Source: Chiloscyllium plagiosum
Lineage: Eukaryota
DNA: 64,000 nt
Direction: 5' to 3'
Assembly (NCBI RefSeq): GCF_004010195.1
Contig: NC_057751.1
Location: 19,149,462 to 19,213,461, forward strand
In this document: in pieces, positions 1-64,000 of the stretch
How positions within the stretch are numbered: position 1 is the first letter of the stretch
Layout: every line of letters begins with the position of its first letter
The notes under the pieces: generated by a model
What the model saw: the letters and a program-made list of their open reading frames with translations, nothing else
The model's database searches: none
Told to the model about the DNA's origin: nothing
Program-made: the position numbers and the translations under genes

Positions 1-165
1 TTTACCCCCATCTCTGACCCGACTAAAACATTTAAACCCTGGGACCTGCAACAGCCAATCCTGTCCCTGTTCTACCCATGTCTCCGTAATAGCCACAACA
101 TCAAAGTCCCAGGTACCAACCCACGCTGCAAGTTCACCTACCTTATTTTGTATACTTCTTGCATT
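1..165 (-). mobile_element. CR1-clade LINE fragment, N-terminus of the AP-endonuclease
   Basis: - strand translates NARSIQNKVGELAAWVGTWDFDVVAITETW...VPGFKCFSR. Confidence 0.85.
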
Positions 166-352
166 GTGTTTTATTCTGCTCGTGAACTCTCTGTATTCCT
201 TCTAATAGTCCTTCTTGCAGTAGAACCAAGGTTTTGAACTATGTAAGTTGTTGACCTCCCCTTGTCCTCATGAGCCATCTCCTCCAAATCCACTCCAGCA
301 CAAAGCATTGCTGCTTTCCTGAGCTGATGAATTGAATGTGTTTGTTTTCCAG

Positions 353-504
353 GGTCAAGAGCCTCTCCCTGACGATGTTGTTCCATTTGATGCTACTTTG
401 GAAATCCCTGTGGAAGAGCAGCGTGCTGAAGCAATGATTCGTATTCAAGATGCACTCTTGGCTGGCAAAGCTGCAGAGGCTCTTGTGCTTCTCCGAGCTG
501 CACG
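353..504 (+). CDS. TIMELESS: TIMELESS exon ([51 protein letters not shown])
   Basis: ttttccag acceptor, gtaact donor, 152 nt, ends phase 2. Confidence 0.93.
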
Positions 505-3500
505 GTAACTGTGTGTTAAGAGCTTTGAAGTATTAACAAAATCCTGAATTTGAGGATGAGACATTTTTTGGCCAAATGGCAGATTATTGACGATTTGACT
601 ATGGAATTCCACAGTTTGAAATGTTTTTTCTATCGTTGCCTCTTCCTTTCCACAGACTTCTACTTTACTTGTCACATACATCATGAGCTTGTGTTTTATT
701 CTGCTCATGATTGATCCTGTCCATTGCCTCCCCTTTCTGGCTGCTTTTGACAGTACTAAAACAACAGCAATCATTGGTCAAGTAGGACACGCCAGGTTGC
801 CAAGTACCTACTTGCTTTGTACGAGTGGAATTCTTTTTGCTGGGTGTTAGTGGCAGGTTTCATAATAGAAGTGGAGAATAAGGCAGGCATGTTCCCCAAA
901 CCTGGAGCTTAAGATGCGAGGTTATGCACCTACCTCTGTGTTGTTTCTGGCCAGAAAACCTAATGGATATTGGTAAGGTTTAATTTGGAAAATGGCACCC
1001 ATAGCCTTTAAAAAGCTGTGAGGGTTCCGCTGAAGCCGAGGCAATATATGGCCGCATCATGCAAATGCGTGGGTAGAGCTAGGCTGAGGAACATCGCAGT
1101 CCATTAGAATCCTGCCTTCACAGGTTCACGTTTATTTTCAGCAGTGAGTAAACAAGTCAGTGCATGCTTCTGACAGCCATTCTGAGACTGAGCACAAAGG
1201 TCAGCTGAATTACAAAAGAACAACAAAAATGGCAGAACTCCATGGCCCCCAAGCCCTCTGCTGACACGACATAAGCATCTGATTGTGTTTGCTGTCAAAT
1301 GAAGGAGGCAAAACCTGACCTCCTTACTCCCTTTGTTTGGGTTCGTATTCTGTGAACGTAGGTACACACATAGGTCGTTTCAGCCCATCAAGTCTGCCTT
1401 ACAATTCTGTTCCTATATAATGAGGTAACTACAAGTTCAGTAACCTGGCCAGATCAGAGGACTGTTCAACTCAAGATTCCAAAGATTAGCCCAGCTGCAT
1501 TCCTCTCGTGGCATTGTTGCAATTTCTCGTGTGATAGATAATGTTCAAAAGTTTATTGGTTCAATGATTTCTGTTTAACTTGTTAATAAGTGAACAAATC
1601 CAGTAATTAAATAATTGGAGACTGCAATGCTCATTAAATGATTGCTACTGGTATTAAACTTGCATGGAACGTGGTCAGATATGGACATTACCCGACACTT
1701 TGGCTGATCAGTTTTGATTTGAACCTGTTCTTAACATACCTTGTTTAATGTGCTATAATGTGGACATGTGTTGAAATGCTGAGCCCACTTCAATGATTTT
1801 ATTATACCTGCATTGGTCCATAGACTTGTTGGTAATAGAAGGTAAAAAAAGGGAAATCTAATGTTTCTACCCACTTACATCTAATAATTGCACCCATTTA
1901 AAAATGGCCGCGAAGTATTTGTATTTCACTACAGATCATGAAAGTGCTATAATTACATGATTCTTTCCCACAAAATACTTCAGATCTTTTTGCTTCAATT
2001 ATTAACTTCCGTATTACTTTTGTATTCAGTCACTCTTATCCCTGTGATTCAGGACTCCAAATACATGGGGGTGGTGAGCGAATGTGTCCCCAAAAACCAC
2101 CAGAATGTCCAGGGAACTGCATGTGGTAGCAGTGGAGGAGATGCCGGGGGGGGGTGGCAGAGTCACCTTTTCCCAAAAGCTGTGCGTTTTGCTGGGGACC
2201 AGATCTTTTAGGATGGGCTATGCTTTTTTCAGGGGTCATTCAGGCTGTTTGCTGGTTTGGAGTTGGTGGGGTGGTGGTGGGTGAATGAAGAAGAAAGCTT
2301 TTTCTGTGTCAACACAAATATGGAAAGTATTGTTACTATGTGACTGCACCACCAAATAAGTGAGTTCATGAGAATGAAAAAGGTGACTCAAAAGTCAAAA
2401 AGCAGCACTTGAGAATATAATGCGTGTTTTGTAATTTTCACCTGTCAAACATTTAGCATCTTCTTGCTTGCTTTTTATTTTTGAGGTATTTGGTTAGGTT
2501 TCCATTTGTACCTCACTCTATTTACCTGAACGACCATTCCAGCCAAGAGAGTTGACCCAGAATCTGCTCTCATACTAAGAAAGCAACCGTCTTTTATCTA
2601 ACACCTTTAACATGTCTAAAATGTAAGGTGTTTCACAGCAGCATAAATCAGAAACGTCCTTACACCAAAGTATCAGGACAGCTGACAAAAGCTGAGCAAA
2701 AATATCTTGACTAGGATCTTAGAAGTGGATTTAGGGAGGAAATTCCAGAACTTGGGACTCAGCCAGCTGAAATCATGGCTGTCAGGTTGAAGTGATGGAA
2801 ATCAGGCGAGTTTTTAAAATTCATTTTCGTGGGACATGGGTGTCACTGGCTGGCCAGTGTTTATTGCCTGTCTCTAGCTGCCCTTGAGAAGGTGATGGTG
2901 AACTGGCTTCTTCAATTGCTTCAGTCCATCTGCTGTGGGTAGACCAACAATGCTATTAGGAGGAAGTTGCAGGATTTTGACCCAGCAACACTGAAGGAAT
3001 AATAATATATTTCCAAGTCAGGATGGTGAGGGGCATGGAGAGAAACTTGCAGGGTTTGGTGTCCCCATGTATCTGCTGCCCTTGACCTTCTAGATGGTAG
3101 TGGTCATGGGTTTGGAAGGTGCTGTCTGAGGATCTTTGGTGAATTTCTGTAGTGCATCTTGTAAATGGTACACACTGCTGCTACTGAGCGTCGGTGGGGG
3201 AAGGGAGTGGATGTTTGTGGATGTGGGGCCAATTAAATGGGGACTGTTTTGTCCTGGATGGTGTCAAGCTTCTTGAGTGTTGTTGGAGCTGCCCCCATCC
3301 AGGCAAGTGGGTGGTATTCCATCACACTCCTGACTTGTGCTTTGTAGATGGTGAACAGATGGGAGTCAGGAGGTGAGTTACTCACCGCAGTATTCCCAGC
3401 CTCTGACCTGCTCTTAAAGCCACTGTGTTTCTGTGGCGAGTCAAAGTTGAGTTTCTGGTCAATGATAATTCCCAGGCTGGAATTGGAGGAATGCAAACAT

Positions 3501-6500
3501 CTTGGAGGGTTGTATGTGCTAGAGGAGATTAATGATAGCGAGGCATAAGGGTATGGTGGTATTGAAACATTTTAAAAATTGTAAAATGTAGGCATTGGTC
3601 CAAGAACCAGTAAATGTCAATGAGCACGGGGATAACTACTGAAGAACGTGACTCTCTATAATGTTTCTTTTTTATTTTCCTTCTTTTTCTCTCTCTCTGT
3701 CATGCTTTCTGGGAGTTGCTGCAATTTTAAGTTGACAGTGGAACTGGATTTAACCTTGCCTCAACTCCTGCATCTAAAACATAGGAGTGGCTTTTATTGC
3801 AGTGTCATTTATGTGTTTTCCTAAGTAGAAAGTGCAGCCATAAAGCTGTAGTGGGGATTGTAGTATCAAGGAAATAATTATGTAATCTCGTTCACAGTGT
3901 CACTTGAGAATTGACTGCTGTGGAGATTTTTCTGGTGTTTTTCAGTTCACTGCATAAGGTGCCCAAATTAACTTTTTTTTTAATCTAAGATTATGGAAAG
4001 TGTCCATGATGTACTATATTTTCTGAACTAAAAAATGCCGTTTGCTTAATGGAGAGTTTGAACGTGTGTGTCTGTTGTTGTTGCGAACATTGTTGCAATA
4101 AGGGGAAGTGTGACACATTTTATATATTTCTCATTTTATTAAACAGTTTTTCTATTAGGACATTTCGAGAGGCACTAAAAGCATTATTTATATTGTCTTT
4201 CATCTTTTGCTGTATCCTGTACATATCAAATTTTGGCTGTTTAGAATAGAACCAATTGACTCCCATTATAAAATATGTCTGTCCTTTGCAAATTTTCCTT
4301 TTGTGAATTCTTCCAAGACTGCCACATCCACAAGTGGTATGACTATACTGTACATTGGATTAAAAATGCTTGAAAGAGATGGCAGAAAGGAGTGGAGTAG
4401 TGCAGTGGGTTAGCAGGCTGCTTTTTCACTCACTGGTTTGGCTGTCAATCCAGCTGGATGGCCATAAGTGTCATGGAAGATGAGTTTGTGTAGTCTGAAT
4501 CCAGTTCCAAACTGCCTCCATTTTTAATTAACTTGGTAATCTAGATGAAACAGAGTGAATGTTGAACTCATAAGGATTCTGTGCGTTGGTTATTAATCTA
4601 ATGGTTGACCCCACAGGGAAGTATGGCCTGAAGGTGACGTTTTTGGCTCTTCTGACCTGCAACTTGAGGAGGAGTCCGAGTTGCTGAAACAAATACTGTT
4701 TGCGAAGTTACCGAGTAAGTATTTTAGCAGCTGTCGCTTTGGTGTTAAGAATTTTGGAAATACTTTTGAAGCCTCATCCAATTTTTTTCTCTGCATCCCA
4801 CAGGGCAGCCCACTGTGGAGGCTGAAGAAATTGATGACTTCCACGCTGAAGAAATAGAAGAGGAGGAAACTGAATCAGTGAGGATTACAGAAAATGAATT
4901 TAATTTTCTGGATTACCTGAAGAGGTAATACATTTCAGAAATACTTGTTTTTTTTTCTTTAAACATTCATAGAATCCCTACAGTATGGAAGCAGGCCATT
5001 CAGCTCATCAAGTCCACACCGATCCTCTGAAGAGCATCACACCTAGACCCACTCCCCTATTGTTGTAACCCTGCATTTCCCATGACTAACTCACCTAGCC
5101 TGGACACTATAGGTATAATTTAGCATGGCCAATCCACCCTAAACTGTACATCTTTGGACTGTGGAAGGAAACCAGAGCACTCAGAGGAAACCCACACGGA
5201 CACGGGAATAATGTGCAAAATTCACACAATCGCCTTAGGGTGGAATTGGACCCAGATTCCTGGCGCTGTGAGGCAGCAGTGCTAACCACTGCACCATCCC
5301 TTATTCTTGTTCTATTATGGCTCTCCCTCTTTGTTCTCTCTGTCTCTCCCTCTCTCTCTCTCTCCCAGTCCTCTCCCCTCTCTGTCTGTCTGTCTCTCTC
5401 TCTCCTCTGTCTCTCTCTCTCTCTGCACCCTACCCTGTCCTTCCTCTCTCTCTCTCTCTCTCTGCACCCCACCCCGTCCTTCCTCTCTCTCTGCCCCCTC
5501 TCCAATACTACCCCCACCCTGCCCCTCTCTCTTTCTCACCATTGCATTATCTGTTGCTTTCAGGTTTGCTAATGTTGGTGTTGTGAAACCTTACATTCTC
5601 CTTCTGAAGGACTACCGGCAGAACAGTCCTCACACGAATCACTGCATTGTCAAGATGCTTTATCGTCTAGCATATACTTTGAAAATGGATACTCTTCTTT
5701 ATCAGCTGTCAGTATTCCACCTATTCAATCAAATTCTGGAAGATCCAGCATCTAGCTCGTACCAAGTAGGTTGAATTCTTGTAGTTGTACATTCTCAACA
5801 AATTGGCGATTTGCAAAAGGACTTGCAAGCCACTGAAATGTGACCCACATTCTGTGGGTCTGGAGTCCTGTAATAGACCAGACCGAATATGCTAGATTTC
5901 CTTCCCTGATGAAGGAGTTTTGAGATTTTAACAACGATCTGGTAAATTCATGGTTGCCATTACCGATTCTAGCCTTTTGTTAACTAATTAAATCAAAAAT
6001 TGAATGTAAATTTCCCAGCTGCTGTGGTGGGATTTGAACTTGTCTCCAGAATATTAGCTCAGGCCTCTGGATTAATAGTTCAGTGACCTTACCACTATGA
6101 TACCCACACCATAACTGGGAAGTGAGCAGGACTGACACCTTCCAGGGAGGACAAGGTTGTCTGCTAGTTACTTATGTGGTCTGAGAATCTGTCTGACTTT
6201 CTTGGCCATCACAGCTAGACAATATGCATCTGACAGTTAACTTCTGTTTCTTTTTACAATAGGAGCTGGTGAAGTTCTCCAAATACGTCTTGAACCGATT
6301 CTTTACTTTAGCTGCTGAGAACAGCAAAATATTTGTGGAGCTGCTGTTCTGGAAGAACATTGCAACCATTCGAGAAATGACTGAAGGTTACAGGAAGGAC
6401 GAGCAAAGGCAAGTGCAATTGAGCATGAGAATGTGGGAGGTCTGGTTCTTCTGTGTTGTGCTAAAACAATCAATGAATCTGATATTCCAGATGCGAAAGC

Positions 6501-9500
6501 TAGTCTTGCTGCCATTTTGATAGCTTTGGCAATCTTTACTTTTACACAAACTATCTCATCTGTACAAACCACATAGGACTTTGAAATGATCGATTGTTGC
6601 TCGGTTATTTGATTGCCAAAATGGATTTGGCCACTATGGTTTTGTGCTTGCTGACCAAGTTGTGTTTTTTTTCTGTTAAAGAAGTGGATGAGGCTGAGGT
6701 TAAAGAATAGTCCATTGGCACAAACACAAAGGTGCTTTGTTTTGCAGTTATGATAGTGAATGACTTTGAATTTTTACAGTGAAGCAAACAAAAAGGCTCC
6801 AACCTGGTCGTCAGAGGAAGAGGAGGAACTTGAAACACTGTATCTAAGATTCAAAGAGGAACAAGGAGGTATGTGTTGTGTTTCAGTCATTTTTGAATAT
6901 ATCCCATACCAAGCTCGCAACTCACTTTTCATCTCCCCAGTTGTTCTATTTAAATTCCACTGTAATCGATTTTTACAGCCCAGAAGATGGCGATTTGGAC
7001 CGTCACATCTGTGTCAGCTCTTTGAAAGATCTATCCGATTAGTCCCCGCTTCCCTGCTCTTTCCCTATGTCCTTGCAATATTCCCATCGGTGGAAGGATT
7101 GAGAACCAGAGGGCACAGATTCAGTGTAATTGACAAAAGAAGCAATGGAGACATGAGGAAAATCATGTTCACCACAGCGGTTGGCTAAAATGCACTGCCA
7201 AAGAGGTTCGATCAAGATTTTGGAAAGGAAATCGGATCACCTTTTGGCAATGGAAAATTTGCAGGGATATGGGGAATAAGGGTGGGAATGGCACTTGATG
7301 CTTTGCTCCTCCAGAAGGTCAGCACAGACACAACAGAATGGTTAGCCTTCTGTGCTGTAACTATTCTGTAATTTGAAGTGGGTTTTATGATCTCGATCTT
7401 TGTTGTGTAATGTTTAATTATTCCAGAGGTAATCTTGTATCCTGATGGTTGCATGCACACATTTGGAAAGCAAAACATAGCTATTCTGTTAGAAGAAAGT
7501 GAGGACTGCAGATGCTGGAGATCAGAGCTGAAAAATGTGTTGCTGGAAAAGCGCAGCAGGTCAGTCAGCATCAAAGGAGCAGGAGAATCGACATTTTGGG
7601 CATAAGCCCTTCTTCAGGATATTCTGTTGCATTGTTATCTTTCTTTTTACAGATAAAGATGTCATCGACAGTATCATGGAATGCATTAAAGATGATACAA
7701 GGACCAGGAGGCAGATTGCTGCCAAACTGGTTCAAATGAACCTGGTGGATAGTATAAGAGATTTAAAGCGTGTCAAGTAAGTGTTTGCAGTATTGTTTGC
7801 CTATTAAAGGACCACAGGAGAAAGTGAGGACTCCAGGTGCTGGAAATCAGAGTTGAAAAATGTGGTGCTGGAAAAGCACAGCAGGTCAGGCTGCATCTGA
7901 GGAGCAGGAAAATCGACATTTCAGGCACAAGCCCTTCATCAAGAATGTGGGGGGTTACAAGGGAGCTGAGAGATAAGTAGGAGGCTGGGGCTGGGGGGAA
8001 GGTAGCTGGGAAGACAATAGGTAGATGCAGGTGGGGGATGATACTGATAGGTCAGACGGGAGGGTGGAGTGGATAGGTGGGAAGGAAGATGGACAGGTAG
8101 GACAGTTCAAAAGGGTGGTGCCGAGTTGGAGGGTTGGACCTGGGATGAAGTGGGGGAGGGTGGGAAATTGGGAAACTGGTGAAGTCGATGTTGATATCGT
8201 GTGGTTGGTGGGTCCCAAGGCGGAAGATGAGGCGTTCTTCCTCCAGTCGTCGGGTGGCTTGGATTTGGCGGTGGAGGCGGCCCAGGACTTGCATGTTGTG
8301 GCAGAGTGGGAGGGGGAGGGCCACAGGCAGCAAAATCTTGGTAGTCAAGACTTTGAAAAGTGAAACCAGGCAGTAGAGTTCAGAAAACGATCACTAGCTG
8401 AAAACGTTTGGCTCACAAGGATGGTTATTTGTTTAGATTTGCTTCTTAATTTCTTCATCATTCCCTTCAGTATGAAGTTTGATTGTTTCACAGACACAGT
8501 TCACTGAGACTTCATGGTCATGAAATAATACATGTCTTTGTATCAATAATTATTCACATACAGGGTTACTTGTCCCCATGTGATGTCGCAGACTAAGGGA
8601 AGGTTCACCAAGCTATTGTTGATCATAGCATAAAAGCTCGTTTTAAAATAGGAAAGATGGAAGCAGGAGCACACACGTGCGCCCCACCCCGCCAGCTTAA
8701 ACTTTTAATCAGCTTCTTCTACCTGTCCCTCTGCGGTATTGTGAGCAAAGCATTCTGAGCCATACTGTGGGAAACATAGCCACCTTGTTTTGAAATTAGC
8801 TTGTAACATGTTGATTTTACTGCTTTAAGGAAAGGAACTAAGATTGTGCTTTGGAGAGAGGAACAGGAGATGGAGCTTGAGACATTGTTTGTGAAGTTCA
8901 GAGGATCAGATGGTAAGTTGTAACTAACTGGAATTTATTTGCTTCTGTTGTTTTTGAAAAAAAAACTCATCATAAGATAGCCTCTGACACAGAGCAAATT
9001 ATTAAGATTCTTCTATCACCACAAGCTATAACTTACTAACTCATTGTAAAACAGGGATCACATCTTCAGTCTGCCTGCCTGTTCTGAGTTAGTTCCTTGT
9101 TATCTTTACCATTTTAAAGCTCTTCAAAACAACATTCTTATTGTGAATGAAAACTCAATGAATTGTCTATAAACCTAAAACATTGTAATTTGAATGAAAG
9201 AGGCAAAATACAATTTGATGAAATTGATCTCTTTTATCTGAAGATATCCTTGGCAATATCATGAAAAACATAACCACCAAGCGATCCAGAGCCAGGATTG
9301 TTGATAAACTGATCAGCATGGGTCTCGTTTCTGACAGAAAAGAACTCTACAAGAAGCGAAGGAAATTAACAAAAGGAGCAAATCAGGTATTCTGTTTCTC
9401 AACACTCCCAGAGTCACTGTTGATTAAAAGTGTGTTGTGGTATTACAGTGGGAATTGGGCATGCTGGTCACATAAGAAACTTAGTGAAATAAAGTGTGAT

Positions 9501-12500
9501 CTGGTCATATGTTACCTGTAAGTGGAACCAATAATTGCAGCATGTGAACTGAGTGCGGTGGTGCGAGAATGAGGTGGAAAACTGCCAAAAACCTTGCTCT
9601 TCTGCTTCTGTGTTTACAAGCCCCACTTACTGAATAGGCTGATAAACACTGCTAAAAAGCATATGTTGTTGGACTGACTCTCTGTGTGAGGGGACTACCT
9701 TCACTCTGTCTTTTAGCTGTAATTGAGAGGATAATTTGAGAGGGTTGCTCTTTACATTTTTTGCTCATAACATTTTGTCATAATTTCAATTTGAATTTAC
9801 TGAATTGATCCTGAGAGCAAAGTTGACCGTTCAACCTGTCAATCCTGCTCTGCCATTCAGTTAGATCTTTGCTCAGTTCTACTTTACTTCCTTGGCTTTG
9901 TATCCTTGTTTAATTTAACTAACCAAATCTATTCACCTTAGTTTGGGGAAGTCCAGCTGCCAACAGCCTAAGCAGCTTTCTGTGACAATGTCCTGTAATA
10001 CCCAGTAATGAACATGCCCTTTGGAGTCTTGCAGGTTTTCAGTGAATGTTACAGAATTCTTTTGGTTCCTATGTTCTGCTAGTGTGGACGAATTGTCAGT
10101 GTCCGTACCTAAATTTGAAATGATTTCTGTTCCTTCTGTTGATGAAGGAAACTTGCTGCTCATGCTCTCACCAAAACTTTCAAGTTGAGTTACTCTGTTT
10201 TCAGTATGCACTTAAGTGTAAAATTGTTTTAAAAAGACTGACAAAGGGGGCACTGATCTATCTGAGTAAACATGAATTGTCTTAATTTTCTGTTTGCCCA
10301 GAAAATAATTTCTTTGAAAGACTCCCTGGTTATAAGAGGTTTAACTGTGATTTGTTATTTCAGGAGGAAGAGGAAGACTTCCTAAATGATGTGGGCTATG
10401 ATGCAGTTCAGGGGTTATCTGAGGTAGAGGATGAACTGGATGAAGGTGATAGCAGTGATGATGAGAGAGTGGAGCTGATGATTAAATCCAGATCAAGATA
10501 CACTGCAAAAGGAGATGGACAAAATATGGGTGTGGATGAGGCTGACCCAGCAATCCTGAATCTGTGCTCCAAACTTCAGCAACAAGGTGATTTTTAAAAT
10601 TGAAACTCTATATTTCATTCGGGTTTTTGCAAAGGTTTAAAAAATTTACTGTCTTCATGTTGGATGGTAATGTGGCTTTATTCCTTCATTTTATCTGCTA
10701 TATAAATCTCAAGGCAAAGCAAAAGAAAGAAATGAGTTACTGTGCTGTGCAGTGGATTTGCACACTGGCCTTTCAGCTGTAGGATCTGGGTTTGATTTCC
10801 AGTATTTGGGCAATCTTAGTCTCAGTGGGGTCTGGGTCAGTGGCACAAAATTGCATTAATTGGGACTGAAACGCAAATAGAATCTATAGCATTGATATCC
10901 TATGACTCAGTGCAAAATTCACAAAGAATCGGACCTCGTACAACTGAACACTGGGATGAGGATTTTCCCAGTGCTTGATTGTAGTATATCTATGCAGTCA
11001 TGGTACTTGCAGTAATAGGGTTTTAGTACTGTGCTGAAAATCCTGAAAATACATTTTGTATTTCTGAGTGATGTATCCTAGGCGATTAGTTTTATTAGAT
11101 CAGACAGTTGACTAATTGGAAGCTAGATAGTTTTTCTCCTTTAGATATGGTCTTTCCAAAAGATTATGTCTTGAAACCAAAGACCATCGGAGCTCTCTTG
11201 ATGAATTCAATGCAGTCTCTGTTGCTGCTGAGTTAGCTGATCACTGGAAAGCTGCTCCAATTATCGTTACAATCCTGAGGAAGCAGAGAAAGAAAGAAAC
11301 TCTTGCATTCCTAAAGAATCTTTCACAATTGCAAGATTAATCACACTATAGCCAACGAAGTACTTTTGAAGCATAGTCACTATTGTAATGTAGGAAACCC
11401 TGTCATTACCACTGAAAAATCCAGGCCCTATCTATTTTTGGAGGTGGAGGACAACTTAAATTGCAGTGACGTACTATTACCAGTCCTTATTCTTAACTCG
11501 TTCGTCCTCTCAAACTTGTTGCTGCACTTCTTTCTTCCCTTGTCCATTGAAACGGTGTAGAGACTTTTAAAATCTGAAACAAACGTATGCATAGGCTCCA
11601 GCAACATAATGGCACTTGAGCTACCTTAGACTACAAAGTTTCATTTCACTTTCTCAATCCAGGTCTGTCGGGCCCTCTTCTGTGGCTGCAGAACTGCCTT
11701 AACAGAACAGCAGACAAGCGAGAAGATGCTGGTCAGTACTTTCTTACAATTCCTGATCTAAAGACACTGCTTTATCCTGTTGATTCATGCACACTACACT
11801 GCTGATGTCCTGTTGGTCAAGTTAGAACCAATTTTAAGAATACTTGTGATGTATTTGCCATACGTATAGTGAACCAGCTGAGCTTCTGTGTGAATGTGGT
11901 GCTGGGTGAAGGGAAATTGTCCCTTTTTAGTTTAGCCTGCAGGTGTCTGACTGAGAGCACTGACTTCCCTTTCACATTTCACTGAAAAGGATCTTGCTTT
12001 ACCTGCAGAGTCTCCATATTTCAGTATTCTTTAAATCTGGTTTCCATGCAGGAACCTCGATTGCAGTCCCACTTGTCCCCTTATCTGAAGAAAATGAAGA
12101 TGCTATGGAGCATGAAGTGTTTCAGAAACTTCTGAAGAAAGTTGGAATTCGGCCTCCTGCTGATGAACAGGTAAACTAGGTGACATGTGATTGCTGACTA
12201 AGTAATAGTCTAAACAACAATTAGACTGAAAAGGGCTGTAGTCTTTCCTGTGGAAAGAGTTTTATTCCTATTCTTGCTACAGCAATGCAAGAATCTAATA
12301 GACAATGCTCAGACTGCCAGCACTGAGATTCAACAGTGTTTAGCACTGCAGCCCCAGTCAACCCACCTGGATTCTGTCAGACTGTGTTGGCCACTGCTAG
12401 CTATTCACTCTGGCTTGACATGTGTTTTTATGCATTGAACATTTGGCCATGTATATCCAATTGTTTTAAAATTTCTTTTCCTTCCTTATATTAGTTCACC

Positions 12501-15500
12501 TATTGAAACTCTCATACTATTGCTCACATGACAGGATTATGAACATATGCTTCCCAAACTATGGCACACTTTAGAACTCGGAGGTTTTAATTTTTAACTG
12601 TCTGCTCTGTGGGTATCATTATTGCCTCAGACTCCGAAAGTGGTTGTTTCAAGTCCCACTCGACTTGAATGTAATAAAGTTTATAACACCGAGTGCAGTA
12701 CTGAGGGAGTACTCCACAATTAAGAGTGCTGTCTTTTAGATGAGCTGTTCAACAAAGGCCCTGTTTGTCCTCTCTAATGAACAGAAACATCTCATTGCTA
12801 TTGCTTTAAAGAAGCAGACAGGTGCGTTCTCCCCCTGTAGTCTGGGGTCAATATTCATCCCTCATCCAATATCACAAAAACAAGTTATCTGTCTTCCCTC
12901 CAGTTACTTCTATATGTAATATTCCTTTGTATTTGCTAGGAATCTTTCTGGCGTATTTCTGCTCACCTGAATGTTCAGCAGTTGCGCAGGATTGCTTCGG
13001 TTATCACCCTGCATGATGGTGATGGAGAGGCAGTGGAACGAGATGAAGATGTTAGTGCAGATCAGAGCTCTGAGGTCTGGCAAGCTCAGGTGGTGGCCAA
13101 GGAGAGGAATGCCACTCCTGCTAAAGGTAATGAAATAAATTGGAGTGACTTTGCAACTGAAACTCTTCTGGTTATGTGTTTTTGTTCCAGGCATGCTATG
13201 GATTTATTTGATCCTTTGAAAATTGGTAACTGTGATGATGCTCCAACCTACTGTGTGGTGAATGTTAGATGCGCATCCACAGGTTTTCAACAACTGGCCC
13301 CAATCCATTCCGCAGACTTGGAGAGCTCCTAAATAAGATATTTCCCTCATCCTTCCCTGGTAGGGAATTCAAAGACCCACCAAGTTTGGCTCATGGAATA
13401 AGGGCAATGCAAGTTTAAAATGTTTTAAAAGTTTAGGGAGAGACTGATTTTTGAAACATTTTCTCTTTCCCTACCCTCTTGGTCTCCACACTTACTGATA
13501 TTTTCATTGTTTTATATTTTGCAGTTGGTGCTGATGAATCCGAAGGGAGGACCAACCAAGCTGATGATTCCTCCTCTGGATCAGACAGTGACATCAAAAG
13601 GCAAGTGCTGATGCATTCATTGGGCTTGTAAGTTGCAGTACACAGAGCCTGGTGGCACAGTGCTAACAATGTGTCACAGCAAGTCTCTCTGAGGAGGATG
13701 TAGACTGCTGAGGAGAAAGGGCAACGTGTGATTGAATAAGTGCTGAAGTTGAAATGTTCTTATTACTTGATGACAAAGCTGAGGGTGGCACAGTGTCTCA
13801 GTGGTTAGAACTGCTGCCTCACAGCCCCAGGGACCCAGGTTCGATCCCACCCTCAGGTGACTGTCTGTCAGTGTGGAGTTTGCACATTCTCCGTGTCTGT
13901 GTGGGTTTCCTCCGGGTGCTTCAGTTTCCTCCCACAGTCCAAAGATGTGCAGGTTAGGGTGGATTGGCCATGCTAAATTACCCATAGTGTTCAGGGATGT
14001 GTGGATTAGGTGCATTAGTCAGGGCTAAGTGTAGAGTAATAGGGTTGGGGAATGAGTCTGGGTGAGTTACTCTTCGAAGTGTCAATGTGGACTTGTTGGG
14101 CCAAATAGCCTGTTTCCACACTGTAAGGATTATATGAGCATTACCCACAGAGAAAACATTTGGCTGATGGAAAAAACATTTCTCTGGCTAGATTTAAGAA
14201 TTTGAATGGAATTGCATTTGTGCAGCTTTTTAAGTTGCTGGTTGGTCTCGTTCCACACCATAAAACTGATTTGACCATCTCACTGAGACAAACCACATAA
14301 CATGTTTGGTGTGGAGGGTATCATGCTGGCACAGCAAGGAATTGTGGGGTTTTCTTCAGGGATTTAAGGTTCAGAAATATTGAGGTCAGAGTAAAGGCAG
14401 CGTTACCTTGTATCTGCTCTGTACCTGTAAGATTGATTTTGAGTGTAAAGAGTGGGAAAGTGGTTACATTTTCCAGTACTGGCATCTGTTAGCAAAATAA
14501 AACTATATCTCAATTAGTGAAATGGGGTGGAGTGATTGACGCAGAGCATAAATTAAACCTTTTAGTAAATATCACTGCAGCTAATTTATTCCTACTTCTC
14601 CATCTTCATGGAGCAGGCTGATTCACAATCTCTGAACTTTGACACGGACAGCTGAGATTGCATCATTGTCATTGTGCTCGTTGCTGGATGTGGGCCTGTA
14701 TCCATATCATCCCCTCACTTGGAATGTTCCTTTCCGTCATCCTGTCCTTGCATTACAAGCAACGCAGCTTCAGAAGCACTTTATTGACTGCAATGTGCAT
14801 TGGCAGGTCCCGAGAGCATAAAAGGTGCTGTGTAAATGCAAGTTTCTTACACTCAATGATAGTATCTTTGAAAGATCACTGCGTACTGCAATGTGGATAC
14901 GCATTCCACCACGATGCACGCTGAAAGTGCCATGCTGTAAGTGTTGAATTTATGGAAGGGATGTTCCAGTGATCAGTACCTTTGCTCAGTAAATTTGACC
15001 ATGAATTGTCCTGTGTGGATTAAAAGCAGATTATATTTCATTGTTGCAGTGATGATGAGAAGACCAAACACAAACATCCGCTAAAGCGAAGTCGCCTGCT
15101 CGATAGTGATGATGAACTAGATGATGAGGGTAAGATTCTGTTTTTCTTCAAAAATTGTAAGCTGCAGTAATCAGTTTCTAGGCCTTCTGGCAGAGGCCAG
15201 TGTGCATTGTAGTCACGTGATTTTGCACCACAGTGGGAGGGCAGGGGTTCCCAATAATAGGCCAAGTTGTGCCTCTTGCCCTGTCAAAGAGCCTGCAGCA
15301 GCTAGTATCGATAAGTGGCTGAAGCATATTTTGCACAAGGACAGCATTGATTCTATGGTTTTAATGGTCTTGAATGTGGAATTTCAGTGAAGGAATCTGT
15401 TGACACTGAGATGGTGGAAGAGCCCAAGACTGACTCTGAAGTGTCTGACTCCGAGGTCACCCATAGACTGATTAAAAGGCGGCGGAGAGCAATCGAAGAT

Positions 15501-15515
15501 GATGACGAGGATTAA
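353..15515 (+). CDS. TIMELESS: Protein timeless homolog, 3' portion (16 coding exons; 5' exons lie before the window)
   Basis: Spliced translation matches recalled vertebrate TIMELESS motifs: [90 protein letters not shown]-terminal [13 protein letters not shown]. Exon phases chain without frameshift. Confidence 0.97.
2820..3477 (-). mobile_element. Degenerate LINE 3' end (CR1/L2-group RT C-terminus plus 3' UTR)
   Basis: ORF 3233..3496 contains [34 protein letters not shown]; a similar 3' tail occurs near 40235-40330. Confidence 0.75.
4617..4714 (+). CDS. TIMELESS: TIMELESS exon ([32 protein letters not shown])
   Basis: ccacag acceptor, gtaagt donor, 98 nt, phases 2/1. Confidence 0.95.
4804..4924 (+). 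CDS. TIMELESS: TIMELESS exon ([11 protein letters not shown]...[12 protein letters not shown])
   Basis: ccacag acceptor, gtaata donor, 121 nt, phases 1/2. Confidence 0.95.
4968..5298 (-). mobile_element. tRNA-derived SINE (HE1/V-SINE-like)
   Basis: Reverse complement of the gtggttagcactgctgcctcacagcgccagg head; conserved core; CR1-like tail. Confidence 0.85.
5320..5537. repeat. (CT)n-rich low-complexity tract
   Basis: Pyrimidine-rich CT repeats; source of several spurious ORFs. Confidence 0.9.
5564..5765 (+). CDS. TIMELESS: TIMELESS exon ([36 protein letters not shown]...DPASSSYQ)
   Basis: ctttcag acceptor, gtaggt donor, 202 nt, phases 2/0. Confidence 0.95.
6263..6408 (+). CDS. TIMELESS: TIMELESS exon ([32 protein letters not shown]...YRKDEQ), GC donor
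   Basis: aatag acceptor; AG|GCAAGT donor gives the phase 2 that the next exon requires. Confidence 0.92.
6780..6868 (+). CDS. TIMELESS: TIMELESS exon ([29 protein letters not shown])
   Basis: ttttacag acceptor, gtatgt donor, 89 nt; start of the Myb/HTH-like repeat. Confidence 0.93.
7083..7370 (+). mobile_element. CR1-clade LINE 3' fragment
   Basis: FP.VEG.RTRGHRF motif and 3' UTR. Confidence 0.7.
7491..7619 (-). mobile_element. Short Penelope-terminus-derived insertion (family A), 9-bp TSD tattctgtt
   Basis: Same sequence as the terminus at 7817-7945; TSD at 7482-7490 and 7620-7628. Confidence 0.8.
7653..7776 (+). CDS. TIMELESS: TIMELESS exon ([42 protein letters not shown])
   Basis: tttttacag acceptor, gtaagt donor, 124 nt. 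Confidence 0.93.
7817..8320 (-). mobile_element. Penelope-like retroelement 3' fragment (GIY-YIG endonuclease C-terminus plus terminal repeat with a decayed hammerhead)
   Basis: - strand ...MQVLG...[24 protein letters not shown] resembles the Penelope GIY-YIG tail; ccacagg is duplicated at 7812 and 8321. Confidence 0.8.
8830..8912 (+). CDS. TIMELESS: TIMELESS exon ([27 protein letters not shown])
   Basis: ctttaag acceptor, gtaagt donor, 83 nt; resembles human KGTHIVLW. Confidence 0.93.
9244..9386 (+). CDS. TIMELESS: TIMELESS exon ([48 protein letters not shown])
   Basis: ctgaag acceptor, gtattc donor, 143 nt. Confidence 0.94.
10364..10586 (+). CDS. TIMELESS: TIMELESS acidic linker exon (EEEEDFLND...LCSKLQQQ)
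   Basis: tatttcag acceptor, gtgatt donor, 223 nt, phases 0/1. Confidence 0.88.
11300..11400 (-). mobile_element. Deu-core SINE remnant (AmnSINE/SacSINE-like); similar remnants near 12620-12880, 14730-14845, 38545-38690, 48135-48420 and 57200-57260
   Basis: Recurring degenerate motif gccaatgaagtacttttgaag..tagtcact.ttgtaatgtaggaaac; family name from memory. Confidence 0.55.
11663..11731 (+). CDS. TIMELESS: TIMELESS exon ([23 protein letters not shown]), PARP1-binding domain
   Basis: atccag acceptor, gtcagt donor, 69 nt; conserved PLLWLQNCL. Confidence 0.94.
12052..12170 (+). CDS. TIMELESS: TIMELESS exon ([40 protein letters not shown])
   Basis: atgcag acceptor, gtaaac donor, 119 nt. Confidence 0.94.
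12940..13126 (+). CDS. TIMELESS: TIMELESS exon ([22 protein letters not shown]...NATPAK)
   Basis: ttgctag acceptor, gtaatg donor, 187 nt. Confidence 0.92.
13525..13600 (+). CDS. TIMELESS: TIMELESS exon ([25 protein letters not shown]); GC donor at 13601, or in-frame GT donor at 13628
   Basis: ttttgcag acceptor; AAG|GCAAGT and CTT|GTAAGT both leave phase 2. Confidence 0.8.
13783..14136 (+). mobile_element. tRNA-derived SINE (HE1-like), full length
   Basis: A/B-box-like head (cagtggtt ... ggttcgatccc), core and tail. Confidence 0.87.
15050..15129 (+). CDS. TIMELESS: TIMELESS exon ([27 protein letters not shown])
   Basis: gttgcag acceptor, gtaaga donor, 80 nt; resembles human KRRQLLDSDEE. Confidence 0.9.
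15388..15515 (+). CDS. TIMELESS: TIMELESS last coding exon (VKESVDTE...[14 protein letters not shown])
   Basis: atttcag acceptor, TAA at 15513-15515; basic NLS-like cluster followed by an acidic end, as in the human C-terminus. Confidence 0.92.
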
Positions 15516-15716
15516 TTGTAATGAATTTGGTTTTTGGAAATGGTTTTGAACACTGGATCGAAGATTCATTTTCGTGTTCATCAAATATTACAATTCTTCA
15601 TGCAAGTTTTGAAAGCAGTTCATTCACTGGGTGAAACAGTAGAATATATACTTTACATACAGTATTTTAAACCACCTGTGCTTGTACTCCCATTTTAAAT
15701 TATATTTTACAAAGCC

Positions 15717-15722
15717 AATAAA
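15717..15722 (+). terminator. Candidate proximal polyadenylation signal of TIMELESS
   Basis: AATAAA about 200 nt after the stop codon; a second AATAAA lies at 17085-17090. Confidence 0.5.
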
Positions 15723-17227
15723 AAGTGAAGTATTCAGAGAGTGAGAAACAATGATAGGATTGTACAGCTTTCATGATCCATAGGCACCTTGTGGAAATGA
15801 AAAGATAGAATCTCTGGAGAAACCTTATCATTATCCTGGCTTCTTGCTTGGGTGTAGGCTGACTCTGTATCCATTTCAATTAATGTGTATGTAACCAACC
15901 ATATGTAATCCTTTGTGAAATATTTGTCATGAACAGCAATGAAACCTTGGATTAGAGCATAAGGCTTTCCTCATTGCAGCATTTAGCTTTGTGCTTATCA
16001 TTATTTGGTAGAGCGTTGGTTCCATCTTAGTTTGTTTTAAACCTGACATTTGGAAATTTTCTACTTTGTTTATGGCCTGAAATTAATTACAATTTATGTG
16101 GGTTGCTTGAATATTTTAAATTTGACAGATTTACCTTGAATAATGTCTATGCATCACTCTTCTGCACATATTGAATAGCTGAATTAATTAATAATTAGGG
16201 CAGACTCATTGGAGATTTGTCCATTTTATATCATGTGCAAGGTGATTTCTGCTATACATTTTAGCTTATCAAAGCCTATTCCTTCATGTCACATGTTTCC
16301 ATTGAAATCCAAATCTCTGATATCCTCACTCTTATCATTATAGCATCTTGCTGTGCCCATTGCTTCTCCCTCTCCTATACTGCCCACAAAATTACTCCAC
16401 ACCTTTCAAAAGTTTGATCGAAGGAGTTTGTTTTGATATTAAATGGTGTTAGTATTTTGTACACTACTGTGCCAAATACTTCAGTTCTGTTTTTCATTTA
16501 CCAGAGTGGAATTTCCTGTGCTTCCATATTGAAGCTTGACACTTTCAAAAGAGAGGAAGATTTATCTCAAGGAAGTTTCAGTGCTGGAGAAGTTGGATAT
16601 TAATTTCCTGTTGGCTGTAATTGGCAGATTATAGTAAAATATTGGAACTGCCCAGTGTACCTCGCTAGAATATTACCTTTAGGTTGGATAAGTCCTGCAA
16701 TTCAGCCTGTAATGAATTCCCCAGGTGTTCCCTGTGTTTGGGGGAAAATAACTGCCTAGCAATCCTTCGTATAAAAGAGTTACTGGACAAATTAAATGCT
16801 GAAATGGGGGAAATCCATGATCTTTTTGTGGATGAATAGATTAGCTAGCTTACTTTACTCGGTTGTCATTAACTTGTGATCTGAAAGTCCTAAGACTGTA
16901 GTCTCCTAGTGATTAAAGAGATACTTTGATCAAACCTTGCATGAAGAATAACTTGTAAGGTGGAAGTTGGATTATTCCACGAGCATGACGCTTTGTTTTC
17001 ACATTGAACTGTGCTATTCAAAGAAACTAGACATCTTTGTATTTGATTTGTGAATACAAGTGATTTTTTACAGCATAATCCAAAAATAAATATAAAATGT
17101 GTTGCAACATAATTATATTTTCAACTTAAAATTAAAATTTGTAATAGGTACTATTTCCTATTTATGCAGTAGAGTTTTCATTTTCATCTTTTCTCGTTTG
17201 GCGTGAGAGTTGAAAGAAGTGTGGCTC

Positions 17228-17233
17228 TTTATT
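17228..17233 (-). terminator. Candidate polyadenylation signal of the myosin gene
   Basis: TTTATT on + (AATAAA on -); the nearest canonical hexamer I found downstream of the stop at 18917. Confidence 0.35.
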
Positions 17234-18916
17234 AGGGTGAATGGTCTTAAGATTGTATGGTATTAAAAATCTGGTCTAATGTTGGTGAGTTTGCAATTCC
17301 AAGGTGTTTCAGTATTTGAACTATGAAACTTCTGAAATTGCTTTAGTTTTAAGCGTCAAACTGGTGCAAGTGAGCAAAATGTGCTCACTTAACTCTACTT
17401 CTTTGAGTCACTTGTAGCAATCTTGTATATGCCTAGCTAAATGTCCTAGAGTGAAAGATTGAGCTTAAATTGGTTTCTGCTAATGTAATGATTGATCTGT
17501 GAGGTATGTTCCATTTACAAAATAAGGTCTACTAGCATATATGTAGTGGTGTGAAAGTTCAGACTGAAGCTCTTTCACAGTATTATACTTGTGTCTAATT
17601 CACTTGCACAATACATTTAACATTGTCAGACAACTCAGTGAGCTCAGATATAACACCACACACAAACTGACACTGAGAGCAATGTCTTAAAGGAGGTGGA
17701 TGGAGGGATGCAGTGTACATTTTAAGGGTATCACCAATGTTCCTTTCAACTATTCCTCCCAAATCTTAATGCTGAACACATTCTAGAATATAGGCTAAAT
17801 ACCATTACTGACACATTTGCAGATGCATACTAGTTAAATAAATTCCCTGTTATTATATTAGTGTCATACAGAGTTCAGGCCATGGCCTCCTGTGTTAGCC
17901 AGCAATGTAATCAACCTCAGTGTGCCTAGGCTAGGAAGTGGAGAGTGTGAGAGAGAATCAGCCAGTTGCTCACAATCCAGTATGTCTTGCTGAGGGAAAG
18001 ATGGCTGCTGCCAGGGTGCTGGCCTGGCCTGTTAATAAAATCAGAGGAGGTATCTCAGCTGGATACTATGGTTGGACTCTAATCTCCTGAAAAGTATGCA
18101 GGTAGTTTGGTTAAGTGAAGGCAATGTTTGATTTGGTTATGATGATTACTACAGCCTAATAGTCCACTGACATGAAGCCCAGTTTGGTGAACAAATGCCA
18201 CCATTTTCCAATCTGAATTAGTGCAGTAAGGGAATAAAGTGGAGGAGACAAATAAAATTCTAAAATTACAGGCATGTGTAAAATCTGTTTGAGCTGCAAT
18301 TCAGGAAGGACCTTTGTATGTGTAATGTTTCAGGAACATTACCTGAATTTGATTTTCACTGTTAGAGGAGCGGATAATTTTGGCCAAATCTGTCAAAAAT
18401 CAGTTCCCAACTATCAGAAACAGAAATAAAAACATTTTGCCTTCTTTCAGTTCCAACATCTCAATGAGAGAAAATCTTATTCAATGTGATCCCATAATCT
18501 CATGGCAAAGCAGTGCTGAGCATAAATATTAATTGTAATAAGAAGAGTACAGAATATACAGCATTTTCCATGATCGGGTACATGGGAGAGTATTGTCTTC
18601 TTGGCTGACATGATTTAAATTGATCCACATGGAAGAATCTACAGTATGTACGATGATTGGCAAGCATTTGAGGGTTAAAAGCTCTGCTACTTTAGTCCTG
18701 CTTACAAGTTGGGAGCACATATTGCACTAGTGCTGCAGAATGTTTCTTCTTTGGTTCCCATACGAATCAATGTACATCAAGCCCAGAACCTACTGGTAAA
18801 GTGATGATTAATCAAAAGTTGCTGTTTGTTTTAAAAATAAACTGCTGCTGCTTTGAGGCCTCAGGTCTGAGAGATTCCACAATCCTGAGTAGAGATAGAT
18901 GTTGAAGCCACCGCTG

Positions 18917-19040
18917 TTAGGGAACCTGGACCTCGAGTAAGTGACTGTTTTTCTTCTTGCACACCGGAATATTTCCATTTTTCCCTGTTGTTTTTACAAA
19001 CTTCACAGAGACTGTGGTTTTGTTGAACTTAAGAGAGAGT
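18917..19040 (-). CDS. MYO1A: Myosin-I last coding exon ([40 protein letters not shown])
   Basis: ttgcag acceptor, TAA at 18919-18917, 124 nt. Confidence 0.93.
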
Positions 19041-22000
19041 CTGCAAAGGAGAAAATTGGGCAAAGCTTTAAGCTGCAATAAAGCACTGTGTATGATACCA
19101 AATCGGTTTGTCTGTGATCTCTCTCTTGAGAAAGTTTCCTGGGAGTGTTTGATGGGGAATAGTAGAGAGGGAGCTGTACTCTGTGTATCTAACCCCATGC
19201 TGCCGCTGTCCTGGAGTATTTGGGGGAGGGGGAGCGGTGTGGAGAGGGTTTTACTTTGTATCTAACCCCCTGTCCCTGGGAGTGTTTGATGTGGGGGACA
19301 GTGTGGAGGGAGCTTTACTCTGTATCAAACCCCCTGTCCCTGGGAGTGTGTGATAGGGGGACAGTGTAGAGGGAGCTTTACTCTGTATCTAAACCCCTTG
19401 TTTGATTGGGGGGGGGGGGGGGGTGGGAGCAGACAGTATAGAGGAAGATTTACTCTGTATCTGACCCCATGCTGTCCCTGTCCTGGGAGTGTTTGAGGGG
19501 GCAGCAGTGTAGAGAGAGCTTTACTGAAAATGTGTTGCTGGAAAAGCGCAGCAGGTCAGGCAGCATCCAAGGAGCAGGAGAATCGATGTTTCGGGCATGA
19601 GCCCTTCATGCCCGAAACGTCGATTCTCCTGCTCCTTGGATGCTGCCTGACCTGCTGCGCTTTTCCAGCAACACATTTTCAGCTCTGATCTCCAGCATCT
19701 GCAGTCCTCACTTTCTCCTAGAGAGAGCTTTACTCTGTATCTAACCCCTGTGCCTGGGAGTGTTTGATGGGGGGACGGTGTAGAGTGAGCTTTACTGTGT
19801 ATCTAACCCCATGCTGTCCCTGTCCTGGGAGTGTTTGATGGGGGGACAGTGTAGAGGGAGCTTTACTCTGTATCTAACCCCATGTTGTCCCTGTCCTGGG
19901 AGTGTTTGATGGGGGACAGTGTAGAGGAAGCTTTACTCTGTACCTCACCCTGTGCTGTCCTGGGAGTGTTTGATGGGGGAAACGGTGTTGAGGGAGCTTT
20001 ACTCTGTAGCTAACCCCATGCTTTCCCTGTCCTGGGAGTGTTTGATGGGGGGGAACAGTGTAGAGGGAGCTTAACTCTGTATCTAACCCCCTGTCCCTGG
20101 GAGTGGGGACGGTGTAGAGGGAGCTTTGCTCTGTATCTAACCCGGTGCTGTCCTGGGATTGTTTGATGGGGGGGAACAGTGTAGAGGGAGCTTTACTCTG
20201 TATCTAAGCCCCTATCCCTGGGAGTGTTTGATTGGGGGGAGCAGTGTAGAGAGAGCTTTACTTTGTATCTAACCCCCTGTCCCTGGGAGTGGGGACGGTG
20301 TAGAGGGAGCTTTACTCTATAACTAACCCCCTGTCCCTGGGAGTGGGGGACGGTGTAAAGGAAGCTTTACTTTGTATCTAACCTCCTATCCCTGGGAGTG
20401 TTTGATGGGGGGACAGTGTAGAGGGAGCTTTACTCTGTATCTAACCCCCTGTCCCTGGGTGTGTGTGATGGAGGGGGAAACAGTGTAGAGGGAGCTTTAC
20501 TCTGTATCTAACCCCCTGTCCCTGGGAGTGGGGAACGGTGTAAAGGAAGCTTTACTCTGTATCTAACCCCCTATCCCTGGGAGTGTTTGATGGGGGGACA
20601 GTGTAGAGGGAGCTTTACTCTGTATCTAACCCCCTGTCCCTGGGTGTGTGTGATGGGGAAACAGTGTAGAGGGAGCTTTACTCTGTATCTAACCCCCTGT
20701 CCCTGGGTGTGTTTGATGGGGAAACAGTGTAGAGGGAGCTTTACTCTGTATCTAACCCCCTGTCCCTGGGAGTGGGGGACGGTGTAAAGGAAGCTTTATT
20801 CTGTATCTAACCCCCTGTCCCTGGGAGTATTTGATGAGGAGACAGTTTAGAGGGAGCTTTACTCTATATCTAACCCCGTGCTGTCCCTGTCTTGAATAGA
20901 TTGCTTCTCCATTCCTCAATAACAAAACATGAAGCTGAAGAACCTGACAATGATAAAAGAACAGCATTGGGTTTGAATTGATCTTCATCTGCATCAAATT
21001 GATTTGTTGTACTTACTCATCCTGTATCTCAAGGTTTATCCTCTGTTGGGTTGTGTCCAATATTGAGCGATGCAGTTTGGTAGTGAGCTCCACAAGATGG
21101 TCACTGTTTAACAGCAAGTCTCCCTTCACTCCAACAGAGGAGTTCTGGAAGGGTGAAGAAATAAAATACATTTTTTTTTTCATTTAAGTCACTTGATTTG
21201 AAAGCAAAATTCCTCTGTCAAAGCTGTACTTTTATAATTTGGAAGGTAGGGTTATTATTAATTTCTAAAAATAATCACTTTCCTGATTTCATACTTTTAA
21301 ACAACTGACTGAACACATTCTTTAAAATGCTACTGTTGCCTAAGATTTTGTTGCAAACATTCATATGGCTTTGTTTTCCTGTGCTTAACATCCCTTCTTT
21401 ATGCTGAACTTACTATGTTCAGAAAGTATTCGTGCTTCAAGTCATAGTTATTTTGAACTGTATTGCTCAGCATACAAACTGTTAATAGGATGCTGATAAT
21501 TGTGGCTGGTAAGTGTTGAACACCACTATGCAATAAAAGATCAAATCTGCATGTTTATTTTAATAGTAATACTGTTGACCTGGGCTCGGTGCATTTTATG
21601 ACTCAAATGATCTTTTATGTAACTGCTGTGCTCTTCCAGCACCACTAATCCAAAATCTTATGTAACCCTATTTAGTGTCAAGCAGCTGGATGGTCAGTAT
21701 TTTCTCAGACTGGTATCAATACAGCTGACTAGCAAAGAGTTGCCAGGGACAACTTTGTCATCAAACATCAAATTATTTCCTTGCTGCACTCCATTTGGTA
21801 CAGGTCCGATTCTAAACCAAGCAGAGAAGGGATGAGACTGTTATCTCGCACAGCCGCGTTTCAAATGGGAGCAGGGCTGAATGACATGATACGCTTATTA
21901 TTTTTCATACTGTTCACGAACCTTGGCATAATTCATTCATCGGCATTTAAGATACTGCTCACCTCCACTATATGTAGCGCAAATAGTCCGTCTTTACACT

Positions 22001-25000
22001 CACTCATGGAGATGCTCTTGATCTCATTCATTTTGATCAGGGTTTTAATTTGAGTGGATTTTGCATCAGCTAAGGCAAAGTAGTTGTTTGTCATCATTAA
22101 GATCCTTGGAGAATGCTAGAATGGAGATGGCACATGTACACGGTCAACAACAGCGGTATGGATGTATATAAAGAGCTAGAAATTGTTTTGTAACATTACA
22201 TCCATTTTTTCTGAACTTGTCTGGCCCCGCTAATATCTAACATTGGCCATGTGAAAGGACCAGGAAGCTATTGCTGTGAGAAGGACATCATGGCCACAAT
22301 CATCATGTTCTCCCTCACAAAGCCATTAGATAGTGCTTGGGCAGGAAGACACAAAAAGAACCAGAGGTAGGGCTCTTGTGATGCAGTGGTAATGTCCTTA
22401 CCTCTGAACCAGGAGCCTAGGTCAAATCCCACCTCCCCCAGCTGTGTCATAATATCTCTGAACAGGTTGGTTTAAAAAATTGAATGAACAGTGAGCCTTA
22501 GTGATGTTACGGGAAGTGAAAAAGTAGTTACTGAGTCTAGTGGCACAAGGTCAATATGCAGCACAGACTCAATCTTATGAACGAACCATCGTGTTTTAAC
22601 TCCCTCACAAACTATGTTGGCTTCTTAGTTCTCCCTGTTTTATTGATTGCAACAACTCCCTAAATGGCACATTGCCATTTCTCTCCTTACCTTTCCATCC
22701 TTTCTGTTAATTTTCATGGCCGTGTCCATCATTAGTAACTTCCCCTCTATGCCATTGGCTAATTTCTGGTATTTGGCCTTTCTCTGAGCATCCAAATATT
22801 GTCCTTTGAAGGGCTGAGGCACACTGACAAGGTCACAGAAACAGTGGATTATGGAAACAAGGTCAGGCAAGCACCAGTAAATTAACAAACCTGCAAAACT
22901 ACAGTTAAGGGGGATATTCCCCAAGCACAATAGTGAGTACACAGAGTTCCTAGAACTTGGGACTGAGTCAGATAATTCTGAGAAAGAAGTTAGCTAAATG
23001 AGTATAAGACTGGTGGTTAAAGAGACAGGTACAGGCTTGACAGGCACAATGGTTCTGTGCATGTTCAAGATCTCGAGCTTCAATTTCTCCTGTTGGCCTG
23101 AAAAATGATCGTATGACTGACCTTAGATGTATATCTGGCAGGAGAATTTCCAAGAGATTCAGTCTCAAGCCAAAACTTTGGCAGAAATGCTGAAAGCATG
23201 CCCGAAATAGCAATTTGAGTGTGGTGGAAAATGGCTGACAGCCCAGGCGTTCGACAAAGGCGGTCTCGGGGCCCTCTGATGATAGATGCCAGTGCTTTAT
23301 TTGGCTGTCTAAATCCTTGAGCACTGCTGCTACAAGGTCACAATATGAAAGAATGGAACAACAGAAAGAACTGCCCTCTTGTCTTAAAAGTGAAAGTTTG
23401 TAACTTTGCCTCAGATCACCACATCTTTTCCAAAGGCTGAGAATAGTATACTGTATAGTAGGTTAGCAAAAGATAACTTTTATCAGCCTGTTCAAGAAGC
23501 ATTGGCAAAGACCCAAGTCTTTTGGATCTTTTCAGTTGGATCTTTGAAAAGTATTCTAGTACCTGGAGGCATACGAGGCTTTCTTATCCTTGAAGAGTTC
23601 ACTGGCGTACAACTTCTCTTCTAATTCCATTTTCCTCTGGTTTGAGATTCCCTCCCTGTATTTCTTGCACTGAAATCATGAAGTGGGAGACAATGAGCAA
23701 CTCTAAAGTTTCAGAGATGCAGCGCCTTTGAATAAATAGTTTCCACTACTAAAAAAAGTTCAACTTTTAAATGGGACAGGCTGTTGTTATATTGATCAAA
23801 ATGTGACAGCTGTTAGCAATTTACATAAACGTCATTTTCAAAGTTAATGGTGACATTGTTTTAAACTCTTCATTTATGTTGGGCTGGGCAGCAACAATGT
23901 GGACCGTAATTTAGTCTTATTACCATATGGACTGTATGATTGTGTTTAACATCATTCCTATAGGACCAACAAAGATTACAAAGTGCACATCAATATTCCT
24001 GGCCAGCATGGAGATGGTTAGGTGTCATTCACACTCAGAAAGCTCTCTGCTGTAAGAAGTAACTGGGAGCATACATGCACACAATTAGGAGTAGAAGCAG
24101 GCGATTCAGCATATTGACTGGAGAAATTTAACTGAAATTTGCAAGAAATAATCTTGTTTTTATAGGGGGATCCTGTTGTAGTATTATTCAGAAGTTCTGT
24201 TTGTTGTAGGTTGTAGAGACTTGGTTTAAATATATTGTTTATTACTTTGCAGTGCTACAGTTTTAAATAGACTCATTTTGCAATTAAGGCAAAGAGGACT
24301 TCTAAGGGACAGATAAAGAACTGACTAAAGTTAGTGAGTTTTGAGAAGATTTGTTGCTCAGGTTGAGGTTCAGGATGTAAGTTTGCCCACTGAGCTGGAA
24401 GGTTCATTTTCAAGCCAACTTACATCCAACTGACTAAAGTATTGTAAGAATAACTGCTGCTGAGGGGATGGGATTGACTCCTGAGCACAGACTGCAAATC
24501 AAACCAGGAGCTTTCTGCTCTGTATTGTTCACCGTATAGTTAACATACCCACTGAGTTCGCAGGAGATGCTCACCCTTCTCTCTTCTCACTTCCATGTTC
24601 ACAGTTCTCCCTTATTCTCAAACATAGTGTACCAGTTACTAAATTGTCTGTGATGGATCAAGGACAAGTGCCTCTAGTGTTTAATCACTGTTGAATCAGT
24701 CATGAGCGTGACCCAGGACCTATTTCCTGATTCTCTTGCTCGCTAAAGAACAACAGAAGAACTGCAATTTTGCACTCTTACAACTTATTACAATACATAA
24801 AATCAGGATCTCAAACTAATGTTCCACCAGCTAATTTAAAGTGCAAGGTACACTTAGATTAGATTAGATTCCCTACAGTGTGGGAACAGGCCCTTCAGCC
24901 CAATGAAGAGCAACCCACCCAGACCCATTCCCCTGCACCTAACACTACGGGACAATTTAGCATGGCCAATTCACCTAACCTGCACATGTTTGGACCGTAG

Positions 25001-28000
25001 GAGGAAACCAGAGCACCCAGAGGAAACCCACGCAGACATGCGGGGAGAATGTGCAAACTCCACACAGTCAGTTGCCCAAGGCGGGAATTGAACCCGAGTC
25101 CCTGGCACTGTGAGGCAGCAGTACTAACCACTGAGCCACCGTGCCGCCCGTCTAAAGTTAAAAATATTTAAAAATATAGCTTTCAGGTCTGCTCCTCTGA
25201 AGAATCTTGGTGCATTTTATGTCATGAAAGGTGCTATATGAATATGGTAAAAGAACTGCCACCCTGCCCACACAGAACATAGGAAAGCAAACTTGGCCAA
25301 ACTATACCAGAAACACCCAGAATGCCTCAGCAGGGACCAAGCAGGCTGACAAGTGAAACCAGACAGCACTCACAGATCAGGGAATACACTTCCCAAAACC
25401 CACTAACAATACCCAGTCAGCACAGCTGTCCCAAAGCCCCGAGGGCAGGCTCATAACACAGCAATACCAAAGCCACACAAAGAACAGGTCAGAGAGAGAG
25501 GCACCAAAGGATTCTGTTCCCAGGACAGGAACAATGGGAGCACCTTACTCACCTACCCTGCAAAGAAGACTGAAATCTCCGAACCCATCGATACTGTCAG
25601 GATATTGCATTGTATCGAGAATCAGGACATTCATCCGATAACTATTTTCCAATTAGCATCATTGTAACCAGATTACTCCACTTTCAAATACATTGTATCT
25701 TTCCCATTTCTAATTAACCTTATTGTACAAGATTATTATAAAACCTGGCTTCTTTCTCAGCTCGAGGAAGAGAACCCTTGATCTACCTGCACAGACTGTC
25801 AGTTCTGTGTCAGCCTCATCAATTTCTCTTCCAGCATTATCACTTGTAATAAACAGCCTGTCAATTTCACTCGATCTGGTTTGTGTGGTCTCTGCTTTAT
25901 TGGGCTAATTTCTTGGACAATAAATAAGAATAATTGTGATAACACCATAGACTAATCGGCACCTGCAATACTGAGCTGAGCTTCAGGGTGGCAGTTTTTC
26001 AGCAGTGTTACCTGAAGGGTTTTGGCCTTAGTTCTGAGCCACAGATCTTATTTTGTTTGTACTTTTTCATTAGAAATTCTGAGATGCTCAGAACTATGAA
26101 AGATATTGATCTCAATAATAAAATACACAGGGCATAGCAAGACAGGTTCAGGGTGAACAGCAGTTCAGTAACAACAGCTTGCATTCGGTATTTTCAATAC
26201 AATAAACCATCACCAGGCACTTCACAGGCATGTAAACAAACATAAATTTGGCACCGATTTACGTCAGAAAGCACAAAGGAACAGGTTTAAGGACAAAATC
26301 AATTCAAAACCTCAACAGCAAAATAGTGTTAAATTACAAGGATGGGCTGCACAAACTGACTGTGTAATTCCTCAAATGGAGGAGATCAGGGGGATTTTAT
26401 ATCATTAAAGAGGTCAATGGGGTTCATAGAGAGAAACTATTCCTTCTTGGGGGGGGGGAGATCCTCAAAATAAAAGCCAGGCTTGTCCAGGAATCCTGCC
26501 ATGATCTCATTCAATGGCAAAATAGGTTTGAGGGGCTGAACAGTCTCCTATTGCTATACATCTGTTACATGTTCAGTAAAATGCTGCATTATATAACGTT
26601 GTTGCAGAATAATATAAGGATAAATTGGTCACATAGCATTTTAGGCTGGAGCCTGCTTTGTTTTAGCTTTCTGACCTTCCAGAGGTAAAAAATCATCTTC
26701 AGTTGCTGGTGAGTGTTTTCCAAGAAGCGATAAGGCAATGCTGGCCACTTCTTATCTGTTGGAGACATTGAGGGTAGTGTCTTCTTTAGGCCAAGAAAGT
26801 ATTTTTGTATCTTTAAGGGTGAAAGGAAAACAAAATGATTGTAGTTTTAAACATTATATTCCTATATGCACACAAATACAGTATATTGTGTGGGGAGGCT
26901 ATATTAGATGCCAACATCTTTCTTCATATCTTAAAAATAATACACACTGCTCTTCTACATTGTCTAGTCAGACATCTGACTGACTTACTTTCAGGCTCTA
27001 ACACTGAGTGACTGTCTGGTTCTCAAAGTAGGATCACCTATACCTGCCTTTTCACTCCATCTGCATCCAGCTTGCCCAAGATTAGGAACTCAGCATTGAT
27101 AAATCACTGCCACAAAACTGCTTTCCTGCCACTCTATGACCTGGTATCTCTTGGTCTGCTAAATGGTGATGGTGCAAGATAGAAGGAGGGATATACTGAC
27201 AGGCTTAGCCACATCTGACCTCAGCAGTGCTCAGAGATATCCACCGCCCAGATACAGAAGGCATCCGAACAGCGGGAGGCTCATGAGATGCAAAGAGGAA
27301 ACATAGCTGAACAGTTCTTTCTTTCAGAAATTTACATTTAATCAAAGTTACTACTAATTCGGCGTCACTGGGCAATCTCGTTCACAGAGTTCCCTGAAGT
27401 GGCTTGAAAAATTGAAATGTCCCAGTGATCCAACAAGGAGTGATCTGCTGAATGTGGAAATCAGTTTGATGTCAGGGCGGTGTGGGTTCTGAAATTCAGC
27501 TTGATAAAAGTAGACCTGAGTGTGCTCATTATCAACATTAGATGCAAAGTGGCTGGTGCGTAGTTCCCCAGCATCAACAGCCTCCCCTTCATAAGTTACC
27601 AACCATTAATTACAATATATGTCGCACAAACTCACAATCGAAGACATGATGAAGTTACGGATTGTCTTTGAAGCATTACTTTTGAAGTACTTCCTATTCC
27701 TTTTTCGCACCTGAGATCACAAACAGAGGACAATGAGTTACAGAAGCTGTGGACAGGTTTTCTGCTCAAGGTAAAAACATAGACTTTCCATTAATTCGTC
27801 TTAGCTTCCACATTTCGGGTCATTTGTGGTTTCAAATTTTTCTTTGTTGAAGAACCCCTTTTCTAATGGGTTAGTAATCAGAGACCACCCTTCCCACACC
27901 GTTATGGTAATTCTTTTACAATAGAGTATAGTAATCTATAATACATAATAGTTTAATGTTTTACAATATGCAATAGTTTACCATACACTTTATAATATTT

Positions 28001-31000
28001 GATTATACTGTAGTTTAGAATGTAAAACTGTATAATACTGATGATACATGCTGAAGGATTCTGATAACTCTTTTAAGAAAACAGGCATTTACTTCCAGAT
28101 ACCTGTCAGGTCAGGTGCCTGTTTCTATCTAAACATTTTTGGGGTGTGAAGGGAGGTGATAGCATGAGCACAGAGAATCCATTAGGAAAGCGGAGAGACA
28201 GCACAGAGACAGTGAGAGCATGGGGAACAGTGAGGGCATTAGCCAAACATAGACAGCAGGAAAACAAGATGGATACAAGCGTATAAAATAGGAGCAGTCA
28301 GGCCACTCAGCCTCTCATACAATAAGATCAGAACTGAACTATTTGTCTGCATTCCTATCTTCCCCCAATGACCTTAGATTCTTGTCAAGAAAGGGAATCA
28401 ATCCAGATCTGCCTTAATAAATATTCAATGATCCTGCCTCCACCACATTGTGAGGCAGAGAGTTCCAACCTATGAGAAAAACTTCTCCTCATCGCTGTCC
28501 TGAACGGGTGTCCCCCTTGTTCTAGACTCCCCCAAAAGAGGAAACATTGTTTCCACATCTACCTTATCCAGACCAGGCAGGATTTTATACACTTCCATGA
28601 AATCACCCTATCTCCTCTGAACCATTTCCAACCTTTCTTAAATAAGAAGATCAAAATGGGACCCAGTAGGTGAGATGTGGTCTCACCAATGCCCTGTATA
28701 ACTGAAGCATAATGTGTTGGCTTTTTATGTTAAATTCCCTCTCATGATAAAGGCAAGCATCCCATCAGGCTTCCTGATTAATGCAGTACCACATCCCAGG
28801 AGCAGCAGTGTTCCTAGATCCACGCAGCCCAGCTTCAGAACCACTGACTTCGGAAGGAAATGAAACAGACTAAATTGCAAGTGAGCATATCTAACAATCC
28901 TACCAATCCTTCTCTCGCATTCCTGAACAAGATACAAGTAGTTTGAATGCTAATCCCTCTCAGCCCAAGCCTCTAATCTGCCTTGGTCTAGTCAGTTTTA
29001 AGTTGACCCAGTGAGGCACAGTGTAGGTGGGAACAGGGCCTCCCAAGGGAGCACAGACAGATTCAGTTATTAATAATAAGGGTGGGAAATAGAGTTCAAT
29101 CTGAACTCATCCACATTAGATCAGCAAAAGGGGAGTTCAGAATAGTGACAGAATACTGATGGTGGTGTAGCAGGTGTCTGTGTATACAGATTACCAAAAG
29201 CTAATGGGCGGTCACAGAGCAAACGGAATGCTAACCTTTTCCAAACAAAAATCTCGTCAGGTAATTCGCACACTTGGGTTTGTCGGAGTTTGCGGTCTGC
29301 AAAGTGGCTCCTGCATGTAACTAACAACACATTCGGACTGTATTCACTGGGAGCTCAGAAGAGCAAGGAGGGAGAATCTCATAGAAATCTGTAAAGTTCT
29401 AACGGGACTAGATGGGGCAGTAAACACAGGAAGGAGGTTCCCGACAACTGAGTGGGGGTCCAGAGCCAGGAGATGGGGTAGGACTGAGATGAGGAGATGT
29501 GTCTTCACCCAGAGAAAGTTAAAAATCACACAAGACCAGGTGATAGTCCAACAGGTTTATTTGAAAATACAAGCTTTCAAAGTGCTGCTCCTTCGTCACT
29601 AGTTACCTGATGAAGGAGCGGTGCTCCAAAAGCTTGTACTTTCAAATAAACCTGTCGGACTATCACCTGGTGTTGTTTTTTAACTGCGTCCACCCCAGTC
29701 CAACACCGGCTCCTCCATATCATGTTTACCCAGACAGTGGAGGGTTGGGGGGGATGGACCCTGGAGGATTCTCTGCCACAGCAGGTTGGGACCAAGACAT
29801 AGAATGTTTTTGAGAAGGACTTTGATATAGTTCTTAGGGGGAGAAAGGAATTGAAGGGTATGGGGGGGGGGAATGAGATGGACGATCAACTGTGATCGTA
29901 TTGAACGGGGAGCAGGAATCGAGGGGTCGAATGGCCTGCTCCTGATTTCTGTGTTTCATTGGCTGTAAAGCTCTTTGGGAAATTGTGTGGTCAATCAGAT
30001 CATCTGCTTCGGAATGATTTTTGATGAGGGCACTGGAGAGAAGGGCCTTGTTGGTTTTTGAGATTGTGGCGATTAGATCTTTCATGTCTGTCTGAGGGGG
30101 CAGAGGCAGCCACTGATTAACAGTTCACACAGCGTAGCAACCCCTCAGTCAGCACTGATTTATGTTCCTGTCCCTGGAACTGAACTCGTGATCCTCTGAC
30201 TTGAGTGATAAATGCTTCCCAGTGAGCCACAACTGCCTGAGATCCAGCTAGGCTCATAAATATGTCACATTAAAAATGACACATGTTAAAATGTAGCACA
30301 AACTGCCAAGAAGTGCAGCAAGTAACGTGGGGCACGCAGTTTATTCCAGGAGCAGCAGACCAAAGGCAGTATTGCCATCGCGAACCCTTTTACCTGGTAA
30401 CCATGCCAATAAGCTGCAATGATAGAGGCAGCCTCAGCACGTCGCTTCTCCTCCCGGAGATCTCTCTGGGTTTTGCGAACCTACAATAAGAAACAGTGAT
30501 CTTACTCCATGAAGCCTGGAAAGATTGAGGGGTCTGCAGGTGCAGAGAGGTGTGCCGACACAGGTTCATGAAAATAACTAGGAGTTAAAATTGAAATTTA
30601 AAAACCACAACTTGCAATTTGACAGAACCTTTAACATCATTAACATCCTGAGCTGTTCACAGCAGCAGAAATCAGATGATACATTGACCGGACGTTTGGG
30701 TCACCCGCCAGAATCTCTCCTCAGGCCCAGAATCAGAGAAACAGGTTTTCAGGAGCGTTTTAAAGGAGCAGACAGACAGAGAGATGTTGACGGGGATATG
30801 ATGGAATTGCAGGCCCCAAACACCAACCCATGGCCCACAGTCTTCCAGGCAACGGAAGGTACAGCCACCAATAGCCAAGTGATAGAGATAGAAGGGAAGA
30901 GGCCGGAATTGGAGCAGCACAGAGATAGGGAGGAGGTGTCGGGGGCTGGAGGGGGTGACACACACAGATAGGGAGGGGGGTGACACACAGAGATAGAGAG

Positions 31001-34000
31001 GGGATGTAGGGGGTTGGAGGAGATGCGAGAATTAGACATCTCTGTGAGGTCACCATGTATTACCTAAGTTAATAATCTCACATCGTCAGTAAATTTGTGC
31101 CTTTATCGTAGAGCTCCAGATGTTAAATGATAAACTGCACAGGCTGGATCTCCCAGATCACGTTGCTATGGAATCTTTTGTGACTGGATTGATTTTAAAT
31201 GTATTCTGAGATGTCACTTAATCTCTGCACAAACACTGCATGTTGACTTTCTCTGTTAGTTTCCAGTCAGATGCATCGTAGTGACTGTCATGGTGTACTG
31301 GGTGTGGTCATTACCAAACAGTGCGTGGTTGTCAGTCAGGACACCTCACCAGCTTACTGGAGCTCACCTCAAAGTGGCTCAGGTGGTAAATGCATCACTC
31401 AGTGTGGCACAGAACTGGCAAACCTTGGGTATTGGGCAAACCCCAATTCTGCACCAACTCAACTCAGCCTCCACACCCGTCGGTTTGCTCTCACTAATCT
31501 CCCTGATCTGGCTCGGGATTGTCTCACCAAACATCCGCCAACATTCCCACTCCTATCATGGAGGAAATAGTCTCTGTAAAAGAACACTCTTACCCTGTCC
31601 AGTCAGATTAGAAGTGGCATACGGGCACCATCATCTGGCCCTCGACACATGCACCCTCCCCCACAGGAGGTCACCCAGTACTCACCTTCCAGCCCCTGGT
31701 GCAGGCCTGAAGGACAATCGTGGCTTGCTTCAATCTTTTGTATTTCTTTTGTTGCTGTGACGATTCATACATTAAAAAAAAGACAGAATTAACAAGGAAA
31801 CGTTTTGCTGAGTTTGGTTTCAATGGTTGTGTCTTTTATCCGATACCAATTTTATCCCCTGACATTGTTGAGGCCTTCAGCCACCATTACGGGGATCACA
31901 AAGCCATCCTTGAAGGTTGAGGCTCAAACGGTGAGTGTCAGGAAGTTTTTTTTACACCCGGGTTAGGACTGCCACTGGCAAAGCTGGCATTCACTGACTG
32001 CCCCTTGTTGCCCTGAGAAGCTTTTTCTTTAGCTGCCACGTAGGACAATTCAGAATTAACCATGAGCACGTGGGCTACAGTCACAGATAGGCCCAGACTG
32101 GCTAAATAGAGATGACTGGTCTGCTTACTTAAAGGGATGTTTGCGGAAGAGTTGGGTTTGTAACAACAATCTGATAACTTTGTGGACACTTTTACTGATA
32201 CCAGTTTTTTGTTACAGATTTATTTTTTAAAAATCAATCAAAATCCTCACAAGAACAACATCCACTTTTGATGCTTCCTTGTGGTTTTCTGACTGAGCCA
32301 CAAAGGGGTTCCTTTCTAGTGACATTGTGGCGCTCTCTCGAAGCACTGTGGGAGCTCTAATTTGGGGAATGCTTGCTCCTGAAATGGAAGCAATGGTTCC
32401 GAAACTCAGGTAACATTTCAGTAATGCACAAAATTCATTCTCAGCTCCCCTAGAAGGAGGGAAAGAATGAACATCTTGACTTTGGTGACTCATGTTTGAC
32501 ATGAAAATAAGGCAAATCCACGCGACTCAGACTTACATTATATCCCCTGAACCGGGCCGAGATCACAATCTGACTTTTCTTCATCAGCAGGAAGTGGGTC
32601 CGGCATTTCCAGCCACGATATGTCTTCTGAATCACGGTAGCCAGGAATTCCATCTGAATCCGTCGTCGATCTTCCAGGTCAAAGAGCTGGAAAACAGGCA
32701 GAAATCTTCAAAATGGGCTTCAGTGAGAATCGTGGGGAGTCAACGATTTTGCATTAATCTCAGCAAACGCTTCATAAAACTGAGACTCCACTCCTGTTAA
32801 TGATGTCCCTTTGTGAAAGCAAAGGGGCAAACATCAAACCTTTAAGAGAGAGCCACAGAAAACAGGAGCAGGAACAGGATATTTGTCACTTTGAGCCCTG
32901 CTGCCCCATTGAATGGGATCATGGTTGTTCATCCAACTCAGTCCTCTATTCCCCACCCCCTCCCCAACCCCCCCACCCACCCATACCCTTCAATCCCTTT
33001 ACCCCTAAGAACTATATCCAGCTCTTTGAAAACATCCTATGTTTTAGCCTTGACCAGTTTCAGTTGCAGAGAATTCCACAGGCTCATCCCAGGCCTGGTC
33101 TTCACGTATTGTCCTCAGGGACAGCTACGAGGTGACTCTCCCCAGTTACAGCAGCATCGGTTCTTTTTTGAAACATTTGGAATCATGCGGTAATCAACTT
33201 AATCGCCAAATACTCACTGTTCGTGGATTTTTGATAAAGATCTTTGTCTGTCCAAATGCGTATTCCTCCGAGGGGATATTTAACTCTGTCAAAAGGGCTC
33301 TCACACCATCGCTTCAGGAAAAAAAAAACAGAGCATAGAAATGATGGTGAGCAGGGGATGACAGAGTGGCTAATTTATCTGAAGTTCTAAAGAAAGGCCG
33401 CTGGATTTGAAAAGTGAAATTTCTCTCTACACAGATACTGTCAGACCTTTCTCTAGCACTTTGTGTTTTCTTTTGGAATCAGGGCCTGGCTCTTCCTCCT
33501 TGCTTATTCCTTTACCCAAGCAGGGATTGTTTCCATGTGGTTCTAGTGTGAGGTGCCAGGCAGTGAAAGAGAGCAGAACATCAACATTACCCTCCAGTCA
33601 GCAGCGACTTGTCAACCTCAGGGGGGACTCCGGCAAATGGTAGCACGCCCAATCAGTTTAGTACAGGCATCGTCCTTGGACGGCCCGGCCCTGTCCTCAT
33701 TCAGATATTGGGCACATGTTTTGCATTCGTTGGTATGAAGTCAGAAGTCACATGATGTCTCCGAAAGCTTGTGATTTTATATAAACCTGTTGGACTATAA
33801 CCTGGTGTCATGTGACTTCTGACTTTGTCCGACCCAGTCCAACACCGGCATCTCCTCTTATAGAGTCACATAGCACAGAAACAGACCCTTCGGCCTAACC
33901 AGTCCATGTCGACCCTAATCCCAAACTAAGCTAGTCCCATACCTGCCTGCTCCTGGCCCATCTCCCTCCAAACCTTTCCTATCCACGTCCTTATCCAAAT

Positions 34001-37000
34001 GTCTTTTAAACATTCTAATTGTACCCACACCCACCACTTCCTCAGGATGTTCATTCCACACGTGAATTCCCCCCCCCCCCGCCCCCACCCCATGTAAATA
34101 AATTGCTTCGCAGGTCTTTAAATCTCTCTCCCCTCACCCTAAAAATGTGCCCCCAGTACAGAAATCGCCCATCCTGGAGAAAAGGCAACAACCATCAAAT
34201 GTATCTAAACCCCTCATTATTTCATAAACCCTCTATCAGGTTGCCTCTCAACCCCCTACACCCCAGTGAAAAAAGTCCCAGCCTATCCAGCCTCTCCCTG
34301 TAGCTTAATTCCCAGCAACATCCTGGTAAATCTCTTCTGAACCCTTTCCAGCTTAATAATATCCTTCCTGTAACAGGGCGATGAGAACTGGACACAGTTC
34401 TCCAAAACAGGCCTCACCAACGTCCTGTAGTATGCACTTCACAGTTCTGAGGAAGCAGTTCTTACCGGTCATTCCCCTTCCAATTTGGCCACGTCTGTTT
34501 GCAAAGCATCTTGTACCGCTGTAGGCAGGGCTTGTAGGGGTGTCGATACGCATAGCCTGCCCTTCGCACCCGCACGTTCTCCATCAGACCCAGGTACCAG
34601 ACCTGCGACTGCACCAGCGTATCCACAAACTTGTTCGGGGACTTGGTGTCATTGGGTTTTATGCATCTGTGAAAGGTTAGCACAGGGGAGGGTGACAATT
34701 GGTTAAACGTTTCAAGAGAACGATGTTGAGATGATACAAGTACACTGGGCGGATACTGCTCACTGTCCTGATCTAGTCTTCAGCCCCAAGCCAACATGCC
34801 CAGCTCTTCCGAAGTGAGGTTAGTAGGTCACCCAGTTGAACGGGTACCTGAGCGGGTAATGCTCCCACCATCACTCGCTTTCTTTATTGCTGTAATTCCG
34901 TGTCTAACTTTAAGTAATGCCAGCGAGCTGAGCAGTTCTGCCAGTCTCCTCCAGGTGGGCAGAATGCTTTAAACATTCACTGGCTGCCAGTTCGAGGGGG
35001 AAACTGACTGCAACAAACCCATGACCAACGGGTCTCCCCCACCACGGCCGTGAGCTTCAGGAATATAGCATCGAATCCATACAGTGTGGAAGCAGGCCAC
35101 TCAGCCCATTGAGTCTGCCCTCTGAAGAGCATCCCACCAAGTCCTCCACCCCAACCTTACCCCAGTAACCCTGCGTTTCCCATGGCCAATCCACCCCAAC
35201 CTGCACATGGCCAGACTGTGGGAGGAAACCGGAGCACCTGGAGGAAACCCACGCAGAATATCCACGCAGACAGCCAGTCACCCGAGGGTGGAATCGAACA
35301 TGGGTCCCTAACGCTGTGAGGCAACAGCGCTAACCACTGAGCCACCGTGCCACACTTACTGCCAAATCAATTGCTCGATTTCTAACTGGACAACCACTCA
35401 ATCAAGGGACAATATGGGAAGGGTCCTACCTGATGTAGTTCGGGTTCTTCACCAGGAGATTCTTCATGAGGATCCCTACAGAGGTCTTGAACTGGGAGCC
35501 AGCGGTGGGCGGCCTCTTCAGCAATGTCTTACTTGGGTTCCCTTCAGAGAAAAGGGATTTGATGAGCTTGTGCTTGGCCTGCCACATTGCCTTGGACAGG
35601 TCACGGTACAAGAGGTCATTGTTCTTGTCTAAGAACTCCGTAACGTTGTATGTCACCTGGAAGAAGGAGCATAAAAATGAATGAGGGCGTTTTCCCCTGG
35701 CTCCTCTCTGTTGCGATTGCTCGCTGCTGTTGGGTGCAGCTTCTCAGTTGCCATTCACTCTCTCAAGGAGAAAGTAAGAACCGCAGATGTGGGCGATCAG
35801 AGTCGAAGAGTGTGGCGCTGGAAAAGTGCAGCAGGTCAGGCAGCATCCGAGAAGCAGGAGGATCCTGATGAAGGGCTTATGCCCGAAACGTTGATTCTCC
35901 TGCTCCTCGGAAGATGCCTGACCTGCTGTGCTTTTCCAGCACCACTCTCTCGACTCACTCTATAGAAGATCACCTGAGTAAGTATTGGTCCTGTGGAGAG
36001 GTTCGAAATTACACCGTATGTGTGATCCTGACTAGGGGCTCTTCATATATTGGAAATGAAACTTTAGATATCACCAGTCTGCACAGATTAGTATTATACA
36101 GAGTCAAAAACGAATTCACTGCTATCTGCTGGCTTTGAAAATCCTACCCAGAAATGTGATGCCAGTTCTAAATTTCAGTGCTGAGCTGATGCTGGTCCAC
36201 AGTAGGTAGTGTTTTGGCACAACATAGTGTGCCAACACAGAGTCCTGCCGAGTTTGGCTGTGAGTATAAACAGCTCCACACATCACAGATGGTGCACTGG
36301 AAGATGCCAGGTAGAAATCAGGCAATTTCTCTGTTCAGCAACGAACATTTTCATATCCATGTCAGAGGATTGTGGCTTCAAGACCCACTTCAGAGACTTC
36401 AAAACAAACGCCAGGCTGGCCTTTCAATGTAGGATCAAGGGAGCGGGCACTGTCGGAGGGTCAGCGCTGAGGGAGGGTCAGTGCTGAGGGAGTGGGCGCT
36501 GTGGGAGGGTCAGTGCTGAGGGAGTGGGCGCTGTGGGAGTATTACTGCATGGAGCAATGTACTCACCCTTCCTGCATAGTGCTGCACCCGGAAGCAGCTG
36601 TCTGTCAGGGTTGTGTCAGTGATGAACTTGGAATTCATTGTCTCCTTGCTCTCAAAATGCTGATGGCTAGAAAAGACCTGGTTTAATTTCTTGAGGAAAG
36701 TAAACTCAGTGACGGGACCTGGCCGCAGACATTCTTCATCCAACATCGCCAGGATGCCTTTCTTACTCTGCAAAAGAACAAGCAATATCCCAGCTCATTT
36801 GCAAGGCCAGCATTATCTTTGTGTTATTTGGTTCCTTTTCCTGACCCTAGCCTTAATTTCTAATCACACTTCCTCTCGGACCATTGGTACGTGCTTGGCT
36901 ACAGTTTTGTGAGCTCTAGATGCTTTCTTATACTTTAATGAAAAGGGAGAGTGGCATGGTGGCTCAGTGGTTAGCACTGCTGCCTTATAGCCCCAGGGAC

Positions 37001-40000
37001 CCAGGTTCGATTCTAGCCTCGGGTGACTGTCTGTCTGTGTGGAGTTTGCACATTCTCCCCCTGTCTGGGTGCTCCGGTTTCCTCCTGCAGTCTAAAGATG
37101 TGCAGGTTAGGATAGATTGGACATATTAGATTGTCTTGTAGGTGGGTTAGCCATGGGAAATATAGGATGGGTTTGGGTGAGATGGTCTTTGGAGGGTCAG
37201 TCTTCCACACTGGAGGGATTCTAGAAAGAATTCTCTATATATACAAGTGTAGTCACAGAGACACTCAATCCTGTCCTCATTTTGTGTGTCCACTTTTCAA
37301 GAAAGGTCATTGAGGGCTAGCTAAATTCAGCAGTGACCAATCCTCAATTGTACAACTTACTCCTTTACCCATCCAGATGCCTTTTAAATGCTGTAATTAT
37401 ACCAGCCTCCACCACATCCTCTGGCAGCTCATTCCATACACGTACCACCCTCTGTGTGAAAAAGTTGTCCCTTAGGTCTCTTTTATATCTTTCCCCTCTC
37501 ACCCTAAACCTATGCCCTCTAGTTCTGGATGCCCCAGGGAAAAGACTTTGTCTATTTATCTTATCCATGCCCCTCATGATTTTATAAACCTGTATAAGGT
37601 CACCCCTCAGCCTCCGACGCTCCAGGGAAAACAGCCCCAGCCTATTCAACCTCTCCCTATAGCTCAAATCCTCCAACATCCTGGTCAATCTTCTCCAAAC
37701 CCTATCATGTTTCACAAGATCCTCCCGATAGGAGGGAGACCAGAATTGTACACAATATTCCAAAAGTGGCTTCACCAATACAGCCGCAATATGACTTTCA
37801 AACCCCTATACTCAATGCACTGACCAATAAAACCAAATGCACCAACCCCTGCCTTCATCACCCTGTCTTCCTGCAACGTATGCTCACACGCAAACTCAGC
37901 CACCTTGCGTGGGAATACAAAAATAACAACTGAAGGAGTGAAAAGTTGAAAAAAAAGTACGTTTTCAATCAGGTCACAGATGATGGCATTGTCAAAGTAT
38001 TTGATCTGCGTCCATTCGATCCCCTGAAAAATAGAAGAAGAATCAAGATAGGAGCAAATTACTGCAGATGCTTGAATCTGAACATTTTATTTTTGTTTTC
38101 AGAACAGGAAGCAAGCTCAGTGCACAGTGGGTTCTGGCTGATGGTTTTGGCTCCACTGTCAAAGACTTGAGCACGTGCGAGTGGTGCAGCCAAGAGCTGC
38201 ACACACTCAGCAAGACTCAACACAGCCAGGAGCAACTATCCCAGATGAAGAGCTTGTTCGGGCTGTCTGTCACATTTACCCACCGAGCGATCAGGAGAGC
38301 TCTTCCTGTCTTTAATGAATATTCATCAACGTGTACGCCAAAGGAGGGTGGGTGGGGGGTTGCTGAGGGATAGCTTACCTCTCGTACGTACTCTTCCTGC
38401 TCCTCTTTCAATGTCAGCTCAATGAAGATCTGCTGCAGCTTCTCATTACAGTAATTTATCACAAACTGCTCAAAATTATTGTCCTAAGAGAAGACACATA
38501 TGGGCAGGTTTGAGAAAAAGTGTCCAAAGCTCATCGGAATCAGAACTTGCATTTCTATAGTACCTTTCACAACCTCAAAGCCATCTCCGCACACTGCGAG
38601 CTGGTATTAATTGTTGTCAAGTAGGGAATGCGGCAGCCAATGTGTGCACAGCAAGCTCCTGCAAACAGCAGTGTGATAATGACTGGAGCATCCGTGTCGA
38701 CTGGGGAAGAAACATTGGGCTGGGATAGCACGGTGGCTCAGTGGTTGGTGCTGCTGCCTGACAGTGCCAGGGACCCGGGTTCGATTCCAGCTTCAGGTGA
38801 CTGGCTGCATATTCTCCCCCATGTCCGCATGGGTTTCCTCCAGGTACCCTGGTTTCCTCCCACAGTCCAAAGATGCGCAGATGCTAAATTGTCCCATAGA
38901 GCCCAGGGATGTGCAGGTTAGGGTGGATTGGCCATGCTAAATTGTCCTGTAGTACCCAGGGATATGCAGGTTAGGGTGGGATTGGCTGTGCTAAATTGTC
39001 CCGTAGTGTCCGGGGATGTGCAGGTTAGGGTGGGATTGGCCGTGCTAAATTGTCCCATAGTGCCCAGGGATGTGCAGGTTATGTTGGATTGGCCGTGCTA
39101 AATTGTCCCCCTAGAGCCCAGGGATGTGCAGGTTAGGGTGGATTGGCCATGCTAAATTGTCCTGTAGTGTCCCGGGATGTGTAGGTTAGGGTGGATTGGC
39201 CATGCTAAATTGTCCTGTAGTGTCCCGGGATGTGTATGTTAGCTGTGGGAAATGCAGGGTTACAGGGATAGGGATGGGTCTGGGTGAGTTGCTCTCCGGA
39301 GGGTCAGTGTGGACTCAGTGGGCCGAATGGCCTGCTTCCACATTGTAGGGATTGTGTGATGGAACCCTGGGAATTCTTTGTCTCCTAATGGCTGTGGGAT
39401 CTTTTACATCTAATTGAAAGCTTACACCTCCAATAAGGCAGCTTCTTCTGGGAGCATCAACCTCGACATTCAAGTCCCCACAGTGAGGTTTGTTGAACCC
39501 TGAACTTTTCGGTGTGGAGGTGAAAATGCTCCCAGACCCATGAGTAAAGAAGATGCTAAAGAGAACCAAAGCCATTCCCTGAAAACTTGGGATGGGAATG
39601 AAAAGGTACAGGCAATAGCACGGCGTTAACCGTTCACACTGGCTGAGAGGTGGTTAGTGCCTGTTCCTCTCAGCACAGACAAATTCCGAAGAGAGAAAAA
39701 TCTTATGGGTCAAAATGGAATCTCAACAAAAGCAACGTCTCCAAGTTAACAGCAAAGGAACACCATTCCAATCAGAAATGAGTGGAATGTGGAGCCACCA
39801 AAAAATATCAACATGAACCTTCAACATTTTCAGGTCAATCATTCGGAGCAGACATAAAATTCACTCCAAGTATTCATATTGGGCTCACTCAAATAAATGG
39901 GGGAAAACAAATAATGGCATTTGCTTTGAATAATCTCTCCAGAAAGTGCCGATGCTCCTGGAATTCTATTCCATGCATCGCAGTTTCTGGAATGTAAATA

Positions 40001-43000
40001 CTGTGTGGCATTTGCTGTTGTCAGCTTTATGTAACATGTCGCTGGCATTCTGCACTGCTGCTTTGCTCTGGGATCGTTCGACAGGAGAAATGATCATGTA
40101 AACTCACCTCCAAAATCTCAAATCCATAAATATCCAGCACTCCCATCACCTTCTTCTGGATCTTGCCTTTCACCTTGAATGGAAAGGATTCGAATTAATC
40201 TCAGTTTTCACCACCTTGTTTGTTTTGTCCCTTTATTCTTTCATGGGACGTGATTGTCACTGGTTGGGCCAGTATTTAATACCTGTCTCTAAATGCCCTG
40301 GAATGGAGTGGCTCGCTTGGCCATTTCAGAGGACATCAAAGAGTTAACCGCATTGCTATGGGTCCATGGTCATATTTAGGCCAGATCAGGTAAGAATGGC
40401 AGATTTCCTTCTTTAAAATGGAAATTAGGTTTTTTTCTTAACCACAATTGATGATAACGTCATGGCTGCAAGGTTAACTATAGGTTTATTAACATAATGT
40501 TAAATTCCAACAGCTACCATAGTAAGAATTGAAGCCCATGTCCTCAGAGCCTGGGTCTCAGAATTTCTAGGCCTATGATACAAACAATACACCACCGACT
40601 CCTGCAGAATGTTAAGACATCCTAATCAGCTCCCATATTCCATTCCAGTGCTGAACTCCCAATCTTCTCCCCTTCTCTCCGGAAGGCACTCTCTTGTGCA
40701 ATAGTAAATTCCACCGACATTACTCCAGAACCTGGGACAAATGGCTGTCATTCACATGTGAATAATTCAAGAACAATGGGAGGGATAAACTAGGAAATGA
40801 TAGACCAATGAGTCTAACATCAGTGGACGGAGACTGTTGGAAAAGATCCAGAGGGACAGAATTAGCCTCTACTTAGAGAGGCGAGGGTGGATCAAGGATA
40901 GTCAGCGTGGCTTTGTCAGGGGGAGAGCAGGTCGAACAAATTTGATTGAATTTTTCAAAGAGGTGAGTAGATTTGTCGATGAGACTACTGCGGTGGATGT
41001 AGTCCATGTGGATGCCAGTAAGGCTTTTGACAAAATGCCACATGCGAGACTGGTCAAGAAGGTAACTGCCCATGGCATCTAGGACAATTTGGCACATTGG
41101 ATCCAAAAGTATTTGAGTTGCAGGAGGCAGAGGGTGTTTTTGTGACGAGGTGCCTGTGTCCCGTGGTGTAACACAGGGTTTGGTGCTGGGTCCCTTACCG
41201 TTTACTTTGTGCATTAATGATTCCGACACAAATATAGGCGGAACAATCCGTAAGTTTGAGAATGGCATGTAAATAGCCCGCAGGAAAGCCTTAGACTCCA
41301 GGACAATATAGACGGGCTTGACAGAAAGCCAAAACAGCAGCAAATGGAACTTAATCCTGGAAACGTTACGATGGAGCTGTATATAATGTTAGTAAGACCA
41401 CTGTGCTGTGTGCAGCTCTGGCCCCCACATTATTAGAAGGATGTGATTGCACTGGAGCGGGTGCAGAGGAGATTAACCAGGATATTGCCTGGGCTAGAGA
41501 GACTCAGTGATGAAGAGAGGCTGGATAGGCTGGGGCTGTTTTCCTTAGAGCAGAGAAGGCTGAAGGGGAACCTGATTGAAGTGGACACAGTTCTGACAGG
41601 GGTGGGTGTAGACAGGGAAAATAGGGAGAAACCTTTCCCTTTAGTAAAGAGGTCAATAACCAAGGAGCATAGATTTAAGGTAAGGGGCAGGAGGTATAGA
41701 AGGGGTTTAAGGAAGAACATTTTCACCCAGAATGGGTGGGAATCTGAAACTCACTGCCTGTGAGGGTGGGAGACATGGGAACCATCACAACATTGATAAA
41801 GGATTGAGATGAACACATTAAATGCCTGAGTATACAGGACCCAGGGCCAAGTGCTGGGAAATGAGACTACAGTAGAGAGGAGCTCGATGGACACCATTGG
41901 CCAAAGGGCCTTTTTCCATGCCATATGACTCTATGACAGCTATTTGACTGTGAGGGGCATCAGAGCCAACCCAATACTGTCCTCAATTGGAATCTCAGTA
42001 CAAATGTACTTTGCTGCAGGATAGTGATGAGGAGACCCATTGGGGTGACTGAGTTTTGCCAGCAGCAATGAAACCAACTGTCCCATCCTAAAGAGGAGAC
42101 TGAACCCAGGGGAACCTCTTCATTGTAAGCCTCCGTAATACACTGTACTCTCCGAACCACTTAGGGAACTCCTCATACATAGTTAATTCCTCTTGAATAA
42201 TTACTGACATGGATAATTTGACTCAATTTTCCCACAGTGTTCTATAAGTTCTCTCCATAATATGATCACAGCAAGGAGTAACTGCAGGGATTCAGTTATA
42301 CAGCACTGGCATTTATCCAACTGAGCTCCAATATGAAGAACACAGAATCCCTACAGGGTCTGATTACCTGGATACTTTCATTAATTCGGTTCACCAGCCA
42401 GTTAAACAAGCGGTCATAAAGGTTTTTAGCCAAAGCATCACGTGCATAGTTACCCTGTACAAAAAAGAACACATCTTTATTATGAGGTTGTCATGTGTCA
42501 TTCATCCTGTTAAAAATTCAGAACTAATTCAGGAACTGTGCACACAAATTAAAAACAAAATAATGCTATAATATCCTTTGAATTGTTTGTGACTTATAGA
42601 GGGTAAAGAGAAATACAACATGCGCTGGATGAGGCACTGGGCCTTTCAGCTCTGGAACGTGGCTTTGAATGCGGGTCAGTTCAGTGGGTGAAAACTTCCT
42701 CAGTGCCTATAAAGGTTCGAACTGAAAGCTGTGTCTGCCCAGTTCCTCCTTACAGTAACAGGTAAGGTCACCCTAGTCCCAAAGGGCAGCTCTCTCTTTC
42801 GAGAGAGACGGCTGGTGGTGAGTCTAACCTGAGGGTCACCACACCTCAGACAAGGGGAGAGGTTGAGAAGGAGGGACCTTCATAGTAACCTCAGCTGGTG
42901 CAGACATTGAACTCACGCTGTTGGTAGCACACAAGCAGCCACCCAGCCAACCGAGCTAACAAACTCCAAACCATTAAGGGAGCATTGCATTAACAGTAAC

Positions 43001-46000
43001 AACCATGACTCTGTATTGCTTGCTCCCAGGTCTCTCGGTATCACTCCTTAGATTTCTTTTAAATGTTATACTTCACCTGAGCAACAGATAATGTTGTCAT
43101 CACTTTATCCCCTTTGGCTTCCACAGTGCGTGAGCACAGTGCTTGGTTGAGAATGGACTGATTGAGACCAATCAAACTGCAGATTTCACTCAGTACTGCA
43201 CAGAAAAACAAACACCAACACTTTTAAACTCAACTCTCAGAATGCAAGAAACGTGCAGACATTAGTTGACAGACCTCCCTCTGTGTCAATATATGTGCAT
43301 CTTCCCTACAAGTGATTGTCGTGGGGACATCACAGCCAGGTTTCTCCCAGCAGGCTTTGCTATTGGCCCTCAGAAGGTTCTGGGTGGGGAACAGTAAAGA
43401 CTATGTGGAAGATAAGCTTCAACAATATTGACTATGAAGGTGAGATACAGCAGTTAGATTGTGTGTTGATGCCTTGTCCTTGGTTGGGCTGCTGTAGGAT
43501 TATTCCTGTCCCTGTCCAAACAGCATGACCTGATAGTACTGACCCAAATACCACCAGATGAAGGAGCAACTCATCAACTTAGCTCCATATCCTTAGGAAT
43601 GTAGGAACAGGAATGTGGTGCCACTGTTTAAGAAGGGTGGTAAGGACAAGCCAGGCAACTATAGACCAGTGAGCCTGACGTCAGTGGTGGGCAAGTTGTT
43701 GGAGGGAATCCTGAGGGACAGGATGTACATGTATTTGGAAAGGGTAAAAACAATGACTGCAGATGCTGGAAACCAGATTCTGGATTAGTGGTGCTGGAAG
43801 AGCACAGCAGTTCCGAGGAGCAGTAGTACTGCCTGAACTGCTGTGCTCTTCCAGCACCACTAATCCAGAATGTATTTGGAAAGGCAAGGACTGATTAGGG
43901 ATAGTCAATATGGCTTTGTGGGTGGGAAATCATGTCTCACAAACTTGATTGAGTTTTTTGAAGAAGTAACAAAGAAGACTGATGAGGGCAGAGCAGTAGA
44001 TGTGATCTATATGGACTTCAGTAAGGCATTCGACAAGGTTCCCCATGGGAGACTGATTAGCAAGGTTAGATCTCATGGAATACAGGGAGAACTAGCCATT
44101 TGGATACAGAACTGGCTCAAAGGTAGAAGANNNNNNNNNNNNNNNNNNNNNNNNNNNNNNNNNNNNNNNNNNNNNNNNNNNNNNNNNNNNNNNNNNNNNN
44201 NNNNNNNNNNNNNNNNNNNNNNNNNNNNNNNNNNNNNNNNNNNNNNNNNNNNNNNNNNNNNNNNNNNNNNNNNNNNNNNNNNNNNNNNNNNNNNNNNNNN
44301 NNNNNNNNNNNNNNNNNNNNNNNNNNNNNNNNNNNNNNNNNNNNNNNNNNNNNNNNNNNNNNNNNNNNNNNNNNNNNNNNNNNNNNNNNNNNNNNNNNNN
44401 NNNNNNNNNNNNNNNNNNNNNNNNNNNNNNNNNNNNNNNNNNNNNNNNNNNNNNNNNNNNNNNNNNNNNNNNNNNNNNNNNNNNNNNNNNNNNNNNNNNN
44501 NNNNNNNNNNNNNNNNNNNNNNNNNNNNNNNNNNNNNNNNNNNNNNNNNNNNNNNNNNNNNNNNNNNNNNNNNNGGGCATGGATAGGATAAATAGACAAA
44601 GTCTTTTCCCTGGGGTTGGGGAGTCCAGAACTAGAGGGGCATAGATTTAGGGTGAGAGGGGAAAGATATAAAAGAGACCTAAGGGGCAACTTTTTCACGC
44701 AGAGGGTGGTACGTGTGTGGAATGAGCTGCCAGAGGATGTGGTAGAGGCTGGTACAATTGCAACATTTAAGAGGCATTTGGATGGGTTTATGAATAGGAA
44801 GGGTTTGGAGGGATATGGGCCGGGTACTGGCAGGTGGGACTAGATTGGGTTGGGATATCTGGGTCAGCGTGGACGGGTTGGACTGAAGGGTCTGTTTCCA
44901 TGCTGTACATCTCTATGACCCCATGACTCTATGAACAGGAGGAAGCCATGTCTGATCTGGGTCTTAGTTTTCATATTTTCAATTGAGTTCCAGCTTTAAC
45001 AACTGTTGGAGAGAGAGAGTTCCAAGTTTCCACTCCCTTTTATTTGAACAGAGGAGCAGGTGAGGTCATTCACTCCCTCAGGCCTGCTCTGCCATTCCAG
45101 ATCATTGTTAATCATGTCCCTCAACACCATCTTCCTGACTATCCCTTGATGTAATTAGTGTCTAGAAAGCTATTGATCTGCATTGAGGCTGCTCAATGAT
45201 TGAAGTTGCACAAAGCCTCTGGGTACAGAATTCCAAGAATTCACCATCCTCTCAGAGAACATATTCCTCCTCAACTCAATCCTTACTGTGAGACGGTGTC
45301 CCCTAGTTCTACACTCCTCTATGCCCAGCCTCCTTCCTGCATCTCCTCTCCCCCCTCCACCCCGTCGAGCCCTGACAATTTTGTAAATTTCATTGAGACC
45401 TCTTCCCATTCATCTAAACTCCAGAGAGTTACAGATGCATGCGCCTCGATCCCTCCTACCATCCCAGGGGTCAGTCTGGTGTCCCTCCACTGTGCTCCCC
45501 TCTGTGCAGCGTAAACCCTCCCTTAGAACTGCATGCAATATTCCAGATGCAGTCTCACCAAAGCTCTGTACAACTAAAGTAAGACATTTTTACTCTGGTA
45601 CTATAAAACCATAAGATATAGGAGCAGAAATTAGGCCATTCAGCCCATCGAGTCTGCTCCACCATTCAATCATGGCTAATAAGTTTCTCAATCCTATTGT
45701 CCTGCTTTCTCCCTATAACCCTTGTTCCCCTTGATACTCAAGAACCTATCTATCTCCATCTTAAATATACTCAGTGACCTGGCCTCTGCAGCCTTCTGTG
45801 GCAATGAATTCCATCGACTCACAACTGTCTGGCTGAAGAAGTTTCTCCTTATCTCTGTTCTAAAAGGTCTTCCCTTTACTCCAAATCTGTGCCTTCGGAC
45901 CCTCGTCTCTCCTACCAATGGAAACCTCTTCCAACATGTCAAGGCCATTCAGTATTTTGTATGTTTCAATTAGATCCCCCCCTCATCCTTCTAAATTCCA

Positions 46001-49000
46001 TTTAGTATAAACCTAGAGTCCTCAAATGTTCCTCATATGTTAAGCTTTTTCCATTCCTGGACCATTCTTGTGAACCTCCTCTGAACACACTCCATGGCCA
46101 TGACATCCTTTGAGATATGGGGCCCAAAACTGCGCACAATACTCCAACTGCTGTCTTACCAGAGCTTTATAGAGCCTCAGAAGTACATCCCTGCTTTTAT
46201 ATTAAAGTCCTCTCAAAATAAATGCCATCATTGTATTTGCCTTCCTAACTACTGACTCAACTTGATGAAAGCCAATGTACTGGCTGCATTTCCAAACTGC
46301 TTGCTGAACCTGCGTGCTAGATTTTGACTTCTGAATGTGGATACTCCAGTCTTTTTGAACACTGACACTTCCCAGTCTCTCCCTGTTTAGGGAAATACTC
46401 GACACCTCCATTTCTCCTTCCAAACAGGGGAATCTCAGATCTTGCCACATTACACCTGCCCATTTTATGTGAAGAGGTAACAAAACCAGAAGTTGCTGGA
46501 AAAGCTCAGCAGGTCTGACAGCATCTGTGGAGAGAAATCAGAGTTAACGTTTCAGGTCAGGAGACCCTTCCTCAGACCCTTTCTCTCCGCAGATGCTGCC
46601 AGACCTGCTGAGCTTTTCCAGCAACTTCTGTTTTTTTTTGTTTCTGAGTTATAGCATCTGCAGTTCTTTCAGTTTTTATTATGTGTCATGGTGCTCCCTG
46701 AATGAAGGGCTTTTGCCCGAAACGTCGATTTTCCTGCTCCTCGGATGCTGCCTGAACTGCTGTGCTTTTCCAGCACCACTCTAATCGAGACCCTGCTCCC
46801 TGAATGGCCTGGCATTAATTTGAGATTTCTGTTACTTGTTCTGGTCTCGTACCACACCAGAGAAGATAGTTTCCTTTGGTCGACCCTACTGAATCTTTTA
46901 ACGATTTTAAACACTTCAGTCAAGGGAATACAGGCAAAACCTATGAGACCTATCCTCATAATTGAGCCCATTTTAGCCTTGGGATCCTTACCTTTCGTAG
47001 CGAAGAGTGTGGTGCTGGAAAAGCACAGCAGGTCAGGCAGCATCCGAGGAGCAGGAAAGTCGATAGCCCTGATGAACGGCTTATGCTTGAAACATTGATT
47101 CTCCTGCTCCCCAGATGCTGCCTGACCTGCTGTGCTTTTCCAGCGCCACACTTTTCGACAATGATCTCCAGCATCTGCGGTCCTCACTTTCTCCTTACCT
47201 TTAGTATCGTCAATGTAGCATCGTTCCATGCCAGTCGTCTGAAATTCTGACTTCAGCGTGATGTTGCCAAGTTTAAGTACGACTGCAACAGTCTCCATAA
47301 TGGAGTCCACCTCAGCGTTACTGAATCCGATGACCTCCATGGCAGTCTGCAATACAAGCAGTCAGACATCCAATGCAGTAATTGTGGATGGTCGCTTCAT
47401 TTTAGCTCTGGAAAACAACTTGGTCAGAGCTCCACGAGTTCTCCAAATGTCACTCGGTGTAACCAGAATCAACCATAGTAATAATATCAATTTGACCTCG
47501 CTGGTTGCTAAGAATGCAGAAAGATCTTTTAAAAATTGTGCCAACTGCCAATGGAATCACAGAAATTTACAACACAGAAGGGGACCATTTGGCCTATGTG
47601 GTCCACCCTGCCCCTTCAAACAAGCATCTTCCCCAGTGCTACTCTCCTGCTTTTACCCCATGTCCTTGCACCCCATTTCTATCCAAATAACCATCCAATG
47701 CCCCTCTTGAGTGCCTCAATGGAACCAGCTTCCATCACATTTCCAGGCAGTACATTACTAACTCCTCACTGGGTGAGTTTGCACATCACTTTAAATCTAT
47801 GTCATCTTGTCTTGTTCTCTTCACAAGTGGGAACAACTTCTTCCTATCTACTCTGTGCCAGAGATAGGTGAAAATCTTCCCATGGTTCAATGCAGCAACT
47901 CTAATTCAGGAGATAATTATGAACTTTATGTTCGGGATTACACAATGCATCAGACCACAAATGTTTATTGATTTATTTTATTGTTGAAAAGTTACATGCA
48001 CATATGTGTCCAGTGTAATGAAATCATCGCATTTTAAGTGTACAACCTTGTGTATACTTTAGCTTGCGTTTGCCCATCTACTTGAAGGTCCCATTTTACA
48101 ATTGAGAAGGATATTCACATAAAAGCAGAAAGAGCTCGCAATTAAATTGCACCTTTTACATCGTCAGGATGTTCCAAAGCATTTTGCGGCCAATTAAGTA
48201 ATTTTTAAGTGCAGGTTGTAGTTACGTATGGCAAAAGCAGCAATCAACTTGCGCACAACAAGGTATCAGAAACAGCAAACAACAATAAAATGTTCTGCTT
48301 TCAAGATGTCAGTTGAGGGATACCTATCTTCCAGATCACTGGAATTTCTCTGCTTCCAATAGAGGCCGTGGGATCCTCTATCCCCACCTGAAGGGGCACT
48401 CAGGGCGTCAATTGGAAGACAGCACCTCGAACAGAGCAGTGCTCCGATTTTGTCAGCTGGCAGTGTCAGCTGAGATTGTCTGCTCAGGTTTCTACAATGT
48501 CACTTGAACCAACAACCTTCTGACCAGAAATGAGGGTGCGAACCACTGAACCGTGCCCTGACACTCGATTATTAAGTTAATTTATCTTAAAGAGTACATT
48601 TTGATTGTATGACATTTGTGAGGTTAAGTGTATTGAATACGTTCAGGTTTCTCAGTATGCCTATGTTTGCGCTGGCTCAAGCAGTTCATGCAACTGGTTT
48701 GTCTTTGGTCTCTTTAAAGCACTAATTTATGTTCCTATAGAAAGGCAAGATGCAAGTTCATGCCCTCAGAGCTCCATGCTGTTATGATGCCACCCTGCTC
48801 TGCATATATTAGGTACAAAATACACACGACCAGGAGCAGCAGTAGACCATTTGGCCCTCTTCAGCGTGCTATACCATTCAATAAGATCTGATTACACTTC
48901 ACCCCCACATTCCTGCCTATTCCCTGGTAACCTTCCCCTTCCCTCCCCTGTCCCGTTCTTACCAATAATCTATCCATCTGTATCTTTAAAATATTCAAGG

Positions 49001-52000
49001 ATCTTTTCAGAAAGAGTGTTCCAAAGACTCACCGCCCTTTGTGAGAAAAAGTCTCGCTCCTAAATGGGCAGGCCCTTTTTTTTAAAACAATGACACCCCT
49101 ACCCCCTGCTCCCCCAATCCCCAGCCCCTTGTGTTCGATTCTCCCATAACAGGAAACACCCTTTCCAACATCCCTCCCATCAGCATTCTGTTTGTTTTGA
49201 TTAAGTCACCAGCTGATACAATTCTAGTCTGTCCAACCCTTCCTCTTAAACCCATTACCCTGCCCATTCCAGGAATCAGTCTGGTAAGGCTTCTCTGCAC
49301 TGTCTCCAATGCACTAACATATTTCTTTCAATAAAGTGGCCAGTGTAAATACTACTTGAGATGCAGCCTCACCAGAGTCCTCTATAACCGAAGCACAACC
49401 TCCCTACTTTTTACATTCAATTCCCCTTGCAATAAAATATAACACTCTATTTGTCTTTTATTTTTTAGAAAATCTAAGAGCAATAGGAGTCAAGGTAGAA
49501 TTTCATAACCGGGAAAGGCAGTATATTTAATGGCATTTAATGCAGATTGTCTTGGGTACAGTGCTTAACTGGGCATAGGCAATTAGCCTCTGTCTTGGTG
49601 AGAAATGTGGTGCCGGTCTGGTGATATTCCACCAGATTCCATCGTCACCCTGAACAAATTCTACCGGCACAAGAGTGTGGAATGAAACAGCATCCAGTGT
49701 TAACTGAAAAGGCTAGACACCCGCAGACACCTCAGATACTTTAGATGCATCTGAAACAGTCCTCGTACATGCCAAACACACCACATTCAGTCTGGACACT
49801 CTGCATACAAACCCCGGTAAATCCATTTCAAGAGACAAAATACTATCTTTGCTTTCCCTAGTTCCCCATCTTGCAGGATAATGGGGCGGGGGGAAGAGGG
49901 GGGGGGTAGCATTTACACACTTCATTTCCATATTTACATTGGAGGTTGGCAGGATGTTATGGGGAATAAATTTTGCCTGAGCCTGTGTACCTTCAATACT
50001 CTGCAGGAGCCATGCTGTGTAACCTTATCACTCCCTTTCAAAACACAAGTCACTTACTTTAACTGCGGTGAAATTGGTGGCATCGTTGACTCCATTTAAT
50101 GTTGTTGTGTCTGTGTTCAGGTAGGTGTAATGATTGCAGTCCGGTAGCACCTTCAGATGCTCTGTGGAGTAGAAACGTAGAGGATGATTGCTGTGACAAT
50201 TTCTACTGAGCACTTGTATTTAATAATGTGGAAACACAGCAGCGTGCTGCAATGCCCCACAGCATTGTGCCAAAGTTCAGGCTAGTCATGTCGATGATTT
50301 CCCCATTGAGTGTCATCACTTGCACGTTGGAGGAGGACAGGATGAGTTTACCACCCCAATCCCCTGACCAAATATGTGAAAATCCAACAGCTTGCATAAG
50401 CTAAGGCTTACCATAATGAGCAGCAACTGAAGTGAGGTCCTAGGAAGTGTGGGTAGAACCACACCCTCTGGTCACTAAGGGACTTCCTGAATGTCTGATA
50501 AGATTGGTATGGAGATGCCGGTGTTGGACTGGGGTGGACAAAGTTAAAAATCACACGACACCAGGTTATAGTCCAACAGGTTTAATTGGAAGCACTAGCT
50601 TTCAGAGCGATGCTCCTTCATCAGGAGGAACAGAGGGATCTAGGTGTGCAAGTACATAGATCCCTCAAAGTTGCCACCCAAGTGGATAGGGTTGTTAAGA
50701 AAGGACATGGTGTTTTGGCTTTCATTAACAGGGGGATCGAGTTTAAGAGCCGCGAGGTTTTGCTGCAGCTTTACAAGTCCCTGGTGAGACCACACTTGGA
50801 ATGTTGTGTCCAGTTCTGGTCACCCTACTGTCGGAAAGGTACAGAGGCTTTGGAGAGGGTGCAAAGAAGGTTTACCAGGATGCTGCCTGGACTGGAGGGC
50901 TTGCCTTATGAAAAAAGGTTGAATAAGCTTGGACTTGAGAAAAGTCCAGAGAGAAGAGACCTGATCAAGGTATACAAAATAATGAGAGGAATAGATAGAG
51001 TCAATAACCAGAGACTTTTCCCCAGGGCAGGATTGACTGGTACGAGAAGTCATAGTTTGAAGATATTAGGAGGAAGGTATAAAGGAGACGTCAGAGGTAG
51101 GTTCTTTATGTAGAGAGTTGTGAATGCATGGAATGCGTTGCCAGTGGTGGTGGTGGAAGCAGAGTCATTGGGGACATTTAAGCGACTGCTGGACATGCAC
51201 ATGGATAGCAGTGAGCTGAGGGGGGTGTAGGTTAAGTTATTATATTTTACATTGGGATTAAATCTCGGCACAACATTGTGGGCCAAAGGACCTGTTCTGT
51301 GCTGTACTTTTCTATGTTCTATGTTCTATGTTCTATGTTTTATAACCTGGTGTTGTGTGATTTTTAACCTAATAGGATTGGACATTGTGAACATCAACAG
51401 TTTTGAAAGTATGTGAGATACCTCAGAGTAATGTGTAGAAACGCTCTGACCCTATTTCTGTTTATAAAATGTTCAACTTGAAATGCTTTGCCCTCTGATT
51501 GTATGCCTGGCATGGAATGCGTGTTATAAATATTAAGACACCCAAGAGTGGAACATGAAGTATGGGGACAAGTTGAGTTTTGTCATAAATTCTGTAACTT
51601 TTCAACTGGAAATGGTGGTAATATACCTTGGGAAACTTTCTGAATAATATATATTTTGGGGGGAAAAATTGACTGCTCACAGCAGGGACACTATCCGTTA
51701 TTTGGACAAGGATACACAATACGCTCTGTCCCGGAACTAGATCGAGTGGAATTACAAAACGGTCAGAATGGGATGGAGGTATAGAAAATGGAAAGACAAA
51801 CAATACTCACTGAGAAGGTCAGGGGATCCTCCAGCCAACAGCTGGTAGAAGATATGGAAGTTCCTCTCTCCTTTCAGACGTTTGACAACACGAGATTTCT
51901 CTAGAAGATCTGAAACAACATCCAATCCATCAGAACTCAAAGTAGATCCATACTAAATCCAGGTTTGTTTCTCTCCCCTTTTCTGTCAGGTTTCCACCAG

Positions 52001-55000
52001 GATAAAACGTTCAAACTCATTAGAAAAAAATGAGAATAAACAGCGTTGTGTTGCAACACTAAATTATAAAGGTCACCAGACAGATTAGGATGAGGGATGC
52101 ATTAGCCCCGTTTTAGTTCATCTGACCAGAAAGCCAAGCTGCTCCGCATTAACCTTTTCTCCATCGCGTACAGCCTTGTGTCCTTCCATATGTCCTATCT
52201 CAGTTGCTTCCTTTCAAGTCTAAAAGGCTCATGTTCCTCCAGTTGTTCTTCATTGCTCAATCTTCTTAACACTGGAAGCAGCTTCTCATGGCCTTCAGCA
52301 CTACAGCATTTTCCTATTCACTTATTTAATTTCCTAATCTTACCTTCATCCAGACAAATTGTCTTGCTATTGCAGTATTGTGATAAATAGTTCATTGAGC
52401 AAACCAAAGATAGAAAACAATTGATAAGCAGAAAGAAATTCCTCTTCGTCTCTGTCTTAAATGGGCAACCCCTTACTTTGAGATGATTCCGTCTGGTTTT
52501 AGACACTCCCACAAGGGAAAACAATCTCTCTGTATCTCCCCTTCAAGTTCCCTAAGAATCTTGTATATTTCAATCAAGTCACCTCTCATTCTTTGAAATT
52601 CTAATGAGTACAGGCCCAATCTATTCAACCTCTCCTCATCAAACAGTCTCTCCATACCTGGGATCAGCCGAGTGAACCTTCTCTGGACTGTCGCCAATGT
52701 CAATACACCTTTCCTTAGATAAGGAGCCCAGAACTGTTCACAGTATTTCAACTGTGGTCTGACTGGTGCCTCATATAGTTTTAGCAAAAACCTCCTGACT
52801 TCATTACTCCATTTAGAGTCATAGAGATATATAGCACAGAAACAGACCCTTCGGTCCATCTTGTCCATGCCGACCAGATATCCTAAATTAAACTCGTCCC
52901 ATTTGCCAGCACTTGGCCCATATCGCTCTAGACCCTGCCTATTCACGCGCCCATCCAGATGCATTTTAAATGCTGTTATTGTACCAGCCTTCATCACATT
53001 CTCTGGCAGTTCATTTCATACACAGACTACCCTCTGCGTGAAAAATTGCCCCTTAGGTCCCTTTTAAATTTTTCCCCTCTCACCCTAAACCCATGCCCTT
53101 TCATTCTGGACTTCCCCACCCCAGGGAAAAGACTTTGCCTATTTACCCTATCCATGTCCCTCATGATATTATAAACCTCTATAAGGTCACCCCTCAGCCT
53201 CCGACGCTCCAGGGAAAATATCCCCAGCCTATTCAGCCTCTCCCTGTAGCTCAAATCCTCCAACTCTGGCAACATCCTTGTAAATCTTTTCTGAACCCTT
53301 TCAAATTTCACAACATCCTTCCTATAGCAGGGAGACCAGAATTGCACATAATATTCCAACAGTGGCCTAACCAATGTCCTGTACAGCCGCAACATGACCT
53401 CACAACTCCTGTACTCAATGCTTTGTCTAATAAAGGAAAGCATACCAAACGTCGTCTTCACTATCCTATCTACCTGTGACTCCACTTTCAAGGAGCTATG
53501 AACCTGCACTCCAAGGTCTCTTTGTTCAGCAACACTCCCCAGGACCTTATGATGAAATGTATAAGTGCTGCCCTAATTTGCCTTTCCAAAATGCAGCACC
53601 TTGCATTTATCTAAATTAGTCATAGTCATGGAGTCATAGAGATGTACAGCATGGAAACAGACCCTTCGGTCCAACCCGTCCATGCCGACCAGATATCCCA
53701 ACCCAATCTAGTCCCACCTGCCAGCACCAGGCCCATATCCCTCCAAACCCTTCCTATTCATATACCCATCCAAAAGCCTTTTAAATGTTGTAATTGTACC
53801 AGCCTCCACCACTTCCTCTGGCAGCTCATTCCATACATGTATAAACTCCGTGTGCCAAGATCCCGTTGCAATCTGAGGTAACCTTCTTTGCTGTCCACTA
53901 CACCTGCAATTTTGGTGTCATCTGCAAACTTACTAACTATACTTCTTATGTTCACATCCAAATCATTTATCTAAATGATGAAAAGTAGTAAACCCAGCAC
54001 TTCTTTGAAATAAATGCCAACATTCTGTTTGTTTTCCCCGTCACCTGCTGAACTTGTGTGTTAGTTTTTTTTATGATTTATGCACGACGATTTCCAAATC
54101 CCTTTGTGCAGTCTTCCTCCCTTTAAACAATATTCACCTCTTCTATTCTTCTTGTTAAAGTGCATAACCTCAGATTTCCCCACATTATATTCCATGTGCC
54201 ATTTTGTTGCCCACTTACTTAACCTGTCTACATCCCTCTGGCAGACTCTTTTGCCATTCTCACTATACACCTTTCCATCTATTTTTGTGTCATTTGCAAA
54301 CTTGGTGATTATACATTCATTTCCCACATCCAAGGTATTATTATATATTGCAAATAATTGTAGCTCCAGCAGTAATCTCTCTGGCACCACACCAGTTGTC
54401 ATCTTGTAAAGGTCCCCATTATCCCAACTCTTTGTCTTCTATTAGTTATCCAATTCTCTATCCATGCTAATATATTGTCCCCCAACACCTTGAGCTCTTC
54501 TCTTACTAAGTAGCCTGACATGTGGAACCTTATCAAATGCCTTCTGAAAATCCAAATATGTTAATTTTATTGGCTCCCCTTTATCTATCCTGATTGTTAC
54601 CTCATGAAAAAACTCTAATACAAACATCAGGTATGTTGTTCCGTCTGTGAAACCATGCTGACTCTGCTTGATCATGTTGTGTATCTCTAAATGCTTTGTT
54701 ATTCCAACAGAATGTAAGATTTTGCAAATGACAGATGATAAAGTAACTGGACTGTAAGTTACCTTTTTTTTGTCACCTCGACTTTCTTGAATAAACGTGT
54801 TGCACTGGCAGTTTTCCAATCCTCTGGCACCTTTCCAGAATCAAAGAATTCTTAGAATATCAATCTCAGTGCATCTACTATCCAAGTACCTTCGATCCAT
54901 GCTGACCAGATATCCTAAATTCATCTCGTCTCATTTGCCAGCATTTGGCCAATGTCCCTCTAAACCCTTCCCATTCGTGTACCCATCCAGATGCCTTTTA

Positions 55001-58000
55001 AATGCTGTAATTGTACCAGCCCCCACCACTTCCTCTGGCAATTCGTTCCATACGCGTACCACCCTCTTCATGAAAAAGTTGCCCCTTAGGTCCCTTTTAA
55101 ATTATTCCCCTCTCACCCTAAACCTATGCCCTCTAATTCTGGGCTTTCCCACTCCAGGGAAAAGACCTTGTCTATTTACCCTATCCATGCCCCTCATGAT
55201 TTTATAAACCTCTATAAAGTCACCCCTGGAATGCAACCTATCAGCCCCAGGATGCTTATCAGCCTTTAGCCCCATTAGTTTCCCGAGTACCTTTTCCTCT
55301 AGTTATTGTTTATGTTTCTCTCCCCATTTTTGCCCCTTGATTATTTTGCAGTTTTGGAATGCTGTTAGTGTATTCCACTGTGAAGACAGATGCAAAGTAC
55401 TCCTTCAATTCCTCTGCCATTTCCTAGTTCCCCATTATTATTTCCCTAGCTTCTTTCATTTCTCCCCCTCTCTTCCTTTTTATGTAATCTTGCTGTCTAG
55501 TTTACTCTCAAAGTTTATTTTCTCCCTCTGTTTTTTGGTCATATTTTGTTGGTTTTTAAAACGTTCCCAATCCTCTGGGTTACCACCAATGTATGTCACA
55601 TTGTATGGTTCTTCTTTCAATTTGATTCCATCCTTAGCTTTCTTGGTTAACGACAGTTGGTTTATCCTTTTCCTAGAATCCTTTTTCCTCACTGGGATGC
55701 ATCTTTCTTATGAGTCATGAGCTATTTTCTTTAACATCTCCATTATTCCTTGACCATCTTTCCTGTGAAGTTCCTCTCACAGTCCTCTCCAGCAACTCTG
55801 CCTTCATTCCTTTGTAATTACATTGATTTAGGTTTAGTTGTTTCAACGGTTTCCAACTCAAATTTGTCATCCTCAAACTGAATGCCAAATTCTACCAAGT
55901 TATGCTCAATGGTTCCTATGAGATTTTTACTTAGGACATCATTTATTAAACCTGCCTCATCACACATCATCTATAGACCACTCCCACCAGTGTCTTCTTC
56001 CCTTTCTTATTTCTTACCTGCCTATTGGAGATTCTACATCACTAATCCAAGGTCAAGACCTACACCCAGTCTGAGCAGTTGCTGGAATGAAATTGCCTCT
56101 TTAACTGCATTCAAATACACAGAGGGACCCCGGTAGACTTTCATCTTACCAACCTTTAACAAATACAAAATCATGGGCAGCTTGTCCCCAATTTTGCAAT
56201 GAAAGCAAGCATGGAGGTACAGCAGACAGTGAAGAAAGCTCATGACATGCTGGCCTTCATAACAAGAGGAATTGAGTAAAGGAGCAAAGAGGTCCTTCTG
56301 CAGCTGTACAGGGCCCTGGTGAGACTGCACCTGGAGTATTGTGTCCAGTTCTGGTCTCCAAATTTGAGGAAAGACATTCTGGCTATTGAGGGAGTGCAGC
56401 GTAGGTTCACGGGGTCAATTCCCGGAATGACGGGACTATCATCCAGAGGGCAGTGGAGGCCAAGTCTCTGGATACTTTCAAGAAAGAGTTGGATAGAGCT
56501 CTTAAGGATAGTGGAATCAAGGGTTATGGGGATAAGGCAGGAACAGGATACTGATTAAGGATGATCAGCCATGATCATAATGAATGGTGGTGCAGGCTCG
56601 AAGGGCCAAATGGCCTACTCCTGCACCTATTGTCTATTGTCTATTGAAGGCATTTAGCTCACCAAGGGATAAATACTGGCCCCAGGACACCATGGGGAAT
56701 GGCCCTGTTCTTTTTCCAGTGATGGCCACAGGATCTTTTACACTCGTAATATACAGAGCCTTGGTTTCTACACCCTGGCACTGAAGAGAGATGTCCATGC
56801 CTACAGCAGTTTATAAAAGTGATGAGGAAAATCTTGTGAGTTCTTGTTGGATTAGCTGCAGACTTGCTGCTGTGGGCACTGGATCGCAGCTTTACTGGAT
56901 TTATTTTTGATAAAGCAAATGGCAGGCGAGCCAACATTTCTTGCAAGGAGCTGGAGATCCTCCGCTCCCATTACTGCCTGCACTGACTCTGTCGCTGTTC
57001 GGATTACCAGCCAGCTTTGTGTTATCTGCTGTCAGCCTTTGCACGTTTATGAGTCTTTAATGGGGCATGAGGAACAGATTTGCTTCACTGAGGTGTTCTT
57101 AAAAGCAAAGTGGTAAATGAAGTAGAAGACATGGAGGAGTTATTTCAAAGATCTTATGTCAATAAAAACAGACTATACTAAATGCTTAGTCCACTTTTTT
57201 TGCTGCGTGCAAGTTGGCTGTTGCATTTCCTACAACTGTGACTACACTGCCACAGTGCTTCAAATCCACATTTCAGAAACTTCGATTCTAACCAGCAAAA
57301 CAAAGTCAGCTGAATGCTGAATGATGGTACAGATTCATATAAAAGAAGGCTGTATTCATACAAGCCAGGTGCCCAGCCTATGTTTATGATCTAGAAGCGC
57401 AACATGCCAGATATTGTGTTTGGGAAGCGTAGTGAAAGCAGCTCAAATTGAGGGAATTGATAGGAAGGTCCTTTCTACAAATTTTGTCTTAATTGGTTGT
57501 AACTCTTAAAAAAATATACATCCACCTTCCGAGTCAGCACATTCCTAATAGGTTTGAATCGACTATAACCCTAGACAGCTTTAAGTTCTGATTGCAGCTG
57601 CTGACTTGTATTTATTACCTTTCAAAGTTCGCCAATAATCATTAACGTAAATTGCCTTTGGACTTTGAGATAACTGAAGATTGTTTTACAAGTATTCCAT
57701 GTCCAACTTTCTCCAGTTGTGATGAAAGTTCATCAAGCTGAAATGTTGGCTCTGTTCCTCTCTCTGAAGACACTGCCAGTTTCTCCGGCAGTTTCTGATT
57801 TTATTTCAGATATTCAACACCCACAACATTTTGCTTTCATGCCAGGAGTGTTTCCGCTCAGTTTAAACTTGGGAAAAGTCTTGCCGATCAAACTCGAGTA
57901 TGACCTTTACTGATCACCGCACAGATCCTTCATGTGCAATAGTCACTTTCAGATTCACCCTGGGGTATTTCAGCACCATTAGTCATACATTGGTTGAATT

Positions 58001-61000
58001 TCATGTGATACTGATCAACACACCAATTAACCTAGCCTAATTCATTTTGTATTACCTTGGGATCCACCCTATCCTTGGTTTGGTATAAGCTATGAATACG
58101 CATTGGATCCTTGGGACGCCAAGGGCTTGAAATCATTCCTAAAGTAGTATGCCCAGAATTGTACACAGTACTCCTGCTGAATTCCAAACCCAAAAAAAAT
58201 CACGAAGGTTAACATAACTATCTCTCCATTGCACTCAATTGTGTTATTAGTACATATCCCAAGTTGTTTCATTTAACAAGAATCAGAGTAAAAATTGTCT
58301 AAATCCCAATATTTTCTATCCTTCAAAATAAAACAAAAATGTATAAATCCACCACTTTGAAAAAAAAACCCATGACATTCCATGTGATGATTGGGTGGAC
58401 AAAAGACTTTCCTTTAACTCTGACACTGTAAACAGTATTCTTCCAAAATGAGGGGGCACAATCACAAGGGTCACGAAATACAAAAGAACTACTGTACCCA
58501 TGAGTGACAATGCCTGGCACCCACCTATCCCTATGGTTATGTGCATGTTCCTTCTGTACATCTCTATGACTCTATGACTCTGACCTCACTCAGCATTTAT
58601 AGAGTCGTAGAGTCATAGAGATGTGCAGCATGGAAACAGACCCTTTGGTCCAACCCGTCCATGCCGACCAGATATCCCAACCCAATCTAGTCCCACCTGC
58701 CAGCACCTGGTTCATATTCCTCCAAACCCTTCCTATAAGAAAAAACAATAACTGCAGATGCTGGAAACCAGAGTCTACGTTAGAGTGGTGCTGGAAAAGC
58801 ACAGCAGTTCAGGCAGCATCTGAGGAGCAGTAAAATCAGTCTATTCCTGATGAAGGGCTTTTGCCTGAAACGTCGATTTTCCTGCTCCTCGAATGCTGCC
58901 TGAACTGCTGTGCTTTTCCAGCACCACTCTAATCTAGACCCTTCCTATTCATAGACCCATCCAAATGCCTTTTAAAGGTTGCAATTGTATCTGCCTCCAC
59001 CACATCCTCTGGCAGCTCATTCCATACACGTACCACCCTCTGTGTGAAAACGTTCCCCCCTCACCCTTAACCTATGCCCTCTCGTTCTGGACTCCCCGAC
59101 CCCAGGGAAAAGACTTTGCCTATTTACCCTATCGATGCCCCACATAATTTTGTAAACGAAAACGTTCCCCCCTCACCTTAACCTATGCCCTCTAGTTCTG
59201 GACTCCCCAACCCCAGGGAAAAGACTTTGCCTATTTACCCTATCGATGCCCCACATAATTTTGTAAACCTGTATAAGGTTACTCCTCAGCCTCCAACGCT
59301 CCAGGGAAAACAGCCCCAGCCTGTTCATGTAGCTCAATTCCTCCAACCCTGGCAACATCCTTGTAAATCTTTTCTGAACCCTTTCAAGTTTCACAACATC
59401 TACCTGCTGTTTCCTATCCTTCACCTTGTTAAACCTTACATGCAGAATCTTGGCTCAAGCTTTTTGGATGACACACTTGGCAGGGGGGGGGGTAGGGCAA
59501 TAATTTAAAAAAATGATAATTGAGGTCAGTTCGGCAGAATCACCCTCAATTGAAGCCTCTTGGCAATTATTCACAAGGTTATTTTCAAGACCATTAATTT
59601 GCTTTCTGTTTTCTTGGTAATTTAAACGCATTCATGGTTAGCAATTGCTTGCCCAAAATTTGTAATCTGACAACCGATCCCATATCGCCCAAAAAATAGC
59701 AGCAGGAATGTGAGCGTTCTATGTAAACAGAGAGGTTTACTGTCCAGTACGCCCACTGGTCGCTGCTGCCTCGGATTCTGGGCCTGCTCTTCTCCAGAGT
59801 AGGATCATAACCCACTGCCACAGCAGAGCAAGGCTAGATTCCTGGAACAGTAGCCATCCAGGAGTTCCTTTACAGTTTGGCTCACGATTCTCAGTCCATA
59901 TATGGAAGGTTTTTCGCCCTTGCTCCTGTGTGGCTGGCATGATTTTGCTGCCAAATTTCAAGTCCCTGTTCTCTGCAAATCACTGATCAGATATCTATTT
60001 GCCACAACTTGCTGCTGTTACCTTCCTGCCAGCTGTTTACTGCTGGCCATTTGCTGACTGTTTGCGTCTGATCATTTGTTATTGGCTGTTTACTGCTGGC
60101 CATTTGTTGACTGTTTGCGTCTGATCATTTGTTATTGGCTGTTTACTGCTGGCCATTTGCTGACTGTTTGCGTCTGATCATTTGTTATTGGCTGTTCGCT
60201 GCTGGCCATTTGCTGACTGTTTACGTCTGATCATTCGTTATTGGCTGTTCGCTGCTGGATTAGTGGTGCTGGAAGAGCACAGCAGTTCAGGTAGCATCCG
60301 AGGAGCAGTGCTGCTGGCCTTTTGCTGACCATTTGCTGCTGACTGTTTGCTGTAACCTGGTTACTAGTGACCATCTGCCAACTGAACTGCTTGGTGTTTA
60401 CCTTTGCCAGCTGATTCCTCTATAGACTCTCCATGCTGTTTGTTTCCTGTTACTAGCTGTTTGCTGTCAGCTAACTGGACTAGACCTTGCTTCTGCTTTC
60501 TGTTGCTGGTTCCCTCAGGTCTCTGTTGCTGTGATCTCCTCATCTCGTGCGTGAGGACTGTAAATATATTATTGAAATGAAAATATGCTTTTTTTTTAAA
60601 TGATTGCAGTCCGTGGTCCTTGGGGCATTTTCCTGGTTTTGTTTTTTGGCATCACAAACAAGCCTATTAAAGACCATGAACATCACCTAAAAAAAGCTGT
60701 GCATTTGAAACTGTACAACACATAGGGTAGCATCTGGAATATGAACACAAAACAGCAGTAAAAAATACCAGGAATCCATGTCTTGAAAACAGAATTCAAC
60801 TTAATCTCAGAGAAACAGCAATTCTCATTATTATCAAAGAGATATTTCCTCAAAATATACCTCCTTATCATCTTTGACCTGGTATTGATGGAAGACCTGT
60901 GGGTGTATGCTGATTTCAATTGGATTTGTCAAGATTTTGGGCATTGGCTCTCAAACTGATAGGTTGTGCCAGTAAGGTAGGAACAGATGCACCATTGAGA

Positions 61001-63337
61001 TGGAAGGTTTACTTTCATATAGTCTAAGCATTAGTCTATATGTAGACCACAACTTCCTGCATGCAGCCGGGAAAGGGACCTCAATAGGCTTTAGGCTTCT
61101 CTCCTTGAATGTGCAAAGGATCTAAAGCCTGCACCCTGGACATCTCTTTATATACCTTTGTCAATAAAGTGGGCCATGCACTTGCAGTGTGGAATATTGG
61201 TGTACCAGCTGCCTACCATATTGGACAGTTTGGCACCTGGTTTATGCCTTGAAGATAGAGACTCAATGAATGATTAGAACTTGGTATCAAAAGGCCTGAA
61301 GCTGACCACGTAACTTTCTACTGAAACTGATCATTCACAATTAATAATCCATAATGATTGGAAATATCCAATAGATTGGTGACAAAAAAAAGAGAATATT
61401 TCAGTTAATCTGAACTCCATCTTAACAGTCTGTTAGTTTATCGAGGTTTGTAATGATTACAACAGCACAGTAATTGCATGCTGACCAACTCCATGAGCAT
61501 TTGGATTGTAATTGTCACAGCCAGATACCATGCACAATGTCAGCAGTATACAGGACGTTGAGGGACAAGTACTACAACCTCTCCTCCTAACATTTCAAGT
61601 CTTCAATTTGGCTCTGTCTTACTGCTGCCATAGCATATACCAAGTAAGTAGCACTCTGCTACTGACTGAGGCAGAGTCTTTCCCTGAGAGACATAGGTTC
61701 CCTGTCTCAAATGTTGGAAGACTGACTCTGATCTTTGGGGATACAGGCCGCAATCTCATCCTGGACCCTCCCAGTGAGGTCCACATCAGCCCATCAGGAG
61801 GCCAGTACATTACAACTCATTCCACTCGAATGATCAGCCTCCAACCCTACACTGGGTCCCTTTGAAACAGAGGAAGTGGGAGCTTCCATTGTAAGGAGTC
61901 CCTGTGCTTGGCCCAGTCCAACAACCACAATCCCCACCTCAGGATTGACTTTGTATGGAACAGGGAGGCATTTGTCTCCAAACAAAACAACAATACATCC
62001 CAATGCAAATCTGACTGCTGGCACAGTTTGTGGCCCTTTCATTGAGGTTTGAGCAGGAGAATGCCAGAATGCCCAACATTAACAATGTAGAAAACACAAA
62101 AGAAAGACACAATTCCATTAAAAACCTCACAATTAATGTCACTACTTAATGTTTTCCACATGCAGACCTGTCCTCTGACTGCAGGTGTTCACCTCGGTCT
62201 TGGATGAAGAGATACTATGCATTAATTTTGTGTGATGGAGCAAGAAAGGGAGATGCATCTTAGTAACTGTAGCTTTCACAGTGCTCTGTGAACTGTCAGT
62301 CACCAGAGTACACCATAACGCATGGGACAATAAATGATAATTTACTATTTATAGAAAGAGCGATCAAAATAAAACAGCTGCAATATTTAAAGATTTGATC
62401 TCTTGAGCTAAAAGTAGGGTTTGGGATTTCAGCAGGCAGTCAGACAACTCAGCAGCATGGAGAGCTAAAGCTGGGCAGTGTAGATCCAGAAGCTGACTCC
62501 ATGCCAAGGGGTGAAATTACTGACGGGTAAGATGTAAATGAAGGATGGGAGTCGTGTGTGTGTGTGAACAGTGGTTTGTTCGCAGCACACAAGCCAAACT
62601 GAAGCGTTTCCAAGCTGAGAGTGGTGGGAGAGATCCCTGCAGTCTTGCATGAACTTGAAGAATGTGTGGTTTATAGGCTTTTAAAGGAGATGGCAGTGAA
62701 CAGCAGCAATTTGGGAGGTCTTGAGAGGGATGGGTCCCAAGGTTCATCAAGTTGAGTATGCGGAGGATTGGTAGGAAAAGGGGAGATGATGAGAAACTGG
62801 GGCTCAGCTGAAAACGTTCCACATCTTAAGACATGTACTTCCTTAACCTCCTAGGTATCACTGATATCTGGGCTAAACCACCACCTCTCCAATCTGCTCT
62901 ATTGTTTCTCAACACTCTGGATGTCCTGGTTTGGGGATGTGATTGAAAACTCTGACTTTATGTATAGGTCTCTTTGACAAGGCAGTGGTGAAGATGAGGT
63001 CTCAAAGTATTTATGTTGTGGAATAAGAAAATGCAAATCCAATCTCTGCTCTGGACTTTGCATGAGCCTACATGAATGGAAAGACACCTCACTTGGGAGC
63101 AGAGGAACCCCAGAGCAGACAGATCTGCACCCTATGGCTTCCAGTCCAAAGGATCACAATTCTGATGATTACCTGCCCATCTAACTGATAGCAGCAGGTT
63201 ACGTCTGTGAGAACTGAGGAGGGGGCTCACTCTGCCTGTGGTTTCCTTCAGTATTACCAAGAACGGTACTTACAGTTACTGACGACACCGCCCAATGGAT
63301 CACCCTTGAAATCAAACTCAATATCCATGTATTTTCC
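18917..63337 (-). CDS. MYO1A: Unconventional myosin-I, MYO1A-like (motor domain from just after switch I, IQ neck, TH1 tail; 23 coding exons; 5' exons beyond the window)
   Basis: Motifs [47 protein letters not shown] (acidic TEDS residue at -16), [67 protein letters not shown] motifs, TH1 tail ending [19 protein letters not shown] and RKYF favour MYO1A, as does the TIMELESS neighbourhood (both on human 12q13). MYO1B is not formally excluded. Confidence 0.85.
19136..20891. repeat. G-rich minisatellite, about 50-70 bp unit (gggagtgtttgatggggggacagtgtagagggagctttactctgtatctaaccccctgtccct), roughly 25 copies
   Basis: Direct tandem array filling most of the last myosin intron. Confidence 0.95.
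19526..19718. mobile_element. Palindromic Penelope-derived insertion (family A), 77-bp inverted arms, 16-bp TSD
   Basis: Arms 19524-19600 and 19606-19682; TSD tagagagagctttact at 19510-19525 and 19719-19734. Confidence 0.85.
21017..21144 (-). CDS. MYO1A: Myosin-I TH1 exon ([43 protein letters not shown])
   Basis: ttccag acceptor, gtaagt donor, 128 nt. Confidence 0.93.
21963..22115 (-). CDS. MYO1A: Myosin-I TH1 exon ([19 protein letters not shown]...[11 protein letters not shown])
   Basis: ttctag acceptor, gtgagc donor, 153 nt. Confidence 0.93.
22691..22823 (-). CDS. MYO1A: Myosin-I TH1 exon ([45 protein letters not shown])
   Basis: tgtcag acceptor, gtaagg donor, 133 nt. Confidence 0.93.
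23563..23669 (-). CDS. MYO1A: Myosin-I TH1 exon ([35 protein letters not shown])
   Basis: tttcag acceptor, gtacta donor, 107 nt. Confidence 0.93.
24332..24427. mobile_element. Short insertion with 13-bp TSD and a small internal inversion (probable further Penelope-terminus family)
   Basis: aactgactaaagt at 24319-24331 and 24428-24440; ggatgtaagtt / aacttacatcc inverted. Confidence 0.6.
24856..25149 (-). mobile_element. tRNA-derived SINE (HE1-like)
   Basis: Head at 25149; (ttaga)n tail at 24856. Confidence 0.87.
26676..26810 (-). CDS. MYO1A: Myosin-I exon ([45 protein letters not shown])
   Basis: ttaaag acceptor, gtcaga donor, 135 nt. Confidence 0.93.
27636..27710 (-). CDS. MYO1A: Myosin-I exon ([25 protein letters not shown])
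   Basis: tctcag acceptor, gtgagt donor, 75 nt. Confidence 0.92.
28280..28785 (-). mobile_element. Degenerate CR1-clade LINE 3' fragment
   Basis: Similar to the CR1 3' copies at 45607-46270 and 48830-49450. Confidence 0.65.
29517..29722. mobile_element. Palindromic insertion (family B) nested in a CR1 fragment (about 29340-29950)
   Basis: About 80-bp inverted arms around ctgatgaaggagc..gctcc.aaagcttg; acccaga duplicated on both sides. Confidence 0.75.
30394..30480 (-). CDS. MYO1A: Myosin-I extra IQ-like cassette exon ([29 protein letters not shown])
   Basis: ttgtag acceptor, gtaaaa donor, 87 nt, phase 0/0; IAAYWHG resembles the MYO1B neck repeat. Confidence 0.88.
31686..31754 (-). CDS. MYO1A: Myosin-I exon, IQ3 ([23 protein letters not shown])
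   Basis: tcacag acceptor, gtgagt donor, 69 nt. Confidence 0.93.
32537..32686 (-). CDS. MYO1A: Myosin-I exon, IQ1-IQ2 ([50 protein letters not shown])
   Basis: ttccag acceptor, gtaagt donor, 150 nt. Confidence 0.95.
33218..33311 (-). CDS. MYO1A: Myosin-I exon ([31 protein letters not shown])
   Basis: ctgaag acceptor, gtgagt donor, 94 nt. Confidence 0.94.
33863..34432 (-). mobile_element. CR1-clade LINE 3' fragment, preceded by a family-B remnant (33737-33856)
   Basis: Typical CR1 tail agagtcatag..acagaaacagacccttcgg; decayed RT C-terminus. Confidence 0.75.
34466..34666 (-). CDS. MYO1A: Myosin-I exon (CIKPNDTK...[18 protein letters not shown]...[10 protein letters not shown])
   Basis: tcacag acceptor, gtaaga donor, 201 nt. 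Confidence 0.95.
35065..35352 (-). mobile_element. tRNA-derived SINE (HE1-like)
   Basis: Reverse-complement head ctaaccactgagccaccgtgcc. Confidence 0.85.
35430..35656 (-). CDS. MYO1A: Myosin-I exon ([21 protein letters not shown]...KNPNYIR)
   Basis: ttccag acceptor, gtagga donor, 227 nt. Confidence 0.95.
35766..35954. mobile_element. Palindromic Penelope-derived insertion (family A) containing an intact hammerhead
   Basis: Inverted arms; tcactct duplicated at 35755 and 35955. Confidence 0.8.
35853..35904 (+). ncRNA. Minimal type I hammerhead ribozyme motif (Penelope-type)
   Basis: Stem I agcaggaggauc/gauucuccugcu; CUGAUGA; A; stem II GGGC-uuau-GCCC; GAAA; palindromic ACGU; GUU cleavage triplet ending at 35892. 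Confidence 0.75.
36567..36767 (-). CDS. MYO1A: Myosin-I exon ([19 protein letters not shown]...[11 protein letters not shown])
   Basis: ttgcag acceptor, gtgagt donor, 201 nt. Confidence 0.95.
36951..37223 (+). mobile_element. tRNA-derived SINE (HE1-like)
   Basis: Head ggcatggtggctcagtggttagcactgctgcc; B-box ggttcgattc. Confidence 0.85.
37362..37872 (-). mobile_element. CR1-clade LINE RT C-terminal fragment
   Basis: [17 protein letters not shown]...[14 protein letters not shown]...RTRGHRF...[14 protein letters not shown]. Confidence 0.9.
37961..38023 (-). CDS. MYO1A: Myosin-I exon ([21 protein letters not shown])
   Basis: tttcag acceptor, gtactt donor, 63 nt. Confidence 0.93.
38379..38483 (-). 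CDS. MYO1A: Myosin-I exon ([35 protein letters not shown])
   Basis: cttag acceptor, gtaagc donor, 105 nt. Confidence 0.95.
38723..39358 (+). mobile_element. HE1-like SINE with an internal tandem amplification (about 52-bp unit, about 7 copies, 38880-39240)
   Basis: Repeated gggatgtgcaggttagggtggattggccatgctaaattgtcc.gtagtg. Confidence 0.87.
40108..40173 (-). CDS. MYO1A: Myosin-I exon ([22 protein letters not shown]), switch II
   Basis: ttcaag acceptor, gtgagt donor, 66 nt. Confidence 0.95.
40780..41936 (+). mobile_element. Degenerate CR1-clade LINE (RT to 3' end)
   Basis: SQ.GF..G....[34 protein letters not shown]; tgactcta tail. Confidence 0.88.
42368..42454 (-). CDS. MYO1A: Myosin-I exon ([29 protein letters not shown])
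   Basis: gtacag acceptor, gtaatc donor, 87 nt. Confidence 0.95.
42762..42960 (-). mobile_element. Probable tRNA-derived SINE of a second family
   Basis: Ends in ccagccaaccgagctaac (A-box gttagctc.gttgg on -), with a B-box-like ttgaactc. Confidence 0.5.
43077..43195 (-). CDS. MYO1A: Myosin-I exon ([40 protein letters not shown])
   Basis: gtgcag acceptor, gtgaag donor, 119 nt. Confidence 0.94.
43614..44932 (+). mobile_element. Young CR1-clade LINE (RT to 3' end), interrupted by a family-A palindrome (43744-43869) and an assembly gap
   Basis: [50 protein letters not shown]; 15-bp TSD atgtatttggaaagg at 43729-43743 and 43870-43884. Confidence 0.92.
44131..44574. other. Assembly gap (444 N)
   Basis: Run of n. 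Confidence 1.
45050..46270 (-). mobile_element. Two adjacent CR1-clade LINE 3' fragments (about 45050-45590 and 45607-46270)
   Basis: [22 protein letters not shown] motifs on -. Confidence 0.8.
46479..46678. mobile_element. Palindromic insertion (family C) with a hammerhead-like core on the - strand
   Basis: Arms cagaagttgctggaaaagctcagcaggtct / agacctgctgagcttttccagcaacttctg; - strand reads CTGAGGA-A-GGGTC-tcct-GACCT-GAAA-CGTT. Confidence 0.7.
46705..46793 (+). mobile_element. Family-A fragment, 13-bp TSD tgctccctgaatg
   Basis: TSD at 46692-46704 and 46794-46806. Confidence 0.75.
47003..47194. mobile_element. Palindromic family-A insertion at a myosin splice donor
   Basis: Inverted arms; flanks ccttacctttcgtagcg and ccttacctttagtatcg. 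Confidence 0.8.
47199..47346 (-). CDS. MYO1A: Myosin-I exon ([49 protein letters not shown])
   Basis: ttgcag acceptor, gtaagg donor, 148 nt. Confidence 0.94.
48830..49450 (-). mobile_element. Degenerate CR1-clade LINE 3' fragment
   Basis: [14 protein letters not shown]...GDLIK motif. Confidence 0.7.
50058..50161 (-). CDS. MYO1A: Myosin-I exon ([35 protein letters not shown])
   Basis: ccacag acceptor, gtaagt donor, 104 nt. Confidence 0.93.
50507..51369 (+). mobile_element. CR1-clade LINE 3' fragment (50626-51339) enclosed by family-B arms (50507-50625, 51341-51369)
   Basis: [13 protein letters not shown]...[19 protein letters not shown]; (ttctatg)n tail; flanking inverted family-B sequence. 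Confidence 0.85.
51811..51909 (-). CDS. MYO1A: Myosin-I exon ([33 protein letters not shown])
   Basis: tttcag acceptor, gtgagt donor, 99 nt. Confidence 0.95.
52430..56646. mobile_element. Cluster of nested CR1-clade LINE fragments (mostly -; 56190-56646 on +)
   Basis: Several RT ORFs: [45 protein letters not shown]. Confidence 0.9.
58600..59400 (-). mobile_element. CR1-clade LINE 3' fragment with a nested family-A palindrome (58737-58937) and a 112-bp tandem duplication
   Basis: 11-bp TSD acccttcctat at 58726-58736 and 58938-58948. Confidence 0.85.
58843..58878 (+). ncRNA. Minimal hammerhead ribozyme core (Penelope-type), short stem I
   Basis: auuc-CUGAUGA-A-GGGC-uuuu-GCCU-GAAA-CGUC-gauu. 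Confidence 0.6.
60033..60244. repeat. 53-bp tandem repeat, 4 copies
   Basis: ctgtttactgctggccatttgctgactgtttgcgtctgatcatttgttattgg. Confidence 0.92.
63274..63337 (-). CDS. MYO1A: Myosin-I exon ([21 protein letters not shown])
   Basis: tttag acceptor, gtaagt donor on -, 64 nt. Confidence 0.95.
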
Positions 63338-63479
63338 CTAAACGGAGAAATGTGGAAACTCAGTTTATCAGAAACACAAATGCTGAAAATGTTAGCTTTA
63401 TTGCTATCCATAAAAATCCCAAAGCAGCCCCACCCCATCATAAGGAAAAAGAAATCCTCTCTCACTCTTCCTGCTCCAA

Positions 63480-63815
63480 TACTGGGTGGCAGGGTGAGCT
63501 GTGAGGAGGGTGCAGAGATGCTTCAGTGTGACTTAGACAAGTTGAGTAAGTGGGGAATTGCATAACAGATGAAGTATAATGTGGGTAAATGTGAGATTAT
63601 CCACTTTGGGAGCAGAGCAGGAAGGTAGATCATTATCTGAATGGCAATAGATTGTGAAAGGGGGGAGGTGCAGTGAGACCTGGGTGGCCCTCATACCCCA
63701 GTCGCTGAAAGCAAGTATTGCAGAAGCAGCAGGCAATGAAGAGGGTAAATGATATGTTGGCCTTCATAGTGAGAGGAAGTACAGGAATGGGGATGTCTTG
63801 CTGTAATTGTACAGC
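63480..63815 (+). mobile_element. Degenerate CR1-clade LINE RT fragment
   Basis: LQCDLDKLSKW...MKYNVGKCEIIHFG motif. Confidence 0.75.
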
Positions 63816-63834
63816 TGTTCCTCATCTCTAAGCT

Positions 63835-64000
63835 GGGCGGCACGGTGGCTCAATGGTTAGCACTGCTGCCTCACAGTCCCAGGTTCGATTCCAGCCTCGG
63901 GCGACTGTCTGTGTGGAGTTTGTACATTCTCCCCGTGTCTGTGTGGGTTTGCTCTGGTTTCCTCCCACAGTCCAAAGATGTGCAGGCCAGGTGAATTGGC
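63835..64000 (+). mobile_element. tRNA-derived SINE (HE1-like), cut by the window end
   Basis: Head gggcggcacggtggctca.tggttagcactgctgcctcacag. Confidence 0.85.

Follow-up and report, generated by a model that had tools for sequence, protein, structure and literature searches.

The question raised by this locus is what the short hammerhead-like motifs are that recur in it and how they came to be so numerous. The window, that is, the whole stretch of 64,000 nucleotides analyzed here, is from the shark Chiloscyllium plagiosum (NC_057751.1), and the original prediction had placed in it eight cores of three repeat families, A, B and C. All eight sites were found, two of them shifted by one base (47069 instead of 47070 and 46575 instead of 46576); core positions are those of C3.

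Hammerhead cores and the insertions that carry them

A minimal type I descriptor was passed by four of the eight sites (35865, 58847, 50624 and 46575); on 50 Markov-resampled windows it yielded a mean of 0.02 hits and a maximum of 1. A fifth match, at 26702 on the minus strand, corresponds to no repeat family and is probably due to chance. The window also contains family members that had not been predicted: a further family A copy at 46698 on the plus strand, partial cores in 19524-19719 and at 29598 on the minus strand, and core-less pieces at 33759, 43746, 60255 and 21621. Nor had it been noticed that five of the eight named sites lie within head-to-head inverted insertions of 150-200 bp with flanking direct repeats. 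The features of the window are as follows.

7491..7619, minus strand: tailed terminal-repeat copy of family A; core 7617-7590, in which G12 has changed to A; in an intron of a Timeless-like gene
7816..8318, minus strand: longer family A copy with the C-terminal coding end of GIY-YIG (8169-8318), a 3' untranslated stretch, core (7942-7915, C3 changed to T), terminal repeat and tail
19524..19719, both strands: family A head-to-head insertion with a 17-nt direct repeat; only the right arm is tailed; the arms begin at +5 and +14 and so lack the CTGA half of the core
29516..29722, both strands: family B head-to-head insertion with a 10-nt direct repeat; core 29607-29635 on the plus strand, G12 changed to A; the minus arm holds a decayed partial core; of the two arms the right one is tailed
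33718..33855, both strands: family B remnant; plus arm begins at +17, with a short inverted partner; no full core
35767..35948, both strands: family A head-to-head insertion with an 11-nt direct repeat; complete core 35865-35892 on the plus strand, H17 being T; the tailed left arm begins at +28, the first base past the predicted cut
43746..43871, both strands: short head-to-head insertion of family A that lacks a core; the left arm is tailed; within a piece of LINE-type reverse transcriptase
46482..46678, both strands: family C head-to-head insertion; complete core 46575-46546 on the minus strand; only the right arm is tailed
46697..46794, plus strand: family A copy; CTGATGA box with a one-base insertion
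47006..47195, both strands: family A head-to-head insertion with a 15-nt direct repeat; decayed core 47069-47096 on the plus strand, stem II and palindrome both broken; only the right arm is tailed. The insertion adjoins a myosin-head exon
50511..50625, minus strand: single family B copy with tail; begins at -1; complete core 50624-50596 with a G-T closing pair
58741..58931, both strands: family A head-to-head insertion with a 13-nt direct repeat; complete core 58847-58874 on the plus strand, G10.1-T11.1; the tailed left arm begins at +28
60255..60309, minus strand: core-less fragment of a family A 3' end

In Rfam, at E≤1, the window matched no hammerhead family; the 11 matches obtained are microRNA hairpins, each below the gathering score. 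The cores do not conform to the curated canonical type I model of Rfam, with its stem III and loop contacts, and none of the tandem arrays within the window contains a core.

Relation to Penelope-like retrotransposons

Judged by the coding sequences beside them, families A, B and C are terminal-repeat hammerheads of Penelope-like elements, because each family directly follows the end of a GIY-YIG endonuclease and a family A copy follows a frame that contains both reverse transcriptase (RT) and GIY-YIG. In the window, a GIY-YIG coding end lies 230-380 nt upstream of the 7942 core; this segment (8169-8318) is identical in 29 of 42 residues to the piece of L024 that bears a Pfam GIY-YIG (E 3e-17). 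The 725-aa frame of L158 matches RVT_1 (E 2.8e-6) and GIY-YIG (E 6.5e-4), both below the Pfam cut-offs, and a family A core comes after it; the RVT_1 cut-off was reached by two further RT pieces that this search yielded. The family B core is preceded by a different GIY-YIG, identical to that of family A in 39 of 107 residues, and a third precedes two family C copies (L082 and L287). Among the B and C copies examined, the upstream coding sequence was the GIY-YIG end only, with no RT.

A CX4CX2C linker is present in A and B and was not seen for C. Passages of PMC8557442 describe a CX2-5CxxC linker between RT and endonuclease in Neptune and Nematis, and on this motif alone the elements are likely to be of the Neptune type. 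None of the homologues listed, at least 120, carries an element name. The terminal repeat is also located at the 5' end, where it is followed by tail and body, as seen at 289 family A1 repeat-to-body junctions; among 65 family B cores no such junction was found. No intact full-length element was recovered from 12 stretches with long open frames, whose longest "open frames" were mostly assembly gaps, and only L158 joins RT and endonuclease in one frame, gaps breaking up the others. A genome search with the Pfam GIY-YIG gave one weak match among the 150 scored of 14,403 candidates, and a PDB search by sequence gave no match.

Fold, covariation and predicted cleavage

That several mobile lineages share one fold, as the original prediction held, is borne out by covariation in stem I, stem II and the palindrome. 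Between lineages, pair 2.1-1.1 of stem I varies, families A and B having C-G, C and E having U-A, and D having A-U; stem II, 4-5 bp long in A-C, covaries, and the palindrome is either CG or GC. The descriptor scored 88 hits in 120 sampled stretches, compared with 1-2 in Markov controls, and 99 in 140 sampled stretches, with the CUGANGA and GAAA...UH core and no stem III loop. Of the 88 hits, 87 have an additional base separating position 9 from 10.1; this base is A in families A-C and T in D. Positions 15.2-16.2 are CG in 48, GC in 19, CA or TG (the CpG-decay forms) in 19 and otherwise in 2. The closing pair G10.1-C11.1 is found in 91/106 A, 24/43 B and 14/28 C copies, and the remainder, mostly G-T, is read as CpG decay. 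The C/T alternatives in the family definitions (GCTC(C/T), GACCT and CGT(C/T)) are located at CpG dinucleotides and match CpG decay instead of compensatory change; the same applies to the G12-to-A changes, which likewise lie at CpG.

Stem I in its native context comprises only 2-5 bp. For all 11 lineage representatives (A1-E), the predicted active dimer lies 3-22 kcal/mol (rounded) above the best co-fold and is less stable than two free monomers, so that the predicted activity needs help or is weak. Cleavage of dimers is attributed to Lunse et al. 2016 in passages of a review (PMC6765202). Very probably, at least three Penelope-like lineages carry the motifs in their terminal repeats as minimal type I hammerheads. 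These are predicted to cleave only as dimers and likely with the aid of the element's protein, and the majority of dispersed copies are probably dead.

Ends of the copies and a proposed model of insertion

Copy ends were counted in 1.4 Mb of evenly spaced genome sample. The copies have two fixed 3' ends, approximately 35-40 nt apart and located approximately 85 and 125 nt downstream of C3. Hairpin pairs carry one tail in 71 of 81 cases, none in 8 and two in 2 (expected one-tail share 0.50, p 6e-13), and direct repeats of at least 9 nt flank 56 of 87 pairs versus 2 of 87 shuffled pairings. The 5' ends fall at -9 to +2, the ribozyme 5' edge, in 176 of the 254 copies that reach +2, and at the predicted cut site in only 16 of 380. 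Family A has more cut-site ends than expected (12 versus 4.9, p 0.005), which means that some templates may be cut, and stem I microhomology explains part of this excess; B and C show no such excess. Most copies were likely made from RNA that the ribozyme had not cut.

In the mechanism proposed here, the endonuclease would nick both target strands, approximately 9-18 nt apart, and each nick would prime its own cDNA on uncut element RNA. The two cDNAs would begin one at each of two internal start sites, synthesis would usually halt within a few bases of the ribozyme 5' edge, and the two cDNA ends would then be joined. This would be the reason for the many stubs of 90-130 nt in which the core is whole. 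Selection would hold the core in master elements, whose multi-unit transcripts would be processed by cleavage at another step, and the stubs would decay after insertion.

The synthesis stop is the weakest step of the mechanism. Run-off at an RNA 5' end is the cause tentatively preferred, by a narrow margin, over a stall at the ribozyme-protein complex or other causes. Run-off from a fixed RNA start is weakened because, where A1 copies run on into the element body, few start at -9 to +2 (3 of 19 informative copies by alignment, 4 by eye; in the unbiased sample 32 of 52 A1 copies do) and because an initiator-like motif at -6 to 0, present in 37/44 A and 2/3 C copies, is absent from B (0/19). Inspection of the -4 edge by eye revealed no consistent match to a splice acceptor or downstream promoter element. 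Recombination between subfamilies at the ribozyme was not observed, A1 tails occurring in 20/20 copies with A1 upstream sequence and A2/A3 tails in 6/6 with A2/A3 upstream sequence, and intermolecular jumps are thus unsupported. It is rather doubtful that a more elaborate scheme holds as a whole, in which this genome would hold one of the largest hammerhead populations known and its repeat ends would record steps of Penelope insertion. A protein dimer would prime both nicked strands on uncut RNA, with one internal start site each, and would run off at an RNA 5' end that coincides with the first base of stem I; stubs would represent stranded strong-stop-like cDNAs. The ribozyme would generate the RNA 3' end and would thereby itself serve as the short terminal redundancy needed for a strand jump.

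The rarity of cut-site ends would also be expected if the element retained the motif chiefly as a signal for protein binding or as a promoter signal and cleavage were incidental. In the green anole, catalytic mutants left insertion in vitro unchanged and no RNA ends occurred at the cut site (PMC11167929); Naiad elements thrive without canonical hammerheads, according to passages of PMC8557442. Nor is there a pile-up of read ends in the single run of raw reads with coverage. From two runs of one sample, 1,493 reads were placed from one and none from the other; they cover both strands, their depth rises at the -4 edge as genomic copies predict, and at no place, the cut site included, do many molecules end, so that these reads are no evidence as to the start or cut site. 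A mere signal is nevertheless an unlikely explanation, since all 11 catalytic-core bases, the cleavable triplet and the covarying dimer palindrome are kept across lineages despite diverged flanks and proteins, and the anole ribozyme cuts when its protein is present (PMC11167929).

Fold-back self-priming of one cDNA or antisense template, which passages of PMC3846280 propose for inverted Penelope junctions, could replace the two priming events. The geometry it predicts is seen in the 16 pairs whose tail arm reaches further 5'. However, the tail-less arm reaches further in 34 pairs, for which a single fold-back is ruled out; 21 pairs are ties. In several pairs both arms start at the same base, which a single fold-back likewise fails to produce, and the proposal is quite unlikely to account for the hairpins.

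It is more improbable still that the short and hairpin copies constitute a self-propagating, non-autonomous unit, retrozyme-like or SINE-like, that uses Penelope proteins. Stubs far outnumber long copies, only 43 of 243 A copies extending beyond -16, and the stub contains both start sites as well as the ribozyme; derivatives that are in tandem or have internal deletions occur in small number (L084, L309, L315 and a 274-bp pair on C4), and passages of bioRxiv 10.64898/2026.07.22.740005 derive retrozymes from such repeats. Against this, hairpin junctions vary between insertions, the copies are dispersed rather than in tandem, the diagnostic variants are, by eye, the same in short as in long A1 copies, and an upstream flank is common to only 3/52 A, 0/13 B and 6/34 C solo stubs. 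Two priming events on uncut element RNA remain the preferred reading.

Abundance and decay

The very large genome-wide population that had been anticipated is real: four patterns find 116,812 exact cores, sampling leads to an estimate of about 250,000, and the genome contains about a million repeat ends. G12 is lost in 9/44 A, 5/19 B and 9/28 C copies, similar to neighboring CpG sites. In family A the core is conserved above the flank; the corresponding comparison for B and C, at a looser cut-off, was discarded because indels shifted columns out of register. The claim that selection maintained the ribozyme thus stands in part. Covariation of stems I and II and of the palindrome between lineages fits selection on mobile masters, but host-level selection on the copies is unsupported because dispersed copies decay at CpG sites, the catalytic G12 included. 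That the copies are active, host-selected ribozymes cutting host transcripts is highly improbable: among the 232 copies that span the core, 123 have lost none of its 11 bases, copies lie within introns with reads on both strands, and the insertions at 35865 and 58847 place the core on a long stem I, but G12 is lost at the CpG rate, a lone minimal motif without stem III showed no monomer cleavage in passages of PMC4209133, and only one of nine dimers tested was cleaved according to passages of bioRxiv 10.64898/2026.07.22.740005.

Comparison with known systems

The kind of hammerhead is already known, contrary to the novelty first supposed, because four traits seen here are those that passages of PMC4209133 (Cervera and de la Pena 2014) give for Penelope-like minimal hammerheads: the extra base 9/10.1, G10.1-C11.1, the palindromic 15.2-16.2 and covarying families. 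As in the metazoan terminal repeats treated there, stem III is lacking, several families coexist in one genome and most copies are single and truncated. The counts given there are about 4,000 for coelacanth and about 9,000 for Xenopus, obtained with descriptors that differ from those behind the 116,812 cores; the host group also differs, the supplement files searched containing no shark term.

Endonuclease-bearing Penelope insertions, as portrayed in passages of PMC3846280 and PMC8557442, share with those studied here RT with a C-terminal GIY-YIG, the CX2-5CxxC linker, assembly gaps, a head-to-head inverted copy, a 30-40 nt tail at one end and a target-site duplication; the tail asymmetry and the distribution of 5' ends were counted here, whereas a 5'-edge pile-up is absent from those passages. 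For PAc, the Poseidon element of the green anole, both strands are nicked and extended in vitro, two internal RT starts bound the tail, uncut RNA is the main substrate and cleavage is protein-assisted (PMC11167929). Two start sites bounding the tail, extension of both strands, an uncut template and a weak ribozyme would be common to both systems, as deduced here from insertions. PAc belongs to a different clade, and in vitro its choice of start site did not depend on the strand; in the insertions here, by contrast, each arm uses one start site.

Non-LTR retrozymes (passages of PMC7229834 and bioRxiv 10.64898/2026.07.22.740005) resemble the copies in being type I, in the dimer requirement of vertebrates and in their proposed origin from Penelope repeats, and the closest count found, 126,247 motifs, is that for axolotl. 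Retrozymes, as described there, have canonical motifs, lie in tandem arrays and form circular RNAs, whereas the copies here are dispersed, minimal and often inverted. Tandem units with a complete ribozyme each, which define non-LTR retrozymes, were not seen; copies are single or inverted, with rare tandem pairs elsewhere. No paper on shark Penelope hammerheads or a strong-stop model was found in the literature searched, a scope that excluded subscription papers, Dfam and Repbase, where these families may already be described. It is not the motif that is new; what stands out is its very large number in this shark genome and the signs of uncut RNA templates.

Implications

Passages of PMC8557442 state the role of hammerheads in Penelope-like elements to be open. 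With cores and repeat ends in the numbers given above, the mechanism of insertion becomes testable by counting: the start site used by each arm, the position at which synthesis stops and the frequency with which the template was cut can all be read from the copies. A caution follows for ribozyme counts in genomes of this type: what they reflect is, for the most part, transposon stubs that are probably dead.

Hammerhead motifs in the window and in the genome

All eight sites of the original prediction are present in the window (8/8), two of them one base away from the predicted coordinate. With C3 numbered 0, the cut is predicted before +28 in family A, +29 in B and +30 in C of these Penelope-like repeats. 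A minimal type I hammerhead descriptor, with a chance rate of 0.02 matches per resampled window, was passed by four sites but failed by the other named sites.

Hammerhead sites in the window (position of C3)
35865, + strand: passes the minimal type I hammerhead descriptor
58847, + strand: passes the minimal type I hammerhead descriptor
50624, - strand: passes the minimal type I hammerhead descriptor
46575, - strand: passes the minimal type I hammerhead descriptor
7617 and 29607: decayed, G12 lost
7942: decayed, C3 lost
47069: decayed, stem II and palindrome lost

An Rfam search of the window yielded no hammerhead matches. The C/T alternatives originally written into the family definitions are located at CpG sites, and the pattern fits decay. 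Of the eight sites, five are situated in insertions 150-200 bp long that consist of two head-to-head inverted arms and are flanked by direct repeats.

The anticipated very large genome-wide population was confirmed in the species' own genome (3.56 Gb). Exact patterns retrieved 24,055 (N7 = T) and 68,462 (N7 = A) family A cores, 23,406 of family B and 889 of family C, 116,812 in total, whereas each reversed control gave 0. A sample of 140 evenly spaced 10-kb stretches from large contigs contained 99 descriptor matches, corresponding to ~251,000 genome-wide (bootstrap 201,000-302,000); in 62 of them neither the palindrome nor the G-C closing pair had been lost (~158,000 genome-wide). Counting terminal-repeat copies regardless of whether they contain a core gives 426 in the sample and about a million genome-wide. 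The accessible parts of earlier reports give ~4,000 hammerheads in coelacanth and ~9,000 in Xenopus (PMC4209133) and 126,247 retrozyme motifs in axolotl (PMC7229834), all counted with descriptors that differ from ours.

Carrier elements and their surroundings

Upstream, the 7942 copy extends into 8169-8318, where a GIY-YIG frame ends. The genomic stretch L158 has a frame of 725 aa that matches RVT_1 and GIY-YIG weakly, in both cases under Pfam cut-offs, and is followed by a family A core; among the homologues listed, its closest named ones are unannotated bamboo-shark proteins (82-91% identity). Family B is preceded by a different GIY-YIG, 36% identical to that of A over 107 residues, and a third lies upstream of two family C copies. 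A and B contain the CX4CX2C linker, a feature assigned in PMC8557442 to the clades Neptune and Nematis. No intact full-length element was recovered from the genome. In L152-L163 and in many stretches among L001-L030, N runs frequently lie against or between element ends that face outward; assembly breaks of this kind would be expected from long inverted insertions. Further hammerhead lineages (D), in which stem II is 7 bp long and the extra base is T, occur at L152 (7531 - and 7715 +), L243 and L187; they are absent from the window and possibly belong to another Penelope clade.

The 7617 and 7942 copies lie antisense in introns of a Timeless-like gene with exons at 369-13600 + (TIMELESS_C, E 2.5e-14, at 12030-12173). 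A myosin head exon at 47191-47343 - (E 1.4e-5, under cut-off) directly adjoins the 47006-47195 insertion, and the 19524-19719 hairpin is inserted into a minisatellite (19226-20877, units ~63-71 bp). The many LINE-type reverse transcriptase fragments (37365-37805, 43864-44130, 50586-55207) are presumably CR1/L2-like; the hairpins at 43746 and 58741 are inserted within LINE-type copies. At 58554-58628 a 9-bp unit forms a small inverted repeat, which is unrelated to the hammerhead families.

Selection and decay

Across lineage representatives, which are few and related, the 11 core bases are invariant, stem II pairs change together (10.3-11.3, for example, is G-C, A-U, C-G or U-A), the first pair of stem I is C-G, U-A or A-U, and the palindrome changes in pairs (CG or GC). 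The proposed constancy of the core beside a stem II that varies yet stays paired is thereby upheld; selection on dispersed copies is not supported, as G12, inside a CpG, is lost in all three families (9/44 A, 5/19 B and 9/28 C copies). All 11 core bases are kept in 123/232 core-spanning copies. For 44 copies of family A with an anchor at either side, 16/440 cells differ at the ten non-CpG core positions vs 127/1,540 in the flank, base composition being unmatched, and common variants occupy 0/10 core vs 5/35 flank columns. Because of the paired changes across lineages, the lower variation in core than in flank and the CpG loss at G12, we read these sequences as suggesting that purifying selection acts on the masters, the mobile protein-coding elements, while the copies decay neutrally. 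In folding predictions the active dimer was never the best fold among lineage representatives, which agrees with the weak activity that PMC4209133 describes for motifs of this kind.

Insertion anatomy and mechanism

Copies have two 3' end sites, near +85 and +125, which bound a tail. In head-to-head pairs of the sample one arm carries the tail in 71/81, neither in 8 and both in 2 (p 6e-13). Direct repeats of 9-18 nt surround 56/87 pairs (sample plus window) vs 2/87 controls. In 34 pairs it is the tail-less arm that extends further 5', in 16 it is the arm with the tail, and 21 pairs are tied; most pairs are therefore unexplained by a single fold-back.

Among copies that reach +2, 176/254 have their 5' end at -9..+2 (A 101/150, B 30/56, C 45/48, the last possibly inflated because most C references have only 5 nt of upstream sequence). 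The stopping rate per base there is 0.045-0.078 vs ~0.01 or less further upstream. The peak is also present in solo copies, the upstream flanks of which are mostly unrelated (shared in 3/52 A, 0/13 B and 6/34 C). Cut-site ends occur in only 16/380 copies, with a small excess in A (12 vs 4.9 expected) and none in B and C, alignment ends being uncertain by a few bases. These counts leave room for a cut template in a small minority of insertions at most. A - strand copy in L230 starts at +29, with the whole core apparently deleted between two short direct repeats, one at -4 and the other at +29; such a deletion is a second way to mimic a cut-site end.

In vitro, an anole element nicks and extends both strands, two internal start sites bound the tail, the template is uncut RNA, and cleavage occurs only with protein (PMC11167929). 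This behaviour fits the anatomy of the shark insertions. Each insertion would involve two priming events, one from each start site, on an uncut RNA template, and cDNA synthesis would usually end at the ribozyme's 5' edge. The cause we favour is that the RNA itself may start there: an initiator-like motif covers -6..0 in 37/44 A copies, against a per-position background of 0.012, and an internal promoter is described for a Drosophila element in the accessible part of PMC2377424. However, the motif occurs in 0/19 B copies, and only 3/19 informative copies of the A subfamily A1 that continue into the element body begin at -9..+2 (set of 20 of 289, the first plus-strand copies listed, without L029). 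The 1,493 RNA reads of one raw-read run fall on both strands, with a depth increase at the -4 edge that is predicted from the genomic copies and no position rich in molecule ends.

Relation to known systems

The four traits picked out in the original prediction are already named in PMC4209133. Inverted repeats with a one-sided tail likewise characterize the elements in PMC3846280 and PMC8557442. The copies studied here are not tandem retrozymes. Repeat units of ~130-270 bp, tandem or internally deleted and each with a core, at L084:1080-1370, G000 C4:69006082 and 69006356, L309 and L315 are candidate retrozyme-like derivatives. Searches of the openly available literature listed no publication on shark Penelope hammerheads or the 5' pile-up. 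The hammerhead motifs are real and of an already known kind; what makes them valuable is how many copies there are and how the copy ends are distributed, since ideas on Penelope insertion can be tested on both.

Follow-up and report, generated by a model that had tools for sequence, protein, structure and literature searches.

A head-to-head insertion of Penelope-like pseudo-LTR ends bearing a minimal hammerhead motif in a myosin-Ib-like gene intron of Chiloscyllium plagiosum

A minimal hammerhead motif in an inverted intronic insertion

The window analysed here is a 64,000-nucleotide stretch of the 3.56 Gb genome of Chiloscyllium plagiosum. On its minus strand lies a myosin-Ib-like gene, in one intron of which, 109 bases from the acceptor, begins an inverted insertion of 191 bp with a hammerhead ribozyme motif on the plus strand. 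The exons flanking the intron on the minus strand encode a myosin motor (Pfam Myosin_head), nearest to myosin Ib among solved structures (E 5e-32), so that the ribozyme strand is antisense to the gene, as an earlier note on this DNA had stated. The features, with element positions numbered from C3 = 0, are as follows.

35657-36566, minus strand: host intron of the myosin-Ib-like gene (GT at 36566-36565, AG at 35658-35657)
35755-35761, plus strand: left copy of the TSD, TCACTCT, 7 exact bases
35766-35956, both orientations: whole insertion, 191 bp, a head-to-head inverted pair of 3′ pseudo-LTR ends from a Penelope-like element (PLE) typed as Neptune by its linker motif
35766-35864, minus strand: left arm, running from element position +28, just after the cut site, to about +124, with a tail of about 35 nt
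35853-35864, plus strand: stem I 5′ strand, 12 bp contiguous, the stem going on with mismatches to about 35800
35863-35864, no strand: inversion joint, shared TC (ATC with 35862), the native stem I pairs serving as microhomology (from the sequence, the arm overlap and the native ATTC-CTGATGA)
35863-35956, plus strand: right arm, element position -2 to +91, tail-less
35865-35872, plus strand: core C3-U4-G5-A6-U7-G8-A9 and, from the sequence, an extra base between 9 and 10.1 that is typical of PLE minimal hammerheads (PMC4209133)
35873-35884, plus strand: stem II, GGGC-UUAU-GCCC, with G10.1-C11.1 retained (pairing probability 1.00 in the fold)
35885-35892, plus strand: G12-A13-A14-A15.1, palindromic ACGU (35888-35891) and H17 = U at 35892, from the sequence and family comparison
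35893-35904, plus strand: stem I 3′ strand, from the sequence and fold
35955-35961, plus strand: right copy of the TSD, TCACTCT, 7 exact bases

The TSD may originally have been about 11 bases long, the four bases beyond the exact 7 having since diverged.

The hammerhead motif at 35853-35904 is real. Its anatomy had been read correctly in the earlier note: a 12-bp stem I pairs 35853-35864 with 35893-35904 on the plus strand, with a single G-U (35861 G with 35896 U), and encloses CUGAUGA (35865-35871), an extra A (35872), stem II (GGGC, 35873-35876, with GCCC, 35881-35884, around a UUAU loop), GAAA (35885-35888), CG (35889-35890) and UU (35891-35892), the predicted cut falling after 35892. For the 52-mer the folding energy is -28.4 kcal/mol (z = -6.9), a stability that none of 200 shuffles matched; in its minimum-energy fold, a point not made in the note, the core bases G5-A6-U7-G8 (GAUG) are paired with CGUU, also of the core. 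Beyond the 12 bp the arms continue as 35807-35864 and 35893-35950, 58 nt that are 86% complementary. A strict minimal-hammerhead descriptor found 51 motifs in a 1.418 Mb non-N genomic sample and none in each of 10 shuffles, thus the motif is not a chance occurrence. Rfam gave no hammerhead match at gathering score in the window and none at E ≤ 10 in 35600-36100; its models evidently miss the minimal form, so this negative says little.

The motif belongs with the minimal type I hammerheads of PLE pseudo-LTRs, in which a palindromic ACGU replaces helix III (Cervera and De la Pena 2014, PMC4209133), the class to which it had originally been assigned. It shares with them the core (CUGANGA, GAAA and UH, here with H17 = U), the unpaired base between 9 and 10.1, G10.1-C11.1, a helix II, and a palindromic 15.2-16.2 segment with neither a loop 3 nor a stable helix III (ACGU at 35888-35891). 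The short helix I of the class (2-5 bp) is seen in the native form of the family, with 0-4 contiguous pairs in 50 of the 51 strict cores, whereas the copy at 35853-35904 has a stem made by inversion instead. Palindromic ACGU is present in 33 of the 51 and C17 in 49; at 35892 the family C has become U by a CpG transition, turning GUC into GUU.

The Penelope-like family and its abundance

The proposed Penelope-like origin held up: longer copies of the family run upstream into a GIY-YIG nuclease and a reverse transcriptase (RT). The upstream order in native sequence of the same subfamily is a pyrimidine-rich 3′ region, the GIY-YIG domain, a CX4CxxC linker and RT motifs. Five element fragments were scanned with Pfam; GIY-YIG (PF01541) was found in one (E 6e-5, 23.7 bits against a cut-off of 22.6), RVT_1 in one at E 0.001, below the cut-off, and three gave no hit. 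RT motifs and DKG were found by eye, the DKG in a related young subfamily in which a tandem pLTR-ORF junction is also present (L214 and L220-L249); a full-length tandem was looked for at C13 and not found. Several copies carry a CHRRKCKTC-like linker motif of the CX2-5CxxC form, which is common to Neptune and Nematis (PMC8557442). The element is classed as an endonuclease-bearing PLE and, by this RT-nuclease linker motif, as probably of Neptune type. The truncated copy at 35766-35956 lacks both RT and GIY-YIG, and displays the insertion features of endonuclease-bearing PLEs, namely a pLTR with an optional 30-40 bp tail, an inverted adjacent copy and a TSD.

When the intact core with GUC was searched for as an exact pattern of 30 places, the genome gave 56,022 matches (reversed control, 0), compared with 4,000-9,000 motifs in coelacanth and Xenopus (PMC4209133). 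Unbiased sampling of seven chromosomes, 1.418 Mb without Ns, yielded 285 family segments, comprising 173 single copies and 56 head-to-head pairs; the single copies include a few missed pairs and distant subfamilies, and the pattern was unchanged when the set was limited to close copies. Head-to-head pairs thus account for 56 of 229 insertions, and the sampled density, if it holds, extrapolates to about 570,000 insertions genome-wide. Several related inserts lie within the window itself.

The stem I joint and its recurrence

Native copies have ATTC before the ribozyme and GATT after it, which gives the pairs C-G, U-A, U-U and A-U; native stem I is therefore mostly two contiguous pairs, a U-U mismatch and one further pair. 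Among the 51 strict cores, 33 have two contiguous pairs, two have four, and only the copy at 35853 has 12. The earlier figure of roughly 4 bp for stem I in other copies is thus right if the mismatch is counted and too high for contiguous pairs. The accompanying claim that the inversion produced the long stem was borne out, and the stem in fact extends to about 59 bp, because of the position at which the two arms are joined.

An exact 25-mer across this joint occurs 133 times in the genome, the copy at 35863 not being among them (one substitution); when the joint was shifted by two bases, without microhomology, there were 5 matches, and the reversed pattern gave none. The same joint with an intact (exact) core is found at 90 other loci, about 0.16% of exact cores. 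Twenty of these were sampled for flanks, arms and folding. Their flanks show no relationship, a single 21-nt match being found over all pairwise comparisons; arms are 34-80 bp long in 16 of 20, at least 12 contiguous pairs are present in 12 and GUC is kept in 19. The predicted open-core fold reaches 0.71-0.85 in about 14-15 of the 20, and 16 exceed the 0.21 of the copy at 35853. Other overlaps recur too: of 706 matches with other sense starts, the first 100 were counted by eye and included 16 joints with a TTC overlap. The stem I joint is one of several favoured microhomology joints, with others as common. We found no printed account of the stem I joint, of the 5′ pile-up described below or of shark-retroelement hammerheads in the literature searched, most subscription papers and some supplements lying outside its coverage.

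Formation of the inverted insertion

The 3′ ends of family copies fall into two groups about 35 bases apart, which differ by the tail. The tail is present in about half of the single copies (68/128), and lies on exactly one arm in 51 of the 56 pairs (binomial p 1e-10 against 0.5). The mechanism that this pattern suggests, and that fits best, is a coordinated pair of primings, in which each target strand and each start site is used once and the products are joined through microhomology. The element nuclease would nick both target strands, and each 3′ end would prime RT at one of two internal start sites, one at the tail end (about +124) and the other at the tail start (about +91). One cDNA would pass through the uncut ribozyme to about -2, and the two cDNAs would then join via two or three complementary bases, which are both halves of native stem I; with the other arm stopping at +28, the 3′ strand of stem I would gain a long partner. 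Such a route resembles the twin priming reportedly used by L1, here with both cDNAs spanning the same region. It also agrees with the behaviour in vitro of PAc, a Poseidon element of Anolis, for which both strands are cut and extended, two RT start sites bound the tail, a dimer is predicted and RNA that has not been processed is the main substrate (Frangieh et al. 2024, PMC11167929). The two 3′ end classes about 35 bases apart match the two PAc start sites, and inserts from uncut RNA and the use of both strands as primers are common to both systems. PAc nevertheless belongs to a different clade from the element described here, with its Neptune-type linker, and the ATG in the ribozyme is here not conserved across subfamilies; in the single tandem copy analysed, it does not share the reading frame of the main ORF.

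An alternative is that a single cDNA copied the ribozyme, paired its own 3′ end through the mirror image of stem I and primed itself, a route proposed for palindromic PLE joints (PMC3846280). In favour of self-priming, the joint at 35863-35864 lies exactly in the register of stem I, the family includes perfectly palindromic joints and overlaps of 1-3 bases at the joint are frequent (15/56). However, an arm formed by fold-back cannot hold sequence that is missing from the arm it copied, and at 35766 the tail is present on the fold-back arm only, a position that does not fit simple self-priming, which would leave the tail on the loop-bearing first strand. The tail is likewise on that arm in 25 of the 38 asymmetric pairs, being on the loop-bearing arm in the other 13, and in 8 of the 20 sampled stem I loci, so that the first strand would have to have lost its tail by trimming afterwards. 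We consider this route unlikely beside the two coordinated primings.

A similarly small chance attaches to the proposal that the left arm is a run-off cDNA of ribozyme-cut RNA, and the joint a fossil of cleavage in vivo. The left arm does stop at +28, where the 3′ cleavage product would begin, and 4 of 112 pair arms end exactly there, the left arm at 35864 included, with almost none at neighbouring positions. Microhomology predicts the same end point, though, and by eye the +28 ends (about 10 in the first 100 of 706 joints) are no commoner than other overlaps. Single copies speak against run-off: none of 173 starts at +28 and two start at +25 to +31, against 59 at -9 to +3. RNA-seq reads ending at the cut site were likewise not found in Anolis (PMC11167929).

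The 5′ ends of all segments show the same concentration, 108 of 285 falling at -9 to +3, a density of 8.3 per base compared with 0.24 at -50 to -10 and 1.0 around the cut site. This pile-up just before the ribozyme, together with the lack of single copies starting at +28, indicates that most inserts were copied from uncut RNA. A fixed cDNA length was rejected as its cause, since the stopping point is alike in copies with a tail (57) and without one (51), and since of 30 copies chosen by ORF start, three of them masked or rearranged, 10 of the 27 informative ones also begin at -7 to 0. The pile-up may instead mark a transcription start. A TCATTC at -6 to -1, which we take to be Inr-like, is accompanied in 42 of 58 native copies, which are related and hence not independent, by a TTAT(C/T)T box lying 29-33 bases upstream. 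A cap signature (G) for a start at -4 was not found, the base before ATTC in 39 truncated copies being C in 23, A in 8, T in 6 and G in 2. A TSD of at least 9 bases defines the 5′ end in 15 of the 69 single copies near the peak, and among these the ends scatter from -12 to +6 and no single sharp start is apparent. A start so placed would differ from the Drosophila arrangement, in which the promoter is internal and TATA-less and an intron precedes the ribozyme (PMC2377424; PMC4209133).

Folding and the prospects for cleavage

The earlier note had proposed that the long stem I may give a better-folding ribozyme, and secondary folding is indeed predicted to be better. With ViennaRNA the open-core fold with stems I and II has a probability of 0.21 at 35853 and of 0.00009, 0.0005 and 0.002 in three native copies, in which the core is often predicted to be captured by an upstream hairpin. 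A better ribozyme does not follow, because helix III and not stem I appears to be limiting: PMC4209133 describes single minimal motifs as inactive, with low activity only in dimers or with an added helix III, and amphibian ribozymes with a weak helix III act alike (PMC7229834; summarised in the review PMC6765202). A special status of the locus likewise found no support: the same joint is present with an exact core at the 90 loci described above, most of the sampled ones being predicted to fold better. The plus-strand RNA would clamp stems I and II as a hairpin of about 59 bp, and the long stem is predicted to fix both stems while supplying no helix III, which would leave the monomer inactive or very slow.

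Dimerisation would be the remaining route to activity. By geometry, A15.1 pairs with U16.1 of the other molecule, so that each stem I in a double hammerhead is intermolecular and 59 pairs must be exchanged in each molecule. Even with no cost for concentration counted, the calculated energy of the double-hammerhead dimer exceeds that of two hairpins by 2.9 kcal/mol, and its formation would be kinetically blocked, since both long stems must swap strands. Two copies annealed by heating could form a duplex that might cleave in vitro; this route, within reach of annealing at high concentration, is implausible on these calculations for a single-copy antisense RNA.

These results bear on a functional reading, according to which an improved ribozyme arose through the inversion and cleaves an antisense transcript here. 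The intact core and stem II, the improved open-core prediction, a stem I of more than four pairs in only one of the 51 strict cores of the unbiased sample, and the inclusion of GUU among cleavable triplets (PMC3138052) are in its favour. Against these, helix III is still ACGU only and a single such motif was inactive (PMC4209133), no loop 1 for tertiary contact is present in the copy at 35853, and the dimer would require the exchange of pairs described above, with the nearest same-strand strict core 46 kb off. C17 has decayed to U, the fastest triplets being GUC and GUA (PMC3138052); the copy begins at -2, without the upstream sequence that may be the element promoter; and the cut products would remain paired through the long stem. 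Adding that 90 equal or better loci exist and that the core shows no excess conservation, we regard this reading as highly improbable.

Least probable of all is an effect of the stem of about 60 bp on the host strand, 109 bases upstream of the 3′ splice site, through splicing, editing or dicing: the minus strand does fold as a mirror hairpin, and the only weak Rfam hits, far below threshold, were hairpins resembling miRNA precursors, but the arms differ at 8 of 64 aligned positions without compensation and the sample of 1.418 Mb holds 56 such hairpins, about one in every 25 kb. The host pre-mRNA would bear this mirror hairpin only and no ribozyme.

Decay of the insertion

Compared with the family majority the insertion carries 15 changes in 190 bases, none of them compensatory: 11 in the 98 aligned bases of the left arm and 4 in the 92 of the right. 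The core has changed at 1 of 28 positions compared with 14 of 162 outside it (Fisher p 0.70), and its freedom from inactivating changes is within chance (p 0.29). A raw single-cell run (X17) yielded 425 reads, 423 of them partial fits; every one fell on repeats, unique exon and intron sequence receiving none, and a second run (X18) yielded no reads, so that these data do not bear on transcription of either strand. A contig without the intron 35657-36566 was seen in run X13. We consider it very probable that the insertion is the decayed product of two 3′ pseudo-LTR ends placed head to head and joined at stem I, and likely an inert passenger of the intron. On sequence comparison it ranks among the poorer examples of a recurrent accident, most loci with the same joint appearing better preserved.

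Relation to known elements and significance

The family resembles the PLE minimal hammerheads of PMC4209133 also in its short native helix I, its pLTR site downstream of the GIY-YIG ORF, its mostly solo truncated copies and its opposite-strand pairs; it differs in a helix II of 4 bp, compared with 7-8 bp in the Schistosoma minimal hammerhead, and, in the copy at 35853, in the inversion-made helix I of about 59 bp. The insertion itself is like those of other endonuclease-bearing PLEs in its head-to-head ends, 30-40 bp tail on one arm, short TSD and joint overlap (Arkhipova et al. 2013, PMC3846280; Craig et al. 2021, PMC8557442), and unlike them in that both arms are only about 95 bases long and the ribozyme stem I serves as the joint microhomology. 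With the non-LTR retrozymes (PMC7229834; bioRxiv 10.64898/2026.07.22.740005) it has in common a short non-coding unit of PLE pLTR origin that carries a type I hammerhead. It was rejected as a member of that group: direct tandem units with complete hammerheads are absent, the hammerhead is minimal and not canonical, and a single core in an inverted pair, in contrast to a direct tandem array, cannot release a monomer circle. The locus itself is of little weight, being a worn instance of a motif and an insertion architecture that are both already described.

A wider reading of the several hundred thousand copies, which we hold to be possible but somewhat doubtful, is that they record the PLE cycle in vivo: RNA would start a few bases before the ribozyme, which would put the hammerhead at its extreme 5′ end, and be copied uncut by two coordinated RTs, one for each start site and each target strand, and the joinings at stem I, 90 or more, would give 'clamped' hammerheads that could cleave as annealed palindromic duplexes without protein, a few of them perhaps being active in host antisense RNA. 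The role of the hammerhead in PLEs and the origin of inverted one-tailed insertions are both described as open questions (PMC8557442, PMC11167929). The tail counts (one arm only in 51/56 pairs, not tied to the loop-bearing arm) and the 5′ ends (108/285 within a 13-base pile-up, with 0/173 single copies at the cut site) bear on both. The value of the insertion at 35766 is as a pointer to this family, in which the 90 stem-I-clamped loci are natural constructs for asking whether stem I or helix III limits these ribozymes.

Family copies and other repeats in the window

Further copies of the Neptune-type Penelope-like family were found in the window, several of them in the head-to-head arrangement, and copies of a more distant subfamily lie near 46500 and 50624. 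Other repeats lie in and near the host intron of the myosin-Ib-like gene, 35657-36566 (-).

Family copies and neighbouring repeats (window positions)
19532-19725: head-to-head insert, young, with 1 mismatch in 75 and a TSD of 14-16 bases
47001-47196 and 58739-58930: head-to-head inserts, each with one arm ending at +28, the first base after the cut site, like the ribozyme-bearing insert, but with filler bases
7491-7620, 7816-7944, 46495-46788, 60262-60308 and 43787-43861: single or nested copies
35074-35356, 36948-37221 and 38728-39353: SINE-like repeats, tRNA-headed and found in both orientations; the third contains an internal tandem of 53-54 bp
36438-36556: short G-rich tandem of 15-17 bp units; on the donor side of the insertion-bearing intron it stops approximately 10 bases away

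The SINE-like repeats could pair with one another in the pre-mRNA. At the same gene, a contig from sequencing run X13 (record 9) fuses window positions 35339-35652 to 36563-36858; it lacks exactly the insertion-bearing intron and retains portions of both adjacent introns. Read depth was 19.2 for this contig versus 6.2 for an intron contig, and the exon is present in a single copy in the assembly. The intron-less contig has two readings: RNA that was spliced in part, or an allele from which this intron was precisely lost.

Native copies and short tandem units

Native copies carry the short inverted repeat TCA(T)...(A)TGA at family positions -10 to +9, where it overlaps the 5′ core (e.g. L067:4745-4765). 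Several inversion joints fall at this repeat, and in two of three native folds it was predicted to sequester CUGA. Adjoining the Neptune-type copy at locus L181 we noted a different, second Penelope-like RT frame (2028-2999, -) with the motifs GTKFAPQYAN and YTRYIDDIFF.

In some copies, the 5′ ORF region that follows the optional tail is fused directly to positions -9 to -7 of the next pseudo-LTR (pLTR).

Copies with the ORF-region/pLTR fusion
Genome sample piece G000 C10: 37284
Genome sample piece G000 C1: 67371 and 117176
Fetched loci: L221-L248

These fusions produce short tandem units of approximately 220-500 bases that carry a second core, and the next core was 221-505 bases away at 11 of 30 loci. 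Such units look like retrozyme-type deletion derivatives.
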